DNA of 64,000 nucleotides, from NCBI GenBank assembly GCA_000002445.1, contig CP000069.1, positions 160,001 through 224,000 on the forward strand. Direction: 5' to 3'. This stretch comes from Trypanosoma brucei (lineage: Eukaryota). How positions within the stretch are numbered: position 1 is the stretch's first letter; each line of letters starts with the position of its first letter. This document shows positions 1 to 64,000 of this stretch, one piece after another. The notes under the pieces are model-generated. The model did no database searches, was not told the DNA's origin, and saw only the letters and a list, made by a program, of their open reading frames with translations. A program made the position numbers and the translations under genes.

Positions 1-2033
1 TAAACATTCCACCTCTCACGCCCAATCCCGCAGCCTTTTGGGTACAAAACTGTGTTTCCGTGTGTGTCTGCGTCACGTTTTTCTTTTTGAATCCACTTAA
101 TGCTAGCGGTGTCTTTAAATATTTTTTCATAATGAGTGTTATGTTGCATGTGTGTTTGTATGTGTTGGGTGTTATGTGGGCTGTTGTATCTCTCTTCGGA
201 TATACAACCCTTATCACCCTCTGCATTGCTGATGTTACATGTTGTTTCACCAGTTGCATGCTTTCTTTCCCTTCACTCATTTGTGTTGCCGTAAGGATTT
301 AAGGTATGTGATTGCCTCCATTCCCTCCAGAGTGTGATGTCGATGCATGGGCTTAGTTATGCACTGAAACCCGCGTTGCCTCGCAGTATAACAAAGTTCC
401 TTCACCATCACAGTTATTGCAGCTTATACTAATTATAGTATTGTGAGGGAGTTTTGTAACACGTTCACTCTGTTAATATTGCTGAGCCTATAATATCCTT
501 CTGTTATTTACAACACTGTTTGGACACCCGAGGGGAGTGCAGAAATGCCGCTCCTTTATAGGGACAAACCTCATTTATCCGTATTTTGTGGTAATTCAAG
601 ACTGAACCCTTGACGTTTTAACTGTGTGATGAGGAGCTACGACGAGTTGTGGCGGGAGGGAGCGTCTACGTCGCTGCAGTGTGTAACCTCAACTGAGCAT
701 TTGGCATAACCTCTACATGCTTCCCTTTACATCATGTGTGTTTGCGTGCATGGGCTCTGATTGTTACTTGCGCATATCTGCCGCCCTCACTTGGGGCTTT
801 TCCCCCCATGCAGGAGTGTACGCACTGGCAGCCGCTTTGGAGTATCAAAAATACTGCTACGTGCTGAAGATATTATTTGGGAAGGGAACAAATGGAGGGA
901 AAGACTGTCGACCTTCAGGGGGAAAGGATAAACTCACCTGAATCGCAGCGGAACTCGTGCGGCTGCAGGCATCCAACCTTTTTCCCTCAAGGGCAATTGT
1001 TATCCCTGAGCGGGTTGTTTTATTAATTTTCCAGCCCTGTATGGCCGGAGTGCGTGTGGTCGCGATGTTTATGTAACTCCTTTTGTTACATCACTTTCCT
1101 TCTTTTGTAAACCCCCGTAGTCGCCGGACGCCTCGTGCCGCATGCGGGCCCGATTAATTTTTTGGTTTGGGAATGAGATTGGAGGTACAAACTCTGATGA
1201 GGCCCACTGGCTGATCGCTGCTGCGTTGCTTAGATGCGTTTTTATTATTCCTTACTTCTTTCCAACGCTACGTGGAGAAGGTGTGGTGACGGTGGCAGCA
1301 ACTGTTGGAAGTGCGAAAAAGAGGGCTCAATCATTTCAAAGTGGAAAGGGGCCCATTACCCGGAATTGAAAACTCATCTGATCGCGAACGGCGTTTGGGT
1401 TGCGACCAGGAAATGAAATTTGTGTTACGGTCCAAATACGAAACTTGTTGGGTGGACCCAAGGAAAGAAATAAAATGGATAAATACATGCTCTCTGCTGC
1501 ATGAGACCCGGAATATGAGGAAAATGGTGCGAATGGATGTGGAGGGTGTGTCTAACCGGATGAGTGAGTGACGACGCAACAACACGAAGATGAATGAAGG
1601 AAAAGGGAGGAGTGACAATGCATCCCAAAAGGCAGATGATTGATGTCATAAGAGGGGACCAAGTGTTTCCGCATGATTGCGGCGTCTGCAAGTAAAGTAG
1701 GGTACAAAGGAGAAAAAAAAAGAGAAAGCGGAACTGGATGAGATTCGGTTCTTCCGTCGCGCATGTTCTTACGCCCTTCTTCCACTGCATGTGCTATGCG
1801 ACATTCGTGCCCGAGGGGAAACTTTTCCTGTCTGCAAAGCGCCTTTAAGAAGTATATGAGAGGAACAACCAGCCAAGCAGCCACACAAAAGGCGAAGGAC
1901 ACAACAGAAATTATTAAGAGCCGAGACGCATTAGCCGAGGTAAACGCTGGCGGAAACAAAACAACAAACAAGTGACTGCGGCACTGAAATAAGAAACAAT
2001 CCAAACTCTTGCCCCACATCACACTTAAATACT
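1..2033 (+). repeat. GRESAG4-array intergenic spacer repeat, copy R1. Other copies are at 11366-13398 (full), 22411-23150 (inverted, partial) and 44517-44956 (partial).
   Basis: ORF-track peptides recur identically at offset 11365 (60..302 vs 11426..11659; 717..941 vs 12082..12306; 1142..1369 vs 12507..12734; 1305..1571 vs 12670..12936). The copy sits directly upstream of GRESAG4 copy 1, and every other copy begins about 0.55-0.6 kb after a GRESAG4 stop codon. That placement is what a tandem-array spacer looks like. There is no convincing coding potential. The copy may extend left of the window. Confidence 0.7.
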
Positions 2034-2261
2034 TCCTTGCAGGAAAGAAGCAGCAACGCACATGAAATACATATACGTGTTTGTGTGACACCATTACCTA
2101 CCAGCGTGTCGGTTGTCCCTTTCTATCATTTGCTCGCAATTTACAGTGACATCATAAACGAGTCGCCTCTTGCTACCTTGACGTGCCTTCATTGCTTTTT
2201 AAGCATTGTTTTGGTTTTGTCGGGAACTTGTTATAGCATCCAACTGTCTGGAAGTGTAATC

Positions 2262-2326
2262 TTACTGATTTCTATTTTCCCTCTTTTGATATTCTTCCTT
2301 AGGACATAAGATTTCACACACGAAAA
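2262..2326 (+). promoter_or_regulatory. polypyrimidine tract plus AG: candidate trans-splice acceptor region for GRESAG4 copy 1
   Basis: The sequence 'tctattttccctcttttgatattcttccttag' lies just upstream of the ORF. The same 5' region (2037-2326) is conserved upstream of copy 2 at 39900-40171. Confidence 0.4.
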
Positions 2327-2443
2327 GTGTCACACATTACCGAAAATATGAGTTGGCAGGAAGGTGGTGGAAGAGGATGTGTGTGCCCTCATGGAAACTG
2401 CAGGCGGAACCTTACCGCAAGGAGCCCTGCAAGGCGTTACAGC

Positions 2444-5400
2444 ATGTACAAGCACTCACCTGTCATTACTGCTGTATCACTGCTACACTTGTTGCCTTTG
2501 CTACTCATGTGGATGCCACCTGTGTGCGCAGAAAACGGTAATGTGACGGTAAAAGTGCTATCCATGATGTACAGCCTCGGTTTCACCACTCCTGAAGTTA
2601 ACGCCATTAATGCCGGCTTTGACGCATCACTGAGTGCCCACAGCTGGAAGACGGGCTCCGGTGCGACAATATCTGTCATCCGTCCCCCATCACCCAATGC
2701 GACAATCGAGGACATATTTCAGCAGGGGGTGAAACAAAGCAAAGACGAGTTATTAGTTGTATTCGGGCCCCTGGGTACTAATCACGTCTCGTGGGTCAGT
2801 GATAAACTAAAGGAACATGATCTTGTTGCCCTAGCTCCCGTTGCGTACTCCAGTGAGGTCCGTGGTTGGAACCCTCACCTTTATTTCATAAGTGTCGAAC
2901 CCAATGCTGAACTCCTCGCCCTCATTCGTTATGCTGTTGTTTACCTCCGTGTCCCACGAATAGGTATGATGCACGTGAAGAGCAGCACCGCCAGTATGGG
3001 ACCGTATGAGTTTACTGTGCAGATATTGGAAATGATGGGTCGCCATTTATGTGGAGTGTTCGTTGTGAAGGAGAGTGAGAATCAAAATATCTCTGAGGAT
3101 GATTTGAACACCAGGTGGAGACAATTTGTTGCTACGCGCCCACAGGCTATATTGTTGTTTTCATCCCTGGGTAATACAGCAAAGTGGTTCATCAAGAAGG
3201 TAGCACAGGACAACCGCACTGCCAATGCGTATCTTCTTTCTACTTCACTACAGCAAAATTTTTTGATCAACATGTGGCGTGAGGCATTGGTGTTAGCTAA
3301 TCGTACATTCACTCCTGGACAGCTAATCACAACTGGAACAGTGCCGCTCGCTAACGATACTCGGTTCTCACTGATTCAGCGCTTCCAGCGTGATGTGAAC
3401 AACTACCTGGATACAAACACTGACTGGAAGGGCTTTGCGAAACCCGATCACTACCTTGAGGACGACAACGCAGGTGAGATGATGGTGTATGGGTGGCTTG
3501 CAGGAGAAGTTCTCTTCCAGGCTCTGAATAACGCTCCACAGCTGACGAACCGTACGTCATTCATGGAATCTCTGTACAAGCAGCGTCGCTACGTGATTGA
3601 TGACCTTGTGGTTGGTGACTTTGGTGGTGAGTGCAATGAGGCCGTTGCATTACAGGGTGCCATGTGTAAATGCAATCAAGGTGGCAGTATGGTATATATG
3701 AAGAGTATAATGGATGGCTTCCGACCAGCGCCTTTGTGGGAGGGACATCTAACGTGGGGTGTATCAGAGTGCTCGAGTGCCAATGTGCATGTGGGTGCGC
3801 CATTGAGTGGCCTCTTTTTGCTTCTCGCAGATAATAAAATTGCATTACGTGCGAGCAGGAAGTGGTTCCTTGGTGCCGAGGTTCATGGCAAGGAAGCGGA
3901 GAATATTGACAATAGAATATTTTTCCATCCCCTAACAGTATCTTCAGAGAATGTGACGCAATCCCTTGAGCAAGTACAGGACAACAGGGATGTATCTGCA
4001 GTATTTGGTATCATGCCTGGAGGGCTTCTGGATCGAAAAGATTTAGTGTTCATCAGTCCTATGACACTTCGACCCCGCATGAAATTGTTTAGGAGAAACG
4101 TAATACACTTACTGCCTGTCCTTGCGCAGCAACTTTATGTGCTTGCTGTGTATCTCTCCAACACTTCTTCCAGAGGAGTAAATGCACTCATACGTAGTGA
4201 GCAAGCAGGGGAGATCAGTAGCCTGCTGTACAAGTCATTGGTTACGTTCGGTGTGCCGCTTGATTCCAGCAAGACACTTGGTGATGGTGACCCGATATCG
4301 TCATATCTCTCGGGTAATGGAGATGTGTTTACTATTGGACTCACTCTCACTGACGTTGCTGCGGTTGCGCGGCACCTTCAGACCCACCGCAGGGCGCGTG
4401 TATTCATTCCATTCAATGACCTTGCAATGTACTACGATGAGTTTGTAGCTGCGTTTAATGCGAGTAAAGAGTCTATTGCTAGCTCAGAGCGGCTCCTATT
4501 CGCGACGAGTTTTCCACACTGGGCAAAGAAGAACACGAAATCAGATGTGGTTGCAAGTTTCCATCGCATTGTGAATGAATCGCATTGGGATCCACTAACG
4601 TTCTTAGGTTTTGTTACCACTCGGCTGCTTCAAGTGATTCTCCCGAATATGAGGAAGGTGAATGCAGAGCTGCTGGCAGACCGCATTTACACGGAGTCCA
4701 ACATCAAAGTGGATGACATGCGATTTGGACCCTTCAGTGATGTGGAATGTGTTTCTGGTACGAGTGTTTCGGCAAATGAGTGTGCCTCAAACTTTGGAGC
4801 CACAAACATTTCTGTATGGTCGATGGCGCGTGTGCTGAATTCAAGTGTGCCCATATTGCAACGCGGCATGACACCGTCTATGGATTATATCATTTCAGGA
4901 GGGAGTCGTCTCACAGGGTCACAGATAGCCGGCATAGGTATTGGGTGTATAGCCGGCTTGATACCTTTTATTGCCCTTGGTGTGCTCCTACGCATCACCC
5001 TGCGGAATGCTCGTGATAACAATCTTGCACCCAAGGAACCAACTGACCCCGTGACACTAATATTTACTGACATTGAGAGCAGCACTGCGTTGTGGGCTGC
5101 ACACCCTGAGCTGATGCCCGATGCCGTTGCGACACATCACTATTTGATTCGTTCACTGATTGGGAGGTATAAGTGCTACGAAGTCAAAACTGTAGGGGAT
5201 TCGTTCATGATAGCGAGTAAGAGTCCTTTCGCTGCCGTCCAACTCGCACAGGAACTACAGCTGTGTTTCTTGCAGCATGACTGGGGAACAAATGCAGTTG
5301 ATGATTCTTACCAGCAGTTTGAGCAGCAGCGTGCGGAGGAGGACGAGATGTACACACCGCCAACTGCGCGGTTGGACCCTAAAGTGTACAGTCGTTTGTG

Positions 5401-6154
5401 GAATGGCCTGCGTGTACGTGTTGGAATCCACACCGGGTTATGCGACATCCGACACGATGAAGTGACGAAGGGATATGACTACTATGGGCGGACTCCAAAC
5501 ATGGCAGCAAGGACGGAGAGTGTAGCAAATGGTGGTCAGGTGCTGATAACAGGCTCAACATACCTGTCACTGTCGGCTGAGGAGCGTGAGCAAATTGATG
5601 TCACTGCACTTGGTGGTGTGCCGCTACGTGGTGTGCCCGATCCTGTGGAAATGTACCAGTTGAATGCCGTGCCTGGTCGCAACTTTGCTGCATTACGGCT
5701 GGAACGTGAAATCGAGGATGAAGAAGATGTTGGAACAGGTAGTAGCGCTAGTGAGTCGAGCTTTAATGAGTGTGGTTTAACTGCCACCGCTCAACAGGTT
5801 GCTGGTTGTATTGATGCCCTCATTGGCGCATTTCCAGTTATCCAGCGACAGAAGATGCTTGCAACATTTTGTGAGCGTTGGCATGTTAAGAAGCCCCCAG
5901 GGGTGGATGCTTGGAATGAAGCCAGTTGTCGCTGTGTTACCCGTCGGATTGCTGCAAAGGTGGGTTGTGTTATGGATTTTGGAACGAGGAGCTCCTCCAG
6001 CAGTGTGACATCATTGGAAAGGGGTGGAAGTCTCTTTTCACCTGGAGGAGCTACTGTTGCAACGGTTGCTTCATCTTCAAACTTTTCCTATGTTGAGGGA
6101 AAACGTGGCGCCACTGATTTGATTGACCTGGAAAGTGTTGGTAGTACCTGTTAA
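2444..6154 (+). CDS. GRESAG4: receptor-type adenylate cyclase (GRESAG4/ESAG4 family), copy 1. The track ORF opens at 2327; the likely real start is the ATG at 2444, immediately before the signal peptide MYKHSPVITAVSLLHLLPLLLMWMPPVCA.
   Basis: A 1275-aa ORF with four parts: a signal peptide, a large extracellular domain, one TM helix (IAGIGIGCIAGLIPFIALGVLL, about 4920-4990), and a C-terminal class III cyclase catalytic domain (LIFTDIESSTALWAAHPELM...KTVGDSFMIAS...GLRVRVGIHTG). This is the canonical trypanosome ESAG4 architecture. Confidence 0.9.
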   Translation: MYKHSPVITAVSLLHLLPLLLMWMPPVCAENGNVTVKVLSMMYSLGFTTPEVNAINAGFDASLSAHSWKTGSGATISVIRPPSPNATIEDIFQQGVKQSKDELLVVFGPLGTNHVSWVSDKLKEHDLVALAPVAYSSEVRGWNPHLYFISVEPNAELLALIRYAVVYLRVPRIGMMHVKSSTASMGPYEFTVQILEMMGRHLCGVFVVKESENQNISEDDLNTRWRQFVATRPQAILLFSSLGNTAKWFIKKVAQDNRTANAYLLSTSLQQNFLINMWREALVLANRTFTPGQLITTGTVPLANDTRFSLIQRFQRDVNNYLDTNTDWKGFAKPDHYLEDDNAGEMMVYGWLAGEVLFQALNNAPQLTNRTSFMESLYKQRRYVIDDLVVGDFGGECNEAVALQGAMCKCNQGGSMVYMKSIMDGFRPAPLWEGHLTWGVSECSSANVHVGAPLSGLFLLLADNKIALRASRKWFLGAEVHGKEAENIDNRIFFHPLTVSSENVTQSLEQVQDNRDVSAVFGIMPGGLLDRKDLVFISPMTLRPRMKLFRRNVIHLLPVLAQQLYVLAVYLSNTSSRGVNALIRSEQAGEISSLLYKSLVTFGVPLDSSKTLGDGDPISSYLSGNGDVFTIGLTLTDVAAVARHLQTHRRARVFIPFNDLAMYYDEFVAAFNASKESIASSERLLFATSFPHWAKKNTKSDVVASFHRIVNESHWDPLTFLGFVTTRLLQVILPNMRKVNAELLADRIYTESNIKVDDMRFGPFSDVECVSGTSVSANECASNFGATNISVWSMARVLNSSVPILQRGMTPSMDYIISGGSRLTGSQIAGIGIGCIAGLIPFIALGVLLRITLRNARDNNLAPKEPTDPVTLIFTDIESSTALWAAHPELMPDAVATHHYLIRSLIGRYKCYEVKTVGDSFMIASKSPFAAVQLAQELQLCFLQHDWGTNAVDDSYQQFEQQRAEEDEMYTPPTARLDPKVYSRLWNGLRVRVGIHTGLCDIRHDEVTKGYDYYGRTPNMAARTESVANGGQVLITGSTYLSLSAEEREQIDVTALGGVPLRGVPDPVEMYQLNAVPGRNFAALRLEREIEDEEDVGTGSSASESSFNECGLTATAQQVAGCIDALIGAFPVIQRQKMLATFCERWHVKKPPGVDAWNEASCRCVTRRIAAKVGCVMDFGTRSSSSSVTSLERGGSLFSPGGATVATVASSSNFSYVEGKRGATDLIDLESVGSTC

Positions 6155-7224
6155 TATCCTTCATGACATTGATGTATGTTTTGTTGTAAATGGATAATAA
6201 TGTTTATATAATATGTGCAAACTTTTTTTAGATACACTTCATATAGTGTTCTTCTAATACTTTGCTCCCCAACTTTTTGCGCATGCAATATTTCCCTCAT
6301 ATGTTGGGTGTTTAAATATTTTTATGCACAGGGATGCATTTTATTTCTGAAATGGGCACACCATTTTTTGATTGTAATATATGAAAGTCGTTAATTTTCT
6401 GTTTAACGTAGTGAGGGATGTGTGCATCCACGCCACCATTAATGCTTAAATTTTCGTAAATAATATCTTATTTAAATTTAAATTGCCGTCCGTGTGGGCC
6501 GTTGTCAAGTGAGGCGCTCCACCTCTAATGTGTTGTTAGGAGCTGTGTCCTTGCATTTAAAAATGTGTTTGATAATAAGGTGATGCCCATGAAGCGGAGG
6601 CTATAGCGAAGTAAAAGTGACCGCCGGTGCTTATTCCTCGCGTCTACCCTAATCTTTTTTTTTCATTCGGAGATGCTGGCTTGTAAGGTATCTCTTAATC
6701 ACCTTGCTGCATGTAACTATTTGCAATATCTGATACATGTGTATAACTTCCTTTATATTTCTCTATGGTTGCTGAAACTTTCCTCATATTCTCTCGCACA
6801 CTCTCTTTTACTCCTAGACAGTCAAGGAATATGAAACTGAGCAATGTCTGCCGTGATGTTGTGAGTTAAAATTTACAGTTTGAGTGTTAACTGTGACTGT
6901 TAGTGTGCTGTGTTTTTGTTAATGGCAATCCAGTTTATGATACTGTAATGTTCTATCTACACATTTACCCTTATGCCTAGTGATGTTATATGTTTTTGTA
7001 TCGGATACATGAATGATATGTGGGTGTATGGGGGAATGTGTGTTGAACTACTTTCTCGCTGTTATGGTTTGTGTAATGTTATCCACTACAGTAGTTCCCT
7101 TTCCCACGCTCTTACATATACATATGCAGTCTATTAATCTTGTACCAATACTTTGTTATTATGCCCTTTTTGTCCTGTAGTTTGAAAGTTGAATTACGTT
7201 GAGTTACTAGTATCACGGTTACCT

Positions 7225-10200
7225 CCATGCGTGAATTACATGCTAGAGATGGCGTAGTCACTTACGTAGTGTTTTTCTATGTTACTACAGCTGCTGGCTG
7301 AAGTATAGCTTGCAAATGGATTATTATGGGTAAGGGTATGCAACATGTTATACAGTGACAAGATCTCAGCAAAGGTATGTGATCCTATTATTGCAGGTTT
7401 CAACGCATCTATTACCAACGGGAAGTCGCTTCCGTGTGTCAGTGTGGCAGTTGCATATGTTCCGTCTCTGGATGACTTTGGATACGCCATCTGTACAACC
7501 AATTACGGTGATGAGTTTGCTATTATACTGGAATCTGTGGGTGACAAAAATACTCTCAACTTAACCAAATATTTCAATGAAAAGAATGCGTAGTTGATTT
7601 CTTACCTTTCACAGGATTCAGTAGGGTACACAGTTGGAATCCCAATTTATACCTCCTGGAAGCACCACTCGCCGTTGAGATGCTTGCTCTTTTCCGTTAT
7701 GCTATCACTCAGTTACGGTCACACCGACTGGATTTCATGTATTTGAAAGATGTTTCTTATGGTGATGATGAGTATAAGCTTGCTGCGTAGTTGGCAACAC
7801 GGATGAATCGCAAGTTGTTTAGTTGTTATTTTTTTGCATTGAAGAGTCAACTTGATAAGGAATCGGATAACAGGAGCTTCAGTGCGGAGTGTAATAAGGT
7901 TGCCGATACTGGACCTCAGGGAATGATTGTATTTGGTTCTCCAATCCCTGATATGAAGAGATTCCCCATGAAATGATTATATGACCACAGGACAAGAGGC
8001 GAATATTTATTCATACACCCTCTGCACTCCAACACGCCATCAAGAACAAGTGGGCATATAAATTGGGTAGAGACGAGTTTGTGGCTGCTAAGATAATAAT
8101 AACTGGGGCTGACCTAATTACGAAGGGTGACACATACAAAGCTGTCAGGCGTTTCAGAGATGATATGACTATGTTGTTAAAGGTTAATGGTAATAACTAT
8201 AAGCGCACAAGGTGGGATATTAACGAAAATAACTTCACCGAGCAAGACGCTGAAGCTGAGCTGACATTGAACAGATGGGTTGCTGGAGAGGTATTGAAAC
8301 AGGCACTGAGTTGTCACGAATAGCTAACTAGCAGGGGTGTATTTATGAAATCACTGTACAATAAACGTCGTTATCCAATTGATAATATTGTGGTTGGTGA
8401 CTTTGGTGGTGAGTGCCGTAATAAGGCGGGAGAGCGGGGTGTATCGTGTTTACGTAACCAAGGTGGGAGTGTGATGTGCGTGAAGAAGGTGGAAAAGGAT
8501 CTCCATCTGCACCCTATGAAGGAAGCTATATTAACCCTTGGTTCATCTCGCTGTTATCGAGACCTGCCACAGTTGTAGGGCCCATTGAGTGGGGTCATGT
8601 TTAATATAACCGATGACCCAAAGGCACTGCGTACTGCATAGATGGTATACGATGGTGTCCCTCATGTTGTTGGCAAAGGTCAGCTGGGTCACTCTGATAG
8701 TTTCTTTTTACACTGACTATCCTCGAAATCTTACGAAACTTGTGCAACTCTGTATAATGATGTTGAGAAACGAGTTGTAACTGCTGTGCTTGGTGTCGTG
8801 GATAATTCGTTACTACGGACGAAGGGTATGGCATTCATCGATCCTATAATACTCACATCACAACCGAGTAACCCCAGAAGGAATGTGATCCACCTGTTAC
8901 CAACAAATGAGCAGCAGTTATTTATGATAGTTGAGCATATTATACAAAATGGTGCAGGAAGGATGCATTTCATTGTGTGTCGTGGTGGTGATACGAGAGG
9001 AATTAGGAATATGTTGCAAAAACACTTGACAACTTTAACACATCACTAAGCTTCTTTGTTGCGAGTGGTGAAGGTCCTATTTTGAGAGACAAGCTGTCAA
9101 CTGCATGTGAGGTATTGGTTGTAGGTCTTATCCCATATAATATCCCCATAATCCTCTTTCACCCTAACAAACACCGTAATGCGCACGTCTTCGTCCTGTT
9201 CTTCGATGATGCACCAATCCACGGCGAACTCGTGAGTGCCTTCCATGAAGAGCCATTTTCTAACCGCTTGCTATTCGCAACGAATCTGTCACATCGGAGG
9301 GATAAGATCACGGAGTCCAAAACAGTACGTGAGTTCCGCAAGATCGTGCAGAATGAGTCGAAGTGGAAGCCGTTGTCACTACTTGGGTCTGCCATCGCAT
9401 ACGCAATGGGAAGTGTCCTGCAATGTATGGGTCGTTTGGAGACAAGTGTACGAACGAAACTTGACTTGAGGCGAAGCACTGTTGTCAACTGTGGTGCGAT
9501 GCATATTTTTGTATGGTCGATGTCACATGTTCTAAACCCTTTTGTGTCCTCTGCGCTGTCGTCTGCCACACTGTCAGTGACCTATGATGAACCGAGATGG
9601 ATCCAACAGATAACTGAGCAAATTGCCGCTATTGCAGTTGGCTTCGTCGTAATCTTGGTGCCGCTTGTTACGGTTCTTGTGGTTGTTATATTAGCAACAC
9701 ACCGGAATGCTCGTGATAACAATCTTGCACCCAAGGAACAAACTGACCCCGTGACACTAATATTTACTGACATTGAGAGCAGCACTGCGTTGTGGGCTGC
9801 ACACCCTGAACTGATGCCTGTTGCCGTTGCAACACATCACTATTTGATTCGTTCACTGATTGGGAGGTATAAGTGCTACGAAGTCAAAACTGTAGGGGAT
9901 TCGTTCATGATAGCGAGTAAGAGTCCTTTCGCTGCCGTCCAACTCGCACAGGAACTACAGCTGTGTTTCTTGCAGCATGACTGGGGAACAAATGCAGTTG
10001 ATGATTCCTACTGGGAATTTGAGCAGCAGCGTGCGGAGGAGGACGAGAAGTACACACCGCCAACTGCGCGGTTGGACCTCAAAGTGTACAGTCGTTTGTG
10101 GAATGGCCTGCGTGTACGTGTTGGAATTCACACCGGGTTGTGCGATATCCGACACGATGAAGTGACGAAGGGATATGACTACTATGGGCGGACTCCAAAC

Positions 10201-12105
10201 ATGGCAGCAAGGACGGAGAGTGTAGCAAATGGTGGTCAGGTGCTGATAACGCATGAGGTTTACATGTCATTTTCAGCTGAGGAGCGTGAGCAAATTGATG
10301 TCACTGCACTTGGTGATGTTGCACTTCGTGGCGTGAATGATCATGTGGAAATGTACCAGTTGAATGCCGTGCCTGGTCGCAACTTTGCTGCATTACGGCT
10401 GGAACGTGAACTCTTTGATGAAGACGAGGATGGCACGACAACCTCCACCAGCGACCACAGTTCTTCACGTGCGGAGCTGAGTGAATCAGCACAATCGATA
10501 TTGAACTCACTGCAGTCTGTTTTCCGAACTTTTAAAGCAGCGCAACGGGGGAGTCTTCTGGCGTCGCTTTGTGAGCGTTGGCGTGTGCCTCTTCCCCGTG
10601 AAGCTGCATTCGAGTGGGATGACGCCTACTGTGAGGAAGTGGTGCGTCGCATTGCAGTTAAGGTTGGGCGTGTCGCTGACCGTAGCGCTCAAAGTGGAAG
10701 CAGTGAAGCTTCTGTGAGTACTGAAGAGGGCTCAATCATAATTGTTCCATTCGTTGGTTCACATTTCAGAGAAGGCCACTTTGGGTGTTCGCTTCCGTCG
10801 TTACATTAGTGGTAGTGTTGCACGTCATAAAGCGTACAAATCTCTTAGTTTTACTCGGCGGAAAAGTTAATTAGCATACCGATTGTAGTAGTTGTTAGTG
10901 AATTTTAACGTAGTCTCGGTAGGGTTTGTCTTTTGTATCTATTTTTATCTTTTGCCATCTATTTATTATTACATTTTTTACATTCTATTTTTGGTGGCTG
11001 CTGCCTCTGCATTAAAGCACATACTAATCTTAAGAGGGAACATGCCCTCTGTTAGATTACACATGCGTTGTCTTTCAAGACACTGAATTAACACATGCAT
11101 GTGTTTTGCCGTGTCAGCGCCGGTTGGTTTCTTACTGTTCCAAATCCGACACTTATGGAAGACAGGACGGCTCAACATTTCTTCTAATTTAACCAAAACG
11201 TTTTTGTTCTGTGAGTAATCACAAAATGGGATTAGCTATGTACTTTCCCTAAGGGCTCTCTTTTTTATTTGTGTCCTTGCCATTTGAGGCTTTAAGAAAA
11301 GTAAGGTGAAACATTTCTTTTTCAACACGTCTGTCCTTAAGCGTGCGAGTGCATGACTATTTTTTTTAAACATTCCACCTCTCACGCCCAATCCCGCAGC
11401 CTTTCGGGTACAAAACTGTGTTTCCGTGTGTGTCTGCGTCACGTTTTTCTTTTTGAATCCACTTAATGCTAGCGGTGTCTTTAAATATTTTTTCATAATG
11501 AGTGTTATGTTGCATGTGTGTATGTATGTGTTGGGTGTTATGTGGGCTGTTGTATCTCTCTCTTCGGATATACAACCCTTATCACCCTCTGCATTGATGT
11601 TACATGTTGTTTCACCAGTTGCATGCTTTTTTCCCCTTCACTCATTTGTGTTGCCGTAAGGATTTAAGGTATGCGATTGCCTCCATTCCCTCCAGAGTGT
11701 GATGTCGATGCATGGGCTTAGTTATGCACTGAAACCCGCGTTGCCTCGCAGTATAACAAAGTTCCTTCACCATCACAGTTATTGCAGCTTATACTAATTA
11801 TAGTATTGTGAGGGAGTTTTGTAACACGTTCACTCTGTTAATATTGCTGAGCCTATAATATCCTTCTGTTATTTACAACACTGTTTGGACACCCGAGGGG
11901 AGTGCAGAAATGCCGCTCCTTTATAGGGACAAACCTCATTTATCCGTATTTTGTGGTAATTCAAGACTGAACCCTTGACGTTTTAACTGTGTGATGAGGA
12001 GCTACGACGAGTTGTGGCGGGAGGGAGCGTCTACGTCGCTGCAGTGTGTAACCTCAACTGAGCATTTGGCATAACCTCTACATGCTTCCCTTTACATCAT
12101 GTGTG
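7225..12105. repeat. left arm of a large inverted repeat, about 4.88 kb; the partner arm is 22411-27295
   Basis: Every ORF in 7236-11659 has a mirror copy on the opposite strand with coordinate sum about 34516-34520 (7236..7502(-) vs 27018..27284(+); 9082..10809(+) vs 23707..25434(-); 11426..11659(+) vs 22854..23090(-)). Similarity is lost left of about 7225 (vs 27295) and right of about 12105 (vs 22411). Confidence 0.85.
7340..10809 (+). pseudogene. GRESAG4/ESAG4 adenylate cyclase pseudogene. The N-terminal domain is fragmented over at least 4 frames. The C-terminal TM plus catalytic region survives as an intact 575-aa ORF at 9082..10809.
   Basis: Consecutive ORFs in different frames align in order to the N-terminal domain of copy 1: 7345..7593 (IIAGFNASIT ~ INAGFDASLS), 7620-7760 (LAVEMLALFRYAITQLR ~ NAELLALIRYAVVYLR), 8063..8323 (WVAGEVLKQAL ~ WLAGEVLFQAL), 8345..8578 (YNKRRYPIDNIVVGDFGGEC ~ YKQRRYVIDDLVVGDFGGEC) and 8786..9049 (RRNVIHLLP). 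The 9082..10809 ORF is then about 95% identical to the copy-1 catalytic domain. No signal peptide or 5' end is present. Confidence 0.8.
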
Positions 12106-13398
12106 TTTGCGTGCATGGGCTCTGATTGTTACTTGCGCATATCTGCCGCCCTCACTTGGGGCTTTTCCCCCCATGCAGGAGTGTACGCACTGGCAGCCGC
12201 TTTGGAGTATCAAAAATACTGCTACGTGCTGAAGATATTATTTGGGAAGGGAACAAATGGAGGGAAAGACTGTCGACCTTCAGGGGGAAAGGATAAACTC
12301 ACCTGAATCGCAGCGGAACTCGTGCGGCTGCAGGCATCCAACCTTTTTCCCTCAAGGGCAATTGTTATCCCTGAGCGGGTTGTTTTATTAATTTTCCAGC
12401 CCTGTATGGCCGGAGTGCGTGTGGTCGCGATGTTTATGTAACTCCTTTTGTTACATCACTTTCCTTCTTTTGTAAACCCCCGTAGTCGCCGGACGCCTCG
12501 TGCCGCATGCGGGCCCGATTAATTTTTTGGTTTGGGAATGAGATTGGAGGTACAAACTCTGATGAGGTCCACTGGCTGATCGCTGCTGCGTTGCTTAGAT
12601 GCGTTTTTATTATTCCTTACTTCTTTCCAACGCTACGTGGAGAAGGTGTGGTGACGGTGGCAGCAACTGTTGGAAGTGCGAAAAAGAGGGCTCAATCATT
12701 TCAAAGTGGAAAGGGGCCCATTACCCGGAATTGAAAACTCATCTGATCGCGAACGGCGTTTGGGTTGCGACCAGGAAATGAAATTTGTGTTACGGTCCAA
12801 ATACGAAACTTGTTGGGTGGACCCAAGGAAAGAAATAAAATGGATAAATACATGCTCTCTGCTGCATGAGACCCGGAATATGAGGAAAATGGTGCGAATG
12901 GATGTGGAGGGTGTGTCTAACCGGATGAGTGAGTGACGACGCAACAACACGAAGATGAATGAAGGAAAAGGGAGGAGTGACAATGCATCCCAAAAGGCAG
13001 ATGATTGATGTCATAAGAGGGGACCAAGTGTTTCCGCATGATTGCGGCGTCTGCAAGTAAAGTAGGGTACAAAGGAGAAAAAAAAAGAGAAAGCGGAACT
13101 GGATGAGATTCGGTTCTTCCGTCGCGCATGTTCTTACGCCCTTCTTCCACTGCATGTGCTATGCGACATTCGTGCCCGAGGGGAAACTTTTCCCGTCTGC
13201 AAAGCGCCTTTAAGAAGTATATGAGAGGAACAACCAGCCAAGCAGCCACACAAAAGGCGAAGGACACAACAGAAATTATTAAGAGCCGAGACGCATTAGC
13301 CGAGGTAGACGCTGGCGGAAGCAAAACAACAAACAAGTGACTGCGGCACTGAAATAAGAAACAATCCAAACTCTTGCCCCACATCACACTTAAATACT
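11366..13398 (+). repeat. GRESAG4-array spacer repeat, copy R2
   Basis: R2 is colinear with 1-2033 and begins 556 bp after the pseudogene stop. It diverges from R1 at 13399 (R1 runs into the GRESAG4 5' region, R2 runs into A/G-rich sequence). That divergence marks an array breakpoint. Confidence 0.75.
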
Positions 13399-14485
13399 TC
13401 CTTGCGAAAAAGAAGAAAAGAGGGAAAAACAATGCGCGTAATAACAAATGATAAGTGAGCGCATGTCTTGTGACAATCATGTGGTGGCTGCTGCAGATGG
13501 GGAGCCAACAGCAGAGAACCAAATGAAAGCAAGTATCCTCTACAAAATGGAGGACAGATGAAAAGGGTTATGTGGTTAAGGGGATTCAACAAAATAAACT
13601 AAAAGGGTCAACTATACATGAGCAAATGCAGCCACACAAACACACATGGAGCATGCGATGTGAAGTTAACTGTTTGGTTGTGCCTGGTTGAGGCGTACAA
13701 ACAATTTTTTTTGTTTTTCTGAATTTTTGTTCTCTGCTTTTTCTTGCTTGTCTGCGGGTGGAAGCGTAGTGTAGGGGCTGAGAAGCAGCTAAGCCAACAG
13801 CCCCGGTGCGAGATGTGACGCAGAGAAACTGGTAGCACGCCGTTTCATCGTCAGTTATAGAGTAATCCAGGGGAGAAAAAAGCGAAACGCGCCAAGAGCA
13901 CCGCCGAGAAGCAAAGAAAAAAGAAGGAAGGGGAAAACATTCCGCAGGGGTCGATTTCCATTCTTTCGTTTCCTCCCTCATTTCCTCGCTTCTGTCTGAG
14001 TAACCAAAACACGTGGGAGGAAGTTTGCACACCTGTGCGTTTCCTTTCTATCTGTTTTTCTCTTAAAAGAAAAAAAAAACAGGAATACACCTCTTATCCA
14101 AACTCGTTCTCCATTCCATTCCATTCCATTCCAGTGCCATGCGCACAAGCGCCCGTGAGAAAAGCGGGGTGCGGAACTCGGTGGACAAAGAAGTTAGCAA
14201 CGAAACAAAAGGGGGAAAATAGCGTGCAAAGGGAGAAAGTAAAAAAAAATTATGTGCAAACGAAGGGGGAGGAGAAACAGAAAACAATATCGTTGGTGTT
14301 ATGACTCACATCGCAATAAACGATGTCCGCACAACGTCACATCCTTTCCTTACAAATCCACTCAAGGAAAAGGAGTGGGGGGGGGGAAAGAAAGGAAAAC
14401 ATGGTTGCGCCAAGACAAAGCGTGGAAGGATGCATATATTTCCCACCTTCCCTGAGCAACTCATCCTTTCGTAGCCTTCATTCCA
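13399..14485. other. convergent strand-switch region (+ strand unit ends; - strand unit ends)
   Basis: All recognisable genes to the left are on the + strand. All from 14486 to 27295 are on the - strand. The interval is A/G-rich low-complexity sequence with poly-A runs, (CATTC)4 at 14106-14127 and a G10 tract at 14377-14386. No tRNA-like sequence was seen. Confidence 0.5.
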
Positions 14486-15343
14486 TTACATAATCGAGCA
14501 TCCCGCATTTTTTCCTCCAGCGCCTTCCCCATACTCAAGATCATCTCTATAACTTTTATCTGCGTTCCTTTCAACCGAACCCACGGCAGCAGTTGGCTTT
14601 ATTTTGTGCCGCTTGAGGAGATGCCCTTCAAATGCGTCAGTTGCGGGGAACTGCTCGCGGCACACCGGGCAACGGAATAGCACGGGGTTGGGGACACACA
14701 CAAAGAGAGAATCGGGATGCTCCGCGGCAAAGTGGTCGTAGAGCAACCCGCTGGCAGTGAAGCCCTTGCGGCACACCGGGCAGCAAAGAAGTCTTCCGGC
14801 CGCATCAGGCGCCTCAACTATTACCGGGGAGGTTTGCTTCAATTTCTTCTGCAACTCCTCCCGTAACTGCCGCGCCTCCTCGACCTCAGTGCGCAGAATC
14901 GACTGGTGCAACGTTTCGCGCGCGCGTTCCACTTCGGCCTTCAGTCGCCGCACCTCCGCTTCAAAATCAACAGGTTTATCCATTTTTGCTTCCTCCTTTC
15001 TTGCCGCCCCCTTTTTGGACTCATCTTTCTTTGGCGCGTTCGTTTTCCCCACACGTGTCTTCGATTCCGCTCCTTTCGACGCCTCGCCCCTCCGTGTTGC
15101 AACTCCTTTTCGTTCAGTTCGTGTTGGCGACGCATCCTTTGGATCATTTTTTCTCTGCCCATCGTTTCCCCCTAATTTGGGACTTCTTGCCTCTCCTTCC
15201 CCTGGTCCGTCTTGCCTTTGGTTCTCCGCTTCCACCCTTGGCGCTCTCCGCTCCCGTGCCGGCTTGATGCCTTCCCTCGTCTGAGAAGTGCCCTTTTCAG
15301 CATCTTGGAGGGAAATAATCGGCGATACGGCTTGAATCGTCAT
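14486..15343 (-). CDS. hypothetical zinc-finger protein. It has a basic low-complexity N-terminal half, a coiled-coil segment and two C2H2-like fingers (CPVCRKGFTASGLLYDHFAAEH and CPVCREQFPATDAFEGHLLKRH).
   Basis: A 285-aa ORF. The two CxxC...H...H units are about 30 aa apart. A charged KAEVERARETLHQ...EEARQLREELQKK heptad-like stretch precedes them. Confidence 0.5.
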   Translation of the reverse strand: MTIQAVSPIISLQDAEKGTSQTREGIKPARERRAPRVEAENQRQDGPGEGEARSPKLGGNDGQRKNDPKDASPTRTERKGVATRRGEASKGAESKTRVGKTNAPKKDESKKGAARKEEAKMDKPVDFEAEVRRLKAEVERARETLHQSILRTEVEEARQLREELQKKLKQTSPVIVEAPDAAGRLLCCPVCRKGFTASGLLYDHFAAEHPDSLFVCVPNPVLFRCPVCREQFPATDAFEGHLLKRHKIKPTAAVGSVERNADKSYRDDLEYGEGAGGKNAGCSIM

Positions 15344-15684
15344 TTGTTTCGGGAAAGACGAGCAGCAAGAGTTAGACTAAGGAAACCTGATCAGGGGGGT
15401 TTCCTGACAGCGCACTTGTAAAGGAGAACAGTTAAGAATATGGATGTAAAAAGAGAGGGAAATGGGCACGAGAAGGTGGGAGCACATGGATGCAGCGGGG
15501 AAGCGAATTTAAAGATGTAAGAGAAACAATACTGTTCCTGGCGCACGCGAAATACGTATATACGCGTGCTTGTGCGTGTGTGTGTTGATGTGTATATTTC
15601 CGTGCTCAGTTCACGTCAGGCCTTTGGTATCGAAGAACACATTACGAAAGCAAGCCACTGGCGAAACCTGACGATACCATCAGT

Positions 15685-16914
15685 TCACGAAGCCACTACA
15701 TGCGTCACGAAGAAGTCTGACTTGTGCGAGGCATTGAAAAGGACGACGGCGTTCATTACAGGAAACGGAGAGGGTGGTTTCCGTGTGCCCTGAGGGTGCA
15801 GTGGAGGTTGACACTGCGCCAGCAATCTTTTCCCCTTTTGAACGAACTCCATTGGGACAAGTTGTTTATTGTTGCTGTACCTGTCCAGCATCCGCGCGTA
15901 ATCTTCCTCACTGACCCCATGAATAACAACGAAGTTGTTCCGTAGCGGTGTATCGCACTGCTTTCTGTCTATAGCATGGAAGCGACAACATGTCTCAACA
16001 ACGATTGTCACGCTGTCGTCGGTTGCGAGAGAGAGAACGCGTCCGACCATGATGTCTTCATTTTCCATTCGAAAAAGGGTAAGGTTCCTCCGCAGGCGCC
16101 AACTGTACGGTTTCCTAATGAGCGGCCATATCGGCTCGTACGCCACCAACATTTTGGCCATGTCCTTTGAAAGCGTGTATGGTAAGCCGGATGCAACGTA
16201 GTAAGGATCCCCGAGAAAGTTAAGTCAGATATTTCCCCAATAAACGTTCTGACACGGTAACTTGTGCAAGTCAACAAGGTATTGATGCGCATGAACAAAC
16301 GCGTCATCATCACCTTTTGCCACCTAGTTCACACGGGGTAGTAGTCGGACAGCGAGATCATACCACAGGAACACTTTGCGGCTCATAGTGACTTCCGCTT
16401 TTATACCCCGTGTACCGCCATCCCCAATTTTCTTGTTCCGTCCAGGAACACCCTCATTAATTGGAAGCGTAACCATATCCTGCCAACGCAACGCCTCCTC
16501 CTTTAGTTCCGCCGTGTACGTGTGACCGTTACGATGGGGTCGATCAGTGAGGTACAATACAAGCATCTCCCCCGTGAAGTTGTTGCTCTTCTTTGCTACA
16601 ACGTCATGGATCCAGCAAGACGTGTGAAGAATGCGCCGCCTCCGCCTCACACTCGTGTCAGGTGACAGAATACCAAGTGCAACAAGATAGTTCCGCTCCC
16701 TCCATGTTTCCACCACATCAGACGCCACGAACTGCAGGGTTTCCTCTTCGTCATCGGGGAGGACGGGGGAGGAGGGAAAACGTAATGTTTTCCTATGACA
16801 AAACTGTTTTCCCGATGTCCACGGCACACTAACAACATCGCGGTGTAAGGAAACACACGCAGCGATAAGCATCACTAGGTAGAGGGGAAGTAGCATCGTT
16901 ACCACACGACGCAC
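15685..16914 (-). pseudogene. beta-1,3-glycosyltransferase-like gene (trypanosome UDP-Gal/GlcNAc-dependent GT family) interrupted by in-frame stops
   Basis: ORFs 16324..16914 (196 aa, N-terminal TM anchor MLLPLYLVMLIAACV) and 15685..16161 (158 aa) share one reading frame. The frame totals about 410 codons, a typical GT size. My manual translation of 16162-16323 finds a TAG at 16324-16326 and a TGA at 16225-16227. The distal part carries B3GT-like motifs: YTLSKDMAKMLV (~YVLSRDLA) and ENEDIMVGRVL (~EDVYVG). Confidence 0.45.
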
Positions 16915-19706
16915 ATTAGTTCATTTTATTCCTCTCATTTCTTCGTGGCCAGCGAAGGAAAAAAAAAAAACGACAACGCCATGGAAAAACAGTAATGAGT
17001 CCATGCCAAAAACGTCGCGCCTCCCCAGGAGAACACGAGAGGACGTCCCGTGCCACGCACGCGCACGAAAAAACAAACAAACAAACGGTAATATGCACTC
17101 TTGTAGGGAAGTGAAATGAATATGCTCCCACACTTCTGCTAGAATCAGAATGACTATACCTACCGCTCCAACTCCGGCCGTATGGGTGAAGATGGCTCGG
17201 TTAACATACTCACGTGGATGGTTCACCAAACTTTCAGTCCCCCCCCCCCAGCAGCACAATTCGAAGTGTGTAGCAACCATTGCTATTGTAAGCGCGAATG
17301 TCTTTCATGCTGAACTGTTGACAGGCGGCATTCCATCCAGTTGTCAATATTCCCCCGTTAAATGGCCATAAAAAGGCATAATGCGCGACCCCTCCCAGTA
17401 ACTATCATGTGATCCCACCCGCCAGCGGGGCCCGCGAGCACATAGGGACCACCACTGGATTATTACATGTATCATTTCCCCACTGGACGCAGTGGAATCG
17501 GCGCCGGATGCCATGTCCATGCCCTAAAGGGAGTTTCCTCCTGAACATGAATTGTTCGACGGATGGAATGCTGAAAGAGTTTGGGGGGAATACCTTGTTT
17601 GAGAGTCTGTAGTACATGAGGGTGTGGCAGATGGTTTCGTCCCATTTTTCACTGTTTTTGGAGAAGGTGGATGTTCGATGCGCATATCGCCGGTGGATAG
17701 CACTCCGCTGTGTGGCATTGAACTGCACCACTTTAAAATGCGGTACGTGATGCGATCCGCCTGCTGTGTTGATAAATGCAGTCGCAAAGTCAAGGGTATG
17801 CTCAGTGGTTGTTCAATACGGCCGGATCTTGGAAAAGGAACTCAGAGCAACCACACACCATATAAGGACCCCTTTTTGCACCTACGCCGCTGCCATCTCA
17901 TCGCTGAGACGCTGGAGGTGGAGAATTAGCGGGCCGCAGCGCTGGAGTGCCCGCTCTCGAGCGGCATCGTGGCAGCGGACCACAAAATTACTACGATGTT
18001 ACTCTCATTTCTGTGAGAACACAATGTAGACGTAACACGCTCCCCCAGCCCACCAACTACGACACTCTCAAGTCTTGGGGCAATCTCCACAAAATGCGTA
18101 GCGAAAGCAGCGGAGAGCAGTCACCGCTTTTTGATTCTTCAAAACAGATGCATGGACTGAAGAAAAGCTGCACCAAAGTCCTGTTCTGCGCGCAACTTAC
18201 GTGGTGGAAGGCATAAATTGGCACAACAAACGCACGGAAAGTAGTATGAGCACTTCGTTTTTTCTGACTGTGCCGAATGAGGAGACATCGCATGGTGCAA
18301 ACACCGGAGAGAATAAACGGGGAAAATGTTAAGACAGCACAACAGTGACCGAGCACAGTGTTCAGAGTAAACCGTCCCGTTCGTACGTTCTGAAATTCCC
18401 GCACAAAGCGCCGTCACTGTTGCTGCTGCATATCGTAGTTGTAGTTATAAAAAATACCAAACCTGACATGCGGCGAAGTGCTCCCACATAGCCCACCAAA
18501 GCTCCTGTTTCTTCTGGCACTTCGTTCCGAAGTTGCCCTATCAGCGTACTCCGCTGAAAAATATTGTCCGTAACACAATTTTCCGAAAGGAACTGCGACA
18601 GCATATGCCGCCGAGAACACCGACAACCAGGACTACGAATGGCATTTTGCTGCGCCTGGGAAACGCGTTCTACAGCGGGAACAGCAACGTGCCGCGACGC
18701 TGCTGACTTCAAACCGTCTGGTGAACGTAACCCCTTTGAACTAACAGGCACATATCGACGCAGGTAAAGCGCTGACAACATCCGAGCATCCGATCTATTG
18801 ACATTCTATCTCTTTGCTTAAGTTACAATCAACGAGGTGGACAGTTTACAACAATAACAATGAACTATCCTTTCAACTCATGTATAGTGCTTGGTCAATT
18901 GCCTTCACTTGGTCCTTTCCACGATCTGTACCGGACCCAGCAACACACAACGGTACAAGCGGATATTTTCAATCCGTAAAGACAGTGACACTACCAGTAA
19001 TACGTGTCAGCAATATACCTGTCTTTGCACCCGCGTTACATTCCACAGTTCAAACCGTCCCAGTTTGCTGTTGTTTTCCATATATCACAGCGCCCTGCAG
19101 CAGGGCAGTGAAGAGAACGACCATCCGTGCGAAGCCGCATGCCGTCATGCTTATCTCAGTGCCCATTGTTAGTATTACTTGCTTGTCAGTCTATGGGTCG
19201 CGCGTGAAAGAAAACAGGTTAGGAAGAGTAAGCACAAAACAAGGTGAACAAGGAAGATGATCACATCGCAATTGACCTGCATTGTAGAAACACCGCCCCG
19301 TTAAAATACGCGGAGAGTGATGAAGATATTGATCTGCTACACGAAATAGAACGCTACAAGGGAAAAGCAAAAACAGAGGAAAACACGATGCGCGGAAGCG
19401 GCCTCATTCACACGTCCAATGGAGCTCTGAACAGGGTGCGCAATTCCGCAATACCCCTGAGGGAGGGGAAATAAATAGGAATAGAGGAACAAATGGTTTT
19501 ATAACTGACACTTAATAGGCTCTCACTTAGCATCTTAGAGGAAATGGATGTTCATAAAATCGCTCACATAAAAAAAAGATAAAACGAAAATAAAACGATT
19601 AGTGGAAGTTGTTCTACTAGTTGCGTGTTATGGGCCAAACGAGTATCTACCCGTATCTTGTTATGGCTTATATGAGTAACACTGCACAGCCGGTAGGCCG
19701 CACAAG

Positions 19707-20657
19707 TCAGCACACAATTGCGAGGGAAAAAAAGACGATGAGTAGACACAATTCACCACCTACACAGATCGTAATGTGCGACAAGGAAGTCAATGTCGTC
19801 TCCGCCTCTCCTTTTGGTTTGGGAGTTGCCGAAGGTTGATCTTGAGAATTTGTAGACTCCTCATCTGAATGCAAACTTTCGTTGATTACTGCTAGCTCCT
19901 CATTGGCAGTGGAGTTTCCATTACCTGGAACGGGATGCGATGGCTGTGGAACTGTAACTTCGCAGAGGGCAGCGAAATAAGTTAGTGACTTGTATCCAGG
20001 TGCCTTACCCCCGGGCTTGTTGCCAGAAACTTCGCCGCCATCAAACCAACCGAACCACTTCGTCACGTTAGTGTACCAACCCATCACGTGCAATTGGCCA
20101 TCCTGAGGATAACTTTGCGCAAAAAACGACGGATAACCACCCAATGCGCCTGAACCACTTTTATAAGTGTACGATCCCCGCCAGAATGCAACGCCGTTGC
20201 CCTCTATTCCCGATGCTTCAAACAGACCACTGTTCCATCGGTAGACGCAATTAAGGGAAGTATCGTAGTCTCCTGCTGTGCAACGAATTCCCGCGTCCTG
20301 TGCCGCACTTGCACTGTAAGTGGCATCCCCTCCAAGGTAACTGTAGATAAATGGGCCATCAGCTACACCCAAGTGGTAGGCAGTGAGGCGTTCGTTAGTT
20401 GCCTGCGAGTGGTCAGTGGCCAGCGTCCCGCCGGCTTCACGGCAGATATGCACTGAGTTACTGTAGTCTACAAGGTAATCACCTCCATGCCAAAACTTTC
20501 GGTTGGGGAAAAGAATATACTCCTTGACATAGGCAGTTGGGTACACCTTACCAAATGCGAAGAGATGTGATGAACCTGAAAGACATTGCAGCAGGGCAGT
20601 GAAGAGAACGACCATCCGTGCGAAGCCGCATGCCGTCATGCTTATCTCAGTGCCCAT
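19707..20657 (-). CDS. secreted or GPI-anchored cysteine-containing protein with a C-type-lectin-like domain signature, copy 1
   Basis: A 316-aa ORF with an N-terminal signal peptide (MVVLFTALLQCLSGSS) and a C-terminal hydrophobic tail (ICVGGELCLLIVFFSLAIVC) after a Ser/Thr/Pro-rich acidic linker. The core shows CTLD-like landmarks: HICREAGGTLATDHSQATNERL (~C...G..LASI.S.EE..FL), WFGWFDGG (~W.W.DG) and a terminal YFAALCEV (~FVCE). Confidence 0.55.
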   Translation of the reverse strand: MGTEISMTACGFARMVVLFTALLQCLSGSSHLFAFGKVYPTAYVKEYILFPNRKFWHGGDYLVDYSNSVHICREAGGTLATDHSQATNERLTAYHLGVADGPFIYSYLGGDATYSASAAQDAGIRCTAGDYDTSLNCVYRWNSGLFEASGIEGNGVAFWRGSYTYKSGSGALGGYPSFFAQSYPQDGQLHVMGWYTNVTKWFGWFDGGEVSGNKPGGKAPGYKSLTYFAALCEVTVPQPSHPVPGNGNSTANEELAVINESLHSDEESTNSQDQPSATPKPKGEAETTLTSLSHITICVGGELCLLIVFFSLAIVC

Positions 20658-21197
20658 TGTTAGTATTACTTGCTTGTCAGTCTATGGGCCGCGCGTGAAA
20701 GAAAACAGGTTAGGAAGAGTAAGCACAAAACAAGGTGAACAAGGAAGATGATCACATCGCAATTGACCTGCATTGTAGAAACACCGCCCCGTTAAAATAC
20801 GCGGAGAGTGATGAAGATATTGATCTGCTACACGAAATAGAACGCTACAAGGGAAAAGCAAAAACAGAGGAAAACACGATGCGCGGAAGCGGCCTCATTC
20901 ACACGTCCAATGGAGCTCTGAACAGGGTGCGCAATTCCGCAATACCCCTGAGGGAGGGGAAATAAATAGGAATAGAGGAACAAATGGTTTTATAACTGAC
21001 ACTTAATAGGCTCTCACTTAGCATCTTAGAGGAAATGGATGTTCATAAAATCGCTCACATAAAAAAAAGATAAAACGAAAATAAAACGATTAGTGGAAGT
21101 TGTTCTACTAGTTGCGTGTTATGGGCCAAACGAGTATCTACCCGTATCTTGTTATGGCTTATATGAGTAACACTGCACAGCCGGTAGGCCGCACAAG

Positions 21198-22148
21198 TCA
21201 GCACACAATTGCGAGGGAAAAAAAGACGATGAGTAGACACAATTCACCACCTACACAGATCGTAATGTGCGACAAGGAAGTCAATGTCGTCTCCGCCTCT
21301 CCTTTTGGTTTGGGAGTTGCCGAAGGTTGATCTTGAGAATTTGTAGACTCCTCATCTGAATGCAAACTTTCGTTGATTACTGCTAGCTCCTCATTGGCAG
21401 TGGAGTTTCCATTACCTGGAACGGGATGCGATGGCTGTGGAACTGTAACTTCGCAGAGGGCAGCGAAATAAGTTAGTGACTTGTATCCAGGTGCCTTACC
21501 CCCGGGCTTGTTGCCAGAAACTTCGCCGCCATCAAACCAACCGAACCACTTCGTCACGTTAGTGTACCAACCCATCACGTGCAATTGGCCATCCTGAGGA
21601 TAACTTTGCGCAAAAAACGACGGATAACCACCCAATGCGCCTGAACCACTTTTATAAGTGTACGATCCCCGCCAGAATGCAACGCCGTTGCCCTCTATTC
21701 CCGATGCTTCAAACAGACCACTGTTCCATCGGTAGACGCAATTAAGGGAAGTATCGTAGTCTCCTGCTGTGCAACGAATTCCCGCGTCCTGTGCCGCACT
21801 TGCACTGTAAGTGGCATCCCCTCCAAGGTAACTGTAGATAAATGGGCCATCAGCTACACCCAAGTGGTAGGCAGTGAGGCGTTCGTTAGTTGCCTGCGAG
21901 TGGTCAGTGGCCAGCGTCCCGCCGGCTTCACGGCAGATATGCACTGAGTTACTGTAGTCTACAAGGTAATCACCTCCATGCCAAAACTTTCGGTTGGGGA
22001 AGAGAATATACTCCTTGACATAGGCAGTTGGGTACACCTTACCAAATGCGAAGAGATGTGATGAACCTGAAAGACATTGCAGCAGGGCAGTGAAGAGAAC
22101 GACCATCCGTGCGAAGCCGCATGCCGTCATGCTTATCTCAGTGCCCAT
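21198..22148 (-). CDS. secreted or GPI-anchored C-type-lectin-like protein, copy 2 (100% identical to copy 1)
   Basis: Identical 316-aa translation at offset 1491. Confidence 0.55.
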   Translation of the reverse strand: MGTEISMTACGFARMVVLFTALLQCLSGSSHLFAFGKVYPTAYVKEYILFPNRKFWHGGDYLVDYSNSVHICREAGGTLATDHSQATNERLTAYHLGVADGPFIYSYLGGDATYSASAAQDAGIRCTAGDYDTSLNCVYRWNSGLFEASGIEGNGVAFWRGSYTYKSGSGALGGYPSFFAQSYPQDGQLHVMGWYTNVTKWFGWFDGGEVSGNKPGGKAPGYKSLTYFAALCEVTVPQPSHPVPGNGNSTANEELAVINESLHSDEESTNSQDQPSATPKPKGEAETTLTSLSHITICVGGELCLLIVFFSLAIVC

Positions 22149-22410
22149 TGTTAGTATTACTTGCTTGTCAGTCTATGGGCCGCGCGTGAAAGAAAACAGG
22201 TTAGGAAGAGTAAGCACAAAACAAGGTGAACAAGGAAGATGATCACATCGCAATTGACCTGCATTGTAGAAACACCGCCCCGTTAAAATACGCGGAGAGT
22301 GATGAAGATATTGATCTGCTACACGAAATAGAACGCTACAAGGGAAAACATAGTTGGAAGGTGAGAGTGGCAGTAAATACTAAGAGCATGGAGAAAAAAC
22401 ACATAAAAAA

Positions 22411-25400
22411 ATATAATGTAAAGGGAAGCATGTAGAGGTTATGCCAAATGTTCAGTTGAGGTTACACACTGCAGCGACGTAGACGCTCCCTCCCGCCACA
22501 ACTCGTCGTAGCTCCTCATCGCACAGTTAAAACGTCAAGGGTTCAGTCTTGAATTACCACAAAATACGGATAAATGAGGTTTGTCCCTATAAAGGAGCGG
22601 CATTTCTGCACTCCCCTCGAGTGTCCAAACAGTGTTGTAAATAACAGAAGGATATTATAGGCTCAGCAATATTAACAGAGTGAACGTGTTACAAAACTCC
22701 CTCACAATACTATAATTAGTATAAGCTGCAATAACTGTGACTGTGAAGGAACTTTGTTATACTGCGAGGCAACGCGGGTTTCAGCACATAACTAAGCTCA
22801 TGCATCGACATCACACTCTGGAGGGAATGGAGGCAATCACATACCTTAAATCCTTACGGCAACACAAATGAGTGAAGGGAAAGAAAGCATGCAACTGGTG
22901 AAACAACATGTAACATCAGCAATGCAGAGGGTGATAAGGGTTGTATATCCGAAGAGAGAGATACAACAGCCCACATAACACCCAACACATACAAACACAC
23001 ATGCAACATAACACTCATTATGAAAAAATATTTAAAGACATCGCTAGCATTAAGTGGATTCAAAAAGAAAAACGTGACGCAGACACACACGGAAACACAG
23101 TTTTGTACCCGAAAGGCTGCGGGATTGGGCGTGAGAGGTGGAATGTTTAAAAAAAATAGTCATGCACTCGCACGCTTAAGGACAGACGTGTTGAAAAAGA
23201 AATGTTTCACCTTATTTTTCTTAAAGCCTCAAATGGCAAGGACAAAAATAAAAAAGAGAGCCCTTAGGGAAAGTACATAGCTAATCCCATTTTGTGATTA
23301 CTCACAGAACAAAAACGTTTTGGTTAAATTAGAAGAAATGTTGAGCCGTCCTGTCTTCCATAAGGGTCGGATTTGGAACAGTAAGAAACCAACCGGCGCT
23401 GACACGGCAAAACACATGCATGTGTTAATTCAGTGTCTTGAAAGACAACGCATGTGTAATCTAACAGAGGGCATGTTCCCTCTTAAGATTAGTATGTGCT
23501 TTAATGCAGAGGCAGCAGCCACCAAAAATAGAATGTAAAAAATGTAATAATAAATAGATGGCAAAAGATAAAAATAGATACAAAAGACAAACCCTACCGA
23601 GACTACGTTAAAATTCACTAACAACTACTACAATCGGTATGCTAATTAACTTTTCCGCCGAGTAAAACTAAGAGATTTGTACGCTTTATGACGTGCAACA
23701 GTACCACTAATGTAACGACGGAAGCGAACACCCAAAGTGGCCTTCTCTGAAATGTGAACCAACGAATGGAACAATTATGATTGAGCCCTCTTCAGTACTC
23801 ACAGAAGCTTCACTGCTTCCACTTTGAGCGCTACGGTCAGCGACACGCCCAACCTTAACTGCAATGCGACGCACCACTTCCTCACAGTAGGCGTCATCCC
23901 ACTCGAATGCAGCTTCACGGGGAAGAGGCACACGCCAACGCTCACAAAGCGACGCCAGAAGATTCCCCCGTTGCGCTGCTTTAAAAGTTCGGAAAACAGA
24001 CTGCAGTGAGTTCAATATCGATTGTGCTGATTCACTCAGCTCCGCACGTGAAGAACTGTGGTCGCTGGTGGAGGTTGTCGTGCCATCCTCGTCTTCATCA
24101 AAGAATTCGCGATCCAGCCGTAATGCAGCAAAGTTGCGGCCAGGCACGGCATTCAACTGGTACATTTCCACATGATCATTCACGCCACGAAGTGCAACAT
24201 CACCAAGTGCAGTGACATCAATTTGCTCACGCTCCTCAGCTGACAGTGACATGTAAACCTCATGCGTTATCAGCACCTGACCACCATTTGCTACACTCTC
24301 TGTCCTTGCTGCCATGTTTGGAGTGCGCCCATAGTAGTCATATCCCTTCGTCACTTCATCGTGTCGGATGTCGCACAACCCGGTGTGGATTCCAACACGT
24401 ACACGCAGGCCATTCCACAAACGACTGTACACTTTAGGGTCCAACCGCGCAGTTGGCGGTGTGTACTTCTCGTCCTCCTCCGCACGCTGCTGCTCAAATT
24501 CCCAGTAGGACTCATCAATCGCATTTGTTCCCCAGTCATGCTGCAAGAAACACAGCTGTAGTTCCTGTGCGAGTTGGACGGCAGCGAAAGGACTCTTACT
24601 CGCTATCATGAACGAATCCCCTACAGTCTTGACTTCGTAGCACTTATACCTCCCAATCAGTGAACGAATCAAATAGTGATGTGTTGCAACGGCAACAGGC
24701 ATCAGATCAGGGTGTGCAGCCCACAACGCAGTGCTGCTCTCAATGTCAGTAGATATTAGTGTCACGGGGTCAGTTGGTTCCTTGGGTGCAAGATTGTTAT
24801 CACGAGCATTCCGGTGTGTTGCTAATATAACAACCACAAGAACCGTAACAAGCGGCACCAACATTACGACGAAGCCAACTGCAATAGCGGCAATTTGCTC
24901 AGTTATCTGTTGGATCCATCTCGGTTCATCATAGGTCACTGACAGTGTGGCAGACGACAGCGCAGAGGACACAAAAGGGTTTAGAACATGTGACATCGAC
25001 CATACAAAAATATGCATCGCACCACAGTTGACAACAGTGCTTCGCCTCAAGTCAAGTTTCGTTCGTACACTTGTCTCCAAACGACCCATACATTGCAGGA
25101 CACTTCCCATTGCGTAAGCGATGGCAGACCCACGTAGTGACAATGGCTTCCACTTCGACTCATTCTGCACGATCTTGCGGAACTCACGTACTGTTTTGGA
25201 CTCCGTGATCTTATCCCTCCGATGTGACAGATTCGTTGCGAATAGCAAGGGGTTAGAAAATGGCTCTTCATGGAAGGCATTCACGAGTTCGCCGTGGATT
25301 GGTGCATCATCGAAGAACAGGACGAAGACGTGCGCATTACGGTGCTTGTTAGGGTGAAAGAGGATTATGGAGATATTATATGGGATAAGACCTACAACCA

Positions 25401-27295
25401 ATACCTCACATGCAGTTGACAGCTTGTCTCTCAAAATAGGACCTTCACCACTCGCAACAAAGAAGCTTAGTGATGTGTTAAAGTTGTCAAGTGTTTTTGC
25501 AACATATTCCTAATTCCTCTCGTATCACCACCACGACACACAATGAAATGCATCCTTCCTGCACCATTTTGTATAATATGCTCAACTATCATAAATAACT
25601 GCTGCTCATTTGTTGGTAACAGGTGGATCACATTCCTTCTGGGGTTACTCGGTTGTGATGTGAGTATTATAGGATCGATGAATGCCATACCCTTCGTCCG
25701 TAGTAACGAATTATCCACGACACCAAGCACAGCAGTTACAACTCGTTTCTCAACATCATTATACAGAGTTGCAGAAGCTTCGTAAAATTTCGAGGATAGT
25801 CAGTGTAAAAAGAAACTATCAGAGACCCAGTTGACCTTTGCCAACAACATGAGGGACACCATCGTATACCATCTATGCAGTACGCAGTGCCTTTGGGTCA
25901 TCGGTTATATTAAACATGACCCCACTCAATGGGCCCTACAACTGTGGCAGGTCTCGATAACAGCGAGATGAACCAAGGGTTAATATAGCTTCCTTCATAG
26001 GGTGCAGATGGAGATCCTTTTCCACCTTCTTCACGCACATCACACTCCCACCTTGGTTACGTAAACACGATACACCCCGCTCTCCCGCCTTATTACGGCA
26101 CTCACCACCAAAGTCACCAACCACAATATTATCAATTGGATAACGACGTTTATTGTACAGTGATTTCATAAATACACCCCTGCTAGTTAGCTATTCGTGA
26201 CAACTCAGTGCCTGTTTCAATACCTCCCCAGCAACCCATCTGTTCAATGTCAGCTCAGCTTCAGCGTCTTGCTCGGTGAAGTTATTTTCGTTAATATCCC
26301 ACCTTGTGCGCTTATAGTTATTACCATTAACCTTTAACAACATAGTCATATCATCTCTGAAACGCCTGACAGCTTTGTATGTGTCACCCTTCGTAATTAG
26401 GTCAGCCCCAGTTATTATTATCTTAGCAGCCACAAACTCGTCTCTACCCAATTTATATGCCCACTTGTTCTTGATGGCGTGTTGGAGTGCAGAGGGTGTA
26501 TGAATAAATATTCGCCTCTTGTCCTGTGGTCATATAATCATTTCATGGGGAATCTCTTCATATCAGGGATTGGAGAACCAAATACAATCATTCCCTGAGG
26601 TCCAGTATCGGCAACCTTATTACACTCCGCACTGAAGCTCCTGTTATCCGATTCCTTATCAAGTTGACTCTTCAATGCAAAAAAAAAAAAATAACAACTA
26701 AACAACTTGCGATTCATCCGTGTTGCCAACTACGCAGCAAGCTTATACTCATCATCACCATAAGAAACATCTTTCAAATACATGAAATCCAGTCGGTGTG
26801 ACCGTAACTGAGTGATAGCATAACGGAAAAGAGCAAGCATCTCAACGGCGAGTGGTGCTTCCAGGAGGTATAAATTGGGATTCCAACTGTGTACCCTACT
26901 GAATCCTGTGAAAGGTAAGAAATCAACTACGCATTCTTTTCATTGAAATATTTGGTTAAGTTGAGAGTATTTTTGTCACCCACAGATTCCAGTATAATAG
27001 CAAACTCATCACCGTAATTGGTTGTACAGATGGCGTATCCAAAGTCATCCAGAGACGGAACATATGCAACTGCCACACTGACACACGGAAGCGACTTCCC
27101 GTTGGTAATAGATGCGTTGAAACCTGCAATAATAGGATCACATACCTTTGCTGAGATCTTGTCACTGTATAACATGTTGCATACCCTTACCCATAATAAT
27201 CCATTTGCAAGCTATACTTCAGCCAGCAGCTGTAGTAACATAGAAAAACACTACGTAAGTGACTACGCCATCTCTAGCATGTAATTCACGCATGG
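22411..27295. repeat. right arm of the large inverted repeat. It contains an inverted partial R spacer at 22411-23150.
   Basis: Reverse complement of 7225-12105. For example 22423-22450 'ggaagcatgtagaggttatgccaaatg' is the reverse complement of 12078-12105. The lectin tandem array abuts it at about 22350-22411. Confidence 0.85.
23707..27176 (-). pseudogene. GRESAG4/ESAG4 adenylate cyclase pseudogene, inverted duplicate of 7340-10809
   Basis: ORF 23707..25434 (575 aa) differs from 9082..10809 at only about 12 residues. The upstream fragment ORFs (25467..25730, 25936..26169, 26191..26451, 26927..27175) mirror the left-arm fragments exactly. Confidence 0.8.
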
Positions 27296-30200
27296 GGTGA
27301 CTGTAGGCGTGAGTCGCACGATGAACGGCGCGTGTCGATTCCCTGAATCCATTTCTTGGTAAAATTTAGGGGCTGCATTTGGATGCAGTGCGATCACACG
27401 AAGTAGCTGCGTTTCCCGTTGAACCAAAGCACATAACTTACATCGACAATCCTTTGTAGCAGTGCGGAGGCCCGCGCTCGGCCATGCCGACCCGCTGAAG
27501 TCGATCTTCGTCGGGGGGGGGGGAGGGGAACGGTTTTTTATTTGCCCTCCACGCTCAACTTTGACAACGTCAAAGGGCGTAGTTGGAGGTGTCGGGACAC
27601 GCCTGGCTTCGCAGAGCGCTTGTTTGCCTTCCAATTGGATACTGAGGACATCCTTGGTGGTGGGGAAGTGCCTCAACTAAGGGCGGAGTGAACGGTTTCT
27701 TGACATTGCTTTTTTCTCATTTTCACGGGGATGCCGCGCCATTCAATCCGTTTGGAGAACCATGTAGATCCTTTCCTCGTGGGGACGCCAACCGGGCAGG
27801 GCGCACGTGCCGGTGCCTCAGTCGCCTTCCTCTGCGGGTTGGCTAATTTAGTAGATGCCCCTTGGGGTTTTGGGAGGTGGTGCTGCGGTGCCACTGGGCG
27901 TGGTGACGCCTTGATCACCCTTGAGGATTGGGAGGGGCAAGTGGTGTGGCGATGGCCGCTTACCCGCGCCGTGGCTGACATTCTTTTAGCTTTCGGGGTT
28001 GCGTTAGCTGCCGCGCGGTGCCAAAAAAGTGCTAAGGGGAGGGATAATGTGGCCTTCAACCTCGCTCGGGGCGTTGGGCGCGTACAGCGCGTTTGGAAGA
28101 AGTGGCTTCCGCCGTCTGGGGTGCCGGTGGCGTGTGCCTCGTGCGGTTGGTTTTTCTCTTCAGGAGATGGGACTGATCAATGCTTGGGGGTTAGAACTTC
28201 TGTCTCCTTGTGTTCGCTTGTGGGGAGCTAGTGGGGCGCAGGCCGCCCGCTAGCAGGAGGTAGCAAAGGTGCGTGGAAGTTCCGGCCACTTTAAAGGATA
28301 TGAAACTGAAGGGGAGATATCGCCTCCAAGGCACCCTAGGGAGTCGCGGTTTAGCAGCACTGTCCCTTGGGGGCTGCTGCCGCATGATCGTGTTGCCGGA
28401 GCCCGCTATTTCGTATCTTCGGGCGCCAGCTGGGGGGGGGGGGGGGCGGCGGGTTTCTCCACTTGGAGACCCCCACCGTGCTCGGGCGCCGTCATTTAAT
28501 CGGCGGTCCCTCGGGAAAGAAAGGGACCTGTATGGGCATTCCGGGTGGGGGGATTTTTTTTTTGTGTGCGCAGGCGCGCTTCAATTGCGTAGTATCAATA
28601 GAAGGATTGAACATCCCCCCTGAAACGAAGTATCAATCGCGTGCTGACACTCGATTCTGTGTTCGTGATACCGGTGTTTGTGCTGAGCGTTGCTTGTACT
28701 GCTTGACTGTGTGGGCCGCACACTGCGGTATGCTTGAGAGGGAAAGAAAAAGAAAGGATATCCTCCACGACGGTTAGAGACTATATGTCAAGGATAAAAG
28801 GAAAAGGGGCAGATATAAAGAGGTATTCAGTTATGCAGTGTGTGTATGTGTGGATCTGTGGTTGCGGGATACTCCACACTTCTTTTGTTTTTTTTATTAC
28901 GAGTGAACACGTTGCTGTGCACGGTGAACGTCCCTCCCACGACCGAAGGATTTTTTAATTCTGATAATGCGGATATCCGTAAAGTTCCGTCCTTTTCTTT
29001 GTGTTACAAGGGGTCGTGTGTCTTTCACTCATGCAGTTTGATTTTATTTTCGTCGACTCCTGGAATTATCTGTGTTATTTATTTTAATTCCGTTCGTGTG
29101 ATTCCGATATACCTCTTTTGGTTGTTTCCTATTAGGTGGTCGGCTACAATGTTAACTTTTCGCTGATGTTTGTGAGTCTTCTGTGCACTTTTCCTATTGG
29201 CCTTTGCAAATGGGTGTTGATCTTCATAGTGCATAGACGGTTTGCGAGGATGTTGGGACCATGCAATCACTTTGGCGGTGCGTCCGTTCTTTTTCTTTTT
29301 GGAGAAAAATATTGCGTACATTTATTCACTTAATTTTGTCGGTGGCCTCTGCTATGTTTTTTGATTGTGCTTGTTTTTCTAGGAGAATCCGCACCTTCTT
29401 TAATTTTGAGGTTGTATAAGCAGTTGTTTTGTAGTATAAGTAAGGAGACATATGCTACAATGTTTTTGTAAACATTATGTTCGGGTACATACGAAATATT
29501 TTACTGCTTCCTTTTTCCGCTGAACTTGGGGTGAAGTTCCTACGTTTTTATTCTGTTTCATTAAGGTAACCCAAGTTCCTTTTCTTTCGTTGCCTTCTCC
29601 CTCTGGACACAACACGGGCGGTCGAATATGACTGCTTATATCAAGGCATCGCGACGGCGTTAGAAAACAAAGGTGACGTGTGTAATAACTTTCGCTTGGC
29701 CGGAGGGTCATGTTTCTGCCTCTTTGTTTTTTGCGTCGTGAAATGGTGACCTGGTTTTTGTGTACCGAGCATGTACTTTTTCATATTATCATATTCCACG
29801 AAGATTTCAAGTATTGTCACATACTTTGCCCGTGGTAGGTGCTACCCAGGCCATGCTTCCAGAGGTAATAATGATAGTTTCAGCGAAGTGTGTTGTCGAT
29901 GATGTTATCGGCGGTTTTGCATAATCGTTTGTCGTGTTTTATCTGTTGTGGCAACCTCGTTAATATACAGTTAGACGTTAATTTACATATTTTGCGGTTC
30001 GGTCATAAGCCATAAGTTTTCTAGAAGTGGGTGTGTTTGTTACCCCTTTTACACTCACTGTTAGAAGATGTTTTACGTGTCTACTACTCGGCTATTGTAT
30101 TTGGCCGCAATATATTCGGGGAGACGGCTTTGATATGGATCTGACTCGTCATGTGTGTATCTGCATGCGTGCATAAAGTGTAGAGGAGGAAAGTGCAGGT

Positions 30201-30662
30201 GCAACATCATTACCTCGCGTTAATAGAAGACGAAGTGAGTATGTGATTTCAGCGGGCGCCAAGTTGATCTTCGGCTCTGCCGGTGACGAGGATAGCTGCA
30301 GGGGCCTTGAAGGAGAACTTAACACAGTCGTGGTAAGTAAGTACGAGAGCAAAGTATGTACAAAACTAGGTTGCCACAGGGGAGAAAGGTGTACACCGCT
30401 GGAGATGGTGTTGGCATGTGCATATGTGCATGTACTGAAGCATTGTCCATATTGTCGGCAATTAAATAATTCTTCCCTCCGACAGATTTAAACACCAAGT
30501 GAAGTATACAGTTTTTCACTGCTGCAACTACACATACGAATTTAGTTTTTTTCTTCGAAGGGACTAACCATACAAGCATTCGAATTTTCAGTAAGAGCGC
30601 AAACTTGTGAATAGGGTTAGGGTTAGGGTTAGGGTACACATAAAAAATAAGTAAATACTCCG
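27296..30662. promoter_or_regulatory. divergent strand-switch region with long G-tracts: candidate RNA pol II transcription start region
   Basis: The - strand genes end at about 27295 and the + strand genes begin at 30663. The interval is unusually GC-rich with homopolymer G runs (27513-27528; G15 at 28432-28446) and a T-run at 28555-28562. There are no protein-like ORFs. Trypanosomatid divergent strand-switch regions are known pol II start zones and are G-tract/GT-rich. Confidence 0.45.
30610..30634 (+). repeat. interstitial telomere-type repeat (TTAGGG)x~4
   Basis: The sequence 'atagggttagggttagggttagggt' is read directly. The G-rich strand runs 5'->3' rightward. It lies 29 bp upstream of the M20 peptidase ATG. 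Confidence 0.8.
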
Positions 30663-32090
30663 ATGCAGGTTGATTGGGGTGCAGTTCATAAATTCATTAC
30701 TGACGAATGGGACAAGACCCTCGTCCCCACCATTTCTGCATACATCGAGGTTCCGAACCAAAGCCCCCACTACGACCAGGAATGGGCAACCAATGGGTTA
30801 ATGCAAAAGGCTATGGATATCATTATTGAGTGGGTCAAAAAACAGCCCATCAAGGGTATGAAATACGAGCTTTTCGAGGAGAAAGGATTAACGCCTTTCC
30901 TCATTGTGGAGATTGAAGGAACTGAGCCATGTGCCAACACACTAATGATGTACGGCCATATGGACAAACAACCCCCTCTTCTTCCGTGGGAGGAGGGACT
31001 CCACCCATATAAGCCAGTGTATCGGGATGGCAGATTATATGGTCGTGGAGGAGCTGACGATGGTTATGCCGTGTTTTCAGCTCTGACCGCAATGGCGGCT
31101 GTGCAAAAGCAAGGCATTCCACACGGGAAAGTCGTTGTTATCATTGAGGCCAGTGAGGAATCTGGGAGTATGCACCTCCCTTTTTACCTCGAGAAATGCA
31201 GGGACCGCATCGGCAACGTCGATCTTCTTATTTGTTTGGACAGTGGGGCGATGAGCTACGATCAACTTTGGCTGACGACAGCTCTACGAGGAGTATGTGG
31301 TGGCATGCTTACAGTGGAAACAATGAAGGAAGGCATGCACAGTGGCCTATCCGGTGGCGTTGTTCCCGATTCCTTTCGTATTGCCCGTATGCTCCTCGAA
31401 CGTATTGAAGATACAAATACCGGTGAAGTAAAAATTATCGAAGCAAACTGTGACATCCCTCAGCATGTTGTGGAGAGTATGCAGTCAATAAGGGCAATTG
31501 CATACAAGGAGCAGTTTCCCCTTCTGTCCGGCGTGTCTACTGAAGTTGATGACACTGTGGAGCTAGCCCTGAGGAATTCTTGGAAACCGTGCTTGACAGT
31601 GGTGGGTGATAACCTCCCTGATGCGGCAACGGCTGGGAATGTCAATCGTGCCAAGACCGTGCTGCGGCTCTCCCTCCGTGTCCCCCCTATTGTGGACGCG
31701 ACGAAGGCCACACTAGCGATGAAAAGAATACTCGAGGCTGATTCCCCATATAACGCCAAAGTAACTTTCACTCCGGATGATGCAGGTGACGGCTGTGCGA
31801 CACCACGGCTAAAGCCATGGCTTGTGGAGGCGCTCAATAAGGGTAGTGAGATGGCTTTTGGTAAGGGGTTCGCATCACAGGGCATGGGTGGGTCCATTCC
31901 TTTTATTGCAATGTTGCTGAAAAAATTTCCGGATGCGCAATTTGTGGTCACCGGCGTTTTGGGACCGAAGAGCAACGCACACGGGCCGAACGAGTTTCTA
32001 CATGTGCCGTTTGCGAAAGGAGTAACTACGTGTGTTGCCCGAATCGTTGCGGACCACTACCATGCAACGCCAAAGATACATAAGCAGTGA
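30663..32090 (+). CDS. M20-family metallopeptidase (CNDP/DUG1-like dipeptidase or carboxypeptidase)
   Basis: A 475-aa ORF. It carries the M20 signature block MMYGHMDKQPPLLPWEEGLHPYKPVYRDGRLYGRGGADDGY (~YGHLDVQP...ERDGKLYGRGSTDDKG) and the downstream EASEESGS metal-ligand region. Confidence 0.75.
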   Translation: MQVDWGAVHKFITDEWDKTLVPTISAYIEVPNQSPHYDQEWATNGLMQKAMDIIIEWVKKQPIKGMKYELFEEKGLTPFLIVEIEGTEPCANTLMMYGHMDKQPPLLPWEEGLHPYKPVYRDGRLYGRGGADDGYAVFSALTAMAAVQKQGIPHGKVVVIIEASEESGSMHLPFYLEKCRDRIGNVDLLICLDSGAMSYDQLWLTTALRGVCGGMLTVETMKEGMHSGLSGGVVPDSFRIARMLLERIEDTNTGEVKIIEANCDIPQHVVESMQSIRAIAYKEQFPLLSGVSTEVDDTVELALRNSWKPCLTVVGDNLPDAATAGNVNRAKTVLRLSLRVPPIVDATKATLAMKRILEADSPYNAKVTFTPDDAGDGCATPRLKPWLVEALNKGSEMAFGKGFASQGMGGSIPFIAMLLKKFPDAQFVVTGVLGPKSNAHGPNEFLHVPFAKGVTTCVARIVADHYHATPKIHKQ

Positions 32091-35000
32091 TCAGCCGACC
32101 ATTGCTTCAAGTTTGCTCCCCTGCATTTACGGTCCTGTTGGTTAAACGTGCAACTTTACTTCTCTGTGGTGGGATAAATGAGTTTGTGGGCTTGAGCATG
32201 TGGGGATTGACGACGTTGGTGCTAATATGTTATTCTGGTTTCTCGGCTACTTGCTTGCATGTGGGAGGGGGGGGGGAGAGATATTCCAGAGGCGGGAAAA
32301 GAAGTGAAGCAGATATGGGATAATGTTTTTATCAATTTACGTTCCCCCTTTCCACTTTGTTTGCCGTCCGACTATTATGTGGAGGCCCAGAAAGATGAAG
32401 AGACTTTCGTTCAGTGCGTTCTAGCTGACGTTTGTCCCTGTGTTTGGTGAATATGTTCCCTGAAGTTATGATTTTGGAGTGTTTTTTCCCCTTTTACCTT
32501 CGACACCCTCTCACAAGTTTAATACATACGCGAGCTCGGACTCAATATACCAGTCGTCCGATTAATTGAACACGAACACCTCGCAATGGGTCCGCCGTTC
32601 CGTTCCGTTTATTTGTTTTCTCTTACTTCGTCTCGAAAGTTATTTTATTAGTGAACAAATCGGTAGATTCGTAAGTAAAATGTCCCGCCGTCCGTACGGC
32701 CGCTATCAGGGTTCTGGCGAAACCCTTAGCCCACCATTTTGATCCGAATGGATCGCAGCCATTGTTGCAGGCATTACGTTGTGCCGTGTGGGCTTTGCCA
32801 CCATCGTCGGGGTGGGGGTGGTGAGCAGCCCGTACGGACGCGTCACACTCAAGATAGCGACGGTAGTTCGGTCGTGGTGGAAGACAGAAAAGCGTCCTTA
32901 TTGAACTCATTTTCGCTGCTGCGTGTCACGAAACATGTGAAATTGTTATACCTTGTTTTGCTATCCGGGCAATGCCTTACGCTCCCGAAGTCGCACTGAT
33001 GTCGCCAACTAAGACAAAGTATAAGTGGGGGCCATTGCTCTCCCCACCTTCGGCAGCTGTGCTCAGTTACATCGGTGCAGCGTACATGTCTCACTCGGCC
33101 AGTTTTTGGTCTCCACGAGGTAACAAGTGAAGCAAAGTGTTTCTAAAACGTTTTCTCACCTTCACGTCTTTCAGATACTTCCTTTCCTTCGCTGCCTCCT
33201 TCTCTGGTTTCATCTGAGGGTGAAGTATCAGCCTGTGGTCGACGCATCCAATCAATAGGCAGGGTTTGCGTGGTTGGTGGGTCAGCACAGCTTAGCGGTA
33301 TGGAAACGGAGGGTTTGCTCCAGCTGGTGTCTATTGGCTTCGTGTGTGGGTCCGCCTGCCGCAATGCGATGTGCTAACTCGGACAGCAAAAACATTTTGC
33401 GGTCGCTGCAGAATGCGTGACACCGAGTGGTAACACGCGACCAGCCGGGAAGTCTATGCAGCGCCAACCCGTGGAACCGAAGTTGATGGAACTCTCACGA
33501 CGAAGAGCTATTGGCAGGGGGCGGGGAGGGAAGGCAATACGTGGAGACAACGGCTTCCTTCGTTCAGATCCGCATGGCAGAATCAATGGAGGGGAGGAAT
33601 CAATTTTGGCGATATAATGGTTGATGAGGTCCTTGTATAGGTGCGCTGCACATGTGCCTCCGCTCCGTAAAACCGTTCCCAGGGTAGATGGGGGGGGGGG
33701 GCTGGTGGTGGGTGGATTTTGCGGTGTCCGATCTTACCCAAGTGTTGGTGGGATAGTTGGACGTTGAGTTTTTTAGCTATTGTCTGTTGCTGGGTAGGTG
33801 TTTGAACGAGCCGCTGCCACTGAGCTGGCTTTGGCTGCTTGCTCCGCCTCGCTCAGAGGGTGAAGACAATCCTCACGGTTGCCCCGCTTTCCAGGCAGCA
33901 GGGTCGAAGTGGTTGCGGTTCTTTTGAGCATCCTACGTGTGTATGTGTTTCTTATGTGTGCGTTGGCGCTGTACGGCACTGAGGGGTTGGATCAATGGCT
34001 TGATTAAGCGCCCACATTGCAAGTCCTTCCCCTCTTTCTCCCAACATTACGAAATCAAGGCCGCGCTACTCAAACTGCAGGTGTCCCTGTTTTTTTGGTT
34101 CGGTTGGTGGGTGACCACATCAACACTTTTTTTTAGCACCGCCGCTTCACCGTGATGCCATATGCCTGCTCTGTCAAACGCCCTTCGGGAAAGAGGTTGT
34201 GCTCTCCGCCTGACTACTTGTTTCCCCACTGCGTTACTGTTGGCCTCCCGTTTGCCTCGGTGTGTGGGTCCCCAGACACAGTCAAACCTGGAGGTATGAC
34301 GGCGCAACGTTATAATGCTTATCAAGGCGTCTCGCACCGTTGGCGCGTCGCCCTTTGGCGTGTTCTGAGGTGTGGCGTCGGCTCAACAGCGGCCAGTGTG
34401 ATTGAGCAAGGTTGACGCGAAACGGTTTCGTAGTTTCCAACCTCTTCATTGAAGGGCCCCGTAGATAGTAACGGCGAGCCGCTCGTCACACAAGCTGTTT
34501 GGTCGGTGCCTTTTGTTGAGCAATGTGAGGGGGAAGCTGATGTTGTAATAAGCAAGTCCTCTGCTGTGGAGTGTGTGGGGCAGCGCCACTCCAACTCTTG
34601 GGTTTGTGAAGAAGTACCACGGGGAGGCCGAAACAGAAGAAACCGATAAATGCCGCACATGTAGCCACGCTTGAGATGTGATATCTAAGTGTTTTTACGT
34701 CCGTGTGCGGTAGGGGGGAGGACCCTGCTTCTGATGTTTGTGCCATCGGACCTCCGCAGACAAGTTTGTGAAGTGCAGAAGTGGCATGACGACAAATGTG
34801 AGAGGACCGCTGCTTCACGTCGGTGTGGCACGCCTTGTTTTCATAGGCAGTGAAGAGGCCCGCGCGTTTTGGCACACGTGGCCTGCGTTAAAATTCGATG
34901 CAAGCAGAGGCGGAGAGAGGGTTTGCAATCAGCAGAAGCTGCCGTCCAGTGGGAAAAGTTATCAATTAACAAAGCGAGGACACAAGCGAGAGAGACTCAG

Positions 35001-35684
35001 AATGAGTCGGGAGTAGAACCGTGGAATCGTGCCTCCGAGTCCAGGGTAGTAACAAGGTGCCCTGCTAAAGGTGTAACCACTGGAAGGGTCGAGGGCACTG
35101 AGAACTCAGCTTCCGGGTGGTGACGCCTTTGGTTGCTTCTTGCACTGTAGCCCCTCGTGGCGGTGCGCATTTGAGAGTCATGCAGCGGTTCAGGAAATGT
35201 GTATTCCCACCGTCACGGACCAAACCGTGTAGGTTGGCGCACATGTGCTGAATACTACACCCTAGTTTTACCGGTTCTTTGTTTCATGCTGGCTTGGCAG
35301 CACAATCTGTGGATAACAGTTCGACGGCAGCAAACCGTGCCCGTGTTCGAGCTTGCCTTTCCATGGTCATGAATCCGACATTTTTTCGTTATGTGCCGCA
35401 GCTTTAAAAATAATATCATGTGATGGCTTTTGTTTCGGCATAATATGACGTGTCTTAGTTTATTTTTGGCAGCGCAACACTCCACTCCTTTTTCATGAAA
35501 AGAACGTACTAATGATAGATCGTGCTTGTCTAGCGGAGACCGGCGATGGCGCACAACCGTGTGTAACTCCGTCAATTCTCTCCTATCCAGTTGTCTACCC
35601 CACCTTTGTTCCTACCCGCTCGTTTTTTTTAAATAGCACATAATCCGTTGTTCGTACTAGTAAAATACGTCTAAATATTCAAGA

Positions 35685-38261
35685 ATGACACAACCAGATA
35701 TATTCATGGGTGGGAATCCACTTTGTGTGAGATACAATGGCTATCCCATCCACGTGGTCCGTTCTACGGATGGCACCAGCTGGTTCAGTGCAGCGGATAT
35801 TGTAAGGGCTCTCAGCATGTACAGTACAGGGATGGGTGCAGGTGATTGCTGTAAAGATGATAACACACTTTCACCATCCGATGAGTCTGCGGATTTTGCG
35901 AAGCGCTTGTTATTTTCAGTTGACGAGGAGCACAAAAAGCCACTAAAAGATGTGGTCAAGGAGTGTGAGCGGGCATTGTATGGGAGTGCTGGGATGGAGG
36001 CTTTATACGTTGACCTCACCGGGATCCAGACGTTAACACGCGCTACAAGCATGCCGACAGAGGCTGACTATAACGACTTCATGCAACACGGTGAGGCGCT
36101 TAATAAAATCGTTGGGGCCTTGCAAAGAGGCATCCGTGACAGCTGTGCGCAAATGTCCGAAAAGCCTTGGAATGACGGATCAGGCGGCGTCGTAGAGGTC
36201 AATGCAGCTGACTTACAGTCGCTCCTGAAAACGGTGGAAGAAATGAACGGGTACATGTGCAGCATTTTACCCCGCGTTGCTAACAATGAGGCTACTATAA
36301 GAACTGTGAGTGAGCACATGCTCCAACTCCAAAATAAAGTGGATCATGAAATTGAGAAGATCAGAAGGGAATTCAGCCAACACGGGACTGCTTCACTGAC
36401 TGGACGTGATAAGGTAAGTGAAAATGCGGAAAGCGAGCCCCCATGTGGTACAGCGGAGTTGAATATATCAGAGAGTCCTACAGCGGCTTGTAAAACCGTC
36501 AGACTGCTTGACCAGTCGAAGAATGGGGCTTGGCAGCGCCAGGAGCATCCGGTGGATATTATAAGCAGTGAGGAAAGGCTGATGAACAGCTTCAACTTTG
36601 AAGCATGTGGTGCATCTGCTGAAGAGTTTGGAGAAGCTGAGCTCGAACTGATTGCCTATTTCAGGCGTGCACTAAGTCGTCTGGGGCAGCAGGGTAGAAC
36701 ATGTATTAAACTGTTTCCAGTGAAGGACTCTAACAAACACTCTTCCCATTCCGCTGAGCGCGCCACCTATGAGTTGAAAGTAAAGAGAATGTCACTGCAG
36801 TTGAGTGATTTTAAATTCATCAGCATGTGCCCATCCATAGCCAAGCTCCGTTTCAGCGAGTGTCGCGGTGTGTGCGACCTGGAGGTCCTGGCTGAGGCGA
36901 AATCACTCGACGCATTGAGCCTGGATATTGAAGGGGAGGTGAGGCACCTTCATTTTTTGAGCGGACTGCCTTCCCTTAAGACCCTTCAGCTACATTACCA
37001 ACAAATCTCTGATGACGAATTTCGCTGTTTGTGCCTGTTGGAGGGCCTGGAGGAGCTAACTCTGCGTGATGCTTGGAACTTAACGTGTTTGGCGCCGATT
37101 GCAAGCTTGCGGCGGTTACGGGTATTGGATTTGAGCCTCCCACTGGTGGCCCCCAGCGGCTGCGTGCAAGAGGAGTGTAGTTCTGATGGTGATCAAAGTG
37201 CGGATACAAAGTACCCCCATTTAACGGATGTAAGTCCACTTGCAGAGATAATAGCACTAGAAGACTTGAATCTCCAGGGACGAGGAGGTGTAGAGGCAGG
37301 TGTTGATGCACTTGGATCTTTACCGAAGCTCCGTGTGTTGAATCTGAGTGGAACGGGCATAACCGATTTGTGTTTTGGTGGTCTGAGTGAAAGCAAGACC
37401 TTGACGTCACTTGACATTTCTTTCTGTTGGAATTTGACCGACCTAAGCCAACTCGCTCAAGTCGCCACGCTGAAGGAACTAAAGCTTCGGTTGCACAAAG
37501 ATGGAGTACCCTGCGTGGACGGTCTCGATAGCCTTCCGTTACGCACGCTACACTTGGTTCTCCCCCAAAGAATTTGCCAGCATTCGGAGGAATCTTCTAC
37601 TTTGGAGAGTAGCTGTGAGGTTGCACCCACTGTTTCGCTAACAGATGTGTTCCCCCTCGAAGGGATTGAAACGCTTGAAGAGCTGAGTTTGCGGGGTCAG
37701 GGACATTTGAGTCTACAAATGGACGTCCTTTCCTCCTTGCCTCATCTGTGTGTGTTGGATTTAAGTTTCATAAGCATGACAGAACAGTGTCTTGATGTAC
37801 TTGCCACTATACCAGGCCTGGTGAAGCTCGGATTCACTGCTCGTGGGTGCACAGGGAACATGAGCTCTCTCTCTAAGATTACTTCGCTTGAAGAGCTGGA
37901 CGTCCGAAGTTGCTCTAGTGCCGGCGCAATTGTTGATGCAGCTGCCCTGCTGCCTAAGCTGCGTGTTTTCAGTCTGAGTGGTGCCACAATTACTCCAAGG
38001 AGCCTCCAAAGCCTCATCCAGTGCAATAACCTAGTGAAGCTGGATATTTCCTTCTGCAGGAATGTGGAGGGTGGTACGCCATTCCCATTGATGACTACAG
38101 TGGAAGAGTTGAACCTCAAGGGCTGCCAGAGCGTCCTCTGTCTCGGTGTTTTGGCCAACTTCCCTAGTCTGCGGAAACTAAACGTGAAAAACATGTACGT
38201 GAGTTCCGAAGTGTTAAAGGAGTTTCGTGGGCGTAATGTTGTAGTTCGTTACAGATGCTGA
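35685..38261 (+). CDS. leucine-rich-repeat protein with ESAG8-type (cysteine-containing, RI-like) LRRs and an N-terminal KilA-N/Bro-N-like domain; no RING finger
   Basis: An 858-aa ORF. Residues about 10-45 (NPLCVRYNGYPIHVVRSTDGTSWFSAADIVRALSMYS) match the Bro-N/KilA-N core pattern F.F.G..IRVV..DGE.WFVA.DVA.AL. The middle holds a coiled-coil region. The C-terminal half has at least 15 LRRs of the ESAG8 type (LxxLxLSxCxxLTDLSxLAxxxxLxxLxL). Confidence 0.75.
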   Translation: MTQPDIFMGGNPLCVRYNGYPIHVVRSTDGTSWFSAADIVRALSMYSTGMGAGDCCKDDNTLSPSDESADFAKRLLFSVDEEHKKPLKDVVKECERALYGSAGMEALYVDLTGIQTLTRATSMPTEADYNDFMQHGEALNKIVGALQRGIRDSCAQMSEKPWNDGSGGVVEVNAADLQSLLKTVEEMNGYMCSILPRVANNEATIRTVSEHMLQLQNKVDHEIEKIRREFSQHGTASLTGRDKVSENAESEPPCGTAELNISESPTAACKTVRLLDQSKNGAWQRQEHPVDIISSEERLMNSFNFEACGASAEEFGEAELELIAYFRRALSRLGQQGRTCIKLFPVKDSNKHSSHSAERATYELKVKRMSLQLSDFKFISMCPSIAKLRFSECRGVCDLEVLAEAKSLDALSLDIEGEVRHLHFLSGLPSLKTLQLHYQQISDDEFRCLCLLEGLEELTLRDAWNLTCLAPIASLRRLRVLDLSLPLVAPSGCVQEECSSDGDQSADTKYPHLTDVSPLAEIIALEDLNLQGRGGVEAGVDALGSLPKLRVLNLSGTGITDLCFGGLSESKTLTSLDISFCWNLTDLSQLAQVATLKELKLRLHKDGVPCVDGLDSLPLRTLHLVLPQRICQHSEESSTLESSCEVAPTVSLTDVFPLEGIETLEELSLRGQGHLSLQMDVLSSLPHLCVLDLSFISMTEQCLDVLATIPGLVKLGFTARGCTGNMSSLSKITSLEELDVRSCSSAGAIVDAAALLPKLRVFSLSGATITPRSLQSLIQCNNLVKLDISFCRNVEGGTPFPLMTTVEELNLKGCQSVLCLGVLANFPSLRKLNVKNMYVSSEVLKEFRGRNVVVRYRC

Positions 38262-40288
38262 CGAGGGTCCGAAAGTTTTGTATATTCTGAGCGGGTTCTG
38301 GGTGCTGTGTATCTTGTGCCATAACCACAGTTTTCTTAAGGGCACTTCCCACTCGTATATTGCGCCTCTGGTGTGTGGAGACGCCAGTGTGGCGCCGGTT
38401 GTGCTGATATTTTTGGTGCTTCCCCCTTGGGTTTTATGTGTACCGTCGGTAGCATCGATGTGTATGTAAAGGCTGCCCAACACGCTAGGGACACTCACAC
38501 GTGTCAGGCGGTAGGGGTTATATTTGCTGCTCTTCAAAATAACTTAAGCAAATTGGCACCATGAACAGACGGGTAAAGAGAAATATTGCACGCACCGTCC
38601 TTTTTTTGTTTTTGGTTTGACTTGTCTTATCATATTTTACCTTACTTGCCTCCCTTTTTGATCGCTAATGGCGGGTCGCAGACAAAACATTTATTAATTA
38701 TGAATATTTCGGTGTGGTTGTGCAAAATTTAAGCAAGCAGTTATGCAACAGATATTGGGGCCTCTGTGGACCCGTTTTCTTTTTTTTTTTTTCAACCCTA
38801 CCATTGGGTTCCTCCCCCTTTTCGCCTCTCTGATACGCCCACTTCATTCCTCGTTTGATGTACTGGACCACCTTCCCCACGATCAACTGCCTCCGCTTGC
38901 AGGACACCATCGCTCTGAAATATCTCATCTTCGCCACCTTTTGTTCCGTTTAAGGGCAGTATCGGGTCAACCGCTGTTGAAATATAGGTACTGGTGCTTT
39001 GCGTGGTTGGTGGGGAGGGAGGGGGTTTCTATCGATAACATTTGGCAGGCAGAAAACTGGTTTGCATTCCTCCTTGCGAGTGAACTAAAGGCAAGCGGCT
39101 GGTACAGCCTAGAGAATCATGATAGGGTAGTTTCTATACATCCACAACCGCTGTCCCCTAGAGGATCTCCTCTTCTCCCTCTAGAGTTGAGGTATCCATG
39201 TCCCTGAATCGGGTTTGATAACTACGATATTGTGATGTCTCAAAGGAAGGGTCTGAAAGGGCTGCCCGTCATTCACTTGGTTAATGACACGCACGAAATA
39301 CTCATGATTGTTATCAACCCTATCAAATAAATGTTACCCCCAGAAAGCTACATTACCCGTAGTGTGTCTAATGACCACAGCTGTGACGGGGATGCTGGGG
39401 ATTCACAATGTCGTGTGGAGTCCGTAGGTGAATTTTCCGCCCAAAAGTCTCGAGGTGGTGGGACAGGGGTGGAGGGACAAAAAGAGGGAGAGAGAGTTTG
39501 TGTGGCCGTCCTCCTCCATTAACGTGAAATAATATGGGACAGGGAGAGCTTGTCTGTTCTCTTTACAACCAGTTTACTGTGGGAGTCGTGCTCTAAGCTC
39601 GTTGAAAGCTGAGAACGGGCAGCTGTTGGATGCCCACGGGCCTGCAGCCACCAAATTGTGCAACCACGCAAACTCACAGGGATGTTATGACACGACTTGC
39701 CTCGCCTGGGTAGTTGAGTGCTGCACCACACGTAATGGGTACGTTGAAGCAGCTTCCAAGGCGCAGATGCCTGAGTTGCATAGTTGCCATGCGTCTGTCA
39801 CCACAGCAGTCACGCCGACGACTATGCCACCAATTCCACAACAAGGCTCCAAAGCAGCTCCATAATTAGTAATGAAATGTCAGTAGCAAAGAAAACTACG
39901 ACACACATGAAATACATATACGTGTTTGTGTGACACCATTAGCTACCAGCGTGTCGGTTGTCCCTTTCTATCATTTGCTCGCAATTTACAGTGACATCAT
40001 TAACGAGTCGCCTCTCGCTACCTTGACGTGCCTTCATTGCTTTTTAAGCATTGTTTTGGTTTTGTCGGGAACTTGTTATAGTATCCAACTGTCTGGAAGT
40101 GTAATCTTACTGATTTCTATTTTCCCTCTTTTGATATTCTTCCTTAGGACATAAGATTTCACACACGAAAAGTGTCACACATTACCGAAAATATGAGTTG
40201 GCAGGAAGGTGGTGGAAGAGGATGTGTGTACCCTCATGGAAACTGCAGGCGGAACCTTACCGCAAGGAGCCCTGCAAGGCGTTACAGC

Positions 40289-43200
40289 ATGTACAAGCAC
40301 TCACCTGTCATTACTGCTGTATCACTGCTACACTTGTTTCCTTTGCTACTCATGTGGATGCCACCTGTGTGCGCAGAAAACGGTAATGTGACGGTAAATG
40401 TGCTATCCATGATGTACAGCCTCGGTTTCACCACTCCTGAAGTTAACGCCATTAATGCCGGCTTTGACGCATCACTGAGTGCCCACAGCTGGAAGACGGG
40501 CTCCGGTGCGACAATATCTGTCATCCGTCCCTCATCACCCAATGCGACAATCGAGGACATATTTCAGCTGGGGGTGAAACAAAGTGAAGGGAAGTTATTA
40601 GTTGTATTCGGGCCCCTGGGTACTAATCACGTCTTAAAGAACAGTGATGAACTGAAGAAACATGATCTTGTTGCCATCGCTCCCGTTGCGTACTCCAGTG
40701 AGGTCCGTGGTTGGAACCCTCACCTTTATTTCATAAGTGTCGAACCCAATGCTGAACTCCTCGCCCTCATTCGTTATGCTGTTGTTTACCTCCGTGTCCC
40801 ACGAATAAGTATGATGTACGAAAAGGACAACACCGCCAGTATGGGAGCGTATGAGTTTACTGTGCGAGTATTGGCGATGTTGGGTCGCCATTTATGTGGA
40901 GTGTTCGTTGTGAAGGAGAGTGAGAATCAAAATATCTCTGAGGATGATTTGAACACCAGGTGGAGACAATTTGTTGCTACGCGCCCACAGGCTATATTGT
41001 TGTTTTCATCCCTGGGTAATACAGCAAAGTGGTTCATCAAGAAGGTAGCACAGGACAACCGCACTGCCAATGCGTATCTTCTTTCTACTTCACTACAGCA
41101 ACATTTTTTGATCAAGATGTGGCGTGAGGCATTGGTGTTAGCTAATCGTACATTCACTCCTGAGCAGCTGATCACAACTGGAACAGTGCCGCTCGCTAAT
41201 GATAATCAGTCCTCACTGATTCAGCACTTCCAGCGTGACATGAACAACTACCTGGATACAAACAGTGACTGGAAGGGCTTTGCGAAACCCGATCACTACC
41301 TTGAGGACGACGGTTTAGGTGAGATGATGGTGTATGGGTGGCTTGCGGGAGAAGTTCTCTTCGAAGCTCTGAATAACGCTCCACAGCTGACGAACCGTAA
41401 ATCATTCAGGGAATCTCTGTACAAGCAGCGTCGCTACGTGATTGATGACCTTGTGGTTGGTGACTTTGGTGGTGAGTGCAATGAGGCCGTTGCATTACAG
41501 GGTGCCATGTGTGAATGCAATCAAGGTGGCAGTATGGTATATATGAAGAGTATAATGGATGGCTTCCGACTCAGACCTTTGTGGGAAGGGTTCCTAACGT
41601 GGGGTGTATCAGAGTGCTCAAGTGCCAATGTACAAGTAAGCGCGCCATTGAGTGGCCTCTTTGTGATTCTGGTGGATAACGCAATTGTTTTCCGAGCGAC
41701 TATGAGGTGGTTCCTTGGCGCTCAGGCCCTGGATGAGGCATATGATGTTGACAATAGAATATTTTTCCATCCCCTAACAGTATCTTCAGAGAATGTGACG
41801 CAATCCCTTGAGCAAGTACGGGACAACAGGGATGTATCTGCAGTATTTGGTATCGTTCCAGCGGCGATGTTGGACACACCGAATATGATGTTCATCAGTC
41901 CTATGGTGGTGGGCATCCGCCAGAACGGGTTTAGGAGAAACGTAATACACTTACTGCCTGTGCTTGCGCAGCAACTTTATGTGCTTGCTGTGTATCTCTC
42001 CAACACTTCTTCCAGAGGAGTAAATGCATTCATACGCGGTGAGCAAGCAGGGGAGATCAGTAGCCTGCTGTACAAGTCATTGGTTACGTTTGGTGTGCCG
42101 CTTGATTCCAGCAAGACACTTGGTGATGGTGACCCGGTAGCGTCATATCTCTCGGGTAATGGAGATGTGTTTACTATTGGACTCACTCTCACTGACGTTG
42201 CTGCGGTTGCGCGGCACCTTCAGGCACACCTCAGGGCACGTGTGTTTGTTGGGTTCAATGACCTTGCAATGTACTACGATGAGTTTGTGGCTGCGTTTAA
42301 TGCGAGTAAAGAGTCTATTGCTAGCTCAGAGCGGCTCCTATTCGCGACGAGTTTTCCACACTGGGCGGAGAAGGACACGAAATCAGATGTGGTTGCAAGT
42401 TTCCATCGCATTGTGAATGAATCGCATTGGGATCCACTAACGTTTATCGGTTTTGTTGCAGCTCGGCTGCTTCAAGTGATTCTCCCGAATATGAAGAAAG
42501 TGAATGCAGAGCTGCTGGCAGACCGCATTTACACGGAGTCCAACATCAAAGTGGATGACATGCGATTTGGACCCTTCAGTGATGTGGAATGTGTTTCTGG
42601 TACGAGTGTTTCGGCAAATGAGTGTGCCTCAAACTTTGGAGCCACAAACATTTCTGTATGGTCGATGGCGCGTGTGCTGAATTCAAGCTTGCCCAGAACA
42701 CAGGTTGGGATGACACCGTCTATGGACTATGTTATTCCGCAAGAGGGTCAGCTCACACGGTCACAGATAGCCGGCATAGGTATTGGGTGCGTAGTCGGCT
42801 TCATATTGTTTATTGCCCTTGGTGTGCTCCTACGCATCTCCCTGCGGAATGCTCGTGATAACAATCTTGCACCCAAGGAACCAACTGACCCCGTGACACT
42901 AATATTTACTGACATTGAGAGCAGCACTGCGTTGTGGGCTGCACACCCTGAGCTGATGCCCGATGCCGTCGCCGCGCATCATCGTATGGTCCGTTCACTG
43001 ATTGGGAGGTATGACTGCTACGAAGTCAAAACTGTAGGGGATTCGTTCATGATAGCGAGTAAGAGTCCTTTCGCTGCCGTCCAACTCGCACAGGAACTAC
43101 AGCTGTGTTTCTTGCAACATGACTGGGGAACAAATGCAGTTGATAATTCTTACCGGCACTTCGAGGAGCAATGCACGGAGGGAGAATGTGAGTACACGCC

Positions 43201-43930
43201 GCCAACTGCGCGGTTGGATCCTAAAGTGTACAGTCGTTTGTGGAATGGCCTGCGTGTACGTGTTGGAATCCACACCGGGTTGTGCGACATCCGACACGAT
43301 GAAGTGACAAAGGGATATGACTACTATGGGCGGACTCCAAACATGGCAGCAAGGACGGAGAGTGTAGCAAATGGTGGTCAGGTGCTGATGACGCATGCGG
43401 CGTACATGTCACTGTCAGCTGAGGATCGTAAGCAAATTGATGTCACTGCACTTGGTGATGTTGCACTTCGCGGTGTGAGTGATCCGGTGGAAATGTACCA
43501 GTTGAATGCCGTGCCTGGCCGCAACTTTGCTGCATTACGGCTGGACCGCGAATACTTCTTTGATGAGGGCGAGGATGGCACGACAACCTCCACAAGCGAC
43601 CACAGTTCTTCACGTGCGGAGCTGAGTGAATCAGCTCAGATAATTGCAACTGCACTACAGTCGCTGTTAAGCACGTTCAAGACAGCACAGCGTGAGAAGT
43701 TGTTGCTGCCGTATTGTGAGCGTTGGCGTGTGCCTCTTCCCCGTAAAGCCGCATTCGAGTGGGATGACGCCTACTGTGAGGAAGTGGTGCGTCGCATTGC
43801 AGTTAAGGTTGGGCGTGTCGCTGACCATTGCGCTCATAGTGGAAGTGAGTCGTCAAGTACGCAAGGCAGTTCATCAATTATTATCGTCCCTCTTCACGAC
43901 CTGTACTGCCGTGAAAATTATTCTATTTAA
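40289..43930 (+). CDS. GRESAG4: receptor-type adenylate cyclase (GRESAG4/ESAG4 family), copy 2. The track ORF opens at 40172; the likely start is the ATG at 40289.
   Basis: A 1252-aa ORF about 90% identical to copy 1 through the extracellular, TM and catalytic domains. Its C-terminal tail (AELSESAQ...CERWRVPLPRKAAFEWDDAYCEEVVRRIAVKVGRVAD) matches the pseudogene-type tail, not the copy-1 tail. Confidence 0.9.
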   Translation: MYKHSPVITAVSLLHLFPLLLMWMPPVCAENGNVTVNVLSMMYSLGFTTPEVNAINAGFDASLSAHSWKTGSGATISVIRPSSPNATIEDIFQLGVKQSEGKLLVVFGPLGTNHVLKNSDELKKHDLVAIAPVAYSSEVRGWNPHLYFISVEPNAELLALIRYAVVYLRVPRISMMYEKDNTASMGAYEFTVRVLAMLGRHLCGVFVVKESENQNISEDDLNTRWRQFVATRPQAILLFSSLGNTAKWFIKKVAQDNRTANAYLLSTSLQQHFLIKMWREALVLANRTFTPEQLITTGTVPLANDNQSSLIQHFQRDMNNYLDTNSDWKGFAKPDHYLEDDGLGEMMVYGWLAGEVLFEALNNAPQLTNRKSFRESLYKQRRYVIDDLVVGDFGGECNEAVALQGAMCECNQGGSMVYMKSIMDGFRLRPLWEGFLTWGVSECSSANVQVSAPLSGLFVILVDNAIVFRATMRWFLGAQALDEAYDVDNRIFFHPLTVSSENVTQSLEQVRDNRDVSAVFGIVPAAMLDTPNMMFISPMVVGIRQNGFRRNVIHLLPVLAQQLYVLAVYLSNTSSRGVNAFIRGEQAGEISSLLYKSLVTFGVPLDSSKTLGDGDPVASYLSGNGDVFTIGLTLTDVAAVARHLQAHLRARVFVGFNDLAMYYDEFVAAFNASKESIASSERLLFATSFPHWAEKDTKSDVVASFHRIVNESHWDPLTFIGFVAARLLQVILPNMKKVNAELLADRIYTESNIKVDDMRFGPFSDVECVSGTSVSANECASNFGATNISVWSMARVLNSSLPRTQVGMTPSMDYVIPQEGQLTRSQIAGIGIGCVVGFILFIALGVLLRISLRNARDNNLAPKEPTDPVTLIFTDIESSTALWAAHPELMPDAVAAHHRMVRSLIGRYDCYEVKTVGDSFMIASKSPFAAVQLAQELQLCFLQHDWGTNAVDNSYRHFEEQCTEGECEYTPPTARLDPKVYSRLWNGLRVRVGIHTGLCDIRHDEVTKGYDYYGRTPNMAARTESVANGGQVLMTHAAYMSLSAEDRKQIDVTALGDVALRGVSDPVEMYQLNAVPGRNFAALRLDREYFFDEGEDGTTTSTSDHSSSRAELSESAQIIATALQSLLSTFKTAQREKLLLPYCERWRVPLPRKAAFEWDDAYCEEVVRRIAVKVGRVADHCAHSGSESSSTQGSSSIIIVPLHDLYCRENYSI

Positions 43931-44516
43931 CCGTCAGCTTCAGTTTCATAGCAGTGACATGTCCTGAGTGCTGCGGATATCGATGGTTTGGTAACTGCAC
44001 TGAGCACTCTATTGGCATAATGTAGAATATGTGTCATAAATAAACATAGTTTTTTGACTCTGTTTACGATTATTTTCTTTTTCCAATGTGTCCTAACATG
44101 TTATTATTTTTTCTTGTGTTCCCGTCTTTCGTTGCTCTCTCGTTTCGTAACACTATGTAATTCAGCTTCGATGTTCTATGTTTCTTTTTATTGCGTATGC
44201 CCGACTGTGATGTGAGCGCATCTGCAATGTTGATTATTTACATGTGGATATAGGGTTGCATCAGTGTGGCAAGAAATAACATATGTAACGATTGCGGTTT
44301 AGCATTTGTCGTTGATTTCATTTCCCTCTTTTACCTCCGTAGAAATGTGTATATGCACAAGCCTGTGGATGTGATAGCTGCTAGTGCTTTATTTATTATC
44401 ATGAAATAATTTTGTTTTTATTTGTTCTTGGTTGATCGACATAAATTTTTTCTTTTGTTTTTTTTTGTGTTTAGTGCTTACGGGATTTTCACCATCGAAT
44501 CGCTTTGTTTTTGATG

Positions 44517-44956
44517 CCCAATCCCGCAACCTTTTGGGTACAAAACTGTGTTTCCGTGTGTGTCTGCGTCACGTTTTTCTTTTTTTGAATCCACTTAATG
44601 CTAGCGATGTCTTTAAATATTTTTTCATAATGAGTGTTATGTTGCATGTGTGTTTGTATGTGTTGGGTGTTATGTGGGCTGTTGTATCTCTCTCTTCGGA
44701 TATACAACCCTTATCACCCTCTGCATTGCTGATGTTACATGTTGTTTCACCAGTTGCATGCTTTCTTTCCCTTCACTCATTTGTGTTGCCGTAAGGATTT
44801 AAGGTATGTGATTGCCTCCATTCCCTCCAGAGTGTGATGTCGATGCATGAGCTTAGTTATGTACTGAAACCCGCGTTGCCTCGCAGTATAACAAAGTTCC
44901 TTCACAGTCACAGTTATTGCAGCTTATACTAATTATAGTATTGTGAGGGAGTTTTG
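44517..44956 (+). repeat. partial GRESAG4-array spacer repeat (440 bp, equal to R1 positions 21-476)
   Basis: It begins 586 bp after the copy-2 stop. ORF 44432..44794 shares the MSVMLHVCLYVLGVMWAVVSL peptide with the other copies. Identity ends abruptly at 44957. Confidence 0.75.
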
Positions 44957-46149
44957 TAACACGTTTCCATATTGTTGGAGAAGTGGCGTATGCCGGAACG
45001 AGATGTTTGTGCAACTTTTGCCGTTGTTCTATCTTGTACAGTTCGTGTGCTGTTGTCTGAATGTTGCTGCTACGGTATGCCTAGTTGTGCGTTTGCCTTT
45101 TTTTGTCCGCGTCTTGCCTCTCTATTGGATTGAAAGCAGCAAAGTAGGGCCGCTGGTCTCATTAGCTGTTTTTTTAAAAATATTGCAATGGACTTAGAAT
45201 GCGTTGAGAAACTGCAAATGAGCGATTTGGTTGCTATATCTCTATGTATTGCTTCTGCTGCTGCTAAAACTCTGTTGAGTAATGGGGGGGGGTTCGTGCC
45301 AACAGCGGCTTCAGCTTGGGGCTGTTGTGTGTCCAACTTTGTTTGTTTACGTGTTGGTGATAACAAGGATGTGGTTAAGAATGTCTTTGCGTGGTGGTGC
45401 ACTTTCACACGTGTTACCATTGGGGATGTGGGAAGAGCGTGTTGTGGCGACTATAGATGATCACATTGGGAAAGTTGCTGCGCTAATTTGGAGGGGCGAC
45501 ACCGCTTATGTGCTGTTAAGGGCCGTAGGGGGCTTAAAACAAGGTGCTTAGTTAAGGTGACGGGGCTTTCCAAGTTCTTGAATGGTGCTGAGTGCTTATG
45601 CGTCTACCTTTACCCGCATGCTTTTGCCATGAACATTTTCTGGTGACGACATCTTGTGTGCTATGCGGAAGTGTGCTGCCGGTGCATTTCCATTTGTGGT
45701 ATAAGGCGTGTGTAATGACATCAGCGGTGTCATAAGGGGCGCGCCGGCGGTTACATGGTGCGAGTGCTTCCGCTGATTCTCACTGTCATTTGGCTTTAAG
45801 TGGTTTTCCCCCTTATTTCCCATTTCCTTAAGGTGCACTAAGCGACACAAAGTGGCAGGTGCGTTGCGTCCTCGGTAACAACTTGGATGTGCACTGGGGC
45901 GTGGCTGTTTGGTCGTGTCACCGGCTATGCAGCGCTCTGCTTTTGATGTTTTTTGTTTGCTCACTGCCCACTTGGATCTTCTGTTAAGCGAGGCATCCAC
46001 ACTAATAAATACTGAATGGCTATTTGAAAAATGAGCGTGGCTCTGCATGAAAGACTGCCTGAAAGGCACCTAACCTCAACCGTATGTGTGTGTGTGTATG
46101 TGTGCTCGTATTATTGTTTGGATAAGTGCTACCAAAATATTTCTGTTGT

Positions 46150-47458
<1,309 letters not shown>

Positions 47459-50400
47459 AAAAGACACCGTTTCTTCCAAAGACTGCGCGGGAGTTGCTCC
47501 TAAATTGCATTTCCTTCTCTCCTCGTAACATTAAGTGGTCGTGTTGTTGTTTTTTCTTCTTTCCTCTCGCGTGTGGAGGCGAGGCTGAAGACGAACTGCG
47601 GCGTCAGACTGCCAAGTGTGAGAAAGAGCGTGAAGTGGTGTGGGGATGATGCCAACGAAGATCTTTTTAATTTTTGGATGTGGGCTTACGTAGTTCGCTG
47701 GTAAATATACTTAAGATCTTTCTTTTTTTTTTTTGTTGTTGTATGTCTTTTTGATTTTGTTGTATTGATTGAATTATTCCCCTTGAGCTTTCTTGTCTTG
47801 TACGATACGTTGGCGAGAAGCTGGTTAAACGAAAACTTTGAAGGAAAAAAATGTGGGATGTGTTTGTGTCTGCTTGTGTGTGTAAACGTAATGGAGGCTT
47901 CCCCCCCCATTAGTGGCATGCATGCATTTCCGATGCCGACATGCGGTTTTCGGTGAGGGAACAATGCGCCTCACCGTATCATGTACCGTGAACTACAAGC
48001 CACAAAAATATGTGCTTGAATAGTAAGTCCTCCCAACTTCATTTCATGACCAGGAAATTAATCATGTCAAGCCATTGAGCAACTTTTTCTCTTCAGTGGT
48101 ATGCCTTTGTTCGTTTTCAAAAAAAAAAAGGAAGAATAAAGAGAAAGGGAGTGGGAAAACTTTTTTTTTTTTGCTACATGTGCCTTTTCTAGTGTGTGCG
48201 AGCGCCCGCTGCGAGGAATTGAGCTTTCTCCTTTCCTTCCTTTTCCTCCTTTCCCCTCTCTATGGATGAATCCAATTTAGGGTCCGCCGCTTTCTTGCTC
48301 GCTCCCGCCGTACGCAAAGGAATTATGCCGTTTACCTCAATCAGTTTTTTAGGGCGGCTTGTGGAAGTGCCTTCATCAGTACCGCTTACACCTTTGTTTC
48401 CCGGGTTAAACACACCTCCCGCGAAAAATAAATGAATAATAAATTCAGTTTATATTATATGTAATTATCCCAAGTGCGGCGGGTGGCTCTGCTGCCTTGA
48501 TGGAGAGCGGGCGGAGGTCCTTGTGAGGGTTTACAGCCGCCCTTTCAGTTTTTCTGTACTAACGTTCCTGCGGTGGAAATCATTCGCATTATCAGAGTAT
48601 TGTACGGTGTCTTAAGTTGATGTTTGCAGTAGCGGACCGGTGGACAAGACGAGCGAAGGTTCACCGCGCAAGGGCGAGAAAAAGCTTTCCCGCACGCTGA
48701 TTACAGCAGAAAACCTCACTTCTCCTCGGTCTACTTTAAAATCAATGTTGTCGACGCTCGGTTATTGTGACAGCGGGATTGCTTTTACAAGCAACACGTT
48801 GTCTTCTTTTTTTGTTTATTTCCTGTTGGGGTCCGTTGGAGTGGCGTTAAAGGCCTTGCTTTGGCGACAGGGCCGCCCAACAGGGTTTGGCTGGGGGCGT
48901 GACATCGCACTGGCGTCCATCACGTCCAGCGGGTTACTGGCGTGGTGAAGTCGCAGCTTTCTTTCAAGTGAGAATCCCCTGCTTGGCGGGAAAAAAATGG
49001 CTCTGCTTCTGATGGGAAAGGAGGAATTTTGTATTCTTTGACTTACTCCTGCGGTGATGTTGTGTTTGTGGTCCGCTTTTCAAGGGTGAGACCTCCGGGT
49101 TCTTAAACGGCACCATCCTCCCCGTTGGTCAGTTCTTTCGCGAAAAGGGTTTGTGTCCGCCGTGTTGGTTGCTGGATCGCCAACCCACAGAAGTTGCCGT
49201 TCCTCCACAGCATAGTTGTGTGAACAATGTTCCCCTTTGAGCAGATTAGCGTCGTCTCCATGCCTTGTTTCCTACTGCACCCGCTGCATTTGCATGCCTC
49301 AGTTGCGCAGTTAAGCATATCTTCATTCCTGTTTTCCGTGAGAGGCGAAGGGTTGCCGTGTCCTCAAGAGAGGTGTCCTTGAGGGTTGCAGTCTTTTACC
49401 GTGCTGGTTAGCTCCACGGCCTCCACCGAAAAGGGGAGAGCCCGAACGCTGGTTTCCCCATTTCCCCGTCTTTTCGATCAAGAACCCCTTGCTTTTAGTA
49501 GGTATTAGATCGGTAACTGGGAGATTGTAGCGGGTGTTCGTGTGTGGGGAGCGTTGCGCACTCGCACGGTTTTAAAATGGTTGTTATGTCAAAGCTGTTA
49601 TTTCCCTTTTGTTCACTATGCCATTTGTTAACCATCTTCCAGTTGTTTGTTATACTCCTATCGATGGATTGTCACTCCTTCAAATATGGTGCTGTAGTTT
49701 GAATACTCTCTTGGTGTGCCGCAAAGTGTGGGATACATAACGTGCCACAAGCTAGCGCTTCCAAGGGGGTTTAAACTCGGGAACTGTGAGTGTGAGTCTC
49801 GAACCAATGCGATGGTTCTGGTCTGCGCTGAAGGACATTTTATAGGGCCCCCGGATCCTCCCTGTGCCCAACTCGGTGATGCTGAGGTCGATGAATTCCT
49901 TCGTTCGCTACGAAACAAAGCATTGGGTTTGGTGGCATTTAGTGCGGTGCCTTCGATGGTGTTGTGCTTTCCTCTCCTGGAATGTGCTGGCTCGGGTTAA
50001 GATTTTAGCGGGTGCGGGGGAATGCGGCCCAACTTTTTTGCGCGAAATCTCTTGCATTGACTTGCCGCGTAACCCATGGTGGTTTCGTCAGCCTGGTAGG
50101 AGCTGAGACAGCAGCATAATGGGTGGATTCTCGTATCCATTCGTGTGGGCATGCTCCCCACTTGCATGGGTTCCATTTTTGAAACATTGGTGCACTGGGG
50201 GTGTGTTCCGTAGGAAGGGCCGCGCGGTTGGGGCTTTAAAAGCACGACTGTAACATCTATATAGTGAAGTGGCGGGTGTACGAGTTGGGAGTGCAACATT
50301 TGAGTGCGGTGTTTGTCCTGCATGCCCCCGACTGCTGGTTTTCAGACTTCTTCGATGCCCGGTGTTTCGTAGCAAAACATACCGCTGCCGGCCTAAATGC

Positions 50401-50649
50401 CGCTGATTCACCACAAAGTGCTTTTCAGTGCCCCCAAACTGGATTGCCAAACTTCTGACAAGTGTATTGTTCCGAGTATGGTGAGCGGACCCCTTCTCTA
50501 TTATCAATTCTCAAAAACTCTTCGGGAGTCAGGGCCCACGGAACCGAGGGGGCGGATGAGGGAGAGGGGGAAACAACAATTCCGCACCGCGAACAGGCAC
50601 CGCTCCCCTGGACCTCTTCCTCAGATGTGAGGTGCAGTCAGCCTTTGTT

Positions 50650-50975
50650 GTCATTGGGGTTAAGCGGAAAGGTGTGTGTCAGTAGGTTGTGAGGTGAAAG
50701 CGTTTTCAGATGCATAGTGAGCTTAATGTCCTTTTCACAGTATATCGTGTCTGATAGGTATCTCTTATTAGTATAGTCGAATACTAGTCAATAGTGCATT
50801 TTGTGCAAAATGTCCATTTTGTGGCAGTGATGGGGTTGCTTTATGCTATTCCGTGTCTTGATGGTCATACATTGAAAATAGGGGTTATCGGGTGAGTACT
50901 GAGTTTAACATGTTCTCGTGATCGCTGCACGCGCCTTCGAGTTTTTTTTCCTTTTCCCCATTTTTTTCAACTTGA
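50650..50975 (+). promoter_or_regulatory. candidate procyclin (RNA pol I) promoter and splice-acceptor region upstream of EP
   Basis: This is inference only. Procyclin units are known to be driven by a pol I promoter within a few hundred bp upstream of the first EP gene. A polypyrimidine tract ('gagttttttttccttttccccatttttttcaacttgaag') lies at 50936-50975. The exact promoter elements were not identified. Confidence 0.25.
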
Positions 50976-51008
50976 AGACTTCAATTACACCAAAAAGTAA
51001 AATTCACA

Positions 51009-51392
51009 ATGGCACCTCGTTCCCTTTATCTGCTCGCTATTCTTCTGTTCAGCGCGAACCTCTTCTCTGGCGTGGGATTTGCCGCAGCCGCTGAAGGACC
51101 AGAAGACAAGGGTCTTACTAAGGGAGGCAAAGGCGGGAAGGGAACCAAGGTCAGCGACGACGATACCAATGGCACTGACCCTGACCCCGACCCCGAACCT
51201 GAACCTGAACCTGAACCTGAACCTGAACCTGAACCCGAACCCGAACCTGAACCTGAACCGGAACCTGAACCTGAACCCGAACCTGAACCGGAACCCGAAC
51301 CCGAACCTGAACCTGAACCTGGTGCTGCAACGCTGAAGTCTGTTGCGCTTCCGTTCGCAATTGCGGCCGTTGGTCTCGTTGCCGCATTCTAA
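51009..51392 (+). CDS. EP: EP procyclin (procyclic-form surface coat protein), copy 1. It is 127 aa with DPDPDP, 21 Glu-Pro repeats and an N-glycosylation site NGT.
   Basis: It reads [19 protein letters not shown]... signal, [27 protein letters not shown](EP)21[26 protein letters not shown] signal. This is the textbook EP procyclin. Having the NGT site with about 20 EP repeats resembles the EP3/EP1 classes. Confidence 0.9.
51176..51320 (+). repeat. (GAACCT/GAACCC)n hexamer repeat encoding the EP dipeptide tract
   Basis: Seen directly in the sequence. The unit-2 copy at about 58595-58727 is 12 bp shorter. Confidence 0.9.
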
Positions 51393-51600
51393 GCTCATGT
51401 AAAGAGAAATCTTTTTGGAGGGTCAAAACTTTTTAACAAGGGTGACCCCAACTGTTTATTTAACCCTTCCTTTGGCGCGATGCGCTCGCTTCATGGTGTT
51501 CCTTTGTGACAGGACACTGACACGCATAATATTTTTTTCAACCCATTTTTTTGAGTTCTATTTTTTGTTTTATGTCTTGGAACCGTCGGCGGTAGCACGC
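51393..51600 (+). promoter_or_regulatory. EP 3' UTR with U-rich elements (candidate stage-regulatory 3' UTR)
   Basis: U-rich stretches ('cataatatttttttcaacccatttttttgagttctattttttgttttatg') lie immediately downstream of the stop. Procyclin 3' UTRs are known to carry U-rich and stem-loop regulatory elements. The specific elements were not verified. Confidence 0.3.
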
Positions 51601-52362
51601 AGCCCTGTAGACTTCTGCGTGTGCCTGTCAATGTGTTCCTTGGCTCTTTTCAAACGGCTTCTTTTATCTTACCGTTCATATGGTTTTGTCAAAAATTCAT
51701 CCACTGCATTTGTGGTCCTCTCCTATGTCTCGTTCCTGCAATGGTTGACAGCAACCTCTTCCATTTGTGACTGAACTTTTTTTTTTTCAAACTTTTTGCC
51801 TTGTCCTTTTTTCGTACTGGGAAAATAGTTCCTTCTAAAACCTCAGGCTAGAAATGGGAGACAAATGGACTTTTGTTGACTCAAGCGATTTGTCCCTCGA
51901 TATTTCCGCCATCGCAGCTTCCGTTTGACACCGTGGAGTTGCAACATGGGAAGCAGCGGTTGAAGGAAGCACATTCCTGGTGATGATGCCTTCTTCGCCT
52001 ACGGTGGTGCATCATCATGTTTGTTAATATGTCGGGGAAACTTTAAAGCACCTTGAGGGAGTTCACCGTAACTGTTCAAAATTGAGGCCTGAGCGGTGTT
52101 TTGCCTTTTGACTTGCCTTTATTTAACTGTTCTCGTCAGGGGAGCGATTCAGTTGAGTGAGCTGCTGCCACTTTATCTGTTGGGGAGGAGAGGCTGCGGA
52201 GAGGGTAAGCGCGTTGTTTCCATGAACTTTACGTATTTACTGCACTGCCCTCTGTTTTGGTCCACTTTGTGAAATACTCTGGGACAATCAATGGAGAGTG
52301 TGAGATTTTTTGAAATACTTCTGGAGCATTCACCGGCTCGTCGGTCGTCATATGTTCTCGCA

Positions 52363-52500
52363 GTGTTTTCTCTCCCATATTCTTCGGGGCGGTATTGCAG
52401 TGAAAGTGCCATGCGGGACGCGTGTCAGAGCAGTGTTTGTCTCCCATATTCTTCGGGGCGGTATTGCAGTGAAAGTGCCATGCGGGACGCGTGTCAGAGC
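52363..52500 (+). repeat. 69-bp direct tandem duplication (x2) in the EP-to-PAG-like intergenic/UTR region; also present at 59770-59907
   Basis: The sequence 'tctcccatattcttcggggcggtattgcagtgaaagtgccatgcgggacgcgtgtcagagcagtgtttg' occurs twice back to back. Confidence 0.85.
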
Positions 52501-53252
52501 AGTGTTTGATGTTCCGGAAGTCTTCGGAGTTAGAGGGCAAATGCTCCTCTTCTCCTTTCGTGCGGCGTGATTCTCATACCGAGGCTTCCACTAAGCAGGC
52601 TGCAACTCTTCTGCTGACTTTTTGGTTTATTCTTTTCCCATATTTCAGTGTTGGAGTGTTTCTCTTGCCGCCCTTGGGAATCGGGCACAGTCATATGAAG
52701 GCGCTTGCTTCGGCAGCCAAAGGTGGTTCCGTTTGGTATTTCTTGTGGAGACATTTGTCTTCCTTTCCTTTTCGGCCACCTCTTTTCCCATGGAGAAAGG
52801 CCTCTGGTACTGTCCTGCCCGATGATCTTTGCCCCGTTCGTTCCATCATGAATAATAGTTACAAAAGTGTGTGTCGGTACGGCGGTGGATATTTCCCCAA
52901 TCGCTTTGGTTGCTTTTACTATTTTGTGGGGCGGTTTAAAGTTGGTAACTCAGTGCACTTCCAAAAAAATTGCGACTCGTACATTTGGTTTTATATGGAG
53001 GGTGGAAGAGCCGAAAACGTGTATGTGCTTGCTTGGATGAGTCGGAAAATAAATTCTAGTTTCCGTGTATTTTCCCTTCATTACGTCATATATGGCTTGG
53101 CCTTTAGATTTGTGTAAGGTATGTTTCTTTTCGAAGTTGGTATGCTGGCGGACGTGTTTGTTTAATGTAAATCAGCCAAGGTGTAAGAGTAGCTGTAATG
53201 ATAAGTTTCTGCTTCTCCCTTTTTTACTGATGAATGTAGAAACAAAATCACA

Positions 53253-54626
53253 ATGAGGCACGAATTAGTGTTTACCATTGGGTTGTTTGTGGCTGTTTTA
53301 TCTGATTCTTCTCAGATATTTTTGCCGCACTGGCGCGATTGGATCCAGGTATCTAAAAACGGGAGTATACTTACAACTCTCGTTAGTGAAGTCAACAACC
53401 ACCACAGCATTGGTGAATTCGAGGCACTTTGCAAGATTTACAGAATCACACAAGCGGAGACCCCGAAGCCTTCCTTTAAGAATCGTGAGAAGGAAGCTGA
53501 GATTCTGAAGAAGTTGGAGGAAATGGTCAGTGAAACTGAGGCTGTGGGTGGTGATAAAGGTTCAAGTAAGTTGGGTAAAAGAACGACGGCATATCAGGAG
53601 ATAAAGATACTTTTTGAGAAGGCGAAAAAGCTGAAGGAAGAAATAGAAGTGAATAGGACAAGATCGCTAAATGCAAGTCGTTCTGCTGAGGAAAATATGT
53701 TGAGAGCTGTGTATGGCGACGCTGTGGATGTGGCGAGAAATGAAAATAAAACTCTGGAGGAAGCCATGAGAGGAAACAAATCACTACTGTTCAACAGTGT
53801 TGATCATGCAAATATGAGTTGTGGTTCTTACGGAGACAAACTGGTTGGAAAGACACTGATCAATGACTTTTTCTGCCTATGTGTGGGAGAGGCGACAGAT
53901 TTACAAATAAGAAGCAATAAGTATTATGCACTCGACTTAAACTCAACTAATCACACTGTGTATAATGGGTTTAACTGTCCCTGCAAGGATGAAATAAGGA
54001 GACCTAAACATGGAAGTTGGACTATGATGGCTGATTATTGCCCAAGCAACTATAATACTTGCGACCCTAGAAAGGTAAAATACAACCATACTGAGGCATG
54101 GGATGTGATTAGTAAAGCTTGCGTGTACAAAAATGTTGCATCGAATGTGAAAACTCTGAAGAGTGCACTAGCTCAGTTTGATGCGTTGGTGAATTTAGAG
54201 CAGGATAATTATCAAATGAAGGGTATTCTTGGGTACGCGGATATTTCAGAAAACACAAATCGCATCTGCAACGGTTATACTGCTGGATTCACGTGTGTCA
54301 GTTACAATTACACACTTGAAAATGGTGGAATTCCATGGTACAACCGCCTCACTAACGCCACCAAGGAACTACAAGAAATGGCGAAGTATGCCAAAGAAGC
54401 TGACAGTCATCTTTACGAATTGGAAGAGTACCAACATGAGGCAGAGGAAATATATCTTGAAGTGAAACTTGGTGGTGATGCAGAGCTATGGAAGAGTAGC
54501 CGAGGTAAAGGCGAAGGTGACGGTGAAGGTGATGATACTGATGTAAATAATGATGGGCTCAACTATATAAATATTACAACTGACTTTCTTATATTATTGT
54601 TTTCATCTTTTATTTGTATATCTTAG
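53253..54626 (+). CDS. GPI-anchored surface protein immediately downstream of EP: procyclin-associated-gene (PAG)-like or GRESAG2-like, copy 1
   Basis: A 457-aa ORF with an N-terminal signal peptide (MRHELVFTIGLFVAVLSDSSQ), a Cys-containing ectodomain with many N-glycosylation sites, an acidic G/E/D-rich linker and a C-terminal hydrophobic GPI-type signal (ITTDFLILLFSSFICIS). Its position mirrors that of the PAG genes in known procyclin loci. The family call is by position and architecture only. Confidence 0.45.
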   Translation: MRHELVFTIGLFVAVLSDSSQIFLPHWRDWIQVSKNGSILTTLVSEVNNHHSIGEFEALCKIYRITQAETPKPSFKNREKEAEILKKLEEMVSETEAVGGDKGSSKLGKRTTAYQEIKILFEKAKKLKEEIEVNRTRSLNASRSAEENMLRAVYGDAVDVARNENKTLEEAMRGNKSLLFNSVDHANMSCGSYGDKLVGKTLINDFFCLCVGEATDLQIRSNKYYALDLNSTNHTVYNGFNCPCKDEIRRPKHGSWTMMADYCPSNYNTCDPRKVKYNHTEAWDVISKACVYKNVASNVKTLKSALAQFDALVNLEQDNYQMKGILGYADISENTNRICNGYTAGFTCVSYNYTLENGGIPWYNRLTNATKELQEMAKYAKEADSHLYELEEYQHEAEEIYLEVKLGGDAELWKSSRGKGEGDGEGDDTDVNNDGLNYINITTDFLILLFSSFICIS

Positions 54627-55200
54627 TTTGTGATTAATTTGGTAATTGCTTTGTGTGGTGTCGCTTTTTTTTTTTCTTTGTGGAGGGGAGGAGGAGGGAT
54701 GTTGTATTTGTGTGCAGTTGTTTTCAAATTAATTATAAATTTGGTAACAAAAATTTCTGCAAATGTTGCTTTTGACTGTGTTTGAGCGTGGCTGTTGGGA
54801 CGTTGACGGGGAATCGCCACGGCAGGGTCATTTCCCGAGAGGGTGCCGATACGTTGTGTTACTTTTTCATTTTCACATCGCGCAAGGATATGGGTATGCT
54901 ACTATTAACAAATCATTTAGCTCCTATCTAGTACGCTCCGCTGCGGCAGAAAAATAAGGGGCCACGAGCCAAATTCTATGTGTCTACGAGCACTGTCAGC
55001 CTTCCAAGGACTCTCGGATCTCTATCGCAGCGAGTTTAGGTTAAAAGTGGGATGAAGAACTCCTCCTTCTGCTTGTTCCGGCCGAACATAGAGGCGTGAC
55101 GGCAGCTCCTTCGTTTCCATCCACGGAGGACACAACATTCGCTGAATTATCTCTTAATGGAGCGTTTTTTTGTTTTTAAGTGTAAAATAACTGTCTGGTG

Positions 55201-55217
55201 TATATATATATATATAT
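55201..55217. repeat. (TA)8 microsatellite; second copy at 62609-62625
   Basis: Seen directly in the sequence. Confidence 0.9.
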
Positions 55218-58200
55218 TGACTGAAAGAAGGAGTCGAGAGCGTCTTTTCCGAGTGCACTTTTCTCCGGCGGATCTCCCACTAACCTGTGGCGTAGGGCTA
55301 TGGCTCCCAAAACACGTGTAAACACTACTGTATGATGTGGGTTATCGTGTTCATTGGCGTGGTAGTACTCTTTAATCCAGCGTATTCCATGTTTGATGTC
55401 ATTGTGTATTTAGAAGCCCACTTTGGAGTAGATCCTTATCCCGGCCTCGGAGGGGATACTGCACACAGTTGCAACGCGTTGACGATGGAGCTCAGGGGCG
55501 CTGTTGGTTAGGTTTTCAAGTTTTGGAGTGACCCAATCTGTGTATTTTCTAGAGCTGAACCGTTAAGCTGCTGAGGGATGCATATTTATGCGGTCACTGT
55601 TAACTTCAGATGAGTTGTTCATCTGCTGAAGCCGTTTCCCCGGACGGTGGCTCTTTATCTCCCTATGTGTTATCCTGGCTTCACTTTGTAAGGCCGCTGC
55701 CTTCACTAGGTTTGTTTTCCTGGTGTCTGACCCTTTTCTGTGGAGGTATCCCGCCTTTCAATTTGCTTGCGATGTTGCATTCCCTGAACTGTGGCGGATT
55801 TGATTCTGTAGCCTTTTCCGTTGGGAGAGCCAAACTCTCAGTCATTCTCCAACCCTGTGTTTCACCACTTGTTTTTACTTTGTTTTTATACCTTCGTTTG
55901 ATTCTGTAATTTTCGTTGCGCGTTTAGTCTGCGCCTACTCCGCTCTCACTGTTTATCTTCAGTTACTTGCTCACAGAAAGTCTGAGCAGATTCGTGGCAG
56001 CTTGTTCCCACTTTACGCATTTATCGACGGGCAAATTCTCGTTACCCTGCGAAGGTGCTCTGGGACTTGGTAAGTAATCAGCTTCTTTTGCTGGCACAAC
56101 ATTTCGGTTTGTTTCAGTAGCTTGGTGACGAGACGTTTTATCACCATCTGGGTTTTACTGTTTCTCGCCTGTGTCTACGTGGCCGTTGTTTTGTGGCTTA
56201 ACCGTCCCTCTGGACTGAATGTTTGAAGCTATATTCATGAAGAACTGCGCGAGTTCCACGTATTGGTTCCTTCCTTTTCTGTTCCACTGCGCTCATCAAC
56301 CCCATTCCTTCTCATCCTTGGTGTCCTCGAGTTTTTGGAGGAAGTGCCTGATCGTCTCTCGGTATTCTGTTCTTCCGTTGTTGCGAACCTCCCTTCACTT
56401 CCCTTCCCGACTGTGCACTATTTTTTGTTTTTGCACCACGTAAGTCTGGCTTGTCTGAGGAGTTTCAAATATTACCCTGAACGCCGCCTGCTTTCCGTTG
56501 TTATGTTCCACCTCTTTGTGCCTCCATCCGTAGTTGTTCCTGGGGCGATGACAATTCCAGGATCGTGCTACCGTGTGTGCGTTAGATTACCGCCCCCTGC
56601 ATCAAGTAGGACATACTGAATCCGCGAAGGCTCTCCGGCTTTCGTGAGGTGTTTCTAGCAACTATCACCTTTGTTTCTTCAACTTCTTGATTTATTGTCT
56701 TTTACTCATCTATTATCTCCCTTTTCTTTAGGTCCTGCATGTCAAAAAGTATACTGTCATATTGGGCGGGAAATCATATCATAACTGTGGTATGGTTTTG
56801 AGGGTTGCAGTCTTTTACCGTGCTGGTTAGCTCCACGGCCTCCACCGAAAAGGGGAGAGCCCGAACGCTGGTTTCCCCATTTCCCCGTCTTTTCGATCAA
56901 GAACCCCTTGCTTTTAGTAGGTATTAGATCGGTAACTGGGAGATTGTAGCGGGTGTTCGTGTGTGGGGAGCGTTGCGCACTCGCACGGTTTTAAAATGGT
57001 TGTTATGTCAAAGCTGTTATTTCCCTTTTGTTCACTATGCCATTTGTTAACCATCTTCCAGTTGTTTGTTATACTCCTATCGATGGATTGTCACTCCTTC
57101 AAATATGGTGCTGTAGTTTGAATACTCTCTTGGTGTGCCGCAAAGTGTGGGATACATAACGTGCCACAAGCTAGCGCTTCCAAGGGGGTTTAAACTCGGG
57201 AACTGTGAGTGTGAGTCTCGAACCAATGCGATGGTTCTGGTCTGCGCTGAAGGACATTTTATAGGGCCCCCGGATCCTCCCTGTGCCCAACTCGGTGATG
57301 CTGAGGTCGATGAATTCCTTCGTTCGCTACGAAACAAAGCATTGGGTTTGGTGGCATTTAGTGCGGTGCCTTCGATGGTGTTGTGCTTTCCTCTCCTGGA
57401 ATGTGCTGGCTCGGGTTAAGATTTTAGCGGGTGCGGGGGAATGCGGCCCAACTTTTTTGCGCGAAATCTCTTGCATTGACTTGCCGCGTAACCCATGGTG
57501 GTTTCGTCAGCCTGGTAGGAGCTGAGACAGCAGCATAATGGGTGGATTCTCGTATCCATTCGTGTGGGCATGCTCCCCACTTGCATGGGTTCCATTTTTG
57601 AAACATTGGTGCACTGGGGGTGTGTTCCGTAGGAAGGGCCGCGCGGTTGGGGCTTTAAAAGCACGACTGTAACATCTATATAGTGAAGTGGCGGGTGTAC
57701 GAGTTGGGAGTGCAACATTTGAGTGCGGTGTTTGTCCTGCATGCCCCCGACTGCTGGTTTTCAGACTTCTTCGATGCCCGGTGTTTCGTAGCAAAACATA
57801 CCGCTGCCGGCCTAAATGCCGCTGATTCACCACAAAGTGCTTTTCAGTGCCCCCAAACTGGATTGCCAAACTTCTGACAAGTGTATTGTTCCGAGTATGG
57901 TGAGCGAATCCCTTCTCTATTATCAATTCTCGAAAACTCTTCGGGAGTCAGGGCCCACGGAACCGAGGGGGCGGATGAGGGAGAGGGGGAAACAACAATT
58001 CCGCACCGCGAACAGGCACCGCTCCCCTGGACCTCTTCCTCAGATGTGAGGTGCAGTCAGCCTTTGTTGTCATTGGGGTTAAGCGGAAAGGTGTGTGTCA
58101 GTAGGTTGTGAGGTGAAAGCGTTTTCAGATGCATAGTGAGCTTAATGTCCTTTTCACAGTATATCGTGTCTGATAGGTATCTCTTATTAGTATAGTCGAA

Positions 58201-58427
58201 TACTAGTCAATAGTGCATTTTGTGCAAAATGTCCATTTTGTGGCAGTGATGGGGTTGCTTTATGCTATTCCGTGTCTTGATGGTCATACATTGAAAATAG
58301 GGGTTATCGGGTGAGTACTGAGTTTAACATGTTCTCGTGATCGCTGCACGCGCCTTCGAGTTTTTTTTCCTTTTCCCCATTTTTTTCAACTTGAAGACTT
58401 CAATTACACCAAAAAGTAAAATTCACA

Positions 58428-58799
58428 ATGGCACCTCGTTCCCTTTATCTGCTCGCTATTCTTCTGTTCAGCGCGAACCTCTTCTCTGGCGTGGGATTTG
58501 CCGCAGCCGCTGAAGGACCAGAAGACAAGGGTCTTACTAAGGGAGGCAAAGGCGGGAAGGGAACCAAGGTCAGCGACGACGATACCAATGGCACTGACCC
58601 CGACCCCGAACCTGAACCTGAACCTGAACCTGAACCTGAACCCGAACCCGAACCTGAACCTGAACCGGAACCTGAACCTGAACCCGAACCTGAACCGGAA
58701 CCCGAACCCGAACCTGAACCTGAACCTGGTGCTGCAACGCTGAAGTCTGTTGCGCTTCCGTTCGCAATTGCGGCCGTTGGTCTCGTTGCCGCATTCTAA
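58428..58799 (+). CDS. EP: EP procyclin, copy 2 (123 aa; one fewer DP and one fewer EP than copy 1)
   Basis: Identical to copy 1 apart from repeat-tract length. Confidence 0.9.
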
Positions 58800-60659
58800 G
58801 CTCATGTAAAGAGAAATCTTTTTGGAGGGTCAAAACTTTTTAACAAGGGTGACCCCAACTGTTTATTTAACCCTTCCTTTGGCGCGATGCGCTCGCTTCA
58901 TGGCGTTCCTTTGTGACAGGACACTGACACGCATAATATTTTTTTCAACCCATTTTTTTGAGTTCTATTTTTTGTTTTATGTCTTGGAACCGTCGGCGGT
59001 AGCACGCAGCCCTGTAGACTTCTGCGTGTGCCTGTCAATGTGTTCCTTGGCTCTTTTCAAACGGCTTCTTTTATCTTACCGTTCATATGGTTTTGTCAAA
59101 AATTCATTCACTGCATTTGTGGTCCTCTCCTATGTCTCGTTCCTGCAATGGTTGACAGCAACCTCTTCCATTTGTGACTGAACTTTTTTTTTTTCAAACT
59201 TTTTGCCTTGTCCTTTTTTCGTACTGGGAAAATAGTTCCTTCTAAAACCTCAGGCTAGAAATGGGAGACAAATGGACTTTTGTTGACTCAAGCGATTTGT
59301 CCCTCGATATTTCCTCCATCGCAGCTTCCGTTTGACACCGTGGAGTTGCAACATGGGAAGCAGCGGTTGAAGGAAGCACATTCCTGGTGATGATGCCTTC
59401 TTCGCCTACGGTGGTGCATCATCATGTTTGTTAATATGTCGGGGAAACTTTAAAGCACCTTGAGGGAGTTCACCGTAACTGTTCAAAATTGAGGCCTGAG
59501 CGGTGTTTTGCCTTTTGACTTGCCTTTATTTAACTGTTCTCGTCAGGGGAGCGATTCAGTTGAGTGAGCTGCTGCCACTTTATCTGTTGGGGAGGAGAGG
59601 CTGCGGAGAGGGTAAGCGCGTTGTTTCCATGAACTTTACGTATTTACTGCACTGCCCTCTGTTTTGGTCCACTTTGTGAAATACTCTGGGACAATCAATG
59701 GAGAGTGTGAGATTTTTTGAAATACTTCTGGAGCATTCACCGGCTCGTCGGTCGTCATATGTTCTCGCAGTGTTTTCTCTCCCATATTCTTCGGGGCGGT
59801 ATTGCAGTGAAAGTGCCATGCGGGACGCGTGTCAGAGCAGTGTTTGTCTCCCATATTCTTCGGGGCGGTATTGCAGTGAAAGTGCCATGCGGGACGCGTG
59901 TCAGAGCAGTGTTTGATGTTCCGGAAGTCTTCGGAGTTAGAGGGCAAATGCTCCTCTTCTCCTTTCGTGCGGCGTGATTCTCATACCGAGGCTTCCACTA
60001 AGCAGGCTGCAACTCTTCTGCTGACTTTTTGGTTTATTCTTTTCCCATATTTCAGTGTTGGAGTGTTTCTCTTGCCGCCCTTGGGAATCGGGCACAGTCA
60101 TATGAAGGCGCTTGCTTCGGCAGCCAAAGGTGGTTCCGTTTGGTATTTCTTGTGGAGACATTTGTCTTCCTTTCCTTTTCGGCCACCTCTTTTCCCATGG
60201 AGAAAGGCCTCTGGTACTGTCCTGCCCGATGATCTTTGCCCCGTTCGTTCCATCATGAATAATAGTTACAAAAGTGTGTGTCGGTACGGCGGTGGATATT
60301 TCCCCAATCGCTTTGGTTGCTTTTACTATTTTGTGGGGCGGTTTAAAGTTGGTAACTCAGTGCACTTCCAAAAAAATTGCGACTCGTACATTTGGTTTTA
60401 TATGGAGGGTGGAAGAGCCGAAAACGTGTATGTGCTTGCTTGGATGAGTCGGAAAATAAATTCTAGTTTCCGTGTATTTTCCGTTCATTACGTCATATAT
60501 GGCTTGGCCTTTAGATTTGTGTAAGGTATGTTTCTTTTCGAAGTTGGTATGCTGGCGGACGTGTTTGTTTAATGTAAATCAGCCAAGGTGTAAGAGTAGC
60601 TGTAATGATAAGTTTCTGCTTCTCCCTTTTTTACTGATGAATGTAGAAACAAAATCACA

Positions 60660-62033
60660 ATGAGGCACGAATTAGTGTTTACCATTGGGTTGTTTGTGGC
60701 TGTTTTATCTGATTCTTCTCAGATATTTTTGCCGCACTGGCGCGATTGGATCCAGGTATCTAAAAACGGGAGTATACTTACAACTCTCGTTAGTGAAGTC
60801 AACAACCACCACAGCATTGGTGAATTCGAGGCACTTTGCAAGATTTACAGAATCACACAAGCGGAGACCCCGAAGCCTTCCTTTAAGAATCGTGAGAAGG
60901 AAGCTGAGATTCTGAAGAAGTTGGAGGAAATGGTCAGTGAAACTGAGGCTGTGGGTGGTGATAAAGGTTCAAGTAAGTTGGGTAAAAGAACGACGGCATA
61001 TCAGGAGATAAAGATACTTTTTGAGAAGGCGAAAAAGCTGAAGGAAGAAATAGAAGTGAATAGGACAAGATCGCTAAATGCAAGTCGTTCTGCTGAGGAA
61101 AATATGTTGAGAGCTGTGTATGGCGACGCTGTGGATGTGGCGAGAAATGAAAATAAAACTCTGGAGGAAGCCATGAGAGGAAACAAATCACTACTGTTCA
61201 ACAGTGTTGATCATGCAAATATGAGTTGTGGTTCTTACGGAGACAAACTGGTTGGAAAGACACTGATCAATGACTTTTTCTGCCTATGTGTGGGAGAGGC
61301 GACAGATTTACAAATAAGAAGCAATAAGTATTATGCACTCGACTTAAACTCAACTAATCACACTGTGTATAATGGGTTTAACTGTCCCTGCAAGGATGAA
61401 ATAAGGAGACCTAAACATGGAAGTTGGACTATGATGGCTGATTATTGCCCAAGCAACTATAATACTTGCGACCCTAGAAAGGTAAAATACAACCATACTG
61501 AGGCATGGGATGTGATTAGTAAAGCTTGCGTGTACAAAAATGTTGCATCGAATGTGAAAACTCTGAAGAGTGCACTAGCTCAGTTTGATGCGTTGGTGAA
61601 TTTAGAGCAGGATAATTATCAAATGAAGGGTATTCTTGGGTACGCGGATATTTCAGAAAACACAAATCGCATCTGCAACGGTTATACTGCTGGATTCACG
61701 TGTGTCAGTTACAATTACACACTTGAAAATGGTGGAATTCCATGGTACAACCGCCTCACTAACGCCACCAAGGAACTACAAGAAATGGCGAAGTATGCCA
61801 AAGAAGCTGACAGTCATCTTTACGAATTGGAAGAGTACCAACATGAGGCAGAGGAAATATATCTTGAAGTGAAACTTGGTGGTGATGCAGAGCTATGGAA
61901 GAGTAGCCGAGGTAAAGGCGAAGGTGACGGTGAAGGTGATGATACTGATGTAAATAATGATGGGCTCAACTATATAAATATTACAACTGACTTTCTTATA
62001 TTATTGTTTTCATCTTTCATTTGTATATCTTAG
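60660..62033 (+). CDS. PAG-like or GRESAG2-like GPI-anchored surface protein, copy 2 (identical 457 aa)
   Basis: Identical translation to 53253..54626. Confidence 0.45.
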   Translation: MRHELVFTIGLFVAVLSDSSQIFLPHWRDWIQVSKNGSILTTLVSEVNNHHSIGEFEALCKIYRITQAETPKPSFKNREKEAEILKKLEEMVSETEAVGGDKGSSKLGKRTTAYQEIKILFEKAKKLKEEIEVNRTRSLNASRSAEENMLRAVYGDAVDVARNENKTLEEAMRGNKSLLFNSVDHANMSCGSYGDKLVGKTLINDFFCLCVGEATDLQIRSNKYYALDLNSTNHTVYNGFNCPCKDEIRRPKHGSWTMMADYCPSNYNTCDPRKVKYNHTEAWDVISKACVYKNVASNVKTLKSALAQFDALVNLEQDNYQMKGILGYADISENTNRICNGYTAGFTCVSYNYTLENGGIPWYNRLTNATKELQEMAKYAKEADSHLYELEEYQHEAEEIYLEVKLGGDAELWKSSRGKGEGDGEGDDTDVNNDGLNYINITTDFLILLFSSFICIS

Positions 62034-64000
62034 TTTGTGATTAATTTGGTAATTGCTTTGTGTGGTGTCGCTTTTTTTTTTTCTTTGTGGAGGGGAGGAG
62101 GAGGGATGTTGTATTTGTGTGCAGTTGTTTTCAAATTAATTATAAATTTGGTAACAAAAATTTCTGCAAATGTTGCTTTTGACTGTGTTTGAGCGTGGCT
62201 GTTGGGACGTTGACGGGGAATCGCCACGGCAGGGTCATTTCCCGAGAGGGTGCCGATACGTTGTGTTACTTTTTCATTTTCACATCGCGCAAGGATATGG
62301 GTATGCTACTATTAACAAATCATTTAGCTCCTATCTAGTACGCTCCGCTGCGGCAGAAAAATAAGGGGCCACGAACAAAATTCTATGTGTCTACGAGCAC
62401 TGTCAGCCTTCCAAGGACTCTCGGATCTCTATCGCAGCGAGTTTAGGTTAAAAGTGGGATGAAGAACTCCTCCTTCTGCTTGTTCCGGCCGAACATAGAG
62501 GCGTGACGGCAGCTCCTTCGTTTCCATCCACGGAGGACACAACATTCGCTGAATTATCTCTTAATGGAGCGTTTTTTTGTTTTTAAGTGTAAAATAACTG
62601 TCTGGTGTATATATATATATATATTGACTGAAAGAAGGAGTCGAGAGCGTCTTTTCCGAGTGCACTTTTCTCCGGCGGATCTCCCACTAACCTGTGGCGT
62701 AGGGCTATGGCTCCCAAAACACGTGTAAACACTACTGTATGATGTGGGTTATCGTGTTCATTGGCGTGGTAGTACTCTTTAATCCAGCGTATTCCATGTT
62801 TGATGTCATTGTGTATTTAGAAGCCCACTTTGGAGTAGATCCTTATCCCGGCCTCGGAGGGGATACTGCACACAGTTGCAACGCGTTGACGATGGAGCTC
62901 TGGGGCGCTGTTGGTTAGGTTTTCAAGTTTTGGAGTGACCCAATCTGTGTATTTTCTAGAGCTGAACCGTTAAGCTGCTGAGGGATGCATATTTATGCGG
63001 TCACTGTTAACTTCAGATGAGTTGTTCATCTGCTGAAGCCGTTTCCCCGGACGGTGGCTCTTTATCTCCCTATGTGTTATCCTGGCTTCACTTTGTAAGG
63101 CCGCTGCCTTCACTAGGTTTGTTTTCCTGGTGTCTGACCCTTTTCTGTGGAGGTATCCCGCCTTTCAATTTGCTTGCGATGTTGCATTCCCTGAACTGTG
63201 GCGGATTTGATTCTGTAGCCTTTTCCGTTGGGAGAGCCAAACTCTCAGTCATTCTCCAACCCTGTGTTTCACCACTTGTTTTTACTTTGTTTTTATACCT
63301 TCGTTTGATTCTGTAATTTTCGTTGCGCGTTTAGTCTGCGCCTACTCCGCTCTCACTGTTTATCTTCAGTTACTTGCTCACAGAAAGTCTGAGCAGATTC
63401 GTGGCAGCTTGTTCCCACTTTACGCATTTATCGACGGGCAAATTCTCGTTACCCTGCGAAGGTGCTCTGGGACTTGGTAAGTAATCAGCTTCTTTTGCTG
63501 GCACAACATTTCGGTTTGTTTCAGTAGCTTGGTGACGAGACGTTTTATCACCATCTGGGTTTTACTGTTTCTCGCCTGTGTCTACGTGGCCGTTGTTTTG
63601 TGGCTTAACCGTCCCTCTGGACTGAATGTTTGAAGCTATATTCATGAAGAACTGCGCGAGTTCCACGTATTGGTTCCTTCCTTTTCTGTTCCACTGCGCT
63701 CATCAACCCCATTCCTTCTCATCCTTGGTGTCCTCGAGTTTTTGGAGGAAGTGCCTGATCGTCTCTCGGTATTCTGTTCTTCCGTTGTTGCGAACCTCCC
63801 TTCACTTCCCTTCCCGACTGTGCACTATTTTTTGTTTTTGCACCACGTAAGTCTGGCTTGTCTGAGGAGTTTCAAATATTACCCTGAACGCCGCCTGCTT
63901 TCCGTTGTTATGTTCCACCTCTTTGTGCCTCCATCCGTAGTTGTTCCTGGGGCGATGACAATTCCAGGATCGTGCTACCGTGTGTGCGTTAGATTACCGC

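What the first reader, a model, noticed from the sequence alone, without database searches (positions are those of the whole stretch)
7225..27295. Palindromic segmental duplication: 4.9-kb inverted arms carrying GRESAG4 pseudogenes bracket a 10.3-kb gene block
Arms 7225-12105 and 22411-27295 are about 98-99% identical in inverted orientation. The 575-aa translations differ at about 12 residues. Each arm carries a degenerate GRESAG4 copy plus the start of the array spacer R. The enclosed 12106-22410 holds unrelated genes (zinc finger, GT pseudogene, lectin tandem). The high identity implies a recent duplication-inversion or ongoing gene conversion. This geometry permits flip-flop inversion of the central block by homologous recombination, or hairpin/cruciform formation. 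Inversion would swap which genes lie next to the divergent start region at 27296-30662.
Basis: seen in the sequence. Interest (0 to 1): 0.65.

Follow-up and report, generated by a model that had tools for sequence, protein, structure and literature searches.

The report
Trypanosome palindrome kept alike by gene conversion
Two 4.9-kb inverted copies of a dead adenylate-cyclase (GRESAG4) gene really do bracket a 10.3-kb gene block on Trypanosoma brucei chromosome 6; the structure is old and kept similar by copying between the arms, and nothing shows that it flips or has a function, so it is a fairly ordinary genome feature.

Summary
Arms 7225-12105 (+) and 22408-27295 (inverted) differ by 56 substitutions in 4,884 aligned bases (98.9%; 98.6% with indels). 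The outer edge is sharp, and no homology continues beyond either edge.

The window is T. b. brucei TREU927 chromosome 6, 160,001-224,000. The arms are frameshifted GRESAG4 pseudogenes. They bracket a convergent strand-switch region, the zinc-finger gene Tb927.6.350, a glycosyltransferase pseudogene and two IGP34 genes.

The same palindrome, with the same junctions and orientation, is in T. equiperdum IVM-t1. Its right half is in T. b. gambiense DAL972. So the duplication is not recent.

In a five-arm alignment, 26 independent events are private variants shared by both TREU927 arms, and 5 are shared by both IVM-t1 arms. Only 1 event follows left/right orthology. That is concerted evolution by repeated gene conversion between the arms. 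A third, direct partial copy at 1-743 joins the mosaic.

Every assembly examined has the same central orientation. With a 10.3-kb spacer a cruciform is implausible.

The enclosed convergent region is the published siRNA locus CTU20, a weak source (420 reads). I rate this a new member of a known kind, of modest interest.

The parts
7225..12105 (+). Left arm (chr6:167,225-172,105). It holds a frameshifted GRESAG4 pseudogene (homology 7581-10779; longest ORF 9082-10809, 575 aa) plus a 1.3-kb 3' flank that includes the 450-bp GRESAG4-downstream element at 11386-11830. It is the last element of the + transcription unit Tb927.6.310->.340. The identification as Tb927.6.340 is inferred.
   Evidence: (Pfam Guanylate_cyc, Peripla_BP_A-cyclase)
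22408..27295 (-). Right arm (chr6:182,408-187,295), the inverted copy. Its longest ORF is 23707-25434 (575 aa). It carries an extra 2-bp deletion, and so one more frameshift than the left arm. It is the first element of the - transcription unit Tb927.6.390->.360 and abuts the divergent strand-switch region. No protein accession lies between IGP34 and the M20 peptidase, so it carries no annotated protein (presumably treated as a pseudogene).
1..743 (+). Third, direct copy of the arm tail, cut by the window edge. It matches the right arm at 11522-11674 and the left arm at 11715-12129, a mosaic that indicates exchange among all three copies.
744..2050 (+). Direct copy of block X (12106-13415). 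It shows that arm+X is a repeated contiguous unit with 11,366-bp spacing.
12106..14485 (.). Convergent strand-switch region: block X plus the spacer up to the zinc-finger gene. AT skew changes sign here. Together with the arm tail and the zinc-finger gene (11,400-15,100) it equals the published siRNA locus Tb927_06_v4_CTU20 (171,400-175,100).
14486..15343 (-). C2H2 zinc-finger protein Tb927.6.350 (exact match to AAZ11601).
15688..16920 (-). Fragmented beta-3 glycosyltransferase (hexosyltransferase) pseudogene.
   Evidence: Pfam negative
19096..22348 (-). IGP34 C-type-lectin tandem with a 1,491-bp period. There are two identical 316-aa genes (19707-20657 and 21198-22148; AAZ11602 and AAZ11603) plus a partial third unit that abuts the right arm's inner edge.
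27296..30662 (.). Divergent strand-switch region between the right arm and the M20 peptidase Tb927.6.400. It is unique sequence with no homology to the left arm's outer flank.

Best explanation
This is an old inverted segmental duplication of a GRESAG4-pseudogene cassette: the coding region from about its start codon, plus 1.3 kb of 3' flank. It lies on T. b. brucei TREU927 chromosome 6. One copy ends the + polycistronic unit (Tb927.6.310->.340). The other begins the facing - unit (Tb927.6.390->.360). Together they bracket a convergent strand-switch region and the zinc-finger, GT-pseudogene and IGP34 genes.

The arms stay 98.9% alike because homologous recombination repeatedly copies patches from one arm to the other without crossing over. 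A third direct copy and, in the conserved cyclase domain, other GRESAG4 paralogues also take part.

Shown here: the structure, its age, and the concerted evolution. Inferred: that the structure is a neutral by-product of GRESAG4 family turnover with no dedicated function, and that inversion of the centre is possible but rare or absent.

Identity of the locus:
- Six window ORFs tested (five distinct proteins) are exact TREU927 chromosome 6 proteins.
- The window offset is exactly 160,000. EP procyclin stops at 51,392 and 58,799, plus 298-nt UTRs, give the published poly(A) sites 211,690 and 219,097.
- The published transcription units match the strands of the ORFs.

Pseudogene status:
- Two frameshifts are shared by both TREU927 arms and the gambiense arm.
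- The right arm has a further private 2-bp deletion.
- Each arm has 9 private changes relative to the paralogues.

Age:
- The same arms, junctions and orientation occur in IVM-t1 with no Ns.
- The right arm, IGP34 and the zinc-finger gene are contiguous in DAL972.
- T. equiperdum OVI contigs carry the junctions at 27295 and 22408 and stop inside the arms, as short-read contigs do at repeats.

Concerted evolution:
- In the four-arm alignment, 49 sites group arms by strain, 3 by arm and 5 are crossed.
- In the five-arm alignment, after collapsing clustered columns, there are 26 events private to both TREU927 arms, 5 private to both IVM-t1 arms and 1 orthology event.
- Within TREU927 the arms differ by 1.15%. 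Between strains the arms differ by 2.1-3.0%, and the adjacent unique flanks differ by 1.65-3.9%.
- The outer 1,062 bp has no substitution between the TREU927 arms (max-gap P about 1e-4), yet differs at 23-26 sites from the other strains' arms.
- The third copy is a mosaic of the two arms.

Precedent:
- Concerted evolution and ectopic conversion, including an opposite-strand duplicate of ISG75, are documented for T. brucei gene families (PMC1855330).
Against: - The IVM-t1 assembly rests on only 7,508 PacBio reads plus MiSeq. It was Pilon-polished, and its chromosomes were built against TREU927. Polishing with multi-mapping reads could falsely homogenise its arms, and the large-scale order is not fully independent.
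- This caveat touches only the 5 IVM-t1 events. It does not touch the 26 TREU927 events, which are read against three other arms including the Sanger-sequenced gambiense arm.
- The 1,062-bp identical outer tract in TREU927 could in principle be a local assembly collapse.
- dN/dS between the 575-aa ORFs is 0.35. That is not what a free-running pseudogene gives, although imported paralogue sequence would explain it and the numbers are small.
- 'No function' cannot be proven from sequence.
Confidence: 0.8

Rival explanations
1. Hairpin or double-stranded-RNA source. Transcription reading through the convergent region from either unit would copy one arm in sense and the other in antisense. The resulting long dsRNA would be diced by nuclear DCL2 into siRNAs that act on GRESAG4 transcripts or mark the termination zone. 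High arm identity would then be selected, as Tschudi et al. speculated for their seven inverted repeats.
For: - The convergent region inside the palindrome is the published locus CTU20 (171,400-175,100 = window 11,400-15,100). It has 420 siRNA reads on both strands in wild type, 2% of that in dcl2-/-, and 9.8 times more in dcl1-/-, the highest such ratio in the table.
- All seven long inverted repeats catalogued in TREU927 give siRNAs.
- The CTU20 interval begins about 700 bp inside the left arm.
Against: - CTU20 is a weak source: 420 reads, against 9,000-33,000 for the strongest convergent units.
- Every one of the 49 convergent regions gives siRNAs, palindrome or not.
- The survey that looked for inverted-repeat siRNA sources by self-BLAST did not list this pair.
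- No effect of such siRNAs on mRNA levels was found at the two convergent units tested.
- The two arms are normally transcribed in the same sense, so dsRNA needs more than 10 kb of read-through.
- No read-level data for the arms could be examined here.
Confidence: 0.1
2. Active flip-flop switch. Crossing-over between the arms inverts the 10.3-kb centre at a useful frequency. This moves the zinc-finger and IGP34 genes from the unit driven by the Tb927.6.390|.400 divergent region to the end of the Tb927.6.310->.340 unit.
For: - The geometry permits it.
- The arms do recombine.
- Either orientation would leave the central genes co-directional with a transcription unit (inference).
- Four 'crossed' sites (8683, 9266, 9996-7) could be the trace of a reciprocal exchange.
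Against: - The orientation is identical in TREU927, in IVM-t1 and in the right half of DAL972, although dozens of conversion events separate them.
- The inner 500 bp of the arms keeps a left/right orthology signal.
- No recombinase or short specific sites are involved.
- Four crossed sites are equally well explained by two conversion events.
Confidence: 0.05
3. Assembly artefact. One GRESAG4-pseudogene locus was placed twice, once inverted, in the reference.
For: - The outer 1,062 bp of the two arms has no substitution.
- Repeats of this size were hard to finish with Sanger reads.
- Short-read assemblies break at the arms.
Against: - There are 56 substitutions and 4 indels between the arms, including an arm-specific frameshift.
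- All four junctions have different unique flanks.
- Both arms are present in IVM-t1 with 120 differences.
- The right-arm junctions are present in DAL972 and OVI.
Confidence: 0.03

Closest known systems
Long inverted repeats IR1-IR7 of T. brucei TREU927 (Tschudi et al. 2012, PMC3447711)
   Same: Same genome. Kilobase-scale arms (422-10,011 bp there, 4.9 kb here). By my calculation from the spans and repeat lengths in their Table 3, the IR3, IR6 and IR7 spacers are about 2.6-9.3 kb, against 10.3 kb here. High arm identity in both cases, which the authors found puzzling and tentatively linked to hairpin formation or RNAi.
   Different: This pair is not in their list. Its identity is lower: 98.9% with 56 mismatches, against 99-100% with 0-14 mismatches. 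siRNA output from the arms themselves is unknown. Only the enclosed convergent region is catalogued, as CTU20.
Large palindromes kept alike by arm-to-arm gene conversion (primate sex-chromosome palindromes; own knowledge)
   Same: Inverted arms around a unique spacer. The structure is older than the lineages compared. Arms within a genome are more alike than orthologous arms between genomes.
   Different: The arms here carry a dead gene rather than functional multi-copy genes. They are 4.9 kb long, not tens to thousands of kb. Identity is 98.9%, not above 99.9%. A third direct copy and dispersed paralogues also donate sequence.
Concerted evolution and ectopic gene conversion in T. brucei gene families (Jackson 2007, PMC1855330; Jackson et al. 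2010, PMC2854126)
   Same: The same process and the same family. GRESAG4 arrays are among those analysed, and an opposite-strand segmental duplicate of ISG75 showed conversion.
   Different: Those studies treat tandem arrays and coding sequence. This inverted pair, which spans a strand-switch region and includes 1.3 kb of non-coding flank, is not described there. No paper in the searched library names Tb927.6.340 or Tb927.6.390.
Inverted repeats that seed linear amplicons in Leishmania (Ubeda et al. 2014; own knowledge, not checked here)
   Same: Kinetoplastid chromosomes carry dispersed inverted repeats that recombine.
   Different: No amplification is known or tested at this locus, and T. 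brucei is not known to use this route.

Membership tests
GRESAG4 receptor-type adenylate cyclase | Domain order: periplasmic-binding-protein-like ectodomains followed by a class III cyclase catalytic domain | tested here: met
   Pfam finds PF25493 and PF00211 in both 575-aa ORFs. tblastn aligns residues about 51-1239 of the neighbouring GRESAG4 ORF, as translated from its upstream GTG, along each arm.
GRESAG4 receptor-type adenylate cyclase | A single intact open reading frame of about 1,250 aa | tested here: not met
   The homology is split over three frames in the left arm and four segments in the right arm. The same two frameshifts are in the gambiense arm. No protein is annotated at the right arm. 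It is therefore a pseudogene.
T. brucei long inverted repeat class (Tschudi IR1-7) | Two arms of at least 400 bp in inverted orientation on one chromosome, a few kb apart | tested here: met
   Arms of 4.9 kb with a 10.3-kb spacer.
T. brucei long inverted repeat class (Tschudi IR1-7) | Arms essentially identical (99-100%, at most 14 mismatches) | tested here: not met
   56 substitutions and 4 indels; 98.9% counting substitutions only, 98.6% with gaps.
T. brucei long inverted repeat class (Tschudi IR1-7) | AGO1-bound siRNAs arise from the arms | not testable with these tools
   Only the published interval table is available. CTU20 overlaps the last 700 bp or so of the left arm and has 420 reads. 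There are no per-base data.
Palindrome maintained by arm-to-arm gene conversion | The structure predates the divergence of the lineages compared | tested here: met
   The same junction sequences and order are in IVM-t1. The right half is in DAL972. Two junctions are in OVI.
Palindrome maintained by arm-to-arm gene conversion | Arms within a genome share derived variants that are absent from orthologous arms | tested here: met
   26 plus 5 strain-private shared events against 1 orthology event. Divergence is 1.15% within TREU927 and 2.1-3.0% between strains.
Invertible DNA switch | Both orientations of the enclosed segment occur | tested here: not met
   Only one orientation appears in the three assemblies that span an arm. 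Population-level heterogeneity could not be tested.
Convergent-transcription siRNA locus (CTU) | It lies between two facing polycistronic units and yields DCL2-dependent small RNAs of both polarities | tested here: met
   Coordinates were mapped through an exact anchor onto CTU20. The units come from Kolev et al. Table S14. The small-RNA data are published, not re-analysed here.

The most novel reading that the evidence does not exclude
The palindrome is functional. Either (a) read-through across the convergent region folds the two arms into a 4.9-kb RNA hairpin that feeds DCL2 and helps silence GRESAG4-family transcripts or define transcription termination, and selection for that is why the arms are kept alike. 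Or (b) rare crossing-over flips the centre and so reassigns IGP34 and the zinc-finger gene between two transcription units with different distances from their start sites.
Probability: 0.07. Interest if true: 0.6.

Novelty: new member of a known kind. Interest (0 to 1): 0.3.

Why it matters
This adds an eighth long inverted repeat to the TREU927 reference, one that the only systematic survey did not list. It also gives a clean worked example of non-coding and pseudogene sequence on opposite strands of a trypanosome chromosome evolving in concert across a strand-switch region.

Practical consequences:
- Short reads and siRNA reads in chr6:167-172 kb and 182-187 kb are multi-mapping.
- SNP calls in those intervals are unreliable.
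- Short-read assemblies break there. OVI does, and the DAL972 chromosome 6 assembly starts inside the central block.

It does not open a long-standing question.

Tried and rejected
- I first guessed that the enclosed convergent region was the siRNA-rich pair CTU18/CTU19, because their counts are almost equal. Exact anchoring of the window showed they lie 40-70 kb upstream. The right unit is the weak CTU20.
- Exact-sequence look-ups of the zinc-finger, IGP34 and 575-aa ORFs found no contig, because the position index lacks the TREU927 chromosome. Cluster membership gave orthologues that could then be looked up.
A homology search settled it.
- There are no tRNA genes in the window.
- The convergent region has no notable internal repeats.
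- The second small-RNA paper and the 2026 pangenome preprint do not mention this locus.
- The assembly-artefact reading was considered and rejected (see rival explanations).
- Cruciform extrusion was rejected on spacer length. That rests on established knowledge, not on a computation here.
Full report

Yes. An ungapped repeat search finds four collinear inverted segments covering 7225-12113 and 22400-27295 at 97-100%. Gapped blastn joins them into one match: 7215-12108 against 27304-22405, 98.6% over 4,903 columns, with 56 mismatches and 4 gap openings.

A global alignment fixes the outer edge at exactly 7225|27295. Both arms start CCATGCGTGAATTAC after unrelated sequence. The inner edge decays over about ten bases near 12105|22408. 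Sensitive blastn finds nothing beyond either edge. A 4.9-kb match at this identity cannot be chance.

Two details need correcting:
- The 575-aa ORFs differ at 15 residues, not about 12.
- The family has a third member.

**2. Where is this?**

Six window ORFs were tested, giving five distinct proteins because the two IGP34 copies are identical. They are the zinc finger Tb927.6.350, the two IGP34 copies, the M20 peptidase, an LRR protein and GRESAG2. All are exact matches to T. b. brucei TREU927 chromosome 6 proteins with consecutive accession numbers. HpHbR is identical to the T. b. brucei receptor in PDB entry 4WJG.

The two EP procyclin ORFs end at window 51,392 and 58,799. Adding their 298-nt 3' UTRs and 160,000 gives 211,690 and 219,097. 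These are exactly the poly(A) sites published for Tb927.6.450 and Tb927.6.480. So the window is Tb927_06_v4:160,001-224,000, and the arms are chr6:167,225-172,105 and 182,408-187,295.

The published polycistronic units are Tb927.6.310->.340 (+).390->.360 (-) and .400->.440 (+) (Kolev et al. 2010, Table S14). These agree with the ORF strands and with the sign changes of AT skew near 12-13 kb and 26-27 kb.

It follows that:
- The left arm is the last element of a + unit.
- The right arm is the first element of the facing - unit.
- The palindrome encloses a convergent strand-switch region.
- The right arm's outer edge abuts a divergent strand-switch region.

**3. What is in the arms and the centre?**

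Each arm aligns to residues about 51-1239 of the neighbouring full-length GRESAG4 ORF, as translated from its upstream GTG. Identity is 29-34% in the ectodomain and 55-60% in the C-terminal half. The alignment is split over three frames.

The first aligned residue lies about 33 nt inside the arm. So the duplicated unit starts at about the ancestral start codon and runs through the coding region plus 1.3 kb of 3' flank. That flank includes a 450-bp element also found downstream of the GRESAG4 gene at 40172-43930.

The same two frameshifts occur in both TREU927 arms and in the T. b. gambiense right arm. The TREU927 right arm has a further private 2-bp deletion. No protein is annotated at the right arm. 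These are pseudogenes, and they were already dead before the lineages split.

The centre holds, in order:
- Block X.
- The zinc-finger gene Tb927.6.350.
- A fragmented hexosyltransferase pseudogene (E = 2e-61 to T. congolense PF01762 proteins; Pfam itself was negative).
- Two identical IGP34 genes plus a partial third unit that touches the right arm.

**4. Age and mode of evolution**

The zinc-finger and M20 orthologues led to other assemblies.

- *T. equiperdum* IVM-t1 (CM010677.1:91,123-127,178, no Ns) is collinear with window 4424-42095. It has one IGP34 unit fewer. It contains both arms, inverted, with the same junction sequences and 120 substitutions between them.
- *T. b. gambiense* DAL972 chromosome 6 begins inside the zinc-finger gene, so only the right arm is placed. 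The stretch from the zinc finger through IGP34 and the right arm to M20 is contiguous and in the same orientation.
- Two *T. equiperdum* OVI short-read contigs carry the junctions at 27295 and 22408 and stop 389 and 45 bases into the arm, as expected at a repeat.

The duplication is therefore older than these lineages.

In a four-arm alignment the informative sites split as follows: 49 'by strain' (both TREU927 arms against both IVM-t1 arms), 3 'by arm', and 5 crossed.

With the gambiense arm added, and runs of adjacent columns collapsed into single events, the counts are:

| Pattern | Sites | Events |
|---|---|---|
| Private variant shared by both TREU927 arms | 35 | 26 |
| Private variant shared by both IVM-t1 arms | 16 | 5 |
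| Right-arm type shared by IVM-t1 and gambiense, while both TREU927 arms carry the left-arm type | 28 | 12 |
| Pure left/right orthology | 2 | 1 |

Divergence figures point the same way:
- The TREU927 arms differ by 1.15%. Arms from different strains differ by 2.1-3.0%.
- The unique flanks next to the arms differ between strains by 1.65-3.9%.
- The outer 1,062 bp has no substitution between the TREU927 arms (max-gap P about 1e-4), yet differs at 23-26 sites from every other arm.
- The innermost 500 bp keeps a weak left/right signal.
- The third, direct copy matches the right arm at 11522-11674 and the left arm at 11715-12129.

Together this is the signature of repeated, patchy gene conversion among the copies. 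It is not the signature of a recent duplication.

In the conserved cyclase domain, the many singleton changes (especially in IVM-t1) and the 90-93% nucleotide patches shared with the canonical GRESAG4 genes point to additional input from dispersed paralogues. That input would also explain a dN/dS of 0.35 between two pseudogene copies.

**5. Caveats**

- IVM-t1 was assembled from only 7,508 PacBio reads plus MiSeq contigs. It was Pilon-polished, and its chromosomes were built against TREU927.
- Polishing could falsely homogenise its arms. That touches only the five IVM-t1 events. The 26 TREU927 events are read against three other arms, one of them Sanger-derived.
- A local collapse in the TREU927 outer tract cannot be excluded without reads.

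**6. What does it do?**

The best-supported reading is that it does nothing in particular. It is a relic of GRESAG4 family turnover that homologous recombination keeps partly homogenised. Concerted evolution and ectopic conversion, including between opposite-strand duplicates, are already documented for T. brucei families (PMC1855330; PMC2854126).

Three more interesting readings were weighed.

*(a) Hairpin RNA.*
- The enclosed convergent region is the catalogued siRNA locus CTU20. It has 420 AGO1-bound reads of both polarities in wild type, 2% of that in dcl2-/-, and 9.8-fold more in dcl1-/-.
- But all 49 convergent regions give siRNAs, and CTU20 is among the weaker ones.
- The survey that searched for inverted-repeat sources did not list this pair.
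- dsRNA from the arms would need more than 10 kb of read-through.

*(b) Flip-flop inversion.*
- The geometry allows it, and either orientation would keep the central genes co-directional with a transcription unit.
- But every assembly has the same orientation, even though dozens of conversion events separate them.

*(c) Cruciform DNA.*
- This is implausible with a 10.3-kb spacer (established knowledge).

An assembly artefact is excluded by the arm-specific differences and by the independent assemblies.

**7. Novelty and verdict**

- The pair is absent from the only systematic list of long inverted repeats in this genome.
- No paper in the searched library names Tb927.6.340 or Tb927.6.390.
- The kind of structure and the process that maintains it are both well known.
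- It is a new member of a known kind, of modest interest. Its main practical consequence is for read mapping and assembly in chr6:167-187 kb.

Noticed in passing
window 5737-7224, 27296-30662 versus 32091-39900: There is a steep gradient of between-strain diversity. TREU927 against IVM-t1 shows 3.9% substitutions in the left flank of the left arm and 2.2% in the divergent strand-switch region. It shows only 0.27% from the M20 gene to the next GRESAG4, and 0.2-0.35% in the zinc-finger and M20 coding sequences.
   Followed up: partly
window 12106-13415 and 744-2050: Block X is duplicated together with the arm tail. It carries a minus-strand ORF (12917-13522, 201 aa; a 155-aa gene is called at the same place in IVM-t1) with no Pfam match. 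Its second copy (1552-2094) lies antisense inside the + transcription unit.
   Followed up: partly
window 19096-22348: The IGP34 tandem (1,491-bp period) has two identical genes plus a partial unit in TREU927. It has one unit fewer in the IVM-t1, DAL972 and OVI assemblies. This agrees with the 1,462-bp chromosome 6 duplication listed for Tbg972.6.30 in the gambiense genome paper.
   Followed up: partly
window 8683, 9266, 9996-9997: At four sites the TREU927 left arm matches the IVM-t1 right arm, while the TREU927 right arm matches the IVM-t1 left arm and the gambiense right arm. This could be a reciprocal exchange (a double inversion) or two separate conversions. It is unresolved.
   Followed up: no
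window 49379-56593 and 56798-64000: A 7.4-kb direct repeat at 99.7% carries EP procyclin (51009-51392, 58428-58799), a 208-aa ORF and GRESAG2 (53253-54626, 60660-62033). This is the known procyclin-locus segmental duplication (Tb927.6.450-.520).
   Followed up: partly
Tschudi et al. supplementary tables; chr6 88.3-97.5 kb and 115-122 kb (outside the window): CTU18 and CTU19 have almost identical siRNA counts (9,102 and 9,011) and the same Dicer dependence. Published read-sharing groups tie GRESAG4 genes Tb927.6.170.280.300.310 and .330 together. This suggests further duplicated, possibly mirrored, GRESAG4 blocks upstream of this window.
   Followed up: no
L006/L009 (IVM-t1), arm positions equivalent to window 9700-10800: The IVM-t1 arms carry many private changes in the cyclase catalytic region. 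The right arm there is 86-97% identical in protein to the canonical GRESAG4, but the frame changes about every 50 residues. This is either ectopic conversion plus long-read indel errors, or a polishing artefact.
   Followed up: no

What the first reader, a model, noticed from the sequence alone, without database searches (positions are those of the whole stretch)
19096..22350. Tandemly amplified secreted protein with an apparent C-type-lectin-like domain in a trypanosome
Two 100%-identical 316-aa genes plus partial units share a 1491-bp period. Each encodes a signal peptide, a Cys-containing domain with CTLD-like landmarks (C-x3-GG-x-LA near HICREAGGTLAT, WFGWFDGG, terminal LCEV), a Ser/Thr/Pro acidic stalk and a GPI/TM tail. 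CTLD proteins are not a recognised component of trypanosome surface repertoires, so this may be an undescribed surface or secreted family. It could alternatively be an ESAG9-like cysteine-rich secreted protein. Perfect identity of the copies indicates very recent amplification or homogenisation.
Basis: partly seen in the sequence, partly recalled or inferred. Interest (0 to 1): 0.65.

Follow-up and report, generated by a model that had tools for sequence, protein, structure and literature searches.

The report
Known trypanosome IGP34 lectin-like genes

Summary
Two 316-aa ORFs lie on the minus strand (19707-20657 and 21198-22148) in a 1491-bp tandem repeat of 2.2 units. The proteins are identical and the coding sequences differ by one synonymous base. 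A third copy is cut off after 24 codons.

The novelty claim is wrong. The protein is 100% identical to T. brucei TREU927 XP_845161/XP_845162. Its N-terminus is the one printed for Tb927.6.380 in Allison et al. 2014, and that paper's IGP34 qRT-PCR primers match both copies exactly. The same family is Fam77 'lectin-like membrane protein' (Jackson 2013) and TcoClec (Thonnus 2017). Nothing supports ESAG9.

One point stays open. IGP34 has no cytoplasmic tail and only a marginally hydrophobic C-terminal anchor, and it was never localised because a C-terminal HA tag gave no signal. A GPI-anchored or surface form is therefore not excluded. The canonical Ca2+/sugar-binding motifs (EPN, WND) are absent, so lectin activity is unproven.

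Verdict: already known, low interest.

The parts
21198..22148 (-). IGP34 gene copy A, the promoter-proximal copy on the minus strand. It encodes 316 aa (33.9 kDa) and is probably Tb927.6.380.
   Evidence: ORF listed. The protein is 100% identical to T. brucei TREU927 XP_845161/XP_845162. PF16825 matches at E = 4.2e-73. The published IGP34 primers match at 21723-21742 (-) and 21344-21363 (+). The gene number is inferred from gene order relative to HpHbR.
19707..20657 (-). IGP34 gene copy B. It encodes 316 aa, with a protein identical to copy A and one synonymous difference in codon 49. It is probably Tb927.6.370.
   Evidence: The primers match at 20232-20251 (-) and 19853-19872 (+).
19959..20477 (-). 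CTLD of copy B, residues 61-233. The same domain in copy A lies at 21450-21968. Four Cys are conserved across the family: C72, C126, C137 and C232.
19776..19952 (-). Ser/Thr/Pro/acidic stalk of copy B, residues 236-294. It carries two N-glycosylation sequons, N248 and N259. The same stalk in copy A lies at 21267-21443.
   Evidence: Composition and sequons. The AF2 model has pLDDT below 50 here, consistent with disorder.
19710..19775 (-). C-terminal hydrophobic anchor of copy B, residues 295-316 (ITICVGGELCLLIVFFSLAIVC). No cytoplasmic residues follow it. The same anchor in copy A lies at 21201-21266.
   Evidence: Hydropathy. AF2 predicts a helix at residues 291-315. The family alignment shows that paralogues continue with a CC motif plus a PMxLRE tail, and IGP34 does not. 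Its hydrophobicity lies between paralogue TM segments and the HpHbR GPI signal.
19095..19166 (-). Truncated third copy. It keeps the first 24 codons of IGP34, then diverges and hits a stop. This marks the downstream edge of the array.
   Evidence: tblastn gives 24/24 identical residues. The sequence was read.
20658..21197 (-). Intergenic spacer of 540 nt between copies A and B. It repeats at 19167-19706. It contains polypyrimidine tracts, with an AG 27 nt upstream of the ATG. I infer it carries the polyadenylation and trans-splicing signals.
   Evidence: The sequence was read. The processing signals are an inference from the sequence and were not tested.
22149..22348 (-). The 200 nt upstream of copy A that are identical to the 5' flank of copy B. 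This marks the upstream edge of the repeat.
   Evidence: Base-by-base comparison. The repeat finder gives 92% identity over 22078-22377.

Best explanation
The locus is the two-gene IGP34 tandem array of Trypanosoma brucei TREU927 chromosome 6, Tb927.6.370 and Tb927.6.380. Together these two genes make up the whole IGP34 subfamily of the published 'invariant glycoprotein' family.

Each gene encodes a membrane glycoprotein built from four parts: a cleavable signal peptide, a divergent C-type-lectin-like domain with four conserved cysteines, a short disordered glycosylated Ser/Thr/Pro/acidic stalk, and a C-terminal hydrophobic anchor.

By analogy with the characterised paralogues IGP40 and IGP48, the CTLD most likely faces the lumen of the early secretory pathway. 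There it would act by oligomerising or binding partner proteins, an ERGIC-53-like cargo or ER-conditioning role, with highest demand in stumpy forms. The published mRNA is about 10-fold higher in stumpy cells, and knock-down slows growth.

The canonical Ca2+/sugar ligands are missing, so binding is probably not classical Ca2+-dependent carbohydrate recognition.

The near-identity of the copies reflects recent duplication, or gene conversion within a polycistronic unit, which is the usual way trypanosomes raise gene dose.

Shown here: gene identity, fold, architecture and array structure. Taken from the literature: stage regulation and the RNAi phenotype. Inferred: localisation, binding mode and function of IGP34 itself.
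For: - The protein is 100% identical over 316/316 residues to T. brucei TREU927 AAZ11602/AAZ11603 (XP_845161/XP_845162), on a contig of 1,618,915 bp.
- The N-terminus equals that printed for Tb927.6.380 in the supplement of PMC4497807. The supplement alignment lists Tb927.6.370 and Tb927.6.380, and its figure legend gives 'IGP34 (two genes)'.
- The published IGP34-RTF and IGP34-RTR primers match both copies with 0 mismatches in convergent orientation.
- The calculated mass is 33.9 kDa.
- Pfam PF16825 gives 245 bits against a cut-off of 22.6.
- Four Cys are conserved family-wide.
- Only 25 cluster representatives out of 1.84 billion proteins match at E <= 1e-3, which fits a lineage-restricted family.
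- Literature: the family occurs in tandem arrays; IGP40 and IGP48 are ER-localised through their lumenal domain; IGP34 mRNA is about 10-fold up in stumpy forms; RNAi causes a growth defect.
- The neighbourhood fits the published T. brucei locus: GRESAG4 adenylate cyclases and the HpHbR gene.
Against: - IGP34 itself has never been localised. C-terminal HA tagging gave no signal by immunofluorescence or Western blot, so ER residence is extrapolated from paralogues that share only 25-60% identity.
- IGP34 lacks the cytoplasmic tail present in most family members.
- It also lacks the IGP48 repeat ('trimerisation') region that Allison et al. link to oligomerisation.
- Orthologous family members in T. 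congolense are reported at the cell surface.
- No ligand is known for any family member, and IGP48 knock-down caused no bulk N-glycan defect.
- The AF2 model is of moderate quality (mean pLDDT 67), and disulfide pairing could not be measured.
Confidence: 0.9

Rival explanations
1. IGP34 is a GPI-anchored protein, or otherwise C-terminally processed, that reaches the cell surface or flagellar pocket, mainly in stumpy forms. On this reading the C-terminal hydrophobic segment is a GPI-addition signal that is cleaved off, not a transmembrane helix.
For: - The protein ends with the hydrophobic segment and has zero cytoplasmic residues, whereas paralogues continue with CC plus a tail of 50-120 residues.
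- On a crude Hessa-scale sum its best 19-mer scores -0.7. Paralogue TM segments score -6 to -7, and the GPI signal of HpHbR in the same window scores +4.25.
- Small residues (T-S-L-S, residues 289-292) lie about 9 residues before the hydrophobic core, where an omega site could sit. This is read from the sequence.
- A C-terminal HA tag gave no signal despite repeated attempts. That is the expected result if the tag is removed together with a GPI signal.
- T. congolense relatives are surface-exposed.
Against: - The Allison et al. pipeline removed proteins predicted as GPI-anchored by GPI-SOM and Big-PI, and IGP34 passed as a type I TMD protein.
- The 22-residue segment is long and hydrophobic enough to span a bilayer, and AF2 models it as a 25-residue helix.
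- The candidate omega+2 positions are not clearly optimal.
- No GPI predictor could be run here.
- The missing HA signal could equally reflect instability or low expression.
Confidence: 0.2
2. The genes encode a new, undescribed CTLD surface or secreted family.
For: The CTLD fold is real, and GenBank still labels the proteins 'hypothetical protein, conserved'.
Against: - A dedicated Pfam family exists for this domain, created from the IGP paper.
- These exact genes were named IGP34 and were studied by qRT-PCR, tagging and RNAi.
- The family was also catalogued as Fam77 and as TcoClec.
Confidence: 0.01
3. The genes encode an ESAG9-like cysteine-rich secreted protein.
For: None beyond a loose resemblance: a signal peptide, a few cysteines, and stumpy-enriched expression, which from general knowledge is also reported for ESAG9.
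Against: The only Pfam hit at E <= 10 is PF16825. The fold is a CTLD. All sequence relatives align over the IGP domain. No ESAG9 sequence was available for a direct comparison.
Confidence: 0.01
4. The perfect duplication is an assembly artefact: a collapsed or falsely expanded repeat rather than two real genes.
For: Near-identical tandem units are hard to assemble, and copy number in such arrays is often mis-estimated.
Against: The units carry two distinguishing substitutions, and the array has defined, unique edges on both sides. Two separate GenBank protein records exist, and the paper counts two IGP34 genes in TREU927. Only one T. b. gambiense record was seen, with a 13-aa stalk insertion. 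That points to real variation in copy number and sequence.
Confidence: 0.05

Closest known systems
IGP34 (Tb927.6.370 / Tb927.6.380), invariant glycoprotein family, Allison et al. 2014 (PMC4497807); Pfam PF16825 (DUF5075)
   Same: It is the same gene pair. The protein sequence is identical, the published primers match exactly, the calculated mass is 34 kDa, there are two tandem copies, and the PF16825 match is full length.
   Different: Nothing differs in sequence. This analysis adds a fold-level confirmation of the CTLD and the absence of EPN/WND ligands. It also shows that IGP34 alone lacks a cytoplasmic tail and has a weak anchor.
IGP48 and IGP40 of T. brucei (ER-localised paralogues)
   Same: They share the signal peptide, the CTLD with the same four Cys and the Y-P-x-x-G and W-[YF]-D motifs, a stalk, a C-terminal hydrophobic segment, tandem arrays and stumpy up-regulation.
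   Different: In the alignment made here, the IGP48-like representative P0005 is 36% identical to IGP34 and the IGP40-like representative P0007 is 34%. The paper reports 50-60% for IGP48 against IGP34. IGP48 has DENTTV repeats in its stalk. Both paralogues have strongly hydrophobic TM segments followed by a CC motif and a cytoplasmic tail with PMxLRE. IGP34 has none of these. Their ER localisation is demonstrated, whereas that of IGP34 is not.
TcoClec / Fam77 'lectin-like membrane proteins' of T. congolense (Thonnus et al. 2017, PMC5349194; Jackson et al. 2013, PMC3605285)
   Same: The paper itself places TcoClecs in the same family: CTLD, signal peptide, TM domain, four conserved Cys, and species-specific tandem duplicates.
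   Different: They are reported as exposed on the surface of bloodstream forms and carry a tandem amino-acid repeat. IGP34 has no repeat, and its location is unknown.
Metazoan CTLDs (collectin-11, tetranectin, SP-D, conglutinin)
   Different: - Sequence identity is only 16-22%, and Pfam PF00059 gives no hit.
- EPN/QPD is replaced by Y-P-x, and WND by W-[YF]-D.
- The second Cys pair (C126/C137) is not at the canonical beta3/post-beta4 positions.
- The long-loop region is much larger, so the domain has 173 residues against about 120.
ERGIC-53 (LMAN1) cargo receptor
   Same: Allison et al. propose the analogy: a type I membrane protein with a lumenal lectin-type head on a stalk, which oligomerises, works in the early secretory pathway, and gives no bulk phenotype on depletion.
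   Different: There is no sequence relationship. From general knowledge, the ERGIC-53 head is an L-type (legume-like) lectin fold, not a CTLD. ERGIC-53 sorts through cytoplasmic motifs, which IGP34 cannot carry because it has no tail.

Membership tests
IGP family (Pfam PF16825 / Fam77) - subfamily IGP34 | Significant full-length match to the family-defining domain PF16825 | tested here: met
   E = 4.2e-73, 245.1 bits against a cut-off of 22.6, profile positions 1-173 of 173.
IGP family (Pfam PF16825 / Fam77) - subfamily IGP34 | Sequence identity with the published IGP34 genes Tb927.6.370/380 | tested here: met
   The protein is 100% identical to TREU927 XP_845161/XP_845162. The N-terminus matches the Tb927.6.380 row of the supplement alignment. 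Both IGP34 qRT-PCR primers match exactly in both copies.
IGP family (Pfam PF16825 / Fam77) - subfamily IGP34 | Core polypeptide of about 34 kDa | tested here: met
   The calculated mass is 33,928 Da.
IGP family (Pfam PF16825 / Fam77) - subfamily IGP34 | N-terminal ER signal sequence | tested here: inconclusive
   A hydrophobic segment spans residues 9-28, and AF2 predicts a helix at 10-27. No signal-peptide predictor was available here. The published screen selected these genes with SignalP.
IGP family (Pfam PF16825 / Fam77) - subfamily IGP34 | At least one N-glycosylation sequon | tested here: met
   Sequons are present at N197 (NVT), N248 (NST) and N259 (NES). Whether they are occupied was not tested.
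IGP family (Pfam PF16825 / Fam77) - subfamily IGP34 | Type I topology with a C-terminal transmembrane domain | tested here: inconclusive
   A 22-residue hydrophobic C-terminus is present. It has no cytoplasmic residues and only marginal hydrophobicity compared with paralogue TM segments. TM and GPI signal cannot be told apart here.
IGP family (Pfam PF16825 / Fam77) - subfamily IGP34 | Tandem array in a housekeeping (non-telomeric expression-site) region | tested here: met
   There are 2.2 tandem units of 1491 bp. Neighbouring genes include an M20 peptidase, a zinc-finger protein, an LRR protein, GRESAG4 and HpHbR. No telomeric repeats were seen in the tandem-repeat scan.
IGP family (Pfam PF16825 / Fam77) - subfamily IGP34 | ER localisation | not testable with these tools
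   This is not established for IGP34 even in the literature, because the HA-tagged protein was undetectable.
Canonical C-type lectin / CTLD superfamily | CTLD fold (beta1-alpha1-alpha2-beta2-long loop-beta3-beta4-beta5) | tested here: met
Canonical C-type lectin / CTLD superfamily | Conserved alpha1-beta5 cysteine pair (C1-C4) | tested here: inconclusive
   C72 lies in helix 65-74 and C232 in strand 230-235, and both are conserved in 20 of the 20 sequences that cover these columns.
Canonical C-type lectin / CTLD superfamily | Second canonical cysteine pair (beta3 to the loop after beta4) | tested here: not met
   There is no Cys between residues 138 and 231. The second conserved pair, C126/C137, lies in the long-loop region before beta3.
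Canonical C-type lectin / CTLD superfamily | Ca2+/carbohydrate ligands: EPN or QPD before beta3 and WND in beta4 | tested here: not met
   At the topologically equivalent positions IGP34 has Y183-P184-Q185 and W204-F205-D206. The family consensus is Y-P-x and W-[YF]-D, with N at the middle position in only 1 of 21 sequences. The equivalence rests on the positions of secondary-structure elements, not on a residue-level structural alignment.
Canonical C-type lectin / CTLD superfamily | Match to Pfam PF00059 (Lectin_C) | tested here: not met
   No PF00059 hit appears even at E <= 10. Sequence searches against PDB CTLDs give only weak matches restricted to the N-terminal half: E = 0.17 for the single sequence and E = 0.002-0.03 for the profile. 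Allison et al. report a weak hit at 1.24e-4.
ESAG9 | Sequence similarity to ESAG9 proteins | not tested
   No ESAG9 sequence or model was available. The result is indirectly negative, because the protein is fully accounted for by PF16825 and a CTLD fold.
GPI-anchored surface proteins | C-terminal GPI-addition signal (omega site, spacer, hydrophobic tail at the very C-terminus) | tested here: inconclusive
   The tail lies at the very C-terminus, and its hydrophobicity is intermediate between the HpHbR GPI signal and paralogue TM segments. GPI-SOM and Big-PI did not flag it in the published screen. No predictor was run here.

The most novel reading that the evidence does not exclude
IGP34 differs from its ER-resident paralogues. 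It lost the cytoplasmic tail and kept only a marginally hydrophobic C-terminal segment. That segment may be a GPI-addition signal, which would make IGP34 a GPI-anchored, stumpy-induced CTLD protein on the cell surface or flagellar pocket. This would also explain why the published C-terminal HA tag was never detected.
Probability: 0.2. Interest if true: 0.45.

Novelty: already known. Interest (0 to 1): 0.1.

Why it matters
The locus itself adds little, since the genes, the family, its lectin-like domain and its tandem organisation were published in 2013-2017.

What this analysis contributes:
- It confirms the previously weak, sequence-based CTLD assignment at the level of fold.
- It shows that the classical Ca2+/sugar ligands are absent across the whole family.
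- It shows that IGP34 has an atypical tail-less, weakly hydrophobic anchor.

IGP34 is the only subfamily that was never localised. The anchor finding suggests a cheap experiment (tag it N-terminally or internally, then test PI-PLC sensitivity) that could show whether a stumpy-stage lectin-like protein reaches the parasite surface.

Tried and rejected
- The search for homologous proteins with the single sequence returned only the protein's own cluster, so it gave no diverse homologues. The exhaustive HMMER search supplied the 24 relatives used for the alignment and the AF2 run.
- The look-up of encoding contigs found no record for the exact protein, so there is no independent view of copy number in other assemblies.
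- Fold search against afdb50 was unavailable.
- AF2 model coordinates are not exposed to the Python sandbox. Disulfide distances and a residue-level superposition on a Ca2+-binding CTLD could not be computed.
- Full-text search for Tb927.6.380 mostly returned prefix matches to Tb927.6.3800 (mtHsp70). The only extra mention of Tb927.6.370 is an uninformative row in a table of an RBP6 study.
- I looked for a remnant of the family's cytoplasmic tail (PMxLRE) in all three frames downstream of the stop codon and found none.
- The ESAG9 reading and the 'new family' reading were considered and rejected on the Pfam and literature matches.

Full report
**Observation**

The window holds two ATG-initiated 316-aa ORFs on the minus strand, at 19707-20657 and 21198-22148, and their translations are identical. 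A direct repeat with a 1491-bp period runs from 19096 to about 22348, which is 2.18 units. Only two substitutions separate the overlapping units. One of them is a synonymous CTC/CTT change in codon 49, so the coding sequences are 950/951 identical rather than 100%.

The array has defined edges. Upstream, 200 nt of shared 5' flank end at 22348. Downstream, a third copy keeps only the 5' flank and the first 24 codons (19095-19166), then diverges into a short dead-end frame. The spacers carry polypyrimidine tracts and an AG 27 nt before each ATG. That is what trans-splicing would need, but this point is an inference.

**What the protein is**

Pfam gives a single, full-length hit: PF16825 'IGP family C-type lectin domain' (DUF5075), E = 4.2e-73, 245 bits against a cut-off of 22.6, covering residues 61-233.

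The protein is 100% identical to two adjacent T. brucei brucei TREU927 records (AAZ11602/AAZ11603, XP_845161/XP_845162) on a 1,618,915-bp contig. Near-identical orthologues exist in T. b. gambiense and T. b. equiperdum.

Allison et al. 2014 (PMC4497807) defined the 'invariant glycoproteins' IGP34, IGP40 and IGP48. PF16825 was created from that work. The paper's representative IGP34 is Tb927.6.380. The supplement prints an N-terminus for it that is the same as this ORF's, and lists Tb927.6.370 and Tb927.6.380 as 'IGP34 (two genes)'. The paper's IGP34 qRT-PCR primers each match both copies with no mismatch and face each other across a 399-bp amplicon, against 0 matches expected by chance. The calculated mass is 33.9 kDa.

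The same family is Fam77 'lectin-like membrane protein' in the 2013 cell-surface phylome, which describes it as species-specific clades of near-identical tandem duplicates. It is also the TcoClec family of T. congolense. The locus is therefore already known down to the gene.

**Is it really a CTLD?**

Sequence evidence alone is weak.
- phmmer against PDB sequences aligns only residues 59-93 to conglutinin and SP-D, at E = 0.17-0.8.
- A family profile reaches E = 0.002-0.03 against DEC-205 and SP-A, again only over the N-terminal half.
- PF00059 does not appear.

I therefore built an alignment of 25 family representatives found by exhaustive HMMER and ran AlphaFold2 on it. The mean pLDDT is 67 and the domain core scores 70-87. 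The order of elements is strand 44-50, helix 65-74, helix 85-98, strand 103-111, a long loop, then strands 190-196, 201-207 and 230-235, which is the CTLD topology.

**How it departs from a classical C-type lectin**

- Four cysteines (C72, C126, C137, C232) are conserved family-wide. C72 and C232 sit at the canonical alpha1 and beta5 positions.
- The second pair lies in the long-loop region, not at the canonical beta3/post-beta4 positions.
- The Ca2+/sugar ligand motifs are absent. Where EPN/QPD would lie the family has Y-P-x-x-G (YPQDG in IGP34). Where WND would lie it has W-[YF]-D (WFD in IGP34).

'C-type-lectin-like' is justified. 'Lectin' is not demonstrated.

**Rest of the architecture**

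After the domain comes a 59-residue stalk that AF2 leaves disordered. It contains 9 Ser, 6 Thr, 7 Pro and 9 Asp/Glu, and carries two sequons. The T. b. gambiense orthologue has a 13-residue insertion at this point.

The protein ends in a 22-residue hydrophobic segment, ITICVGGELCLLIVFFSLAIVC, with nothing after it. Most other family members in the alignment continue with a CC motif and a cytoplasmic tail of 50-120 residues containing a conserved PMxLRE motif. No remnant of such a tail lies downstream of the IGP34 stop codon.

On a crude Hessa-scale sum the IGP34 segment scores -0.7. The TM segments of IGP48-like and IGP40-like relatives score -6 to -7, and the GPI signal of the HpHbR gene in the same window scores +4.25.

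**Mechanism**

The best-supported reading is the published one. IGPs are membrane glycoproteins whose CTLD faces the lumen of the early secretory pathway. IGP40 and IGP48 are retained in the ER through that lumenal domain and oligomerise. Knock-down of each subfamily slows growth, and IGP48 loss disturbs ER morphology. The authors propose an ERGIC-53-like cargo or ER-conditioning role around the slender-to-stumpy transition, with IGP34 mRNA about 10-fold up in stumpy forms.

For IGP34 itself, localisation and function are extrapolated. The C-terminally HA-tagged protein was never detected.

Near-identical tandem copies inside one polycistronic unit are the usual trypanosome route to higher gene dose, and they are kept alike by gene conversion or recent duplication. 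This follows from established knowledge and from the Fam77 description.

**Rival still standing**

The tail-less, marginally hydrophobic C-terminus and the undetectable C-terminal tag are also what a cleaved GPI-addition signal would produce, and T. congolense relatives are surface-exposed. Against this, the published pipeline filtered with GPI-SOM and Big-PI and kept IGP34 as a type I protein, and the segment is long enough to span a bilayer. I put this reading at about 0.2.

The 'new family' and ESAG9 readings are rejected. An assembly artefact is unlikely, given the diagnostic substitutions, the unique array edges and the two GenBank records.

**Context**

Coding strand and GC skew switch at about 14 kb and about 28 kb, so the IGP34 array sits in a minus-strand block. 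That block is bracketed by a 4.9-kb inverted repeat of 98.7% identity carrying truncated GRESAG4 adenylate-cyclase ORFs. Further along lie full-length GRESAG4 genes, an M20 peptidase, an LRR protein, the haptoglobin-haemoglobin receptor gene and a 7.2-kb tandem duplication. This matches a chromosome-internal region of T. brucei chromosome 6.

**Verdict**

The novelty claim is wrong, so the finding is already known and interest is low at 0.1. The one loose end worth an experiment is how IGP34 is anchored and where it resides.

Noticed in passing
window 7221-12100 (+) and 22413-27298 (-): A 4.9-kb inverted repeat (98.7% identity over 4889 bp). Each arm carries a 575-aa truncated GRESAG4-type adenylate cyclase ORF (9082-10809 + and 23707-25434 -) plus about 1.3 kb of downstream sequence. 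The arms bracket a 10.3-kb segment containing a zinc-finger ORF and the IGP34 array. The inner edge of the right arm lies about 50-65 nt from the array's upstream edge. The segment could be invertible, or the product of an inverted duplication.
   Followed up: partly
window 46178-47458 (+): The haptoglobin-haemoglobin receptor gene (Pfam PF20933, E = 1.8e-101). Its C-terminal GPI-type signal was used here as an in-window control for tail hydrophobicity.
   Followed up: partly
window 49360-56593 and 56779-64000: A tandem duplication of about 7.2 kb at 98-99.6% identity that runs off the end of the window. Each unit holds a 208-aa ORF with no Pfam hit, a 457-aa ORF with a VSG_B domain (the two proteins are identical; E = 1.1e-23), a (CTGAAC)n microsatellite of about 24 units, and a 69-bp repeat present in 2 copies.
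   Followed up: partly
window about 14000 and about 28000: The coding strand and the sign of GC skew switch: + for 1-14 kb, - for 14-28 kb, and + for 28-64 kb. This implies a convergent and a divergent strand-switch region flanking the block that contains IGP34.
   Followed up: no
window 2327-6154 (+), 40172-43930 (+): Two full-length GRESAG4-type receptor adenylate cyclases of 1275 and 1252 aa. They share 94-98% identical stretches with each other and with the truncated copies. A conserved downstream element of about 600 bp follows each cyclase gene (230-529, 11595-11894, 44730-45029, and inverted at 22400-22999).
   Followed up: no
window 19095-19166 (-): A dead-end remnant of a third IGP34 copy. 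It has 24 IGP34 codons followed by 14 unrelated codons and a stop, and it marks the downstream recombination edge of the array.
   Followed up: yes
protein P0004 (258 aa, closest non-brucei relative, 43% identity): The nearest relative outside T. brucei ends in the stalk with no hydrophobic C-terminus at all. It could be a secreted family member or a truncated gene model.
   Followed up: no

Follow-up and report, generated by a model that had tools for sequence, protein, structure and literature searches.

Two descriptions of T. brucei Pol II start regions come closest to the locus analysed here. In the analysis of 199 start regions by Wedel et al. (2017; EMBO J, PMC5579346), G10 was the 10-mer most enriched on the coding strand in their 5' fifth (132 vs 17; Dataset EV1), and synthetic GT-rich elements, which are nucleosome-depleted, produced directional transcription and H2A.Z deposition. 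Kieft et al. (2024; mBio, PMC11796357) dealt with a single divergent strand-switch region, that of the haptoglobin-haemoglobin receptor (HpHbR) cluster, which they studied in strain Lister 427 by run-on, ChIP and J-IP. As reported there, Pol II occupies the strand-switch region by ChIP-qPCR, with amplicons that fall at 27377-30204 of the present sequence, RPB9 and H2A.Z ChIP-seq signal is found over it (their Fig S3), and nuclear run-on labelling with and without alpha-amanitin gave signal from both flanking clusters. When Pol II was lost from the region, both clusters were silenced together, reversibly and mono-allelically, and the M20 peptidase gene, Tb427.06.400 in their list, is silenced along with 6.410-6.440. 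[quoted passage not shown] It also says of the core promoters of Cordon-Obras et al. (2022; Cell Rep) that divergent strand-switch regions contain two of them, facing opposite ways.

The locus studied by Kieft et al. and the one presented here are identical, since primers, gene order and gene names agree. The window, that is, the whole stretch of 64,000 nucleotides that was analysed, matches strain TREU927, and a window coordinate plus 160,000 gives the position on T. brucei chromosome 6, the interval 27296-30662 corresponding approximately to chr6:187,296-190,662. All their chromosome 6 run-on fragments 1-14 and qPCR amplicons A-F could be placed on the window; fragments 1-14 span 14486-47458, and fragments 15-17 fall outside it, in the PTU further downstream. 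At 10 of the 10 SNP positions of their Tables S1A and S1B (minus 160,000) the window shows one of the listed alleles, and the protein of its M20 peptidase gene has the same sequence as TREU927 XP_845163.1. The interval separates two diverging clusters, Tb927.6.350-390 on the minus strand and Tb927.6.400-440 on the plus strand, and forms the strand-switch region between them. The leftward cluster has five genes, including a GRESAG4 pseudogene, IGP genes, 6.360 and 6.350. The rightward one also has five, Tb927.6.400-440, with the M20 peptidase first and HpHbR last, the gene order to the right being M20, LRR protein, GRESAG4, HpHbR and EP procyclin. The sequence anatomy of the region (G runs, pseudogene junction, TTAGGG repeat) is not described by Kieft et al., and its features are as follows.

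23707-27293, minus strand: GRESAG4 (receptor adenylate cyclase) pseudogene, frame-broken, first unit of the leftward cluster
27299-28600, plus strand: GC-rich, G-skewed core (G 34%, C 24%, T 25%, A 17%), single-copy in the window
27300-27750, no strand assigned: hypervariable left edge, 0.45 kb
27377-27462, 27612-27698, 28201-28281 and 30087-30204: ChIP amplicons B, C, D and E of Kieft et al. (2024), by primer mapping
27513-27528, plus strand: G11 followed by AGGGG, G4-type motif
28432-28453, plus strand: G15 (28432-28446) followed by CGGCGGG, G4-type motif
28547-28563, plus strand: G6-A-T10
28601-30560, plus strand: T-rich (G+T-rich) non-coding spacer, 42% GC, 34% T
30561-30662, plus strand: 5'UTR of the M20 peptidase mRNA, 102 nt, from contig L010
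30612-30635, plus strand: interstitial telomere-type repeat, perfect (TTAGGG)4, inside the M20 5'UTR
30663-32090, plus strand: peptidase M20 gene, Tb927.6.400, first of the rightward HpHbR cluster (Pfam PF01546)
32267-32276, plus strand: coding-strand G10, outside the interval and downstream of the M20 gene, member of the same G-run cluster
33690-33701, plus strand: G12 on the coding strand, outside the interval, within the G4-type motif 33682-33701

The flip of transcription polarity proposed in the original prediction is present, with open reading frames on the minus strand at the left side and on the plus strand at the right side, and the cumulative G+T skew forms a V-shaped minimum at 27292. 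In a scan of the window, runs of at least eight A were located at 13078-26691 and runs of at least eight T from 28554 on. G+T makes up 59% of the plus strand across 27299-30611 vs 46% to the left, and these 3.3 kb are G+T-rich throughout, the G-rich part coming first and the T-rich part second. No other 1.3 kb of the window is as GC-rich as the first part, 27299-28600 (58.1% GC vs 47.0% for the whole window); the remainder, 28601-30611, is T-rich with 42.3% GC. The strongly elevated GC that had been assigned to all 3.4 kb is therefore right for 27299-28600 but not for the rest, about 60% of its length. The idea that the GC-rich block is a CpG island was rejected, because its CpG observed/expected ratio (0.93) is about equal to that of the window (0.85). 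Both parts were covered by the published assays: run-on fragments 4-7 tile 27274-30682, the GC-rich block being covered by fragments 4 and 5 and by amplicons B, C and D, and the spacer by fragments 5-7 and amplicon E.

The two long G runs that had been pointed out, G11 at 27513-27523 and G15 at 28432-28446, are both found on the plus strand, but they are the only two of the interval, so that to call it studded with them is an overstatement; the T run, given as 28555-28562, is actually a T10 at 28554-28563 with G6-A directly before it. All long G and T runs of the interval lie on the plus strand, which is the coding strand of the rightward cluster. The 64 kb hold six distinct runs of at least ten G, far more than chance would give: 10-mer matches, overlapping ones included, number 15, and dinucleotide shuffles lead one to expect 0.05. 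The G12 at 33690-33701 is situated between the M20 and LRR-protein genes, in 3.6 kb that are poor in ORFs. Within 10 kb no minus-strand G run is available to the leftward cluster, the nearest being the C11 at 17239. The coding-strand 10-mers of Wedel et al. (2017) match the interval 25 times on the plus strand vs 0 on the minus strand, and the richest bin of the window is 28001-29000. The proposed G-quadruplex potential holds at the level of motifs: with four runs of at least three G and loops of up to 7 nt as the criterion, the interval contains motifs at 27513-27528, 28432-28453 and 30614-30634, all on the plus strand, and the minus strand contains none in the whole 64-kb window. A single R-loop-forming stretch is predicted, at 27781-27951 on the plus strand, and none on the minus strand.

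No credible gene was found in the interval, as had been anticipated. A structural RNA or tRNA gene was rejected, since ARAGORN found no tRNA in the interval and Rfam gave no match there at gathering thresholds, nor at E ≤ 1. A hidden protein gene or decayed mobile element was likewise rejected: Pfam had no match on ten ORFs, six of which lie in the block and the spacer, and the 166-aa ORF at 27731-28231, although called by two annotation projects, carries the GeneDB label 'unlikely' and has a single relative, in T. b. gambiense, annotated 'hypothetical protein, unlikely'. This ORF has no exact copy elsewhere on record and no protein relative outside T. brucei among 5.8 billion proteins. Sensitive self-BLAST gave nothing above chance as another copy of the block in the window, and TRF on the region reported G-run and short chance arrays only, which rejects a dispersed or tandem repeat.

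At the left, the pseudogene lies in a 4.9-kb inverted duplicate, 22413-27298, which is a copy of 7221-12100. The homology between the duplicates begins 2-5 nt upstream of the pseudogene ATG (27293), and thus the GC-rich block adjoins the pseudogene start codon. A link of the 4.9-kb inverted repeat to siRNA could not be made, as it is not one of the seven siRNA-producing inverted repeats in Tschudi 2012. At the right, the spacer ends with a polypyrimidine tract (30541-30556) followed by the trans-splice acceptor AG (30559-30560), and the RNA-derived contig L010 starts with TCTGTACTATATTG, the 3' end of the spliced leader, fused to window position 30561. This spliced-leader junction shows that the first rightward mRNA is trans-spliced at 30561.

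The resulting 5'UTR holds the (TTAGGG)4 repeat, which had passed unmentioned in the original prediction and has the GC-rich block at a distance of 2 kb and amplicon E at about 400 bp. Its four copies are found in the window, T. equiperdum OVI and T. b. gambiense DAL972, and three copies in T. b. equiperdum IVM-t1 and in Logan RNA contigs.

Comparison of strains revealed further variation. The left edge differs by about 9% substitution divergence from the DAL972/IVM-t1 haplotype, while divergence is about 2% leftward and about 0.3% rightward of it. The Lister 427 primers of Kieft et al. are mismatched to the window at six positions in amplicons B-D, within the hypervariable left edge, and these primer sequences suggest a third haplotype or more. 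The G11 is an 18-bp indel polymorphism (27513-27530) that includes an AGGGGAA tail; it is present in the window and OVI and absent from DAL972 and IVM-t1. The run at 28432 has 15 G in the window, 12 in OVI and 11 in both DAL972 and IVM-t1, a run of at least 11 being retained in four of the four strains compared. Since two of the three other strains lack the G11 and the G15 varies from 11 to 15, the exact tracts are not required. In T. vivax the M20 orthologue is inside a gene cluster with a different gene context, and the strand-switch region is therefore not alignable beyond the T. brucei group.

The interval is, with high confidence, the shared bidirectional Pol II transcription start region of a small divergent strand-switch region of chromosome 6. 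Its flanks diverge, G and T runs occupy the coding strand of the rightward cluster, no gene lies inside and the first gene is trans-spliced; the start-region reading originally proposed is supported by the identity of the locus, by the published Pol II, H2A.Z and run-on data and by the G/T signature of the type described by Wedel et al. Pol II initiates here in both directions, to the right into Tb927.6.400-440 and to the left into the opposing five-gene cluster. The rigid oligo(dG)/oligo(dT) tracts, together with the GT-rich composition, would disfavour canonical nucleosomes and favour H2A.Z chromatin, and would thereby provide the rightward cluster with a promoter that is dispersed and biased in direction. 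Because the block adjoins the pseudogene ATG and there is no minus-strand G/T-run zone, leftward initiation would have to start inside the same 1.3-kb block, and both directions starting in one block would account for there being a single Pol II peak and for the joint silencing of the two clusters. As no minus-strand G/T signature is found near the leftward start, the GT-rich model alone fails to explain leftward initiation. The function of the individual G runs at the locus is putative. Start regions of this type are characterised by Pol II and by H2A.Z accompanied by H2B.V, H4K10ac and BDF3, and of these Pol II and H2A.Z are published for the locus.

The region could be the promoter and its long G runs be slippage-prone by-products that are inessential, with initiation set by short sequence-specific core promoters elsewhere in the strand-switch region, one per direction, as in Cordon-Obras et al. 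(2022). The presence or absence of the G11 with its tail as an 18-bp unit, the range of 11 to 15 in the other run among four strains and the lack of a G run proper to the leftward cluster point in that direction, whereas the approximately 8-fold coding-strand enrichment of G10 at the 5' ends of 199 start regions and the sufficiency of synthetic G/T-run elements for directional transcription and H2A.Z deposition (PMC5579346) argue against it. Every strain compared, moreover, keeps at least 11 G at 28432, and on balance this alternative is regarded as possible but doubtful.

Mapped replication origins of T. brucei coincide with transcription-unit boundaries, and many strand-switch regions double as origins. 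That general knowledge, and the suitability that nucleosome-poor G/T-run sequence would have for ORC loading, speak for a region that doubles as a DNA replication origin (ORC1/CDC6 site); on the other side, no sequence feature is, to our knowledge, diagnostic of a trypanosome origin, and such a double role is considered rather unlikely. It is less likely still that the G-rich block, together with the (TTAGGG)4, serves besides or instead of a promoter as a silencer or nucleation site that recruits base J synthesis or telomere-binding factors and makes the region unusually prone to heritable silencing. The gain of J by the silenced promoter and the telomeric location of about half of base J (PMC11796357), with a perfect (TTAGGG)4 nearby and G4 motifs confined to one strand, would fit such a site, but J is very low here in wild type, its removal by DMOG does not reactivate the clusters, and four repeats are a very short array. 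The original remark on base J stands accordingly for the silenced state, in which J is reported at this promoter, and not as constitutive J in wild type. Least probable of all is that the GC-rich block is the relic of a decayed gene or of an inserted or mobile segment, placed by accident at a duplication breakpoint, with a composition inherited rather than functional. The block does start exactly where the inverted duplicate ends, 2-5 nt from the pseudogene ATG, with a sharp step in divergence, and two annotation projects called the 166-aa ORF; against this, no ORF has a Pfam match, no protein relative is found beyond T. brucei among the 5.8 billion proteins, the block has neither a second copy in the window nor a repeat structure, GeneDB labels the ORF 'unlikely', and promoter function has been demonstrated for the locus (PMC11796357).

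With the interval taken as a bidirectional Pol II start region, the feature is already known, both the locus and the class of G/T-run start regions having been published, and as a discovery it adds little, coding-strand G/T runs at divergent strand-switch regions being textbook T. brucei Pol II start regions. New here are the G11 strain polymorphism, the hypervariable edge at the ATG of the inverted-duplicated GRESAG4 pseudogene and the (TTAGGG)4 in the first 5'UTR. There is a slim chance that the edge with its present or absent G11, the two initiations in one 1.3-kb block at the pseudogene ATG and the 5'UTR repeat together bring about the heritable mono-allelic silencing that is so far unique to this promoter. 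The haplotype of the promoter might, in addition, be one reason why T. b. gambiense expresses HpHbR at a low level. The receptor for human trypanolytic factor, HpHbR, is under the control of this locus, which is, according to Kieft et al. (2024, PMC11796357), the first case in which Pol II initiation of a polycistronic unit is controlled epigenetically and mono-allelically. The haplotype differences would permit allele-specific ChIP or J mapping, and the one-sided GT signature, the polymorphic G runs, the hypervariable edge, the pseudogene junction and the interstitial telomere repeat offer sequence handles for allele-specific or deletion work.

The likeness to the GT-rich dispersed Pol II promoters of Wedel et al. 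(2017, and Siegel 2009 as cited there) lies in the coding-strand G/T runs at the 5' end; as in those start regions, G exceeds C and T exceeds A on the coding strand, there is no canonical motif and the directionality agrees. The supplements of Wedel et al. hold no start-region coordinates for chromosome 6. The locus departs from their model in that the signature serves the rightward direction only; in addition, its strand-switch region is of unusually small size and the clusters on either side are very short. Beyond trypanosomes, the region differs from mammalian CpG-island promoters in its undistinctive CpG observed/expected ratio and in the polycistronic, trans-spliced transcripts of T. brucei, where, moreover, R-loop signal did not track positive GC skew. 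It resembles them in being GC-rich with a G-skewed non-template strand, in dispersed initiation and in H2A.Z-type chromatin, and the predicted R-loop stretch and three G4 motifs, all on the plus strand, recall the R-loop- and G4-prone nature of those promoters.

The interval 27296-30662 is a Pol II entry site for both flanking gene clusters, and its sequence carries a G/T-run signature on one strand. On their coding strand, T. brucei Pol II start regions contain 10-mers consisting of long runs of G or T, mostly in the 5' fifth (Wedel et al. 2017, PMC5579346); the top 10-mer of Dataset EV1 in that study, GGGGGGGGGG, is counted 132 times as coding versus 17 as non-coding, and synthetic GT-rich elements gave directional transcription and H2A.Z deposition and were nucleosome-depleted. 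A scan of the window with Wedel's 157 10-mers gave 25 matches on the plus strand of the interval and none on the minus strand, the 28001-29000 bin being the richest of the window. G11 (27513-27523) and G15 (28432-28446) lie on the plus strand as originally predicted; the T-run proposed at 28555-28562 also exists, but is a T10 at 28554-28563, immediately 3' of G6-A. Window-wide, six distinct runs of at least ten G make 15 overlapping 10-mer matches against 0.05 expected, and the coding strand has further runs downstream (G10 at 32267, G12 at 33690). Elsewhere, a plus-strand G10 (14377-14386) lies just within the convergent switch, where that strand is non-coding, and C11 at 17239-17249 reads as G11 on the leftward cluster's coding strand, 10 kb away from where that cluster starts.

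The gene order helps to identify the locus.

Gene order on the plus strand from 30.6 kb (Pfam assignments)
30663-32090, plus strand, peptidase M20
35685-38261, plus strand, LRR protein
40172-43930, plus strand, GRESAG4 receptor adenylate cyclase
46178-47458, plus strand, haptoglobin-haemoglobin receptor HpHbR
51009-51392, plus strand, EP procyclin, with GAACCT (Glu-Pro) repeats

T. b. brucei TREU927 XP_845163.1 and the M20 protein have the same sequence, and at the DNA level the window shares 99.6% identity with a T. equiperdum OVI contig and 98.3% with chromosome 6 of T. b. gambiense DAL972. Adding 160,000 to window coordinates gives the chromosome 6 coordinates of Kieft et al. 2024 (PMC11796357), with the HpHbR ATG at 46247 (206,247) and that of Tb427.6.360 at 16896 (176,896); the interval is therefore chr6:187,296-190,662. 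At 10 of 10 SNP positions in Kieft Table S1A/B the window base is one of the two listed alleles.

Primers from that study map directly onto the interval.

Run-on fragments and ChIP amplicons of Kieft et al. 2024 (primer mapping)
27274-28183, run-on fragment 4
28144-29033, run-on fragment 5
28994-29883, run-on fragment 6
29844-30682, run-on fragment 7
27377-27462, ChIP amplicon B
27612-27698, ChIP amplicon C
28201-28281, ChIP amplicon D
30087-30204, ChIP amplicon E

In that paper (PMC11796357), the locus is named 'the divergent SSR of the HpHbR transcription unit', ChIP-seq gives a single RPB9 peak with H2A.Z, and run-on shows both flanking clusters transcribed, with labelling in the presence and absence of alpha-amanitin. 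In TLF-resistant cells Pol II and transcription of all ten genes are lost jointly, and the silencing is reversible and mono-allelic. The reading as a Pol II start region is therefore supported by results at this very locus, in addition to the G/T-run signature. The base J association foreseen for the G-runs needs qualifying: according to the same study, J is very low here in wild type and rises on promoter silencing, and it is dispensable for maintaining silencing.

Composition and polarity agree with the original prediction, save for the extent of the GC elevation. ORFs lie on the minus strand to the left and on the plus strand to the right, the flip being sharp, and the cumulative G+T skew bottoms out at 27292. 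A-runs of at least 8 nt are found from 13078 to 26691, and at 1713 (a duplicated segment) and 48119; T-runs of at least 8 nt are found from 28554 onward, and also in the leftmost plus-strand cluster, up to 13705. High GC, proposed for the whole interval, holds for 27299-28600 (58.1% against a window mean of 47.0%; no other 1.3 kb of the window is richer in GC) but not for 28601-30611, which is T-rich (42.3% GC). Plus-strand G+T is 59% and 58% in these two parts, and 46% in the 4.9 kb leftward. The expected G-quadruplex potential is present at motif level, with three motifs on the plus strand and none on the minus strand in 64 kb; together with the one predicted R-loop-forming stretch (27781-27951), these motifs would be compatible with non-template-strand structure.

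The left edge, 27298, is the exact end of a 4.9-kb inverted duplicate, whose arms (22413-27298 and 7221-12100, 98.7% identity) lie 10.3 kb apart on either side of the convergent strand-switch at ~12.9 kb, each carrying one frame-broken GRESAG4 pseudogene. The arms are homologous from a point 2-5 nt ahead of the pseudogene ATG; therefore the GC-rich block borders directly on the start codon of the leftward cluster's first unit. Tschudi et al. 2012 list seven siRNA-producing inverted repeats, and this one does not figure there. Divergence from gambiense is ~2% left of 27250, ~9% in 27250-27750 and ~0.3% to the right; the ~9% separates the window/OVI haplotype from that of DAL972 and T. b. equiperdum IVM-t1, and the primers for Lister 427 point to a third haplotype here, a mosaic. 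This stretch is either mutation- or conversion-prone, or simply unconstrained. Patches of 5-10% divergence from the DAL972/IVM-t1 side (L006/L008) also occur at 24000-24750, in the cyclase catalytic-domain part of the pseudogene; these suggest gene conversion from paralogues, the segments 5003-5724, 9703-10424 and 42845-43845 being 90-94% identical.

At the right edge, a Logan RNA-derived contig (L010, run ERR7929157) starts with TCTGTACTATATTG, which we take to be the 3' end of the T. brucei spliced leader, joined to position 30561. Over its first 7 nt this sequence overlaps Kieft's SL primer. From the junction, the trans-splice acceptor AG lies at 30559-30560, preceded by a polypyrimidine tract, and the M20 5'UTR measures 102 nt. 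Inside this 5'UTR, 27 bp upstream of the ATG, lies a perfect interstitial telomere-type (TTAGGG)4 (30612-30635), with four copies in the window, OVI and DAL972 and three in IVM-t1 and the RNA-derived contigs. In another Logan contig (L009, ERR7929163), 300 nt of unrelated sequence (1-300, poly-T first) join the 5'UTR just before the repeats, probably an assembly chimera through them. The closest T. vivax M20 peptidase (L007, SOPI01000560.1, 10001-11425; 77% identical) sits within a same-strand cluster beside unrelated neighbours (adh_short, methyltransferase), and a T. brucei paralogue (P0007) is 72% identical; therefore the M20 gene, Tb927.6.400, may be a lineage-specific relocated copy.

Rigid oligo(dG)/oligo(dT) tracts and GT-rich composition would exclude canonical nucleosomes and favour H2A.Z chromatin, and the resulting initiation would be dispersed and biased rightward. 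The minus strand lacks a G/T-run zone (the closest run is the C11 at 17239) and the pseudogene ATG touches the block; therefore leftward transcripts must start within the same 1.3 kb, which fits the one Pol II peak of Kieft et al. (PMC11796357) and the obligatory silencing of the two clusters together. It is possible, if rather doubtful, that the G-runs are by-products and that sequence-specific core promoters do the work, a proposal compatible with Pol II entry here. Among the four T. brucei-group sequences alignable across the region, G11 is a presence/absence indel (18 bp with AGGGGAA, missing in DAL972 and IVM-t1), and G15 varies from 11 to 15 (G12 in OVI, G11 in DAL972 and IVM-t1), which argues against a strict need for the runs. 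What these alignments show to be kept is not the exact tracts but the composition, or one long run at the least.

A decayed-gene or mobile-element origin of the GC-rich block finds no support. As predicted, no gene emerged in the interval: tRNA searches, Rfam even at E<=1 and Pfam on its ORFs gave no match, and its longest ORF (27731-28231, 166 aa) has one relative among 5.8 billion proteins, a gambiense copy annotated 'hypothetical protein, unlikely'. The block has no second copy within the window and no internal repeat. A silencer nucleated by the telomere repeat or base J is speculative, and the low wild-type J reported by Kieft et al. (PMC11796357) speaks against it. The interval is an improbable candidate for doubling as a replication origin.

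Other duplications occur in the window. A 2-kb direct repeat joins 1-2050 and 11367-13415 (99.2% identity). The IGP (DUF5075) gene unit is duplicated in tandem (19096-20857 and 20587-22348, 99.9%), which explains why the IGP 'multicopy' genes are apparently unaffected in Kieft RNA-seq. A 7.2-kb tandem duplication (49379-56593 and 56798-64000, 99.7%) carries in each copy an EP procyclin gene (51009-51392), a 69-bp x 2 repeat (52360-52508) and ORFs of 208 aa and 457 aa (VSG_B-domain), probably procyclin-associated genes.

Kieft et al. 2024 (PMC11796357) did not describe the sequence details given here. The kind of feature is ordinary and already characterised, the individual locus is already published in that study, and its promoter serves as the model system for epigenetic control of Pol II in trypanosomes.

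What the first reader, a model, noticed from the sequence alone, without database searches (positions are those of the whole stretch)
35685..38261. KilA-N/Bro-N-like domain fused to ESAG8-type leucine-rich repeats
The C-terminal half is a clear ESAG8-class LRR array. Canonical ESAG8 has an N-terminal RING finger. This protein instead starts with a 35-aa block (NPLCVRYNGYPIHVVRSTDGTSWFSAADIVRAL) that fits the conserved core of KilA-N/Bro-N DNA-binding domains. Those domains occur in phage, large DNA viruses and fungal APSES factors. A coiled-coil stretch follows it. A KilA-N-LRR architecture would suggest a nuclear nucleic-acid-binding regulator in the ESAG8 lineage, with the RING swapped for a different N-terminal module.
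Basis: partly seen in the sequence, partly recalled or inferred. Interest (0 to 1): 0.6.

Follow-up and report, generated by a model that had tools for sequence, protein, structure and literature searches.

The report
Phage-type Bro-N domain on trypanosome LRR protein
A single-copy African-trypanosome gene (Tb927.6.410) encodes a leucine-rich-repeat protein whose N-terminus is most likely a very divergent copy of the Bro-N domain otherwise typical of phage antirepressors and large DNA viruses, a combination not annotated or described before, though the match is below curated thresholds and its function is untested.

Summary
The ORF is real: 35685-38261 (+), 858 aa. It is identical to T. b. brucei TREU927 XP_845164.1 / Q581E9 / Tb927.6.410. 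The C-terminal ~500 aa are a bona fide LRR array.

The N-terminal block is conserved in the only detectable relative, a syntenic full-length T. congolense orthologue (37% identity). Pfam Bro-N is the only non-LRR family hit:
- T. brucei aa 1-150: E=0.087.
- T. congolense aa 1-151: E=1e-4, 23.3 bits (cutoff 25.6), covering profile positions 2-93 of 96.
- T. congolense full length: E=0.0032.

Profile-profile comparison with 15 taxonomically diverse phage Bro-N domains gives 92.8% probability and E=3.9e-7. Against the narrower 20-sequence reference the score is 48.6, while 200 shuffled controls reach at most 18.9. Almost all the signal lies in aa 15-47 (β-β-β-α). The second half is colinear but weak.

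AF2 models were poor (pLDDT 40-45). About 31 of the top 50 viral-structure matches were nonetheless BRO proteins.

KilA-N gets no hit. The ESAG8 "RING swap" and a nuclear role are unsupported: there is no RING, no NLS-like cluster and no telomeric location, and published APEX2 data place the protein near cytoplasmic Alba4.

The parts
35685..38261 (+). Complete ORF of Tb927.6.410 (858 aa plus stop). Residues 1-7 are not conserved among T. brucei-group isolates, so Met8 (35706) may be the real start.
35718..35825 (+). Bro-N-like core, aa 12-47. It contains three predicted beta strands (aa 13-17, 20-26, 32-34) and helix alpha1 (aa 36-47). Nearly all of the statistical signal comes from here. Tb/Tc identity is 39%.
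   Evidence: Pfam Bro-N aligns aa 22-60 to profile 2-40. hhalign of aa 1-50 alone gives E=1.9e-9 and 1.5e-8. AF2 secondary structure. Conservation.
35826..35993 (+). Variable acidic or low-complexity stretch plus two predicted helices (aa 48-103), between the two Bro-N halves. About 30 residues (roughly aa 72-103) are extra relative to phage Bro-N. Tb/Tc identity is 20% over aa 48-82.
   Evidence: Deleting aa 50-71 raises the T. brucei Bro-N hit to E=7e-4.
35994..36125 (+). Putative second half of the Bro-N-like domain, aa 104-147. LYVDLTGIQTLTRATSMPTEADYNDFM...KIVGALQR aligns with IINESGLYSLILSSRKPEAKEFKRWVT.EVLPAIRK. The match is colinear but weak on its own.
   Evidence: The Pfam alignment of the T. 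congolense orthologue extends to profile 93/96 and gains 4-7 bits. hhalign of the C-half alone gives P=0.0035-0.05. MAFFT with the diverse set gives the same register. The C-halves alone get no Pfam hit.
36126..36749 (+). Helical and partly heptad region (about aa 148-235), followed by a poorly conserved, probably disordered linker (aa 236-355; 17% Tb/Tc identity). No family hit.
36750..38258 (+). LRR solenoid, aa 356-858: about 19 irregular repeats of 17-33 aa with two longer insertions (aa ~485-515 and ~625-650). They are organised as super-repeats of three LRRs, ~71-74 aa each (396-469, 519-590, 591-663, 664-734, 735-805, 806-858). This is the best conserved part (46% Tb/Tc identity).

Best explanation
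Tb927.6.410 is a single-copy protein detected only in African (Salivarian) trypanosomes. It has three parts:
1. A highly divergent Bro-N-like domain (aa ~12-147). This is the domain of baculovirus BRO proteins and phage antirepressors. Here it is interrupted by a lineage-specific helical/acidic insert.
2. A helical, poorly conserved linker (aa ~148-355).
3. A ~500-aa LRR solenoid built from triple-LRR super-repeats.

This is the usual Bro-N architecture: an N-terminal binding head, a linker, and an interchangeable C-terminal module. Here the C-terminal module is an LRR protein-interaction scaffold.

Shown: the ORF, the LRRs, the conservation and synteny with T. congolense, and a statistically significant but sub-threshold Bro-N match concentrated in the beta-beta-beta-alpha core. 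From the literature: the protein is expressed in bloodstream forms and lies close to cytoplasmic Alba4.

Inferred: the protein acts in the cytoplasm as an adaptor. The Bro-N-like head would bind nucleic acid (given the Alba4 neighbourhood, RNA or an mRNP component is more likely than chromosomal DNA) or a specific protein. The LRR solenoid would recruit partners, and the helical region may mediate oligomerisation.
For: Identity and expression:
- ORF and identity.
- APEX2 Alba4 proximity: log2 1.83 (p=1.1e-4) unstressed and 1.98 (p=1.6e-4) starved. DeepLoc predicts cytoplasm (PMC10998879).

Distribution:
- Among 1.84 billion representatives, only one relative of aa 1-350 was found: the T. congolense IL3000 orthologue.
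- That orthologue aligns end to end (E=2e-163) and is syntenic, with a GRESAG4 cyclase downstream in both species.

Bro-N match:
- Pfam Bro-N is the only non-LRR family. T. brucei 1-150: E=0.087. T. congolense 1-151: E=1e-4, 23.3 bits, profile 2-93/96. T. congolense full length: E=0.0032.
- Nearly all weak PHROG hits are anti-repressor families aligned to the same stretch.
- hhalign against 20 streptococcal-phage Bro-N domains scores 48.6 (E=5.5e-8). 200 column shuffles average 11.8 +/- 2.3 with a maximum of 18.9, and the reversed alignment scores 12.9.
- hhalign against 15 diverse Bro-N domains, chosen without reference to the query, gives 92.8% probability and E=3.9e-7 in the same register.
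- MAFFT with the diverse set reproduces that register.

Structure:
- AF2 models built without any Bro-N rows start beta-beta-beta-alpha.
- About 31 of the top 50 BFVD Foldseek matches are BRO/Bro-N/ALI proteins.

LRRs.
Against: - The match never reaches Pfam's gathering score (25.6 bits).
- The T. brucei sequence alone is not significant (E=0.087).
- The score rests on ~32 residues.
- The C-terminal half has no independent Pfam hit and only P=0.0035-0.05 by hhalign.
- With the narrow reference, MAFFT proposed a different C-half register.
- The first phage reference family was picked through a weak tblastn hit to the query. I corrected for that selection bias only afterwards.
- Nucleic-acid binding and the adaptor role are pure inference. 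APEX2 proximity does not show binding. The same table's curated GO component column lists 'cilium', and TrypTag has no localisation.
Confidence: 0.62

Rival explanations
1. The resemblance is a chance or convergent ~32-residue beta-beta-beta-alpha motif. On this view the N-terminal 150 residues are a lineage-specific domain, or a partly disordered region, unrelated to Bro-N.
For: The signal is confined to aa 15-47. It is below the Pfam gathering score. T. brucei alone gives E=0.087, and UBA_RAD5A scores slightly better than Bro-N on T. brucei aa 1-50. The C-halves alone get no Bro-N hit. AF2 cannot fold the region confidently. A tblastn search of phages gave only chance-level E-values.
Against: Pfam gives E=1e-4 (0.0032 in the unbiased full-length scan) for the orthologue, with alignment over 92 of 96 profile positions. 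The real profile-profile score is about 16 SD above the shuffles. The result is reproduced with an independent diverse reference. The C-half is always placed colinearly and adds 4-7 bits. PHROG and BFVD hit lists are dominated by antirepressor/BRO proteins.
Confidence: 0.2
2. The domain belongs to a different branch of the phage/viral N-terminal DNA-binding modules (KilA-N/APSES, ORF6N, AntA, pRha or P22_AR_N) that shares only the N-terminal strand-helix unit with Bro-N. That would explain why the second half matches poorly.
For: Only the first half matches strongly. Bro-N and KilA-N occur in the same kinds of proteins with interchangeable C-terminal modules (PMC8096241).
Confidence: 0.08
3. 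This is the first reader's model: an ESAG8-lineage nuclear regulator in which the RING finger was replaced by a KilA-N/Bro-N DNA-binding module, acting on chromatin or transcription.
For: UniProt labels the protein 'LRRP', and ESAG8 is thought to derive from LRRP genes (PMC3605285). Bro-N domains are generally regarded as DNA-binding (PMC8096241).
Against: The protein has no RING and no NLS-like basic cluster. It is chromosome-internal, between an M20 peptidase gene and GRESAG4/HpHbR. ESAG8's closest relatives are other LRRPs that retain RING and NLS. This gene is in a different orthogroup (OG5_180294) from, for example, LRRP Tb927.1.4180 (OG5_135162). No ESAG8 or LRRP hit at E<=1e-3. Predicted cytoplasmic and Alba4-proximal.
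Confidence: 0.07

Closest known systems
Bro-N domain proteins (Pfam PF02498): baculovirus BRO proteins, phage antirepressors (Ant), and Bro-N proteins of entomopoxviruses, ascoviruses and mimiviruses
   Same: The N-terminal signature is shared (..vR.v..dGe.WF.A.Di..aL..), with weaker colinear similarity to the INESGLY...F..WV half. The overall layout is also shared: an N-terminal head, then a helical linker, then a variable C-terminal module.
   Different: - The host is a kinetoplastid, not a virus or bacterium.
- The C-terminal module is an LRR solenoid rather than KilAC/ANT, Bro-C or T5orf172.
- There is a ~30-residue helical insert plus an acidic stretch inside the domain.
- Several signature residues are replaced: Arg23 to His in T. 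brucei, and the Tyr of GLY to Gln in both species.
- The score is below Pfam's cutoff.
Trypanosome LRRP family and ESAG8
   Same: A long array of irregular, often Cys-containing LRRs. Same 'LRRP' label. Located next to a GRESAG4 adenylate-cyclase gene.
   Different: No RING finger, no NLS and no telomeric expression-site location. A separate orthogroup. Direct sequence relatedness to ESAG8 could not be tested, because no ESAG8 sequence was obtainable with these tools.
KilA-N / fungal APSES DNA-binding domains (PF04383)
   Same: This domain is also of viral origin and was captured by a eukaryotic lineage as an N-terminal binding module (my own knowledge of Iyer, Koonin and Aravind 2002, which is not held in the library).
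   Different: No profile match at E<=10. The motif content is that of Bro-N, not KilA-N.

Membership tests
Bro-N (PF02498) | Score at or above Pfam's gathering threshold (25.6 bits) | tested here: not met
   T. brucei aa 1-150: 13.9 bits. T. brucei with the insert deleted: 20.6 bits. T. congolense aa 1-151: 23.3 bits. T. congolense full length: 18.5 bits.
Bro-N (PF02498) | Statistically significant profile match to the N-terminal strand-strand-strand-helix signature | tested here: met
   Pfam gives E=1e-4 and 0.0032 for the orthologue. hhalign gives E=5.5e-8 and 3.9e-7. 200 shuffles reach a maximum of 18.9 against the real score of 48.6.
Bro-N (PF02498) | Second half of the domain (INESGLY..Li..S..peA..F..WV...vlP.iR) | tested here: inconclusive
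   The placement is colinear and the Pfam alignment reaches profile 93/96. Alone it gives only P=0.0035-0.05 and no Pfam hit.
Bro-N (PF02498) | Three-dimensional fold | tested here: inconclusive
Bro-N (PF02498) | Nucleic-acid (or repressor) binding by the domain | not testable with these tools
   Needs EMSA, CLIP or pull-down experiments.
KilA-N / APSES (PF04383) | Profile match to KilA-N | tested here: not met
   No PF04383 hit at E<=10 in any scan of either orthologue.
ESAG8 / RING-LRRP | Leucine-rich repeat array | tested here: met
   LRR_4 1.6e-15, LRR_8 1.4e-11 and others. About 19 repeats.
ESAG8 / RING-LRRP | N-terminal RING zinc finger | tested here: not met
   No zinc-finger family hit in Pfam. 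The Cys/His residues in aa 1-360 are scattered, with no C3HC4-like cluster.
ESAG8 / RING-LRRP | Nuclear localisation signal | tested here: not met
   A simple scan found no basic cluster. DeepLoc predicts 'Cytoplasm' in the PMC10998879 table. This is a crude test.
ESAG8 / RING-LRRP | Closest sequence relatives are ESAG8 or RING-LRRPs | tested here: inconclusive
   The full-length search returned only the protein's own cluster and two non-trypanosome LRR proteins at E<=1e-3, but only 8000 candidates were scored. No ESAG8 sequence was available for direct comparison.
ESAG8 / RING-LRRP | Location in a telomeric VSG expression site | tested here: not met
   The gene lies between an M20 peptidase gene and GRESAG4/HpHbR, in a chromosome-6 internal array.

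The most novel reading that the evidence does not exclude
A Bro-N domain was captured from a virus or phage by the common ancestor of T. brucei and T. congolense. Candidate sources are, for example, a large DNA virus or a bacterial-symbiont prophage of the tsetse vector. The domain was then fused to an LRR scaffold and domesticated as the nucleic-acid-binding head of a cytoplasmic mRNP-granule (Alba3/4) adaptor. That would give African trypanosomes a virus-derived post-transcriptional regulator with no counterpart in other kinetoplastids.
Probability: 0.15. Interest if true: 0.7.

Novelty: new variant of a known kind. Interest (0 to 1): 0.45.

Why it matters
Trypanosomes have very few recognisable sequence-specific nucleic-acid-binding domains, and they control genes mostly after transcription. 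A virus/phage-type Bro-N head on an LRR scaffold has three notable features:
- It is a domain architecture I found neither annotated nor described. The precomputed Pfam annotations on record list only LRRs, and no paper links Bro-N to trypanosomes.
- It is a candidate case of viral domain capture specific to the Salivarian lineage.
- It gives a concrete, testable handle on an uncharacterised protein that recurs in the Alba4 granule proximity proteome.

If the homology is wrong, this is simply one more lineage-specific LRR protein.

Tried and rejected
- **Word-index homologue searches.** Searches with aa 1-360 and with the two-orthologue profile returned nothing, not even the query's own cluster. 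This is a limitation of the tool for short queries, not a biological result. One call failed on a parameter limit.
- **PDB sequence searches.** The N-terminus and its profile gave nothing, or only spurious arsenic-methyltransferase hits.
- **NCBIfam.** Only a spurious kinase hit.
- **tblastn of the N-terminus against phages.** Chance-level hits, mostly tape-measure proteins. Two antirepressor hits served only as a lead.
- **Pattern scans.** Scanning viral contigs and bacterial/archaeal genomes with the trypanosome profile found no relatives, so no donor lineage could be identified.
- **AF2.** Two or four trypanosome rows gave pLDDT 40 and 45.
- **Alternative register.** MAFFT's alternative register for the C-terminal half (aa 74-98) was rejected. 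hhalign gives it no support, and MAFFT with a diverse reference switches to the hhalign/Pfam register.
- **Iyer et al. 2002.** This paper on Bro-N and KilA-N is not held.
- **Accession searches.** Other accessions for this gene matched no paper.
- **Gene-id searches.** With word-start matching these mostly hit unrelated ids.
Full report
**What is there.** The window is a chromosome-internal region of an African trypanosome. It carries:
- GRESAG4-type receptor adenylate cyclases (2327-6154 and 40172-43930);
- IGP lectin genes;
- an M20 peptidase gene (30663-32090);
- the haptoglobin-haemoglobin receptor gene (46178-47458);
- ORFs with a VSG_B domain.

The flagged ORF runs from 35685 to 38261 on the + strand and encodes 858 aa. 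Its translation is identical to P0004, which is T. b. brucei TREU927 XP_845164.1 / UniProt Q581E9. It differs by two residues from the T. equiperdum cluster representative. A published supplementary table links Q581E9 to gene id Tb927.6.410, annotated 'hypothetical protein, conserved', orthogroup OG5_180294.

**The C-terminal half.** Residues ~356-858 are a significant LRR array: LRR_4 1.6e-15, LRR_8 1.4e-11, and internalin- and LGR-type PDB hits. By eye and regex I count about 19 irregular repeats of 17-33 residues, with two longer insertions. The repeats are organised as super-repeats of three LRRs, ~71-74 residues each, with pairwise z-scores up to 19. This is the best conserved part of the protein (46% identity to the orthologue).

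**Relatives.** An exhaustive HMMER search of 1.84 billion representative proteins with aa 1-350 found one relative only. It is an 854-aa protein from T. congolense IL3000 (GCA_000227395.2). It aligns end to end with the query (37% identity, E=2e-163) and is followed by a GRESAG4 cyclase gene, as in the window. It is therefore a syntenic orthologue.

No paralogue and no non-Salivarian homologue of the N-terminal half was detectable. A very divergent one could have been missed at whole-library E-values.

Identity between the two species varies along the protein:

| Segment | Tb/Tc identity |
|---|---|
| aa 12-47 | 39% |
| aa 48-82 | 20% |
| aa 83-135 | 36% |
| aa 136-235 | 24% |
| aa 236-355 | 17% |
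| LRRs (aa 356-858) | 46% |

So is a second motif, LYGSA..(x)..YVD..GIQ.L.R.

**Is the N-terminus a Bro-N domain? Library scans.** Bro-N (PF02498) is the only non-LRR Pfam family that ever appears:

| Query | E-value | Bits | Alignment |
|---|---|---|---|
| T. brucei aa 1-150 | 0.087 | 13.9 | aa 22-60 to profile 2-40/96 |
| T. brucei, variable aa 50-71 removed | 7e-4 | 20.6 | aa 22-72 to profile 2-52/96 |
| T. congolense aa 1-151 | 1e-4 | 23.3 | aa 22-136 to profile 2-93/96 |
| T. congolense full length (untrimmed, unbiased) | 0.0032 | 18.5 | aa 22-136 to profile 2-93/96 |

None of these reaches the gathering score of 25.6 bits. Nearly all weak PHROG hits for both orthologues are 'anti-repressor' or 'anti-repressor Ant' families, and they align to the same stretch. 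KilA-N (PF04383) never appears at E<=10.

**Profile-profile tests.**
- *First reference.* I took a Streptococcus satellite-phage antirepressor (L002) and its IMG/VR relatives. hhalign of the two trypanosome sequences against 12 of these gave 93.6% probability and E=2.1e-7. Against 20 it gave 94.8%, E=5.5e-8, score 48.6.
- *Controls.* 200 column-shuffled alignments scored 11.8 +/- 2.3, with a maximum of 18.9. The reversed alignment scored 12.9.
- *Second reference.* The first family had been found through a weak tblastn hit to the query, which is a selection bias. I therefore assembled 15 Bro-N domains from phages of Firmicutes, Actinobacteria, Proteobacteria and Bacteroidetes. They were chosen by their distance from the phage protein, not by resemblance to the trypanosome. 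The result held: 92.8%, E=3.9e-7, same register, aa 15-133 to 13-98.

**Where the signal lies.** Dissecting the match shows that almost all of the score comes from aa 15-47. Residues 1-50 alone give E=1.9e-9 and 1.5e-8.

The second half (aa ~104-147) is weaker:
- It is always placed colinearly, onto the INESGLY...F..WV motif.
- It adds 4-7 bits to the Pfam score.
- On its own it reaches only P=0.0035-0.05 and gets no Pfam hit.

MAFFT with the narrow reference proposed a different register. hhalign does not support that register. MAFFT with the diverse reference reproduces the hhalign/Pfam register, leaving a ~30-residue insert at about aa 72-103.

**Structure.** AF2 with only trypanosome rows gave mean pLDDT 40 and 45. 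In the T. congolense-first model the first ~50 residues averaged 52-58. Both models begin beta-beta-beta-alpha.

**My reading of the domain.** I put the probability of a genuinely homologous but highly divergent Bro-N-like domain at roughly 0.75-0.8. Its N-terminal unit is well preserved. Its second half is degenerate and it carries an internal insert.

- Residues 1-360 contain no RING-type hit and no Cys/His cluster, and no basic NLS-like cluster was found anywhere in the protein.
- The gene is not in a telomeric expression site.
- Jackson et al. (PMC3605285) place ESAG8 closest to two other LRRPs that retain NLS and RING motifs, Tb927.1.3670 and Tb927.3.580.
- The full-length database search returned no ESAG8 or LRRP at E<=1e-3. 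This is weak evidence because of the candidate cap.
- I could not obtain an ESAG8 sequence for a direct test.

'ESAG8-type' is therefore at best a generic family label, and the 'RING swap' scenario is unsupported.

**Cellular context from the literature.** In an APEX2 proximity study (PMC10998879), Tb927.6.410 is one of six proteins labelled by Alba4::APEX2 both with and without glucose starvation. The log2 enrichments are 1.83 (p=1.1e-4) and 1.98 (p=1.6e-4). DeepLoc predicts cytoplasm, TrypTag has no localisation, and the curated GO component column of the same table lists 'cilium'. These data show that the protein is expressed in bloodstream forms. They point to a cytoplasmic, mRNP-proximal location rather than a nuclear one.

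**Mechanism (inferred).** Bro-N proteins typically combine an N-terminal binding head with a helical linker and an interchangeable C-terminal module. PMC8096241 summarises Bro-N and KilA-N as DNA-binding domains with shuffled partners. The phage sequences I collected show the head-plus-helical-linker part of that layout.

Tb927.6.410 fits the pattern, with an LRR solenoid as its C-terminal module. The most economical model is a cytoplasmic adaptor. Its Bro-N-like head would bind nucleic acid or a specific protein, and its LRRs would recruit partners near Alba-containing mRNPs. None of this is shown.

**Novelty.** The precomputed Pfam annotations for both orthologues list only LRR families. No paper in the library links Bro-N to trypanosomes, and none discusses this gene beyond the proteomics table. 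I rate this a new variant of a known kind: a Bro-N-like domain in a new lineage and a new architecture. Interest is moderate, because the homology is sub-threshold and the function is unknown.

Noticed in passing
window 7225-11599 and 22917-27295: A ~4.4-kb inverted repeat, 99-100% complementary. Each arm carries a truncated GRESAG4 adenylate-cyclase ORF (9082-10809 +, 23707-25434 -). The arms flank a minus-strand block that holds a C2H2 zinc-finger ORF (14486-15343) and the IGP genes. GC skew changes sign near 14 kb and 28 kb.
   Followed up: partly
window 19096-22377: A tandem repeat with a 1491-nt period, carrying two 316-aa IGP-family C-type lectin ORFs (19707-20657 and 21198-22148, minus strand).
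   Followed up: no
window 49379-58888 (and ORFs 53253-54626, 60660-62033): A ~7.4-kb tandem duplication (98-100% identical stretches) carrying two 457-aa ORFs. The first of them matches the VSG_B domain.
   Followed up: no
window 2327-6154 and 40172-43930: Two full-length GRESAG4 receptor adenylate-cyclase paralogues, with 94-98% identical stretches 37.8 kb apart. The second lies immediately downstream of the LRR gene, as in T. congolense.
   Followed up: partly
window 35685-35708 (aa 1-8): A Logan-assembly variant of the protein (P0007, 871 aa) has an unrelated N-terminal extension upstream of Met8 (MRGLERVVVSLFSKLFPPPL-MGGNPLCV...) and is otherwise nearly identical. Residues 1-7 are therefore not conserved in the T. 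brucei group, and Met8 may be the true start.
   Followed up: no
window 36870-38258 (aa 396-858): The LRR array is built from ~71-74-aa super-repeats of three distinct LRR types (LEEL.L.G... / LP.LRVL.LSGT.IT... / L..LDISFC.N...). The third unit (aa 591-663) is degenerate.
   Followed up: yes

Follow-up and report, generated by a model that had tools for sequence, protein, structure and literature searches.

The window, i.e., the whole analyzed stretch of 64,000 nucleotides, is part of chromosome 6 of Trypanosoma brucei brucei TREU927, and the region described here is the left two-thirds of its procyclin array, genes Tb927.6.450 to Tb927.6.500. Exact protein matches between the window and TREU927 chromosome 6 entries were found for the haptoglobin-haemoglobin receptor (HpHbR), M20 peptidase, LRRP, GRESAG2 (two accessions), and PAG3 (two accessions). 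Gene identifiers and names were recovered for Tb927.6.450,.480,.510,.520, and.530. Accessions AAZ11608 to AAZ11618 are consecutive and agree with a gene order of HpHbR; EP, PAG3, GRESAG2; EP, PAG3, GRESAG2; GPEET, EP, PAG3, GRESAG2. The literature and this accession order indicate three units, of which the third, with the canonical form GPEET-EP3-PAG3-GRESAG2, lies just beyond the window. The features are listed in Table 1.

Table 1. Features of the procyclin array and of the gene ahead of it, in positions of the window.
Feature	Position	Strand	Details
HpHbR gene, Tb927.6.440	46247..47458	+	exact match to AAZ11608.1; Pfam HpHbR, 339.6 bits
Tandem unit 1	49379..56797	+	promoter region, EP3, PAG3, GRESAG2, 2.17-kb tail
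30-bp boundary repeat, left edge of unit 1	49379..49408	+	TTGAGGGTTGCAGTCTTTTACCGTGCTGGT; 2 occurrences in the window
Pol I promoter-proximal region copy of the GPEET/PAG3 locus, unit 1	50600..50952	+	approximate limits; by homology
142-bp tract identical in GPEET and EP3	50953..51094	+	polypyrimidine/splice-acceptor region, 5'UTR, signal-peptide codons; by alignment
EP3 procyclin gene, unit 1	51009..51392	+	Tb927.6.450 by gene order; 127 aa, DPx3, EPx21, NGT sequon
69-bp tandem repeat	52360..52508	+	2.1 copies; abuts the PAG3 ATG upstream
PAG3, unit 1	52509..53117	+	202 aa; AAZ11610.1 assigned by accession order
GRESAG2, unit 1	53253..54626	+	457 aa; AAZ11611.1 assigned by accession order
Unit tail 3' of GRESAG2, unit 1	54627..56797	+	2171 bp; mostly 98-100% identical to L004
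Tandem unit 2	56798..64000	+	cut by the window edge ~200 bp short of its end
30-bp boundary repeat, unit 1/unit 2 junction	56798..56827	+	
EP3 procyclin gene, unit 2	58428..58799	+	Tb927.6.480 by gene order; 123 aa, DPx2, EPx20, NGT sequon
PAG3, unit 2	59916..60524	+	202 aa; AAZ11613.1 assigned by accession order
GRESAG2, unit 2	60660..62033	+	457 aa; AAZ11614.1 assigned by accession order

The HpHbR gene is the final gene ahead of the procyclin array. The assignment of this 403-aa upstream gene as BARP/GARP-like was rejected by the exact protein match and the Pfam domain.

The tandem organization was recognized by self-BLAST and MAFFT alignment. In self-BLAST, 49379-56593 was aligned with 56798-64000 over 7215 columns at 99.68% identity with gaps counted. 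The MAFFT alignment of unit 1 with unit 2 showed 12 substitutions and one 12-bp indel (51189-51200), i.e., approximately 99.8% identity. A 7.4-kb unit, repeated at least 1.9 times at about 99.8% identity, had been claimed by an earlier sequence-only reading of the window, and both searches bear this out, with approximately 1.97 units counted. The period is 7419 bp ahead of the indel and 7407 bp past it, which is not substantively different from the published 7402 bp (Jackson 2010). The divergence from unit to unit is 0.17%. Allelic variation could also give values in this range.

The EP open reading frame (ORF) of unit 1 was recognized by Pfam as PF05887, Trypan_PARP, with 236.7 bits (cut-off 100) and residues 1-127 covered. 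In both EP proteins, the NGT site that the earlier reading had pointed out is present, at residues 54-56 preceding the EP repeat, and the hydrophobic C-terminus is a predicted GPI signal. The 12-bp indel accounts for three DP and 21 EP dipeptides in unit 1 versus two and 20 in unit 2, exactly the polymorphism that had been described. The 3' flank of EP3 also has SNPs between the units, at 51497, 51701, and 51908. The genes are orthologous in position to EP3; i.e., window 50950-52439 aligned at 97% nucleotide identity with the EP gene downstream of GPEET in loci L004 and L003. Exact matches for the two window EP proteins were not found in the protein collection, and the gambiense and equiperdum EP proteins were likewise missing from it. 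This absence is uninformative and is no sign of a different assembly. Among procyclins, the homology search with the EP protein returned only the GPEET type, amid many unrelated Glu/Pro-rich proteins.

The second gene of each unit is PAG3, which the sequence-only reading had missed. It had described the unit as one EP gene plus one 457-aa gene, and both of these are present. The two PAG3 ORFs together are an exact match to AAZ11610.1 and AAZ11613.1, i.e., procyclin associated gene 3, and the copies are one residue apart (L/V; position 53076 versus 60483). The 69-bp repeat ahead of PAG3 has one copy fewer in T. b. gambiense, T. b. equiperdum, and Logan contigs. All PAG3-bearing Logan contigs (L001, L002, and L005-L007) end 92 bp upstream of PAG3 at this repeat, and they stop short of EP3, promoter, and junction.

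The 457-aa gene had been considered PAG-like, and this assignment fails. The sequence is identical to the deposited AAZ11611.1 and AAZ11614.1, and its sole Pfam match was PF13206, VSG_B, with 84.5 bits (cut-off 25). An exact match to a known protein was therefore found, but to GRESAG2 and not to a PAG. The protein showed 65-72% identity to ESAG2 and ESAG-like proteins over 97-100% of length, 91% to the third TREU927 GRESAG2, and 78% to GRESAG 2.1 (Berberof et al. 1991; Q03849) across the 251-aa fragment of the latter. Judged by these matches, it is an ESAG2-like GRESAG2 with a VSG_B domain and not a PAG. The VSG_B domain is common to ESAG2 of the VSG bloodstream expression sites; however, ESAG2 sits in the telomeric VSG expression site, whereas the 457-aa gene sits in a chromosome-internal procyclin unit. 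The proteins of units 1 and 2 are identical, with one synonymous change in the genes (54611 versus 62018). Compared with the single-copy locus, the centre of the gene is strongly diverged, with 75-82% nucleotide identity at 53869-54350, and the amino-acid identity to the gambiense protein is 75% overall. The functions of the PAGs and GRESAG2 were stated as unknown by Carnes 2015.

The canonical chromosome 6 site, i.e., promoter, GPEET, EP3, PAG3, GRESAG2.1, and terminator, is known from AnTat1.1/EATRO1125, T. b. gambiense DAL972, and T. b. equiperdum. It has the same position as the window array, directly downstream of HpHbR, and the same EP3, PAG3, GRESAG2 order and 30-bp flanking repeats, and its promoter flank is 98.5-99% identical to the window units. 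However, the canonical site has GPEET and is single-copy, whereas units 1 and 2 are without GPEET and in tandem. The window units also differ by the extra 69-bp repeat copy before PAG3 and by a variant patch in the promoter. No GPEET ORF was found in units 1 and 2, and the ORFs bear out the claim of a single EP gene per unit, unlike the two-procyclin locus. The locus had been called non-canonical, which is right for this arrangement but not as a claim of novelty, as it is the published reference locus Tb927.6.450-.500.

Over 1.63 kb upstream of EP, each unit is colinear with the GPEET-promoter flank of L004 and L003 and not with the GPEET-EP3 spacer. In unit 2, 56798-58513 equals the 1.7-kb region preceding the gambiense GPEET. 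Because the upstream flank in both units is the GPEET-promoter flank, each unit has, at the sequence level, its own promoter-region copy, and homology would predict that each copy fires. The 495 bp upstream of the EP ATG are identical in units 1 and 2, and further upstream the SNPs at 50488, 50490, and 50513 tell the units apart. A variant patch at 50859-50869, i.e., five substitutions and a 2-bp deletion, together with a substitution at 50839, was found in both promoter copies. It was not found in the gambiense or equiperdum GPEET promoters, nor in published Lister 427 EP1-promoter guide sequences. The patch aside, the GPEET flanks of gambiense and equiperdum are nearly the same as the window sequence over the 450 bp ahead of the ATG. 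For an EP1-upstream primer, a site with one mismatch is present in the window. The patch lies approximately 140-150 bp upstream of the EP ATG, presumably in or near the core promoter, and it could change or abolish promoter function.

The unit junctions fall precisely on the 30-bp repeat, and the junction homology is exactly 30 bp. In T. b. gambiense and T. b. equiperdum, where the locus is single-copy, the same 30-mer is found on both sides of it. At k=31, a 30-mer shared in this way would interrupt the assembly of a single-copy and an amplified strain alike. T. b. gambiense and window 44000-51094 are colinear, at 99%, to 86 nt inside GPEET, where the alignment switches to EP3. The switch is at the 142-bp tract, with a GPEET-type flank upstream and an EP3-type ORF downstream. 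Nothing in the window corresponds to L004 10087-11189, the GPEET body and GPEET-EP3 spacer. It is reasonable to consider the 142-bp tract as the crossover interval that deleted GPEET.

From these features, a history of the array can be proposed. In TREU927, the whole RNA polymerase I (Pol I) expression site (promoter, GPEET, EP3, PAG3, GRESAG2) has been amplified in tandem, which would have come about by unequal crossover between the 30-bp direct repeats found on either side of the single-copy site of other Trypanozoon. GPEET would then have been lost from the two upstream units by recombination within the 142-bp tract, which placed EP3 directly behind the promoter and 5' flank of GPEET. A second, very recent duplication of the GPEET-less unit is probable, because the two copies are 99.8% identical. 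The likely outcome is three promoter-driven EP3 genes per one GPEET gene on this haplotype. Taken as a whole, i.e., the TREU927 chromosome 6 array, its amplified promoter-bearing units, and this history, we hold the explanation to be highly probable.

The promoter copies of units 1 and/or 2 might instead be inactive, with the array as one long transcription unit. Expression of the internal EP3 genes would then depend entirely on read-through that started at an upstream promoter or in the Pol II unit ending at HpHbR. The patch lies inside the region that published guide RNAs target as 'EP1 promoter' (overlap at 50845-50881), which would suit this reading. Pol I terminator elements are placed 2-3 kb downstream of GRESAG2.1 in Haenni 2009 (citing Berberof 1996), and the 2.17-kb unit tail may hold only part of them. 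With a tail of this length, Pol I read-through between units is possible, and read-through past procyclin loci under perturbation is documented in the literature. However, apart from the patch, the promoter flank is nearly that of the gambiense and equiperdum GPEET genes. Moreover, only the same promoter copy lies upstream of unit 1, so that dead copies would leave the upstream pair silent. Abundant transcripts are reported for Tb927.6.450 and.480, though the reads assigned to them multi-map with Tb927.6.520. A single long unit is unlikely in our view.

The tandem could also be an assembly artefact, in which two alleles, or repeated reads, of one EP3/PAG3/GRESAG2 unit were wrongly set in a row. 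The locus is single-copy in the assemblies of T. b. gambiense DAL972, T. b. equiperdum, and EATRO1125, and in AnTat1.1 by Southern blot (Haenni 2006, as cited in Carnes 2015), and allelic heterozygosity is compatible with the divergence of the units. However, the units meet in a specific, novel join on a natural repeat of 30 bp, which is so far below the Sanger read length that reads must have crossed it. The units are also distinguished by 12 sites and the EP repeat length. The array proteins all have clone-level accessions in the narrow range AAX79580-AAX79604, which suggests a single cloned haplotype. In Carnes 2015, the T. evansi read coverage of the locus was much reduced relative to TREU927, and Jackson 2010 regarded the segmental duplication at the array as genuine. 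No evidence of misassembly was seen in the sequence of the array at the reference EP locus, and an artefact appears very improbable. The reading of a novel procyclin locus and a new PAG-like gene, for which one procyclin gene per unit instead of two might speak, can hardly be credited against the exact matches to annotated reference genes, the ESAG2/VSG_B rather than PAG family of the 457-aa protein, and the earlier publication of the array (Carnes 2015, Jackson 2010).

The window array is thus the known EP3/PAG3/GRESAG2 procyclin surface-coat array, which is triplicated, annotated, and published; the repeat is real and is not a discovery. It is the same object as the TREU927 annotation Tb927.6.450-.540 (Carnes 2015, Jackson 2010), with identical PAG3 and GRESAG2 proteins, although the window covers only the first 1.97 units of the full three-copy array. 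Jackson 2010 (Table 1) listed Tbg972.6.140-170 and a T. b. brucei repeat unit of 7402 bp with 4 genes in 3 copies. Carnes 2015 described the TREU927 locus as a triplication of EP3/PAG3/GRESAG2, and the EP gene there was called EP3. Little is new in an array that stands in the annotated reference genome and was twice described in comparative-genomics papers. In the literature examined on the array, no description of the junction repeat, the 142-bp tract, or the promoter patch was found.

Beyond the proposed amplification of promoter-bearing units, two further roles may be considered together. The 30-bp repeats could act as recombination handles that make the copy number of the Pol I unit variable among strains, and the patch promoter could be a distinct variant driving the GPEET-less units of TREU927. 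This pair of proposals is tentative and rather doubtful. If it is true, the patch would mark a separate class of procyclin promoter for EP3 in TREU927, with different regulation and weaker or stronger activity, and the EP3:GPEET ratio and its timing in the tsetse fly would shift.

The EP/PAG1 and EP/PAG2 loci of chromosome 10 (EP1-EP2-PAG1-PAG5-PAG2-PAG4) are likewise Pol I-transcribed procyclin units. They have two EP genes per unit and PAG1, 2, 4, and 5, without GRESAG2, whereas the window units on chromosome 6 have one EP gene, PAG3, and GRESAG2. The promoters are highly similar, with 94.5% identity between the core promoters of EP1 and GPEET (PMC4747651).

The repeat has a practical meaning for expression studies. 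In TREU927 quantification, Tb927.6.450,.480, and.520 (EP3) and the three copies each of PAG3 and GRESAG2 multi-map. One unit is reported for AnTat1.1/EATRO1125, and Lister 427 is said only to differ. Because the TREU927 copies multi-map and the strains in common use have a single unit, any per-gene count or dosage inference depends on the reference. For ChIP, TSS, and RNA data, the 30-bp junction repeat, the 142-bp tract, the promoter copy of each unit, the patch, and the unit-specific SNPs provide copy markers.

The locus was placed by exact sequence matches on chromosome 6 (1,618,915 bp) of T. brucei brucei TREU927. The haptoglobin-haemoglobin receptor (HpHbR) directly upstream of the array was an exact protein match, and so were, in the exact-sequence look-up, an M20 peptidase and an LRR protein farther left in the window. 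The sequence-only reading had taken the locus as novel. This does not hold, because the region is the annotated and published TREU927 procyclin array. For T. b. brucei, Jackson et al. 2010 (PMC2854126, Table 1) reported a repeat unit of 7402 bp with four genes in three copies (entry Tbg972.6.140-170), and Carnes et al. and Naguleswaran et al. are likewise cited as prior descriptions. The unit count is thus answered by the literature as three, with a third, canonical unit (GPEET-EP3-PAG3-GRESAG2) just past the window. The accessions AAZ11608 to AAZ11618 run consecutively and agree with the gene order HpHbR; EP, PAG3, and GRESAG2 (twice); GPEET, EP, PAG3, and GRESAG2. The genes are named in papers as procyclin PARP A (Tb927.6.450), EP3-2 (Tb927.6.480 and.520), GPEET (Tb927.6.510), and PAG3 (Tb927.6.530). 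What is new here is confined to sequence-level details, i.e., the junction repeat, the deletion tract, the presence of a promoter copy in each unit, and the patch of promoter variants.

Genes and boundary repeats of the two procyclin units in the window
Feature	Position	Length (aa)	Remark
HpHbR, Tb927.6.440	46247-47458		directly upstream of array; exact protein match
30-mer, copy 1	49379-49408		left edge of unit 1
EP procyclin ORF, unit 1	51009-51392	127	DPx3/EPx21, NGT sequon
PAG3, unit 1	52509-53117	202	between EP and GRESAG2
GRESAG2, unit 1	53253-54626	457	
30-mer, copy 2	56798-56827		unit 1/unit 2 junction
EP procyclin ORF, unit 2	58428-58799	123	DPx2/EPx20, NGT sequon
PAG3, unit 2	59916-60524	202	between EP and GRESAG2
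GRESAG2, unit 2	60660-62033	457	

Pfam placed the EP ORF in the family Trypan_PARP (236.7 bits); for the 457-aa ORF, the family was VSG_B (84.5 bits). The 457-aa protein has the same sequence as AAZ11611.1 and AAZ11614.1 (GRESAG2, putative). It showed 65-72% identity to ESAG2 and ESAG-like proteins, 78% to GRESAG 2.1, and 91% to the third TREU927 GRESAG2 (454 aa). From these relatives, the protein is therefore ESAG2-related and no PAG, and its earlier description as PAG-like was refuted by the exact match, the domain, and the ESAG2 relatives. The gene content read from the sequence, an EP gene and a 457-aa gene per unit, was right for these two genes, but PAG3 between them had been overlooked. 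The 202-aa ORFs of both units match AAZ11610.1 and AAZ11613.1 (procyclin associated gene 3) exactly.

By self-BLAST, 49379-56593 was aligned to 56798-64000 over 7215 columns with 11 mismatches and four gap openings. The repeat finder put repeat starts 7419 and 7407 bp apart, and approximately 1.97 units lie in the window. In global alignment, 12 substitutions set the units apart, together with one 12-bp indel (51189-51200), i.e., approximately 99.8% identity. The self-BLAST, the global alignment, and the ORFs in both units bear out the single-EP tandem units of about 7.4 kb, their identity, the EP repeat-length polymorphism with its exact counts, and the NGT sequon in both copies, all as first read from the sequence.

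The counterparts in T. b. gambiense DAL972 (region L004) and T. b. equiperdum (L003) have one unit each, i.e., HpHbR followed by GPEET, EP3, PAG3, and GRESAG2. Unit 1 showed about 98-100% identity to these loci over most of its length, except for the EP repeat, an extra 69-bp copy, the promoter patch, and the GRESAG2 centre. In BLAST, window 44000-51094 was colinear with L004 2983-10086 (99%), a stretch covering the adenylate cyclase gene, HpHbR, the whole GPEET upstream region, and the first 86 nt of the GPEET ORF. The 1.7 kb upstream of GPEET (L004 8367-10086) was also aligned to unit 2 (56798-58513), and the EP3 gene region (L004 11190-12678) to window 50950-52439. By multiple alignment, both units are of the GPEET 5' flank type upstream of 50953, not of the GPEET-EP3 spacer type, and of the EP3 type, not GPEET, downstream of 51094. 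In the 142 bp between, which hold the splice-acceptor region, 5'UTR, and signal-peptide codons, GPEET and EP3 are the same. GPEET was probably deleted by homologous recombination inside this tract. The sole change within the tract is a codon at 51066 (and 58485), which gives Ser (LFSGVG) in the signal peptide of both window EP3 genes; in T. b. gambiense and T. b. equiperdum, GPEET and EP3 have Ala (LFAGVG).

The 30-bp sequence TTGAGGGTTGCAGTCTTTTACCGTGCTGGT was found on both sides of the single gambiense locus (L004 8367-8396 upstream and 16986-17015 downstream) and of the equiperdum locus (L003 8370-8399 and 16952-16981). The homology between the flanking copies is exactly 30 bp. In three Trypanozoon genomes, the entire procyclin expression site lies between copies of this exact direct repeat, of which no mention was found in the accessible papers. 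The array probably originated by unequal crossover between the flanking repeats. An assembly artefact of a single unit is very improbable as its source. All other strains or assemblies examined have a single unit, and the divergence between units 1 and 2 falls within the range of allelic variation. However, the join between the units is specific and falls on a natural 30-bp repeat, shorter than a Sanger read, and 12 sites as well as the EP repeat length distinguish the two units. The array proteins also all have clone-level accessions in a narrow range (AAX79580-79604), suggesting one cloned haplotype. Duplication of the GPEET-less unit looks recent, given the 99.8% identity of units 1 and 2 against an identity of only 91% between their GRESAG2 and the third TREU927 copy. 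The split of the GPEET-less from the GPEET-bearing unit would be older, or would come from another haplotype.

A single promoter heads each procyclin locus in the literature, and the core promoters of GPEET and EP1 were reported to be 94.5% identical (PMC4747651). In BLAST and multiple alignment, GPEET-promoter flank makes up the 1.63 kb ahead of each EP gene, and the 495 bp preceding the ATG do not differ between units 1 and 2. A published primer said to lie upstream of EP1's 5'UTR was located at 50749-50776 with one mismatch. At the sequence level, each unit has its own promoter copy. Both copies carry a variant patch at 50859-50869 (unit 2, 58278-58288) in which five bases are substituted and 2 bp deleted over a stretch of 11 bp, accompanied by a substitution at 50839. 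The window has tctt--gatggtcatacattg, versus tctctgggtgggcgtgcattg in the otherwise about 99% identical gambiense/equiperdum GPEET flank. Published Lister 427 EP1-promoter guide RNA sequences have the gambiense-type version, so the window patch was judged the unusual one. The PARP promoter literature (Sherman 1991, Brown 1992, and Janz and Clayton 1994) reportedly places the start site about 110-120 nt upstream of the ATG. The patch would then presumably sit in or near core domain I. Given the patch and this position, activity of both promoter copies is only plausible. Terminator elements were reported 2-3 kb downstream of GRESAG2.1 (Haenni 2009), and the unit tail after GRESAG2 is 2171 bp; at these distances, some read-through between units is possible.

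The GRESAG2 centre (53869-54350) showed 75-82% nucleotide identity to the gambiense/equiperdum orthologues, with flanks of 96-100%, and the protein was 75% identical to the gambiense copy. The variation looks like a mosaic of the gene-conversion type; such a pattern would be compatible with rapid evolution or with gene conversion involving further members of the ESAG2 family. Just before PAG3, a 69-bp sequence is repeated in tandem 2.1 times (52360-52508; unit 2, 59767-59915), the repeat ending right at the ATG. One copy fewer than in the window is present in T. b. gambiense, T. b. equiperdum, and the Logan contigs, and the Logan contigs carrying PAG3 all break at this repeat. In these contigs (L001, L002, and L005-L007; runs ERR7929156-64), a PAG3 with the same sequence as that of unit 2 is followed by a GRESAG2 broken into two ORFs of 194 and 251 aa. 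The 251-aa ORF matches the database entry for GRESAG 2.1 (Q03849) exactly; in that strain, the classic entry therefore corresponds to a gene that is disrupted or partial.

Segmental duplications form a patchwork in the left 45 kb of the window. Truncated adenylate-cyclase ORFs of 575 aa lie in a 4.9-kb inverted repeat (7215-12100 and 22413-27304), whose arms are 98.7% identical. Between these arms, a 316-aa gene encoding an IGP-family C-type lectin domain (DUF5075) is present as a tandem pair (19096-22348) with a period of 1491 bp and 99.9% identity. Two full-length genes for GRESAG4-like receptor-type adenylate cyclases, at 2327-6154 and 40172-43930, share 93% identity over 3.7 kb, and shorter related segments were found at 1-2050 and 11367-13415, and at 44516-44965.
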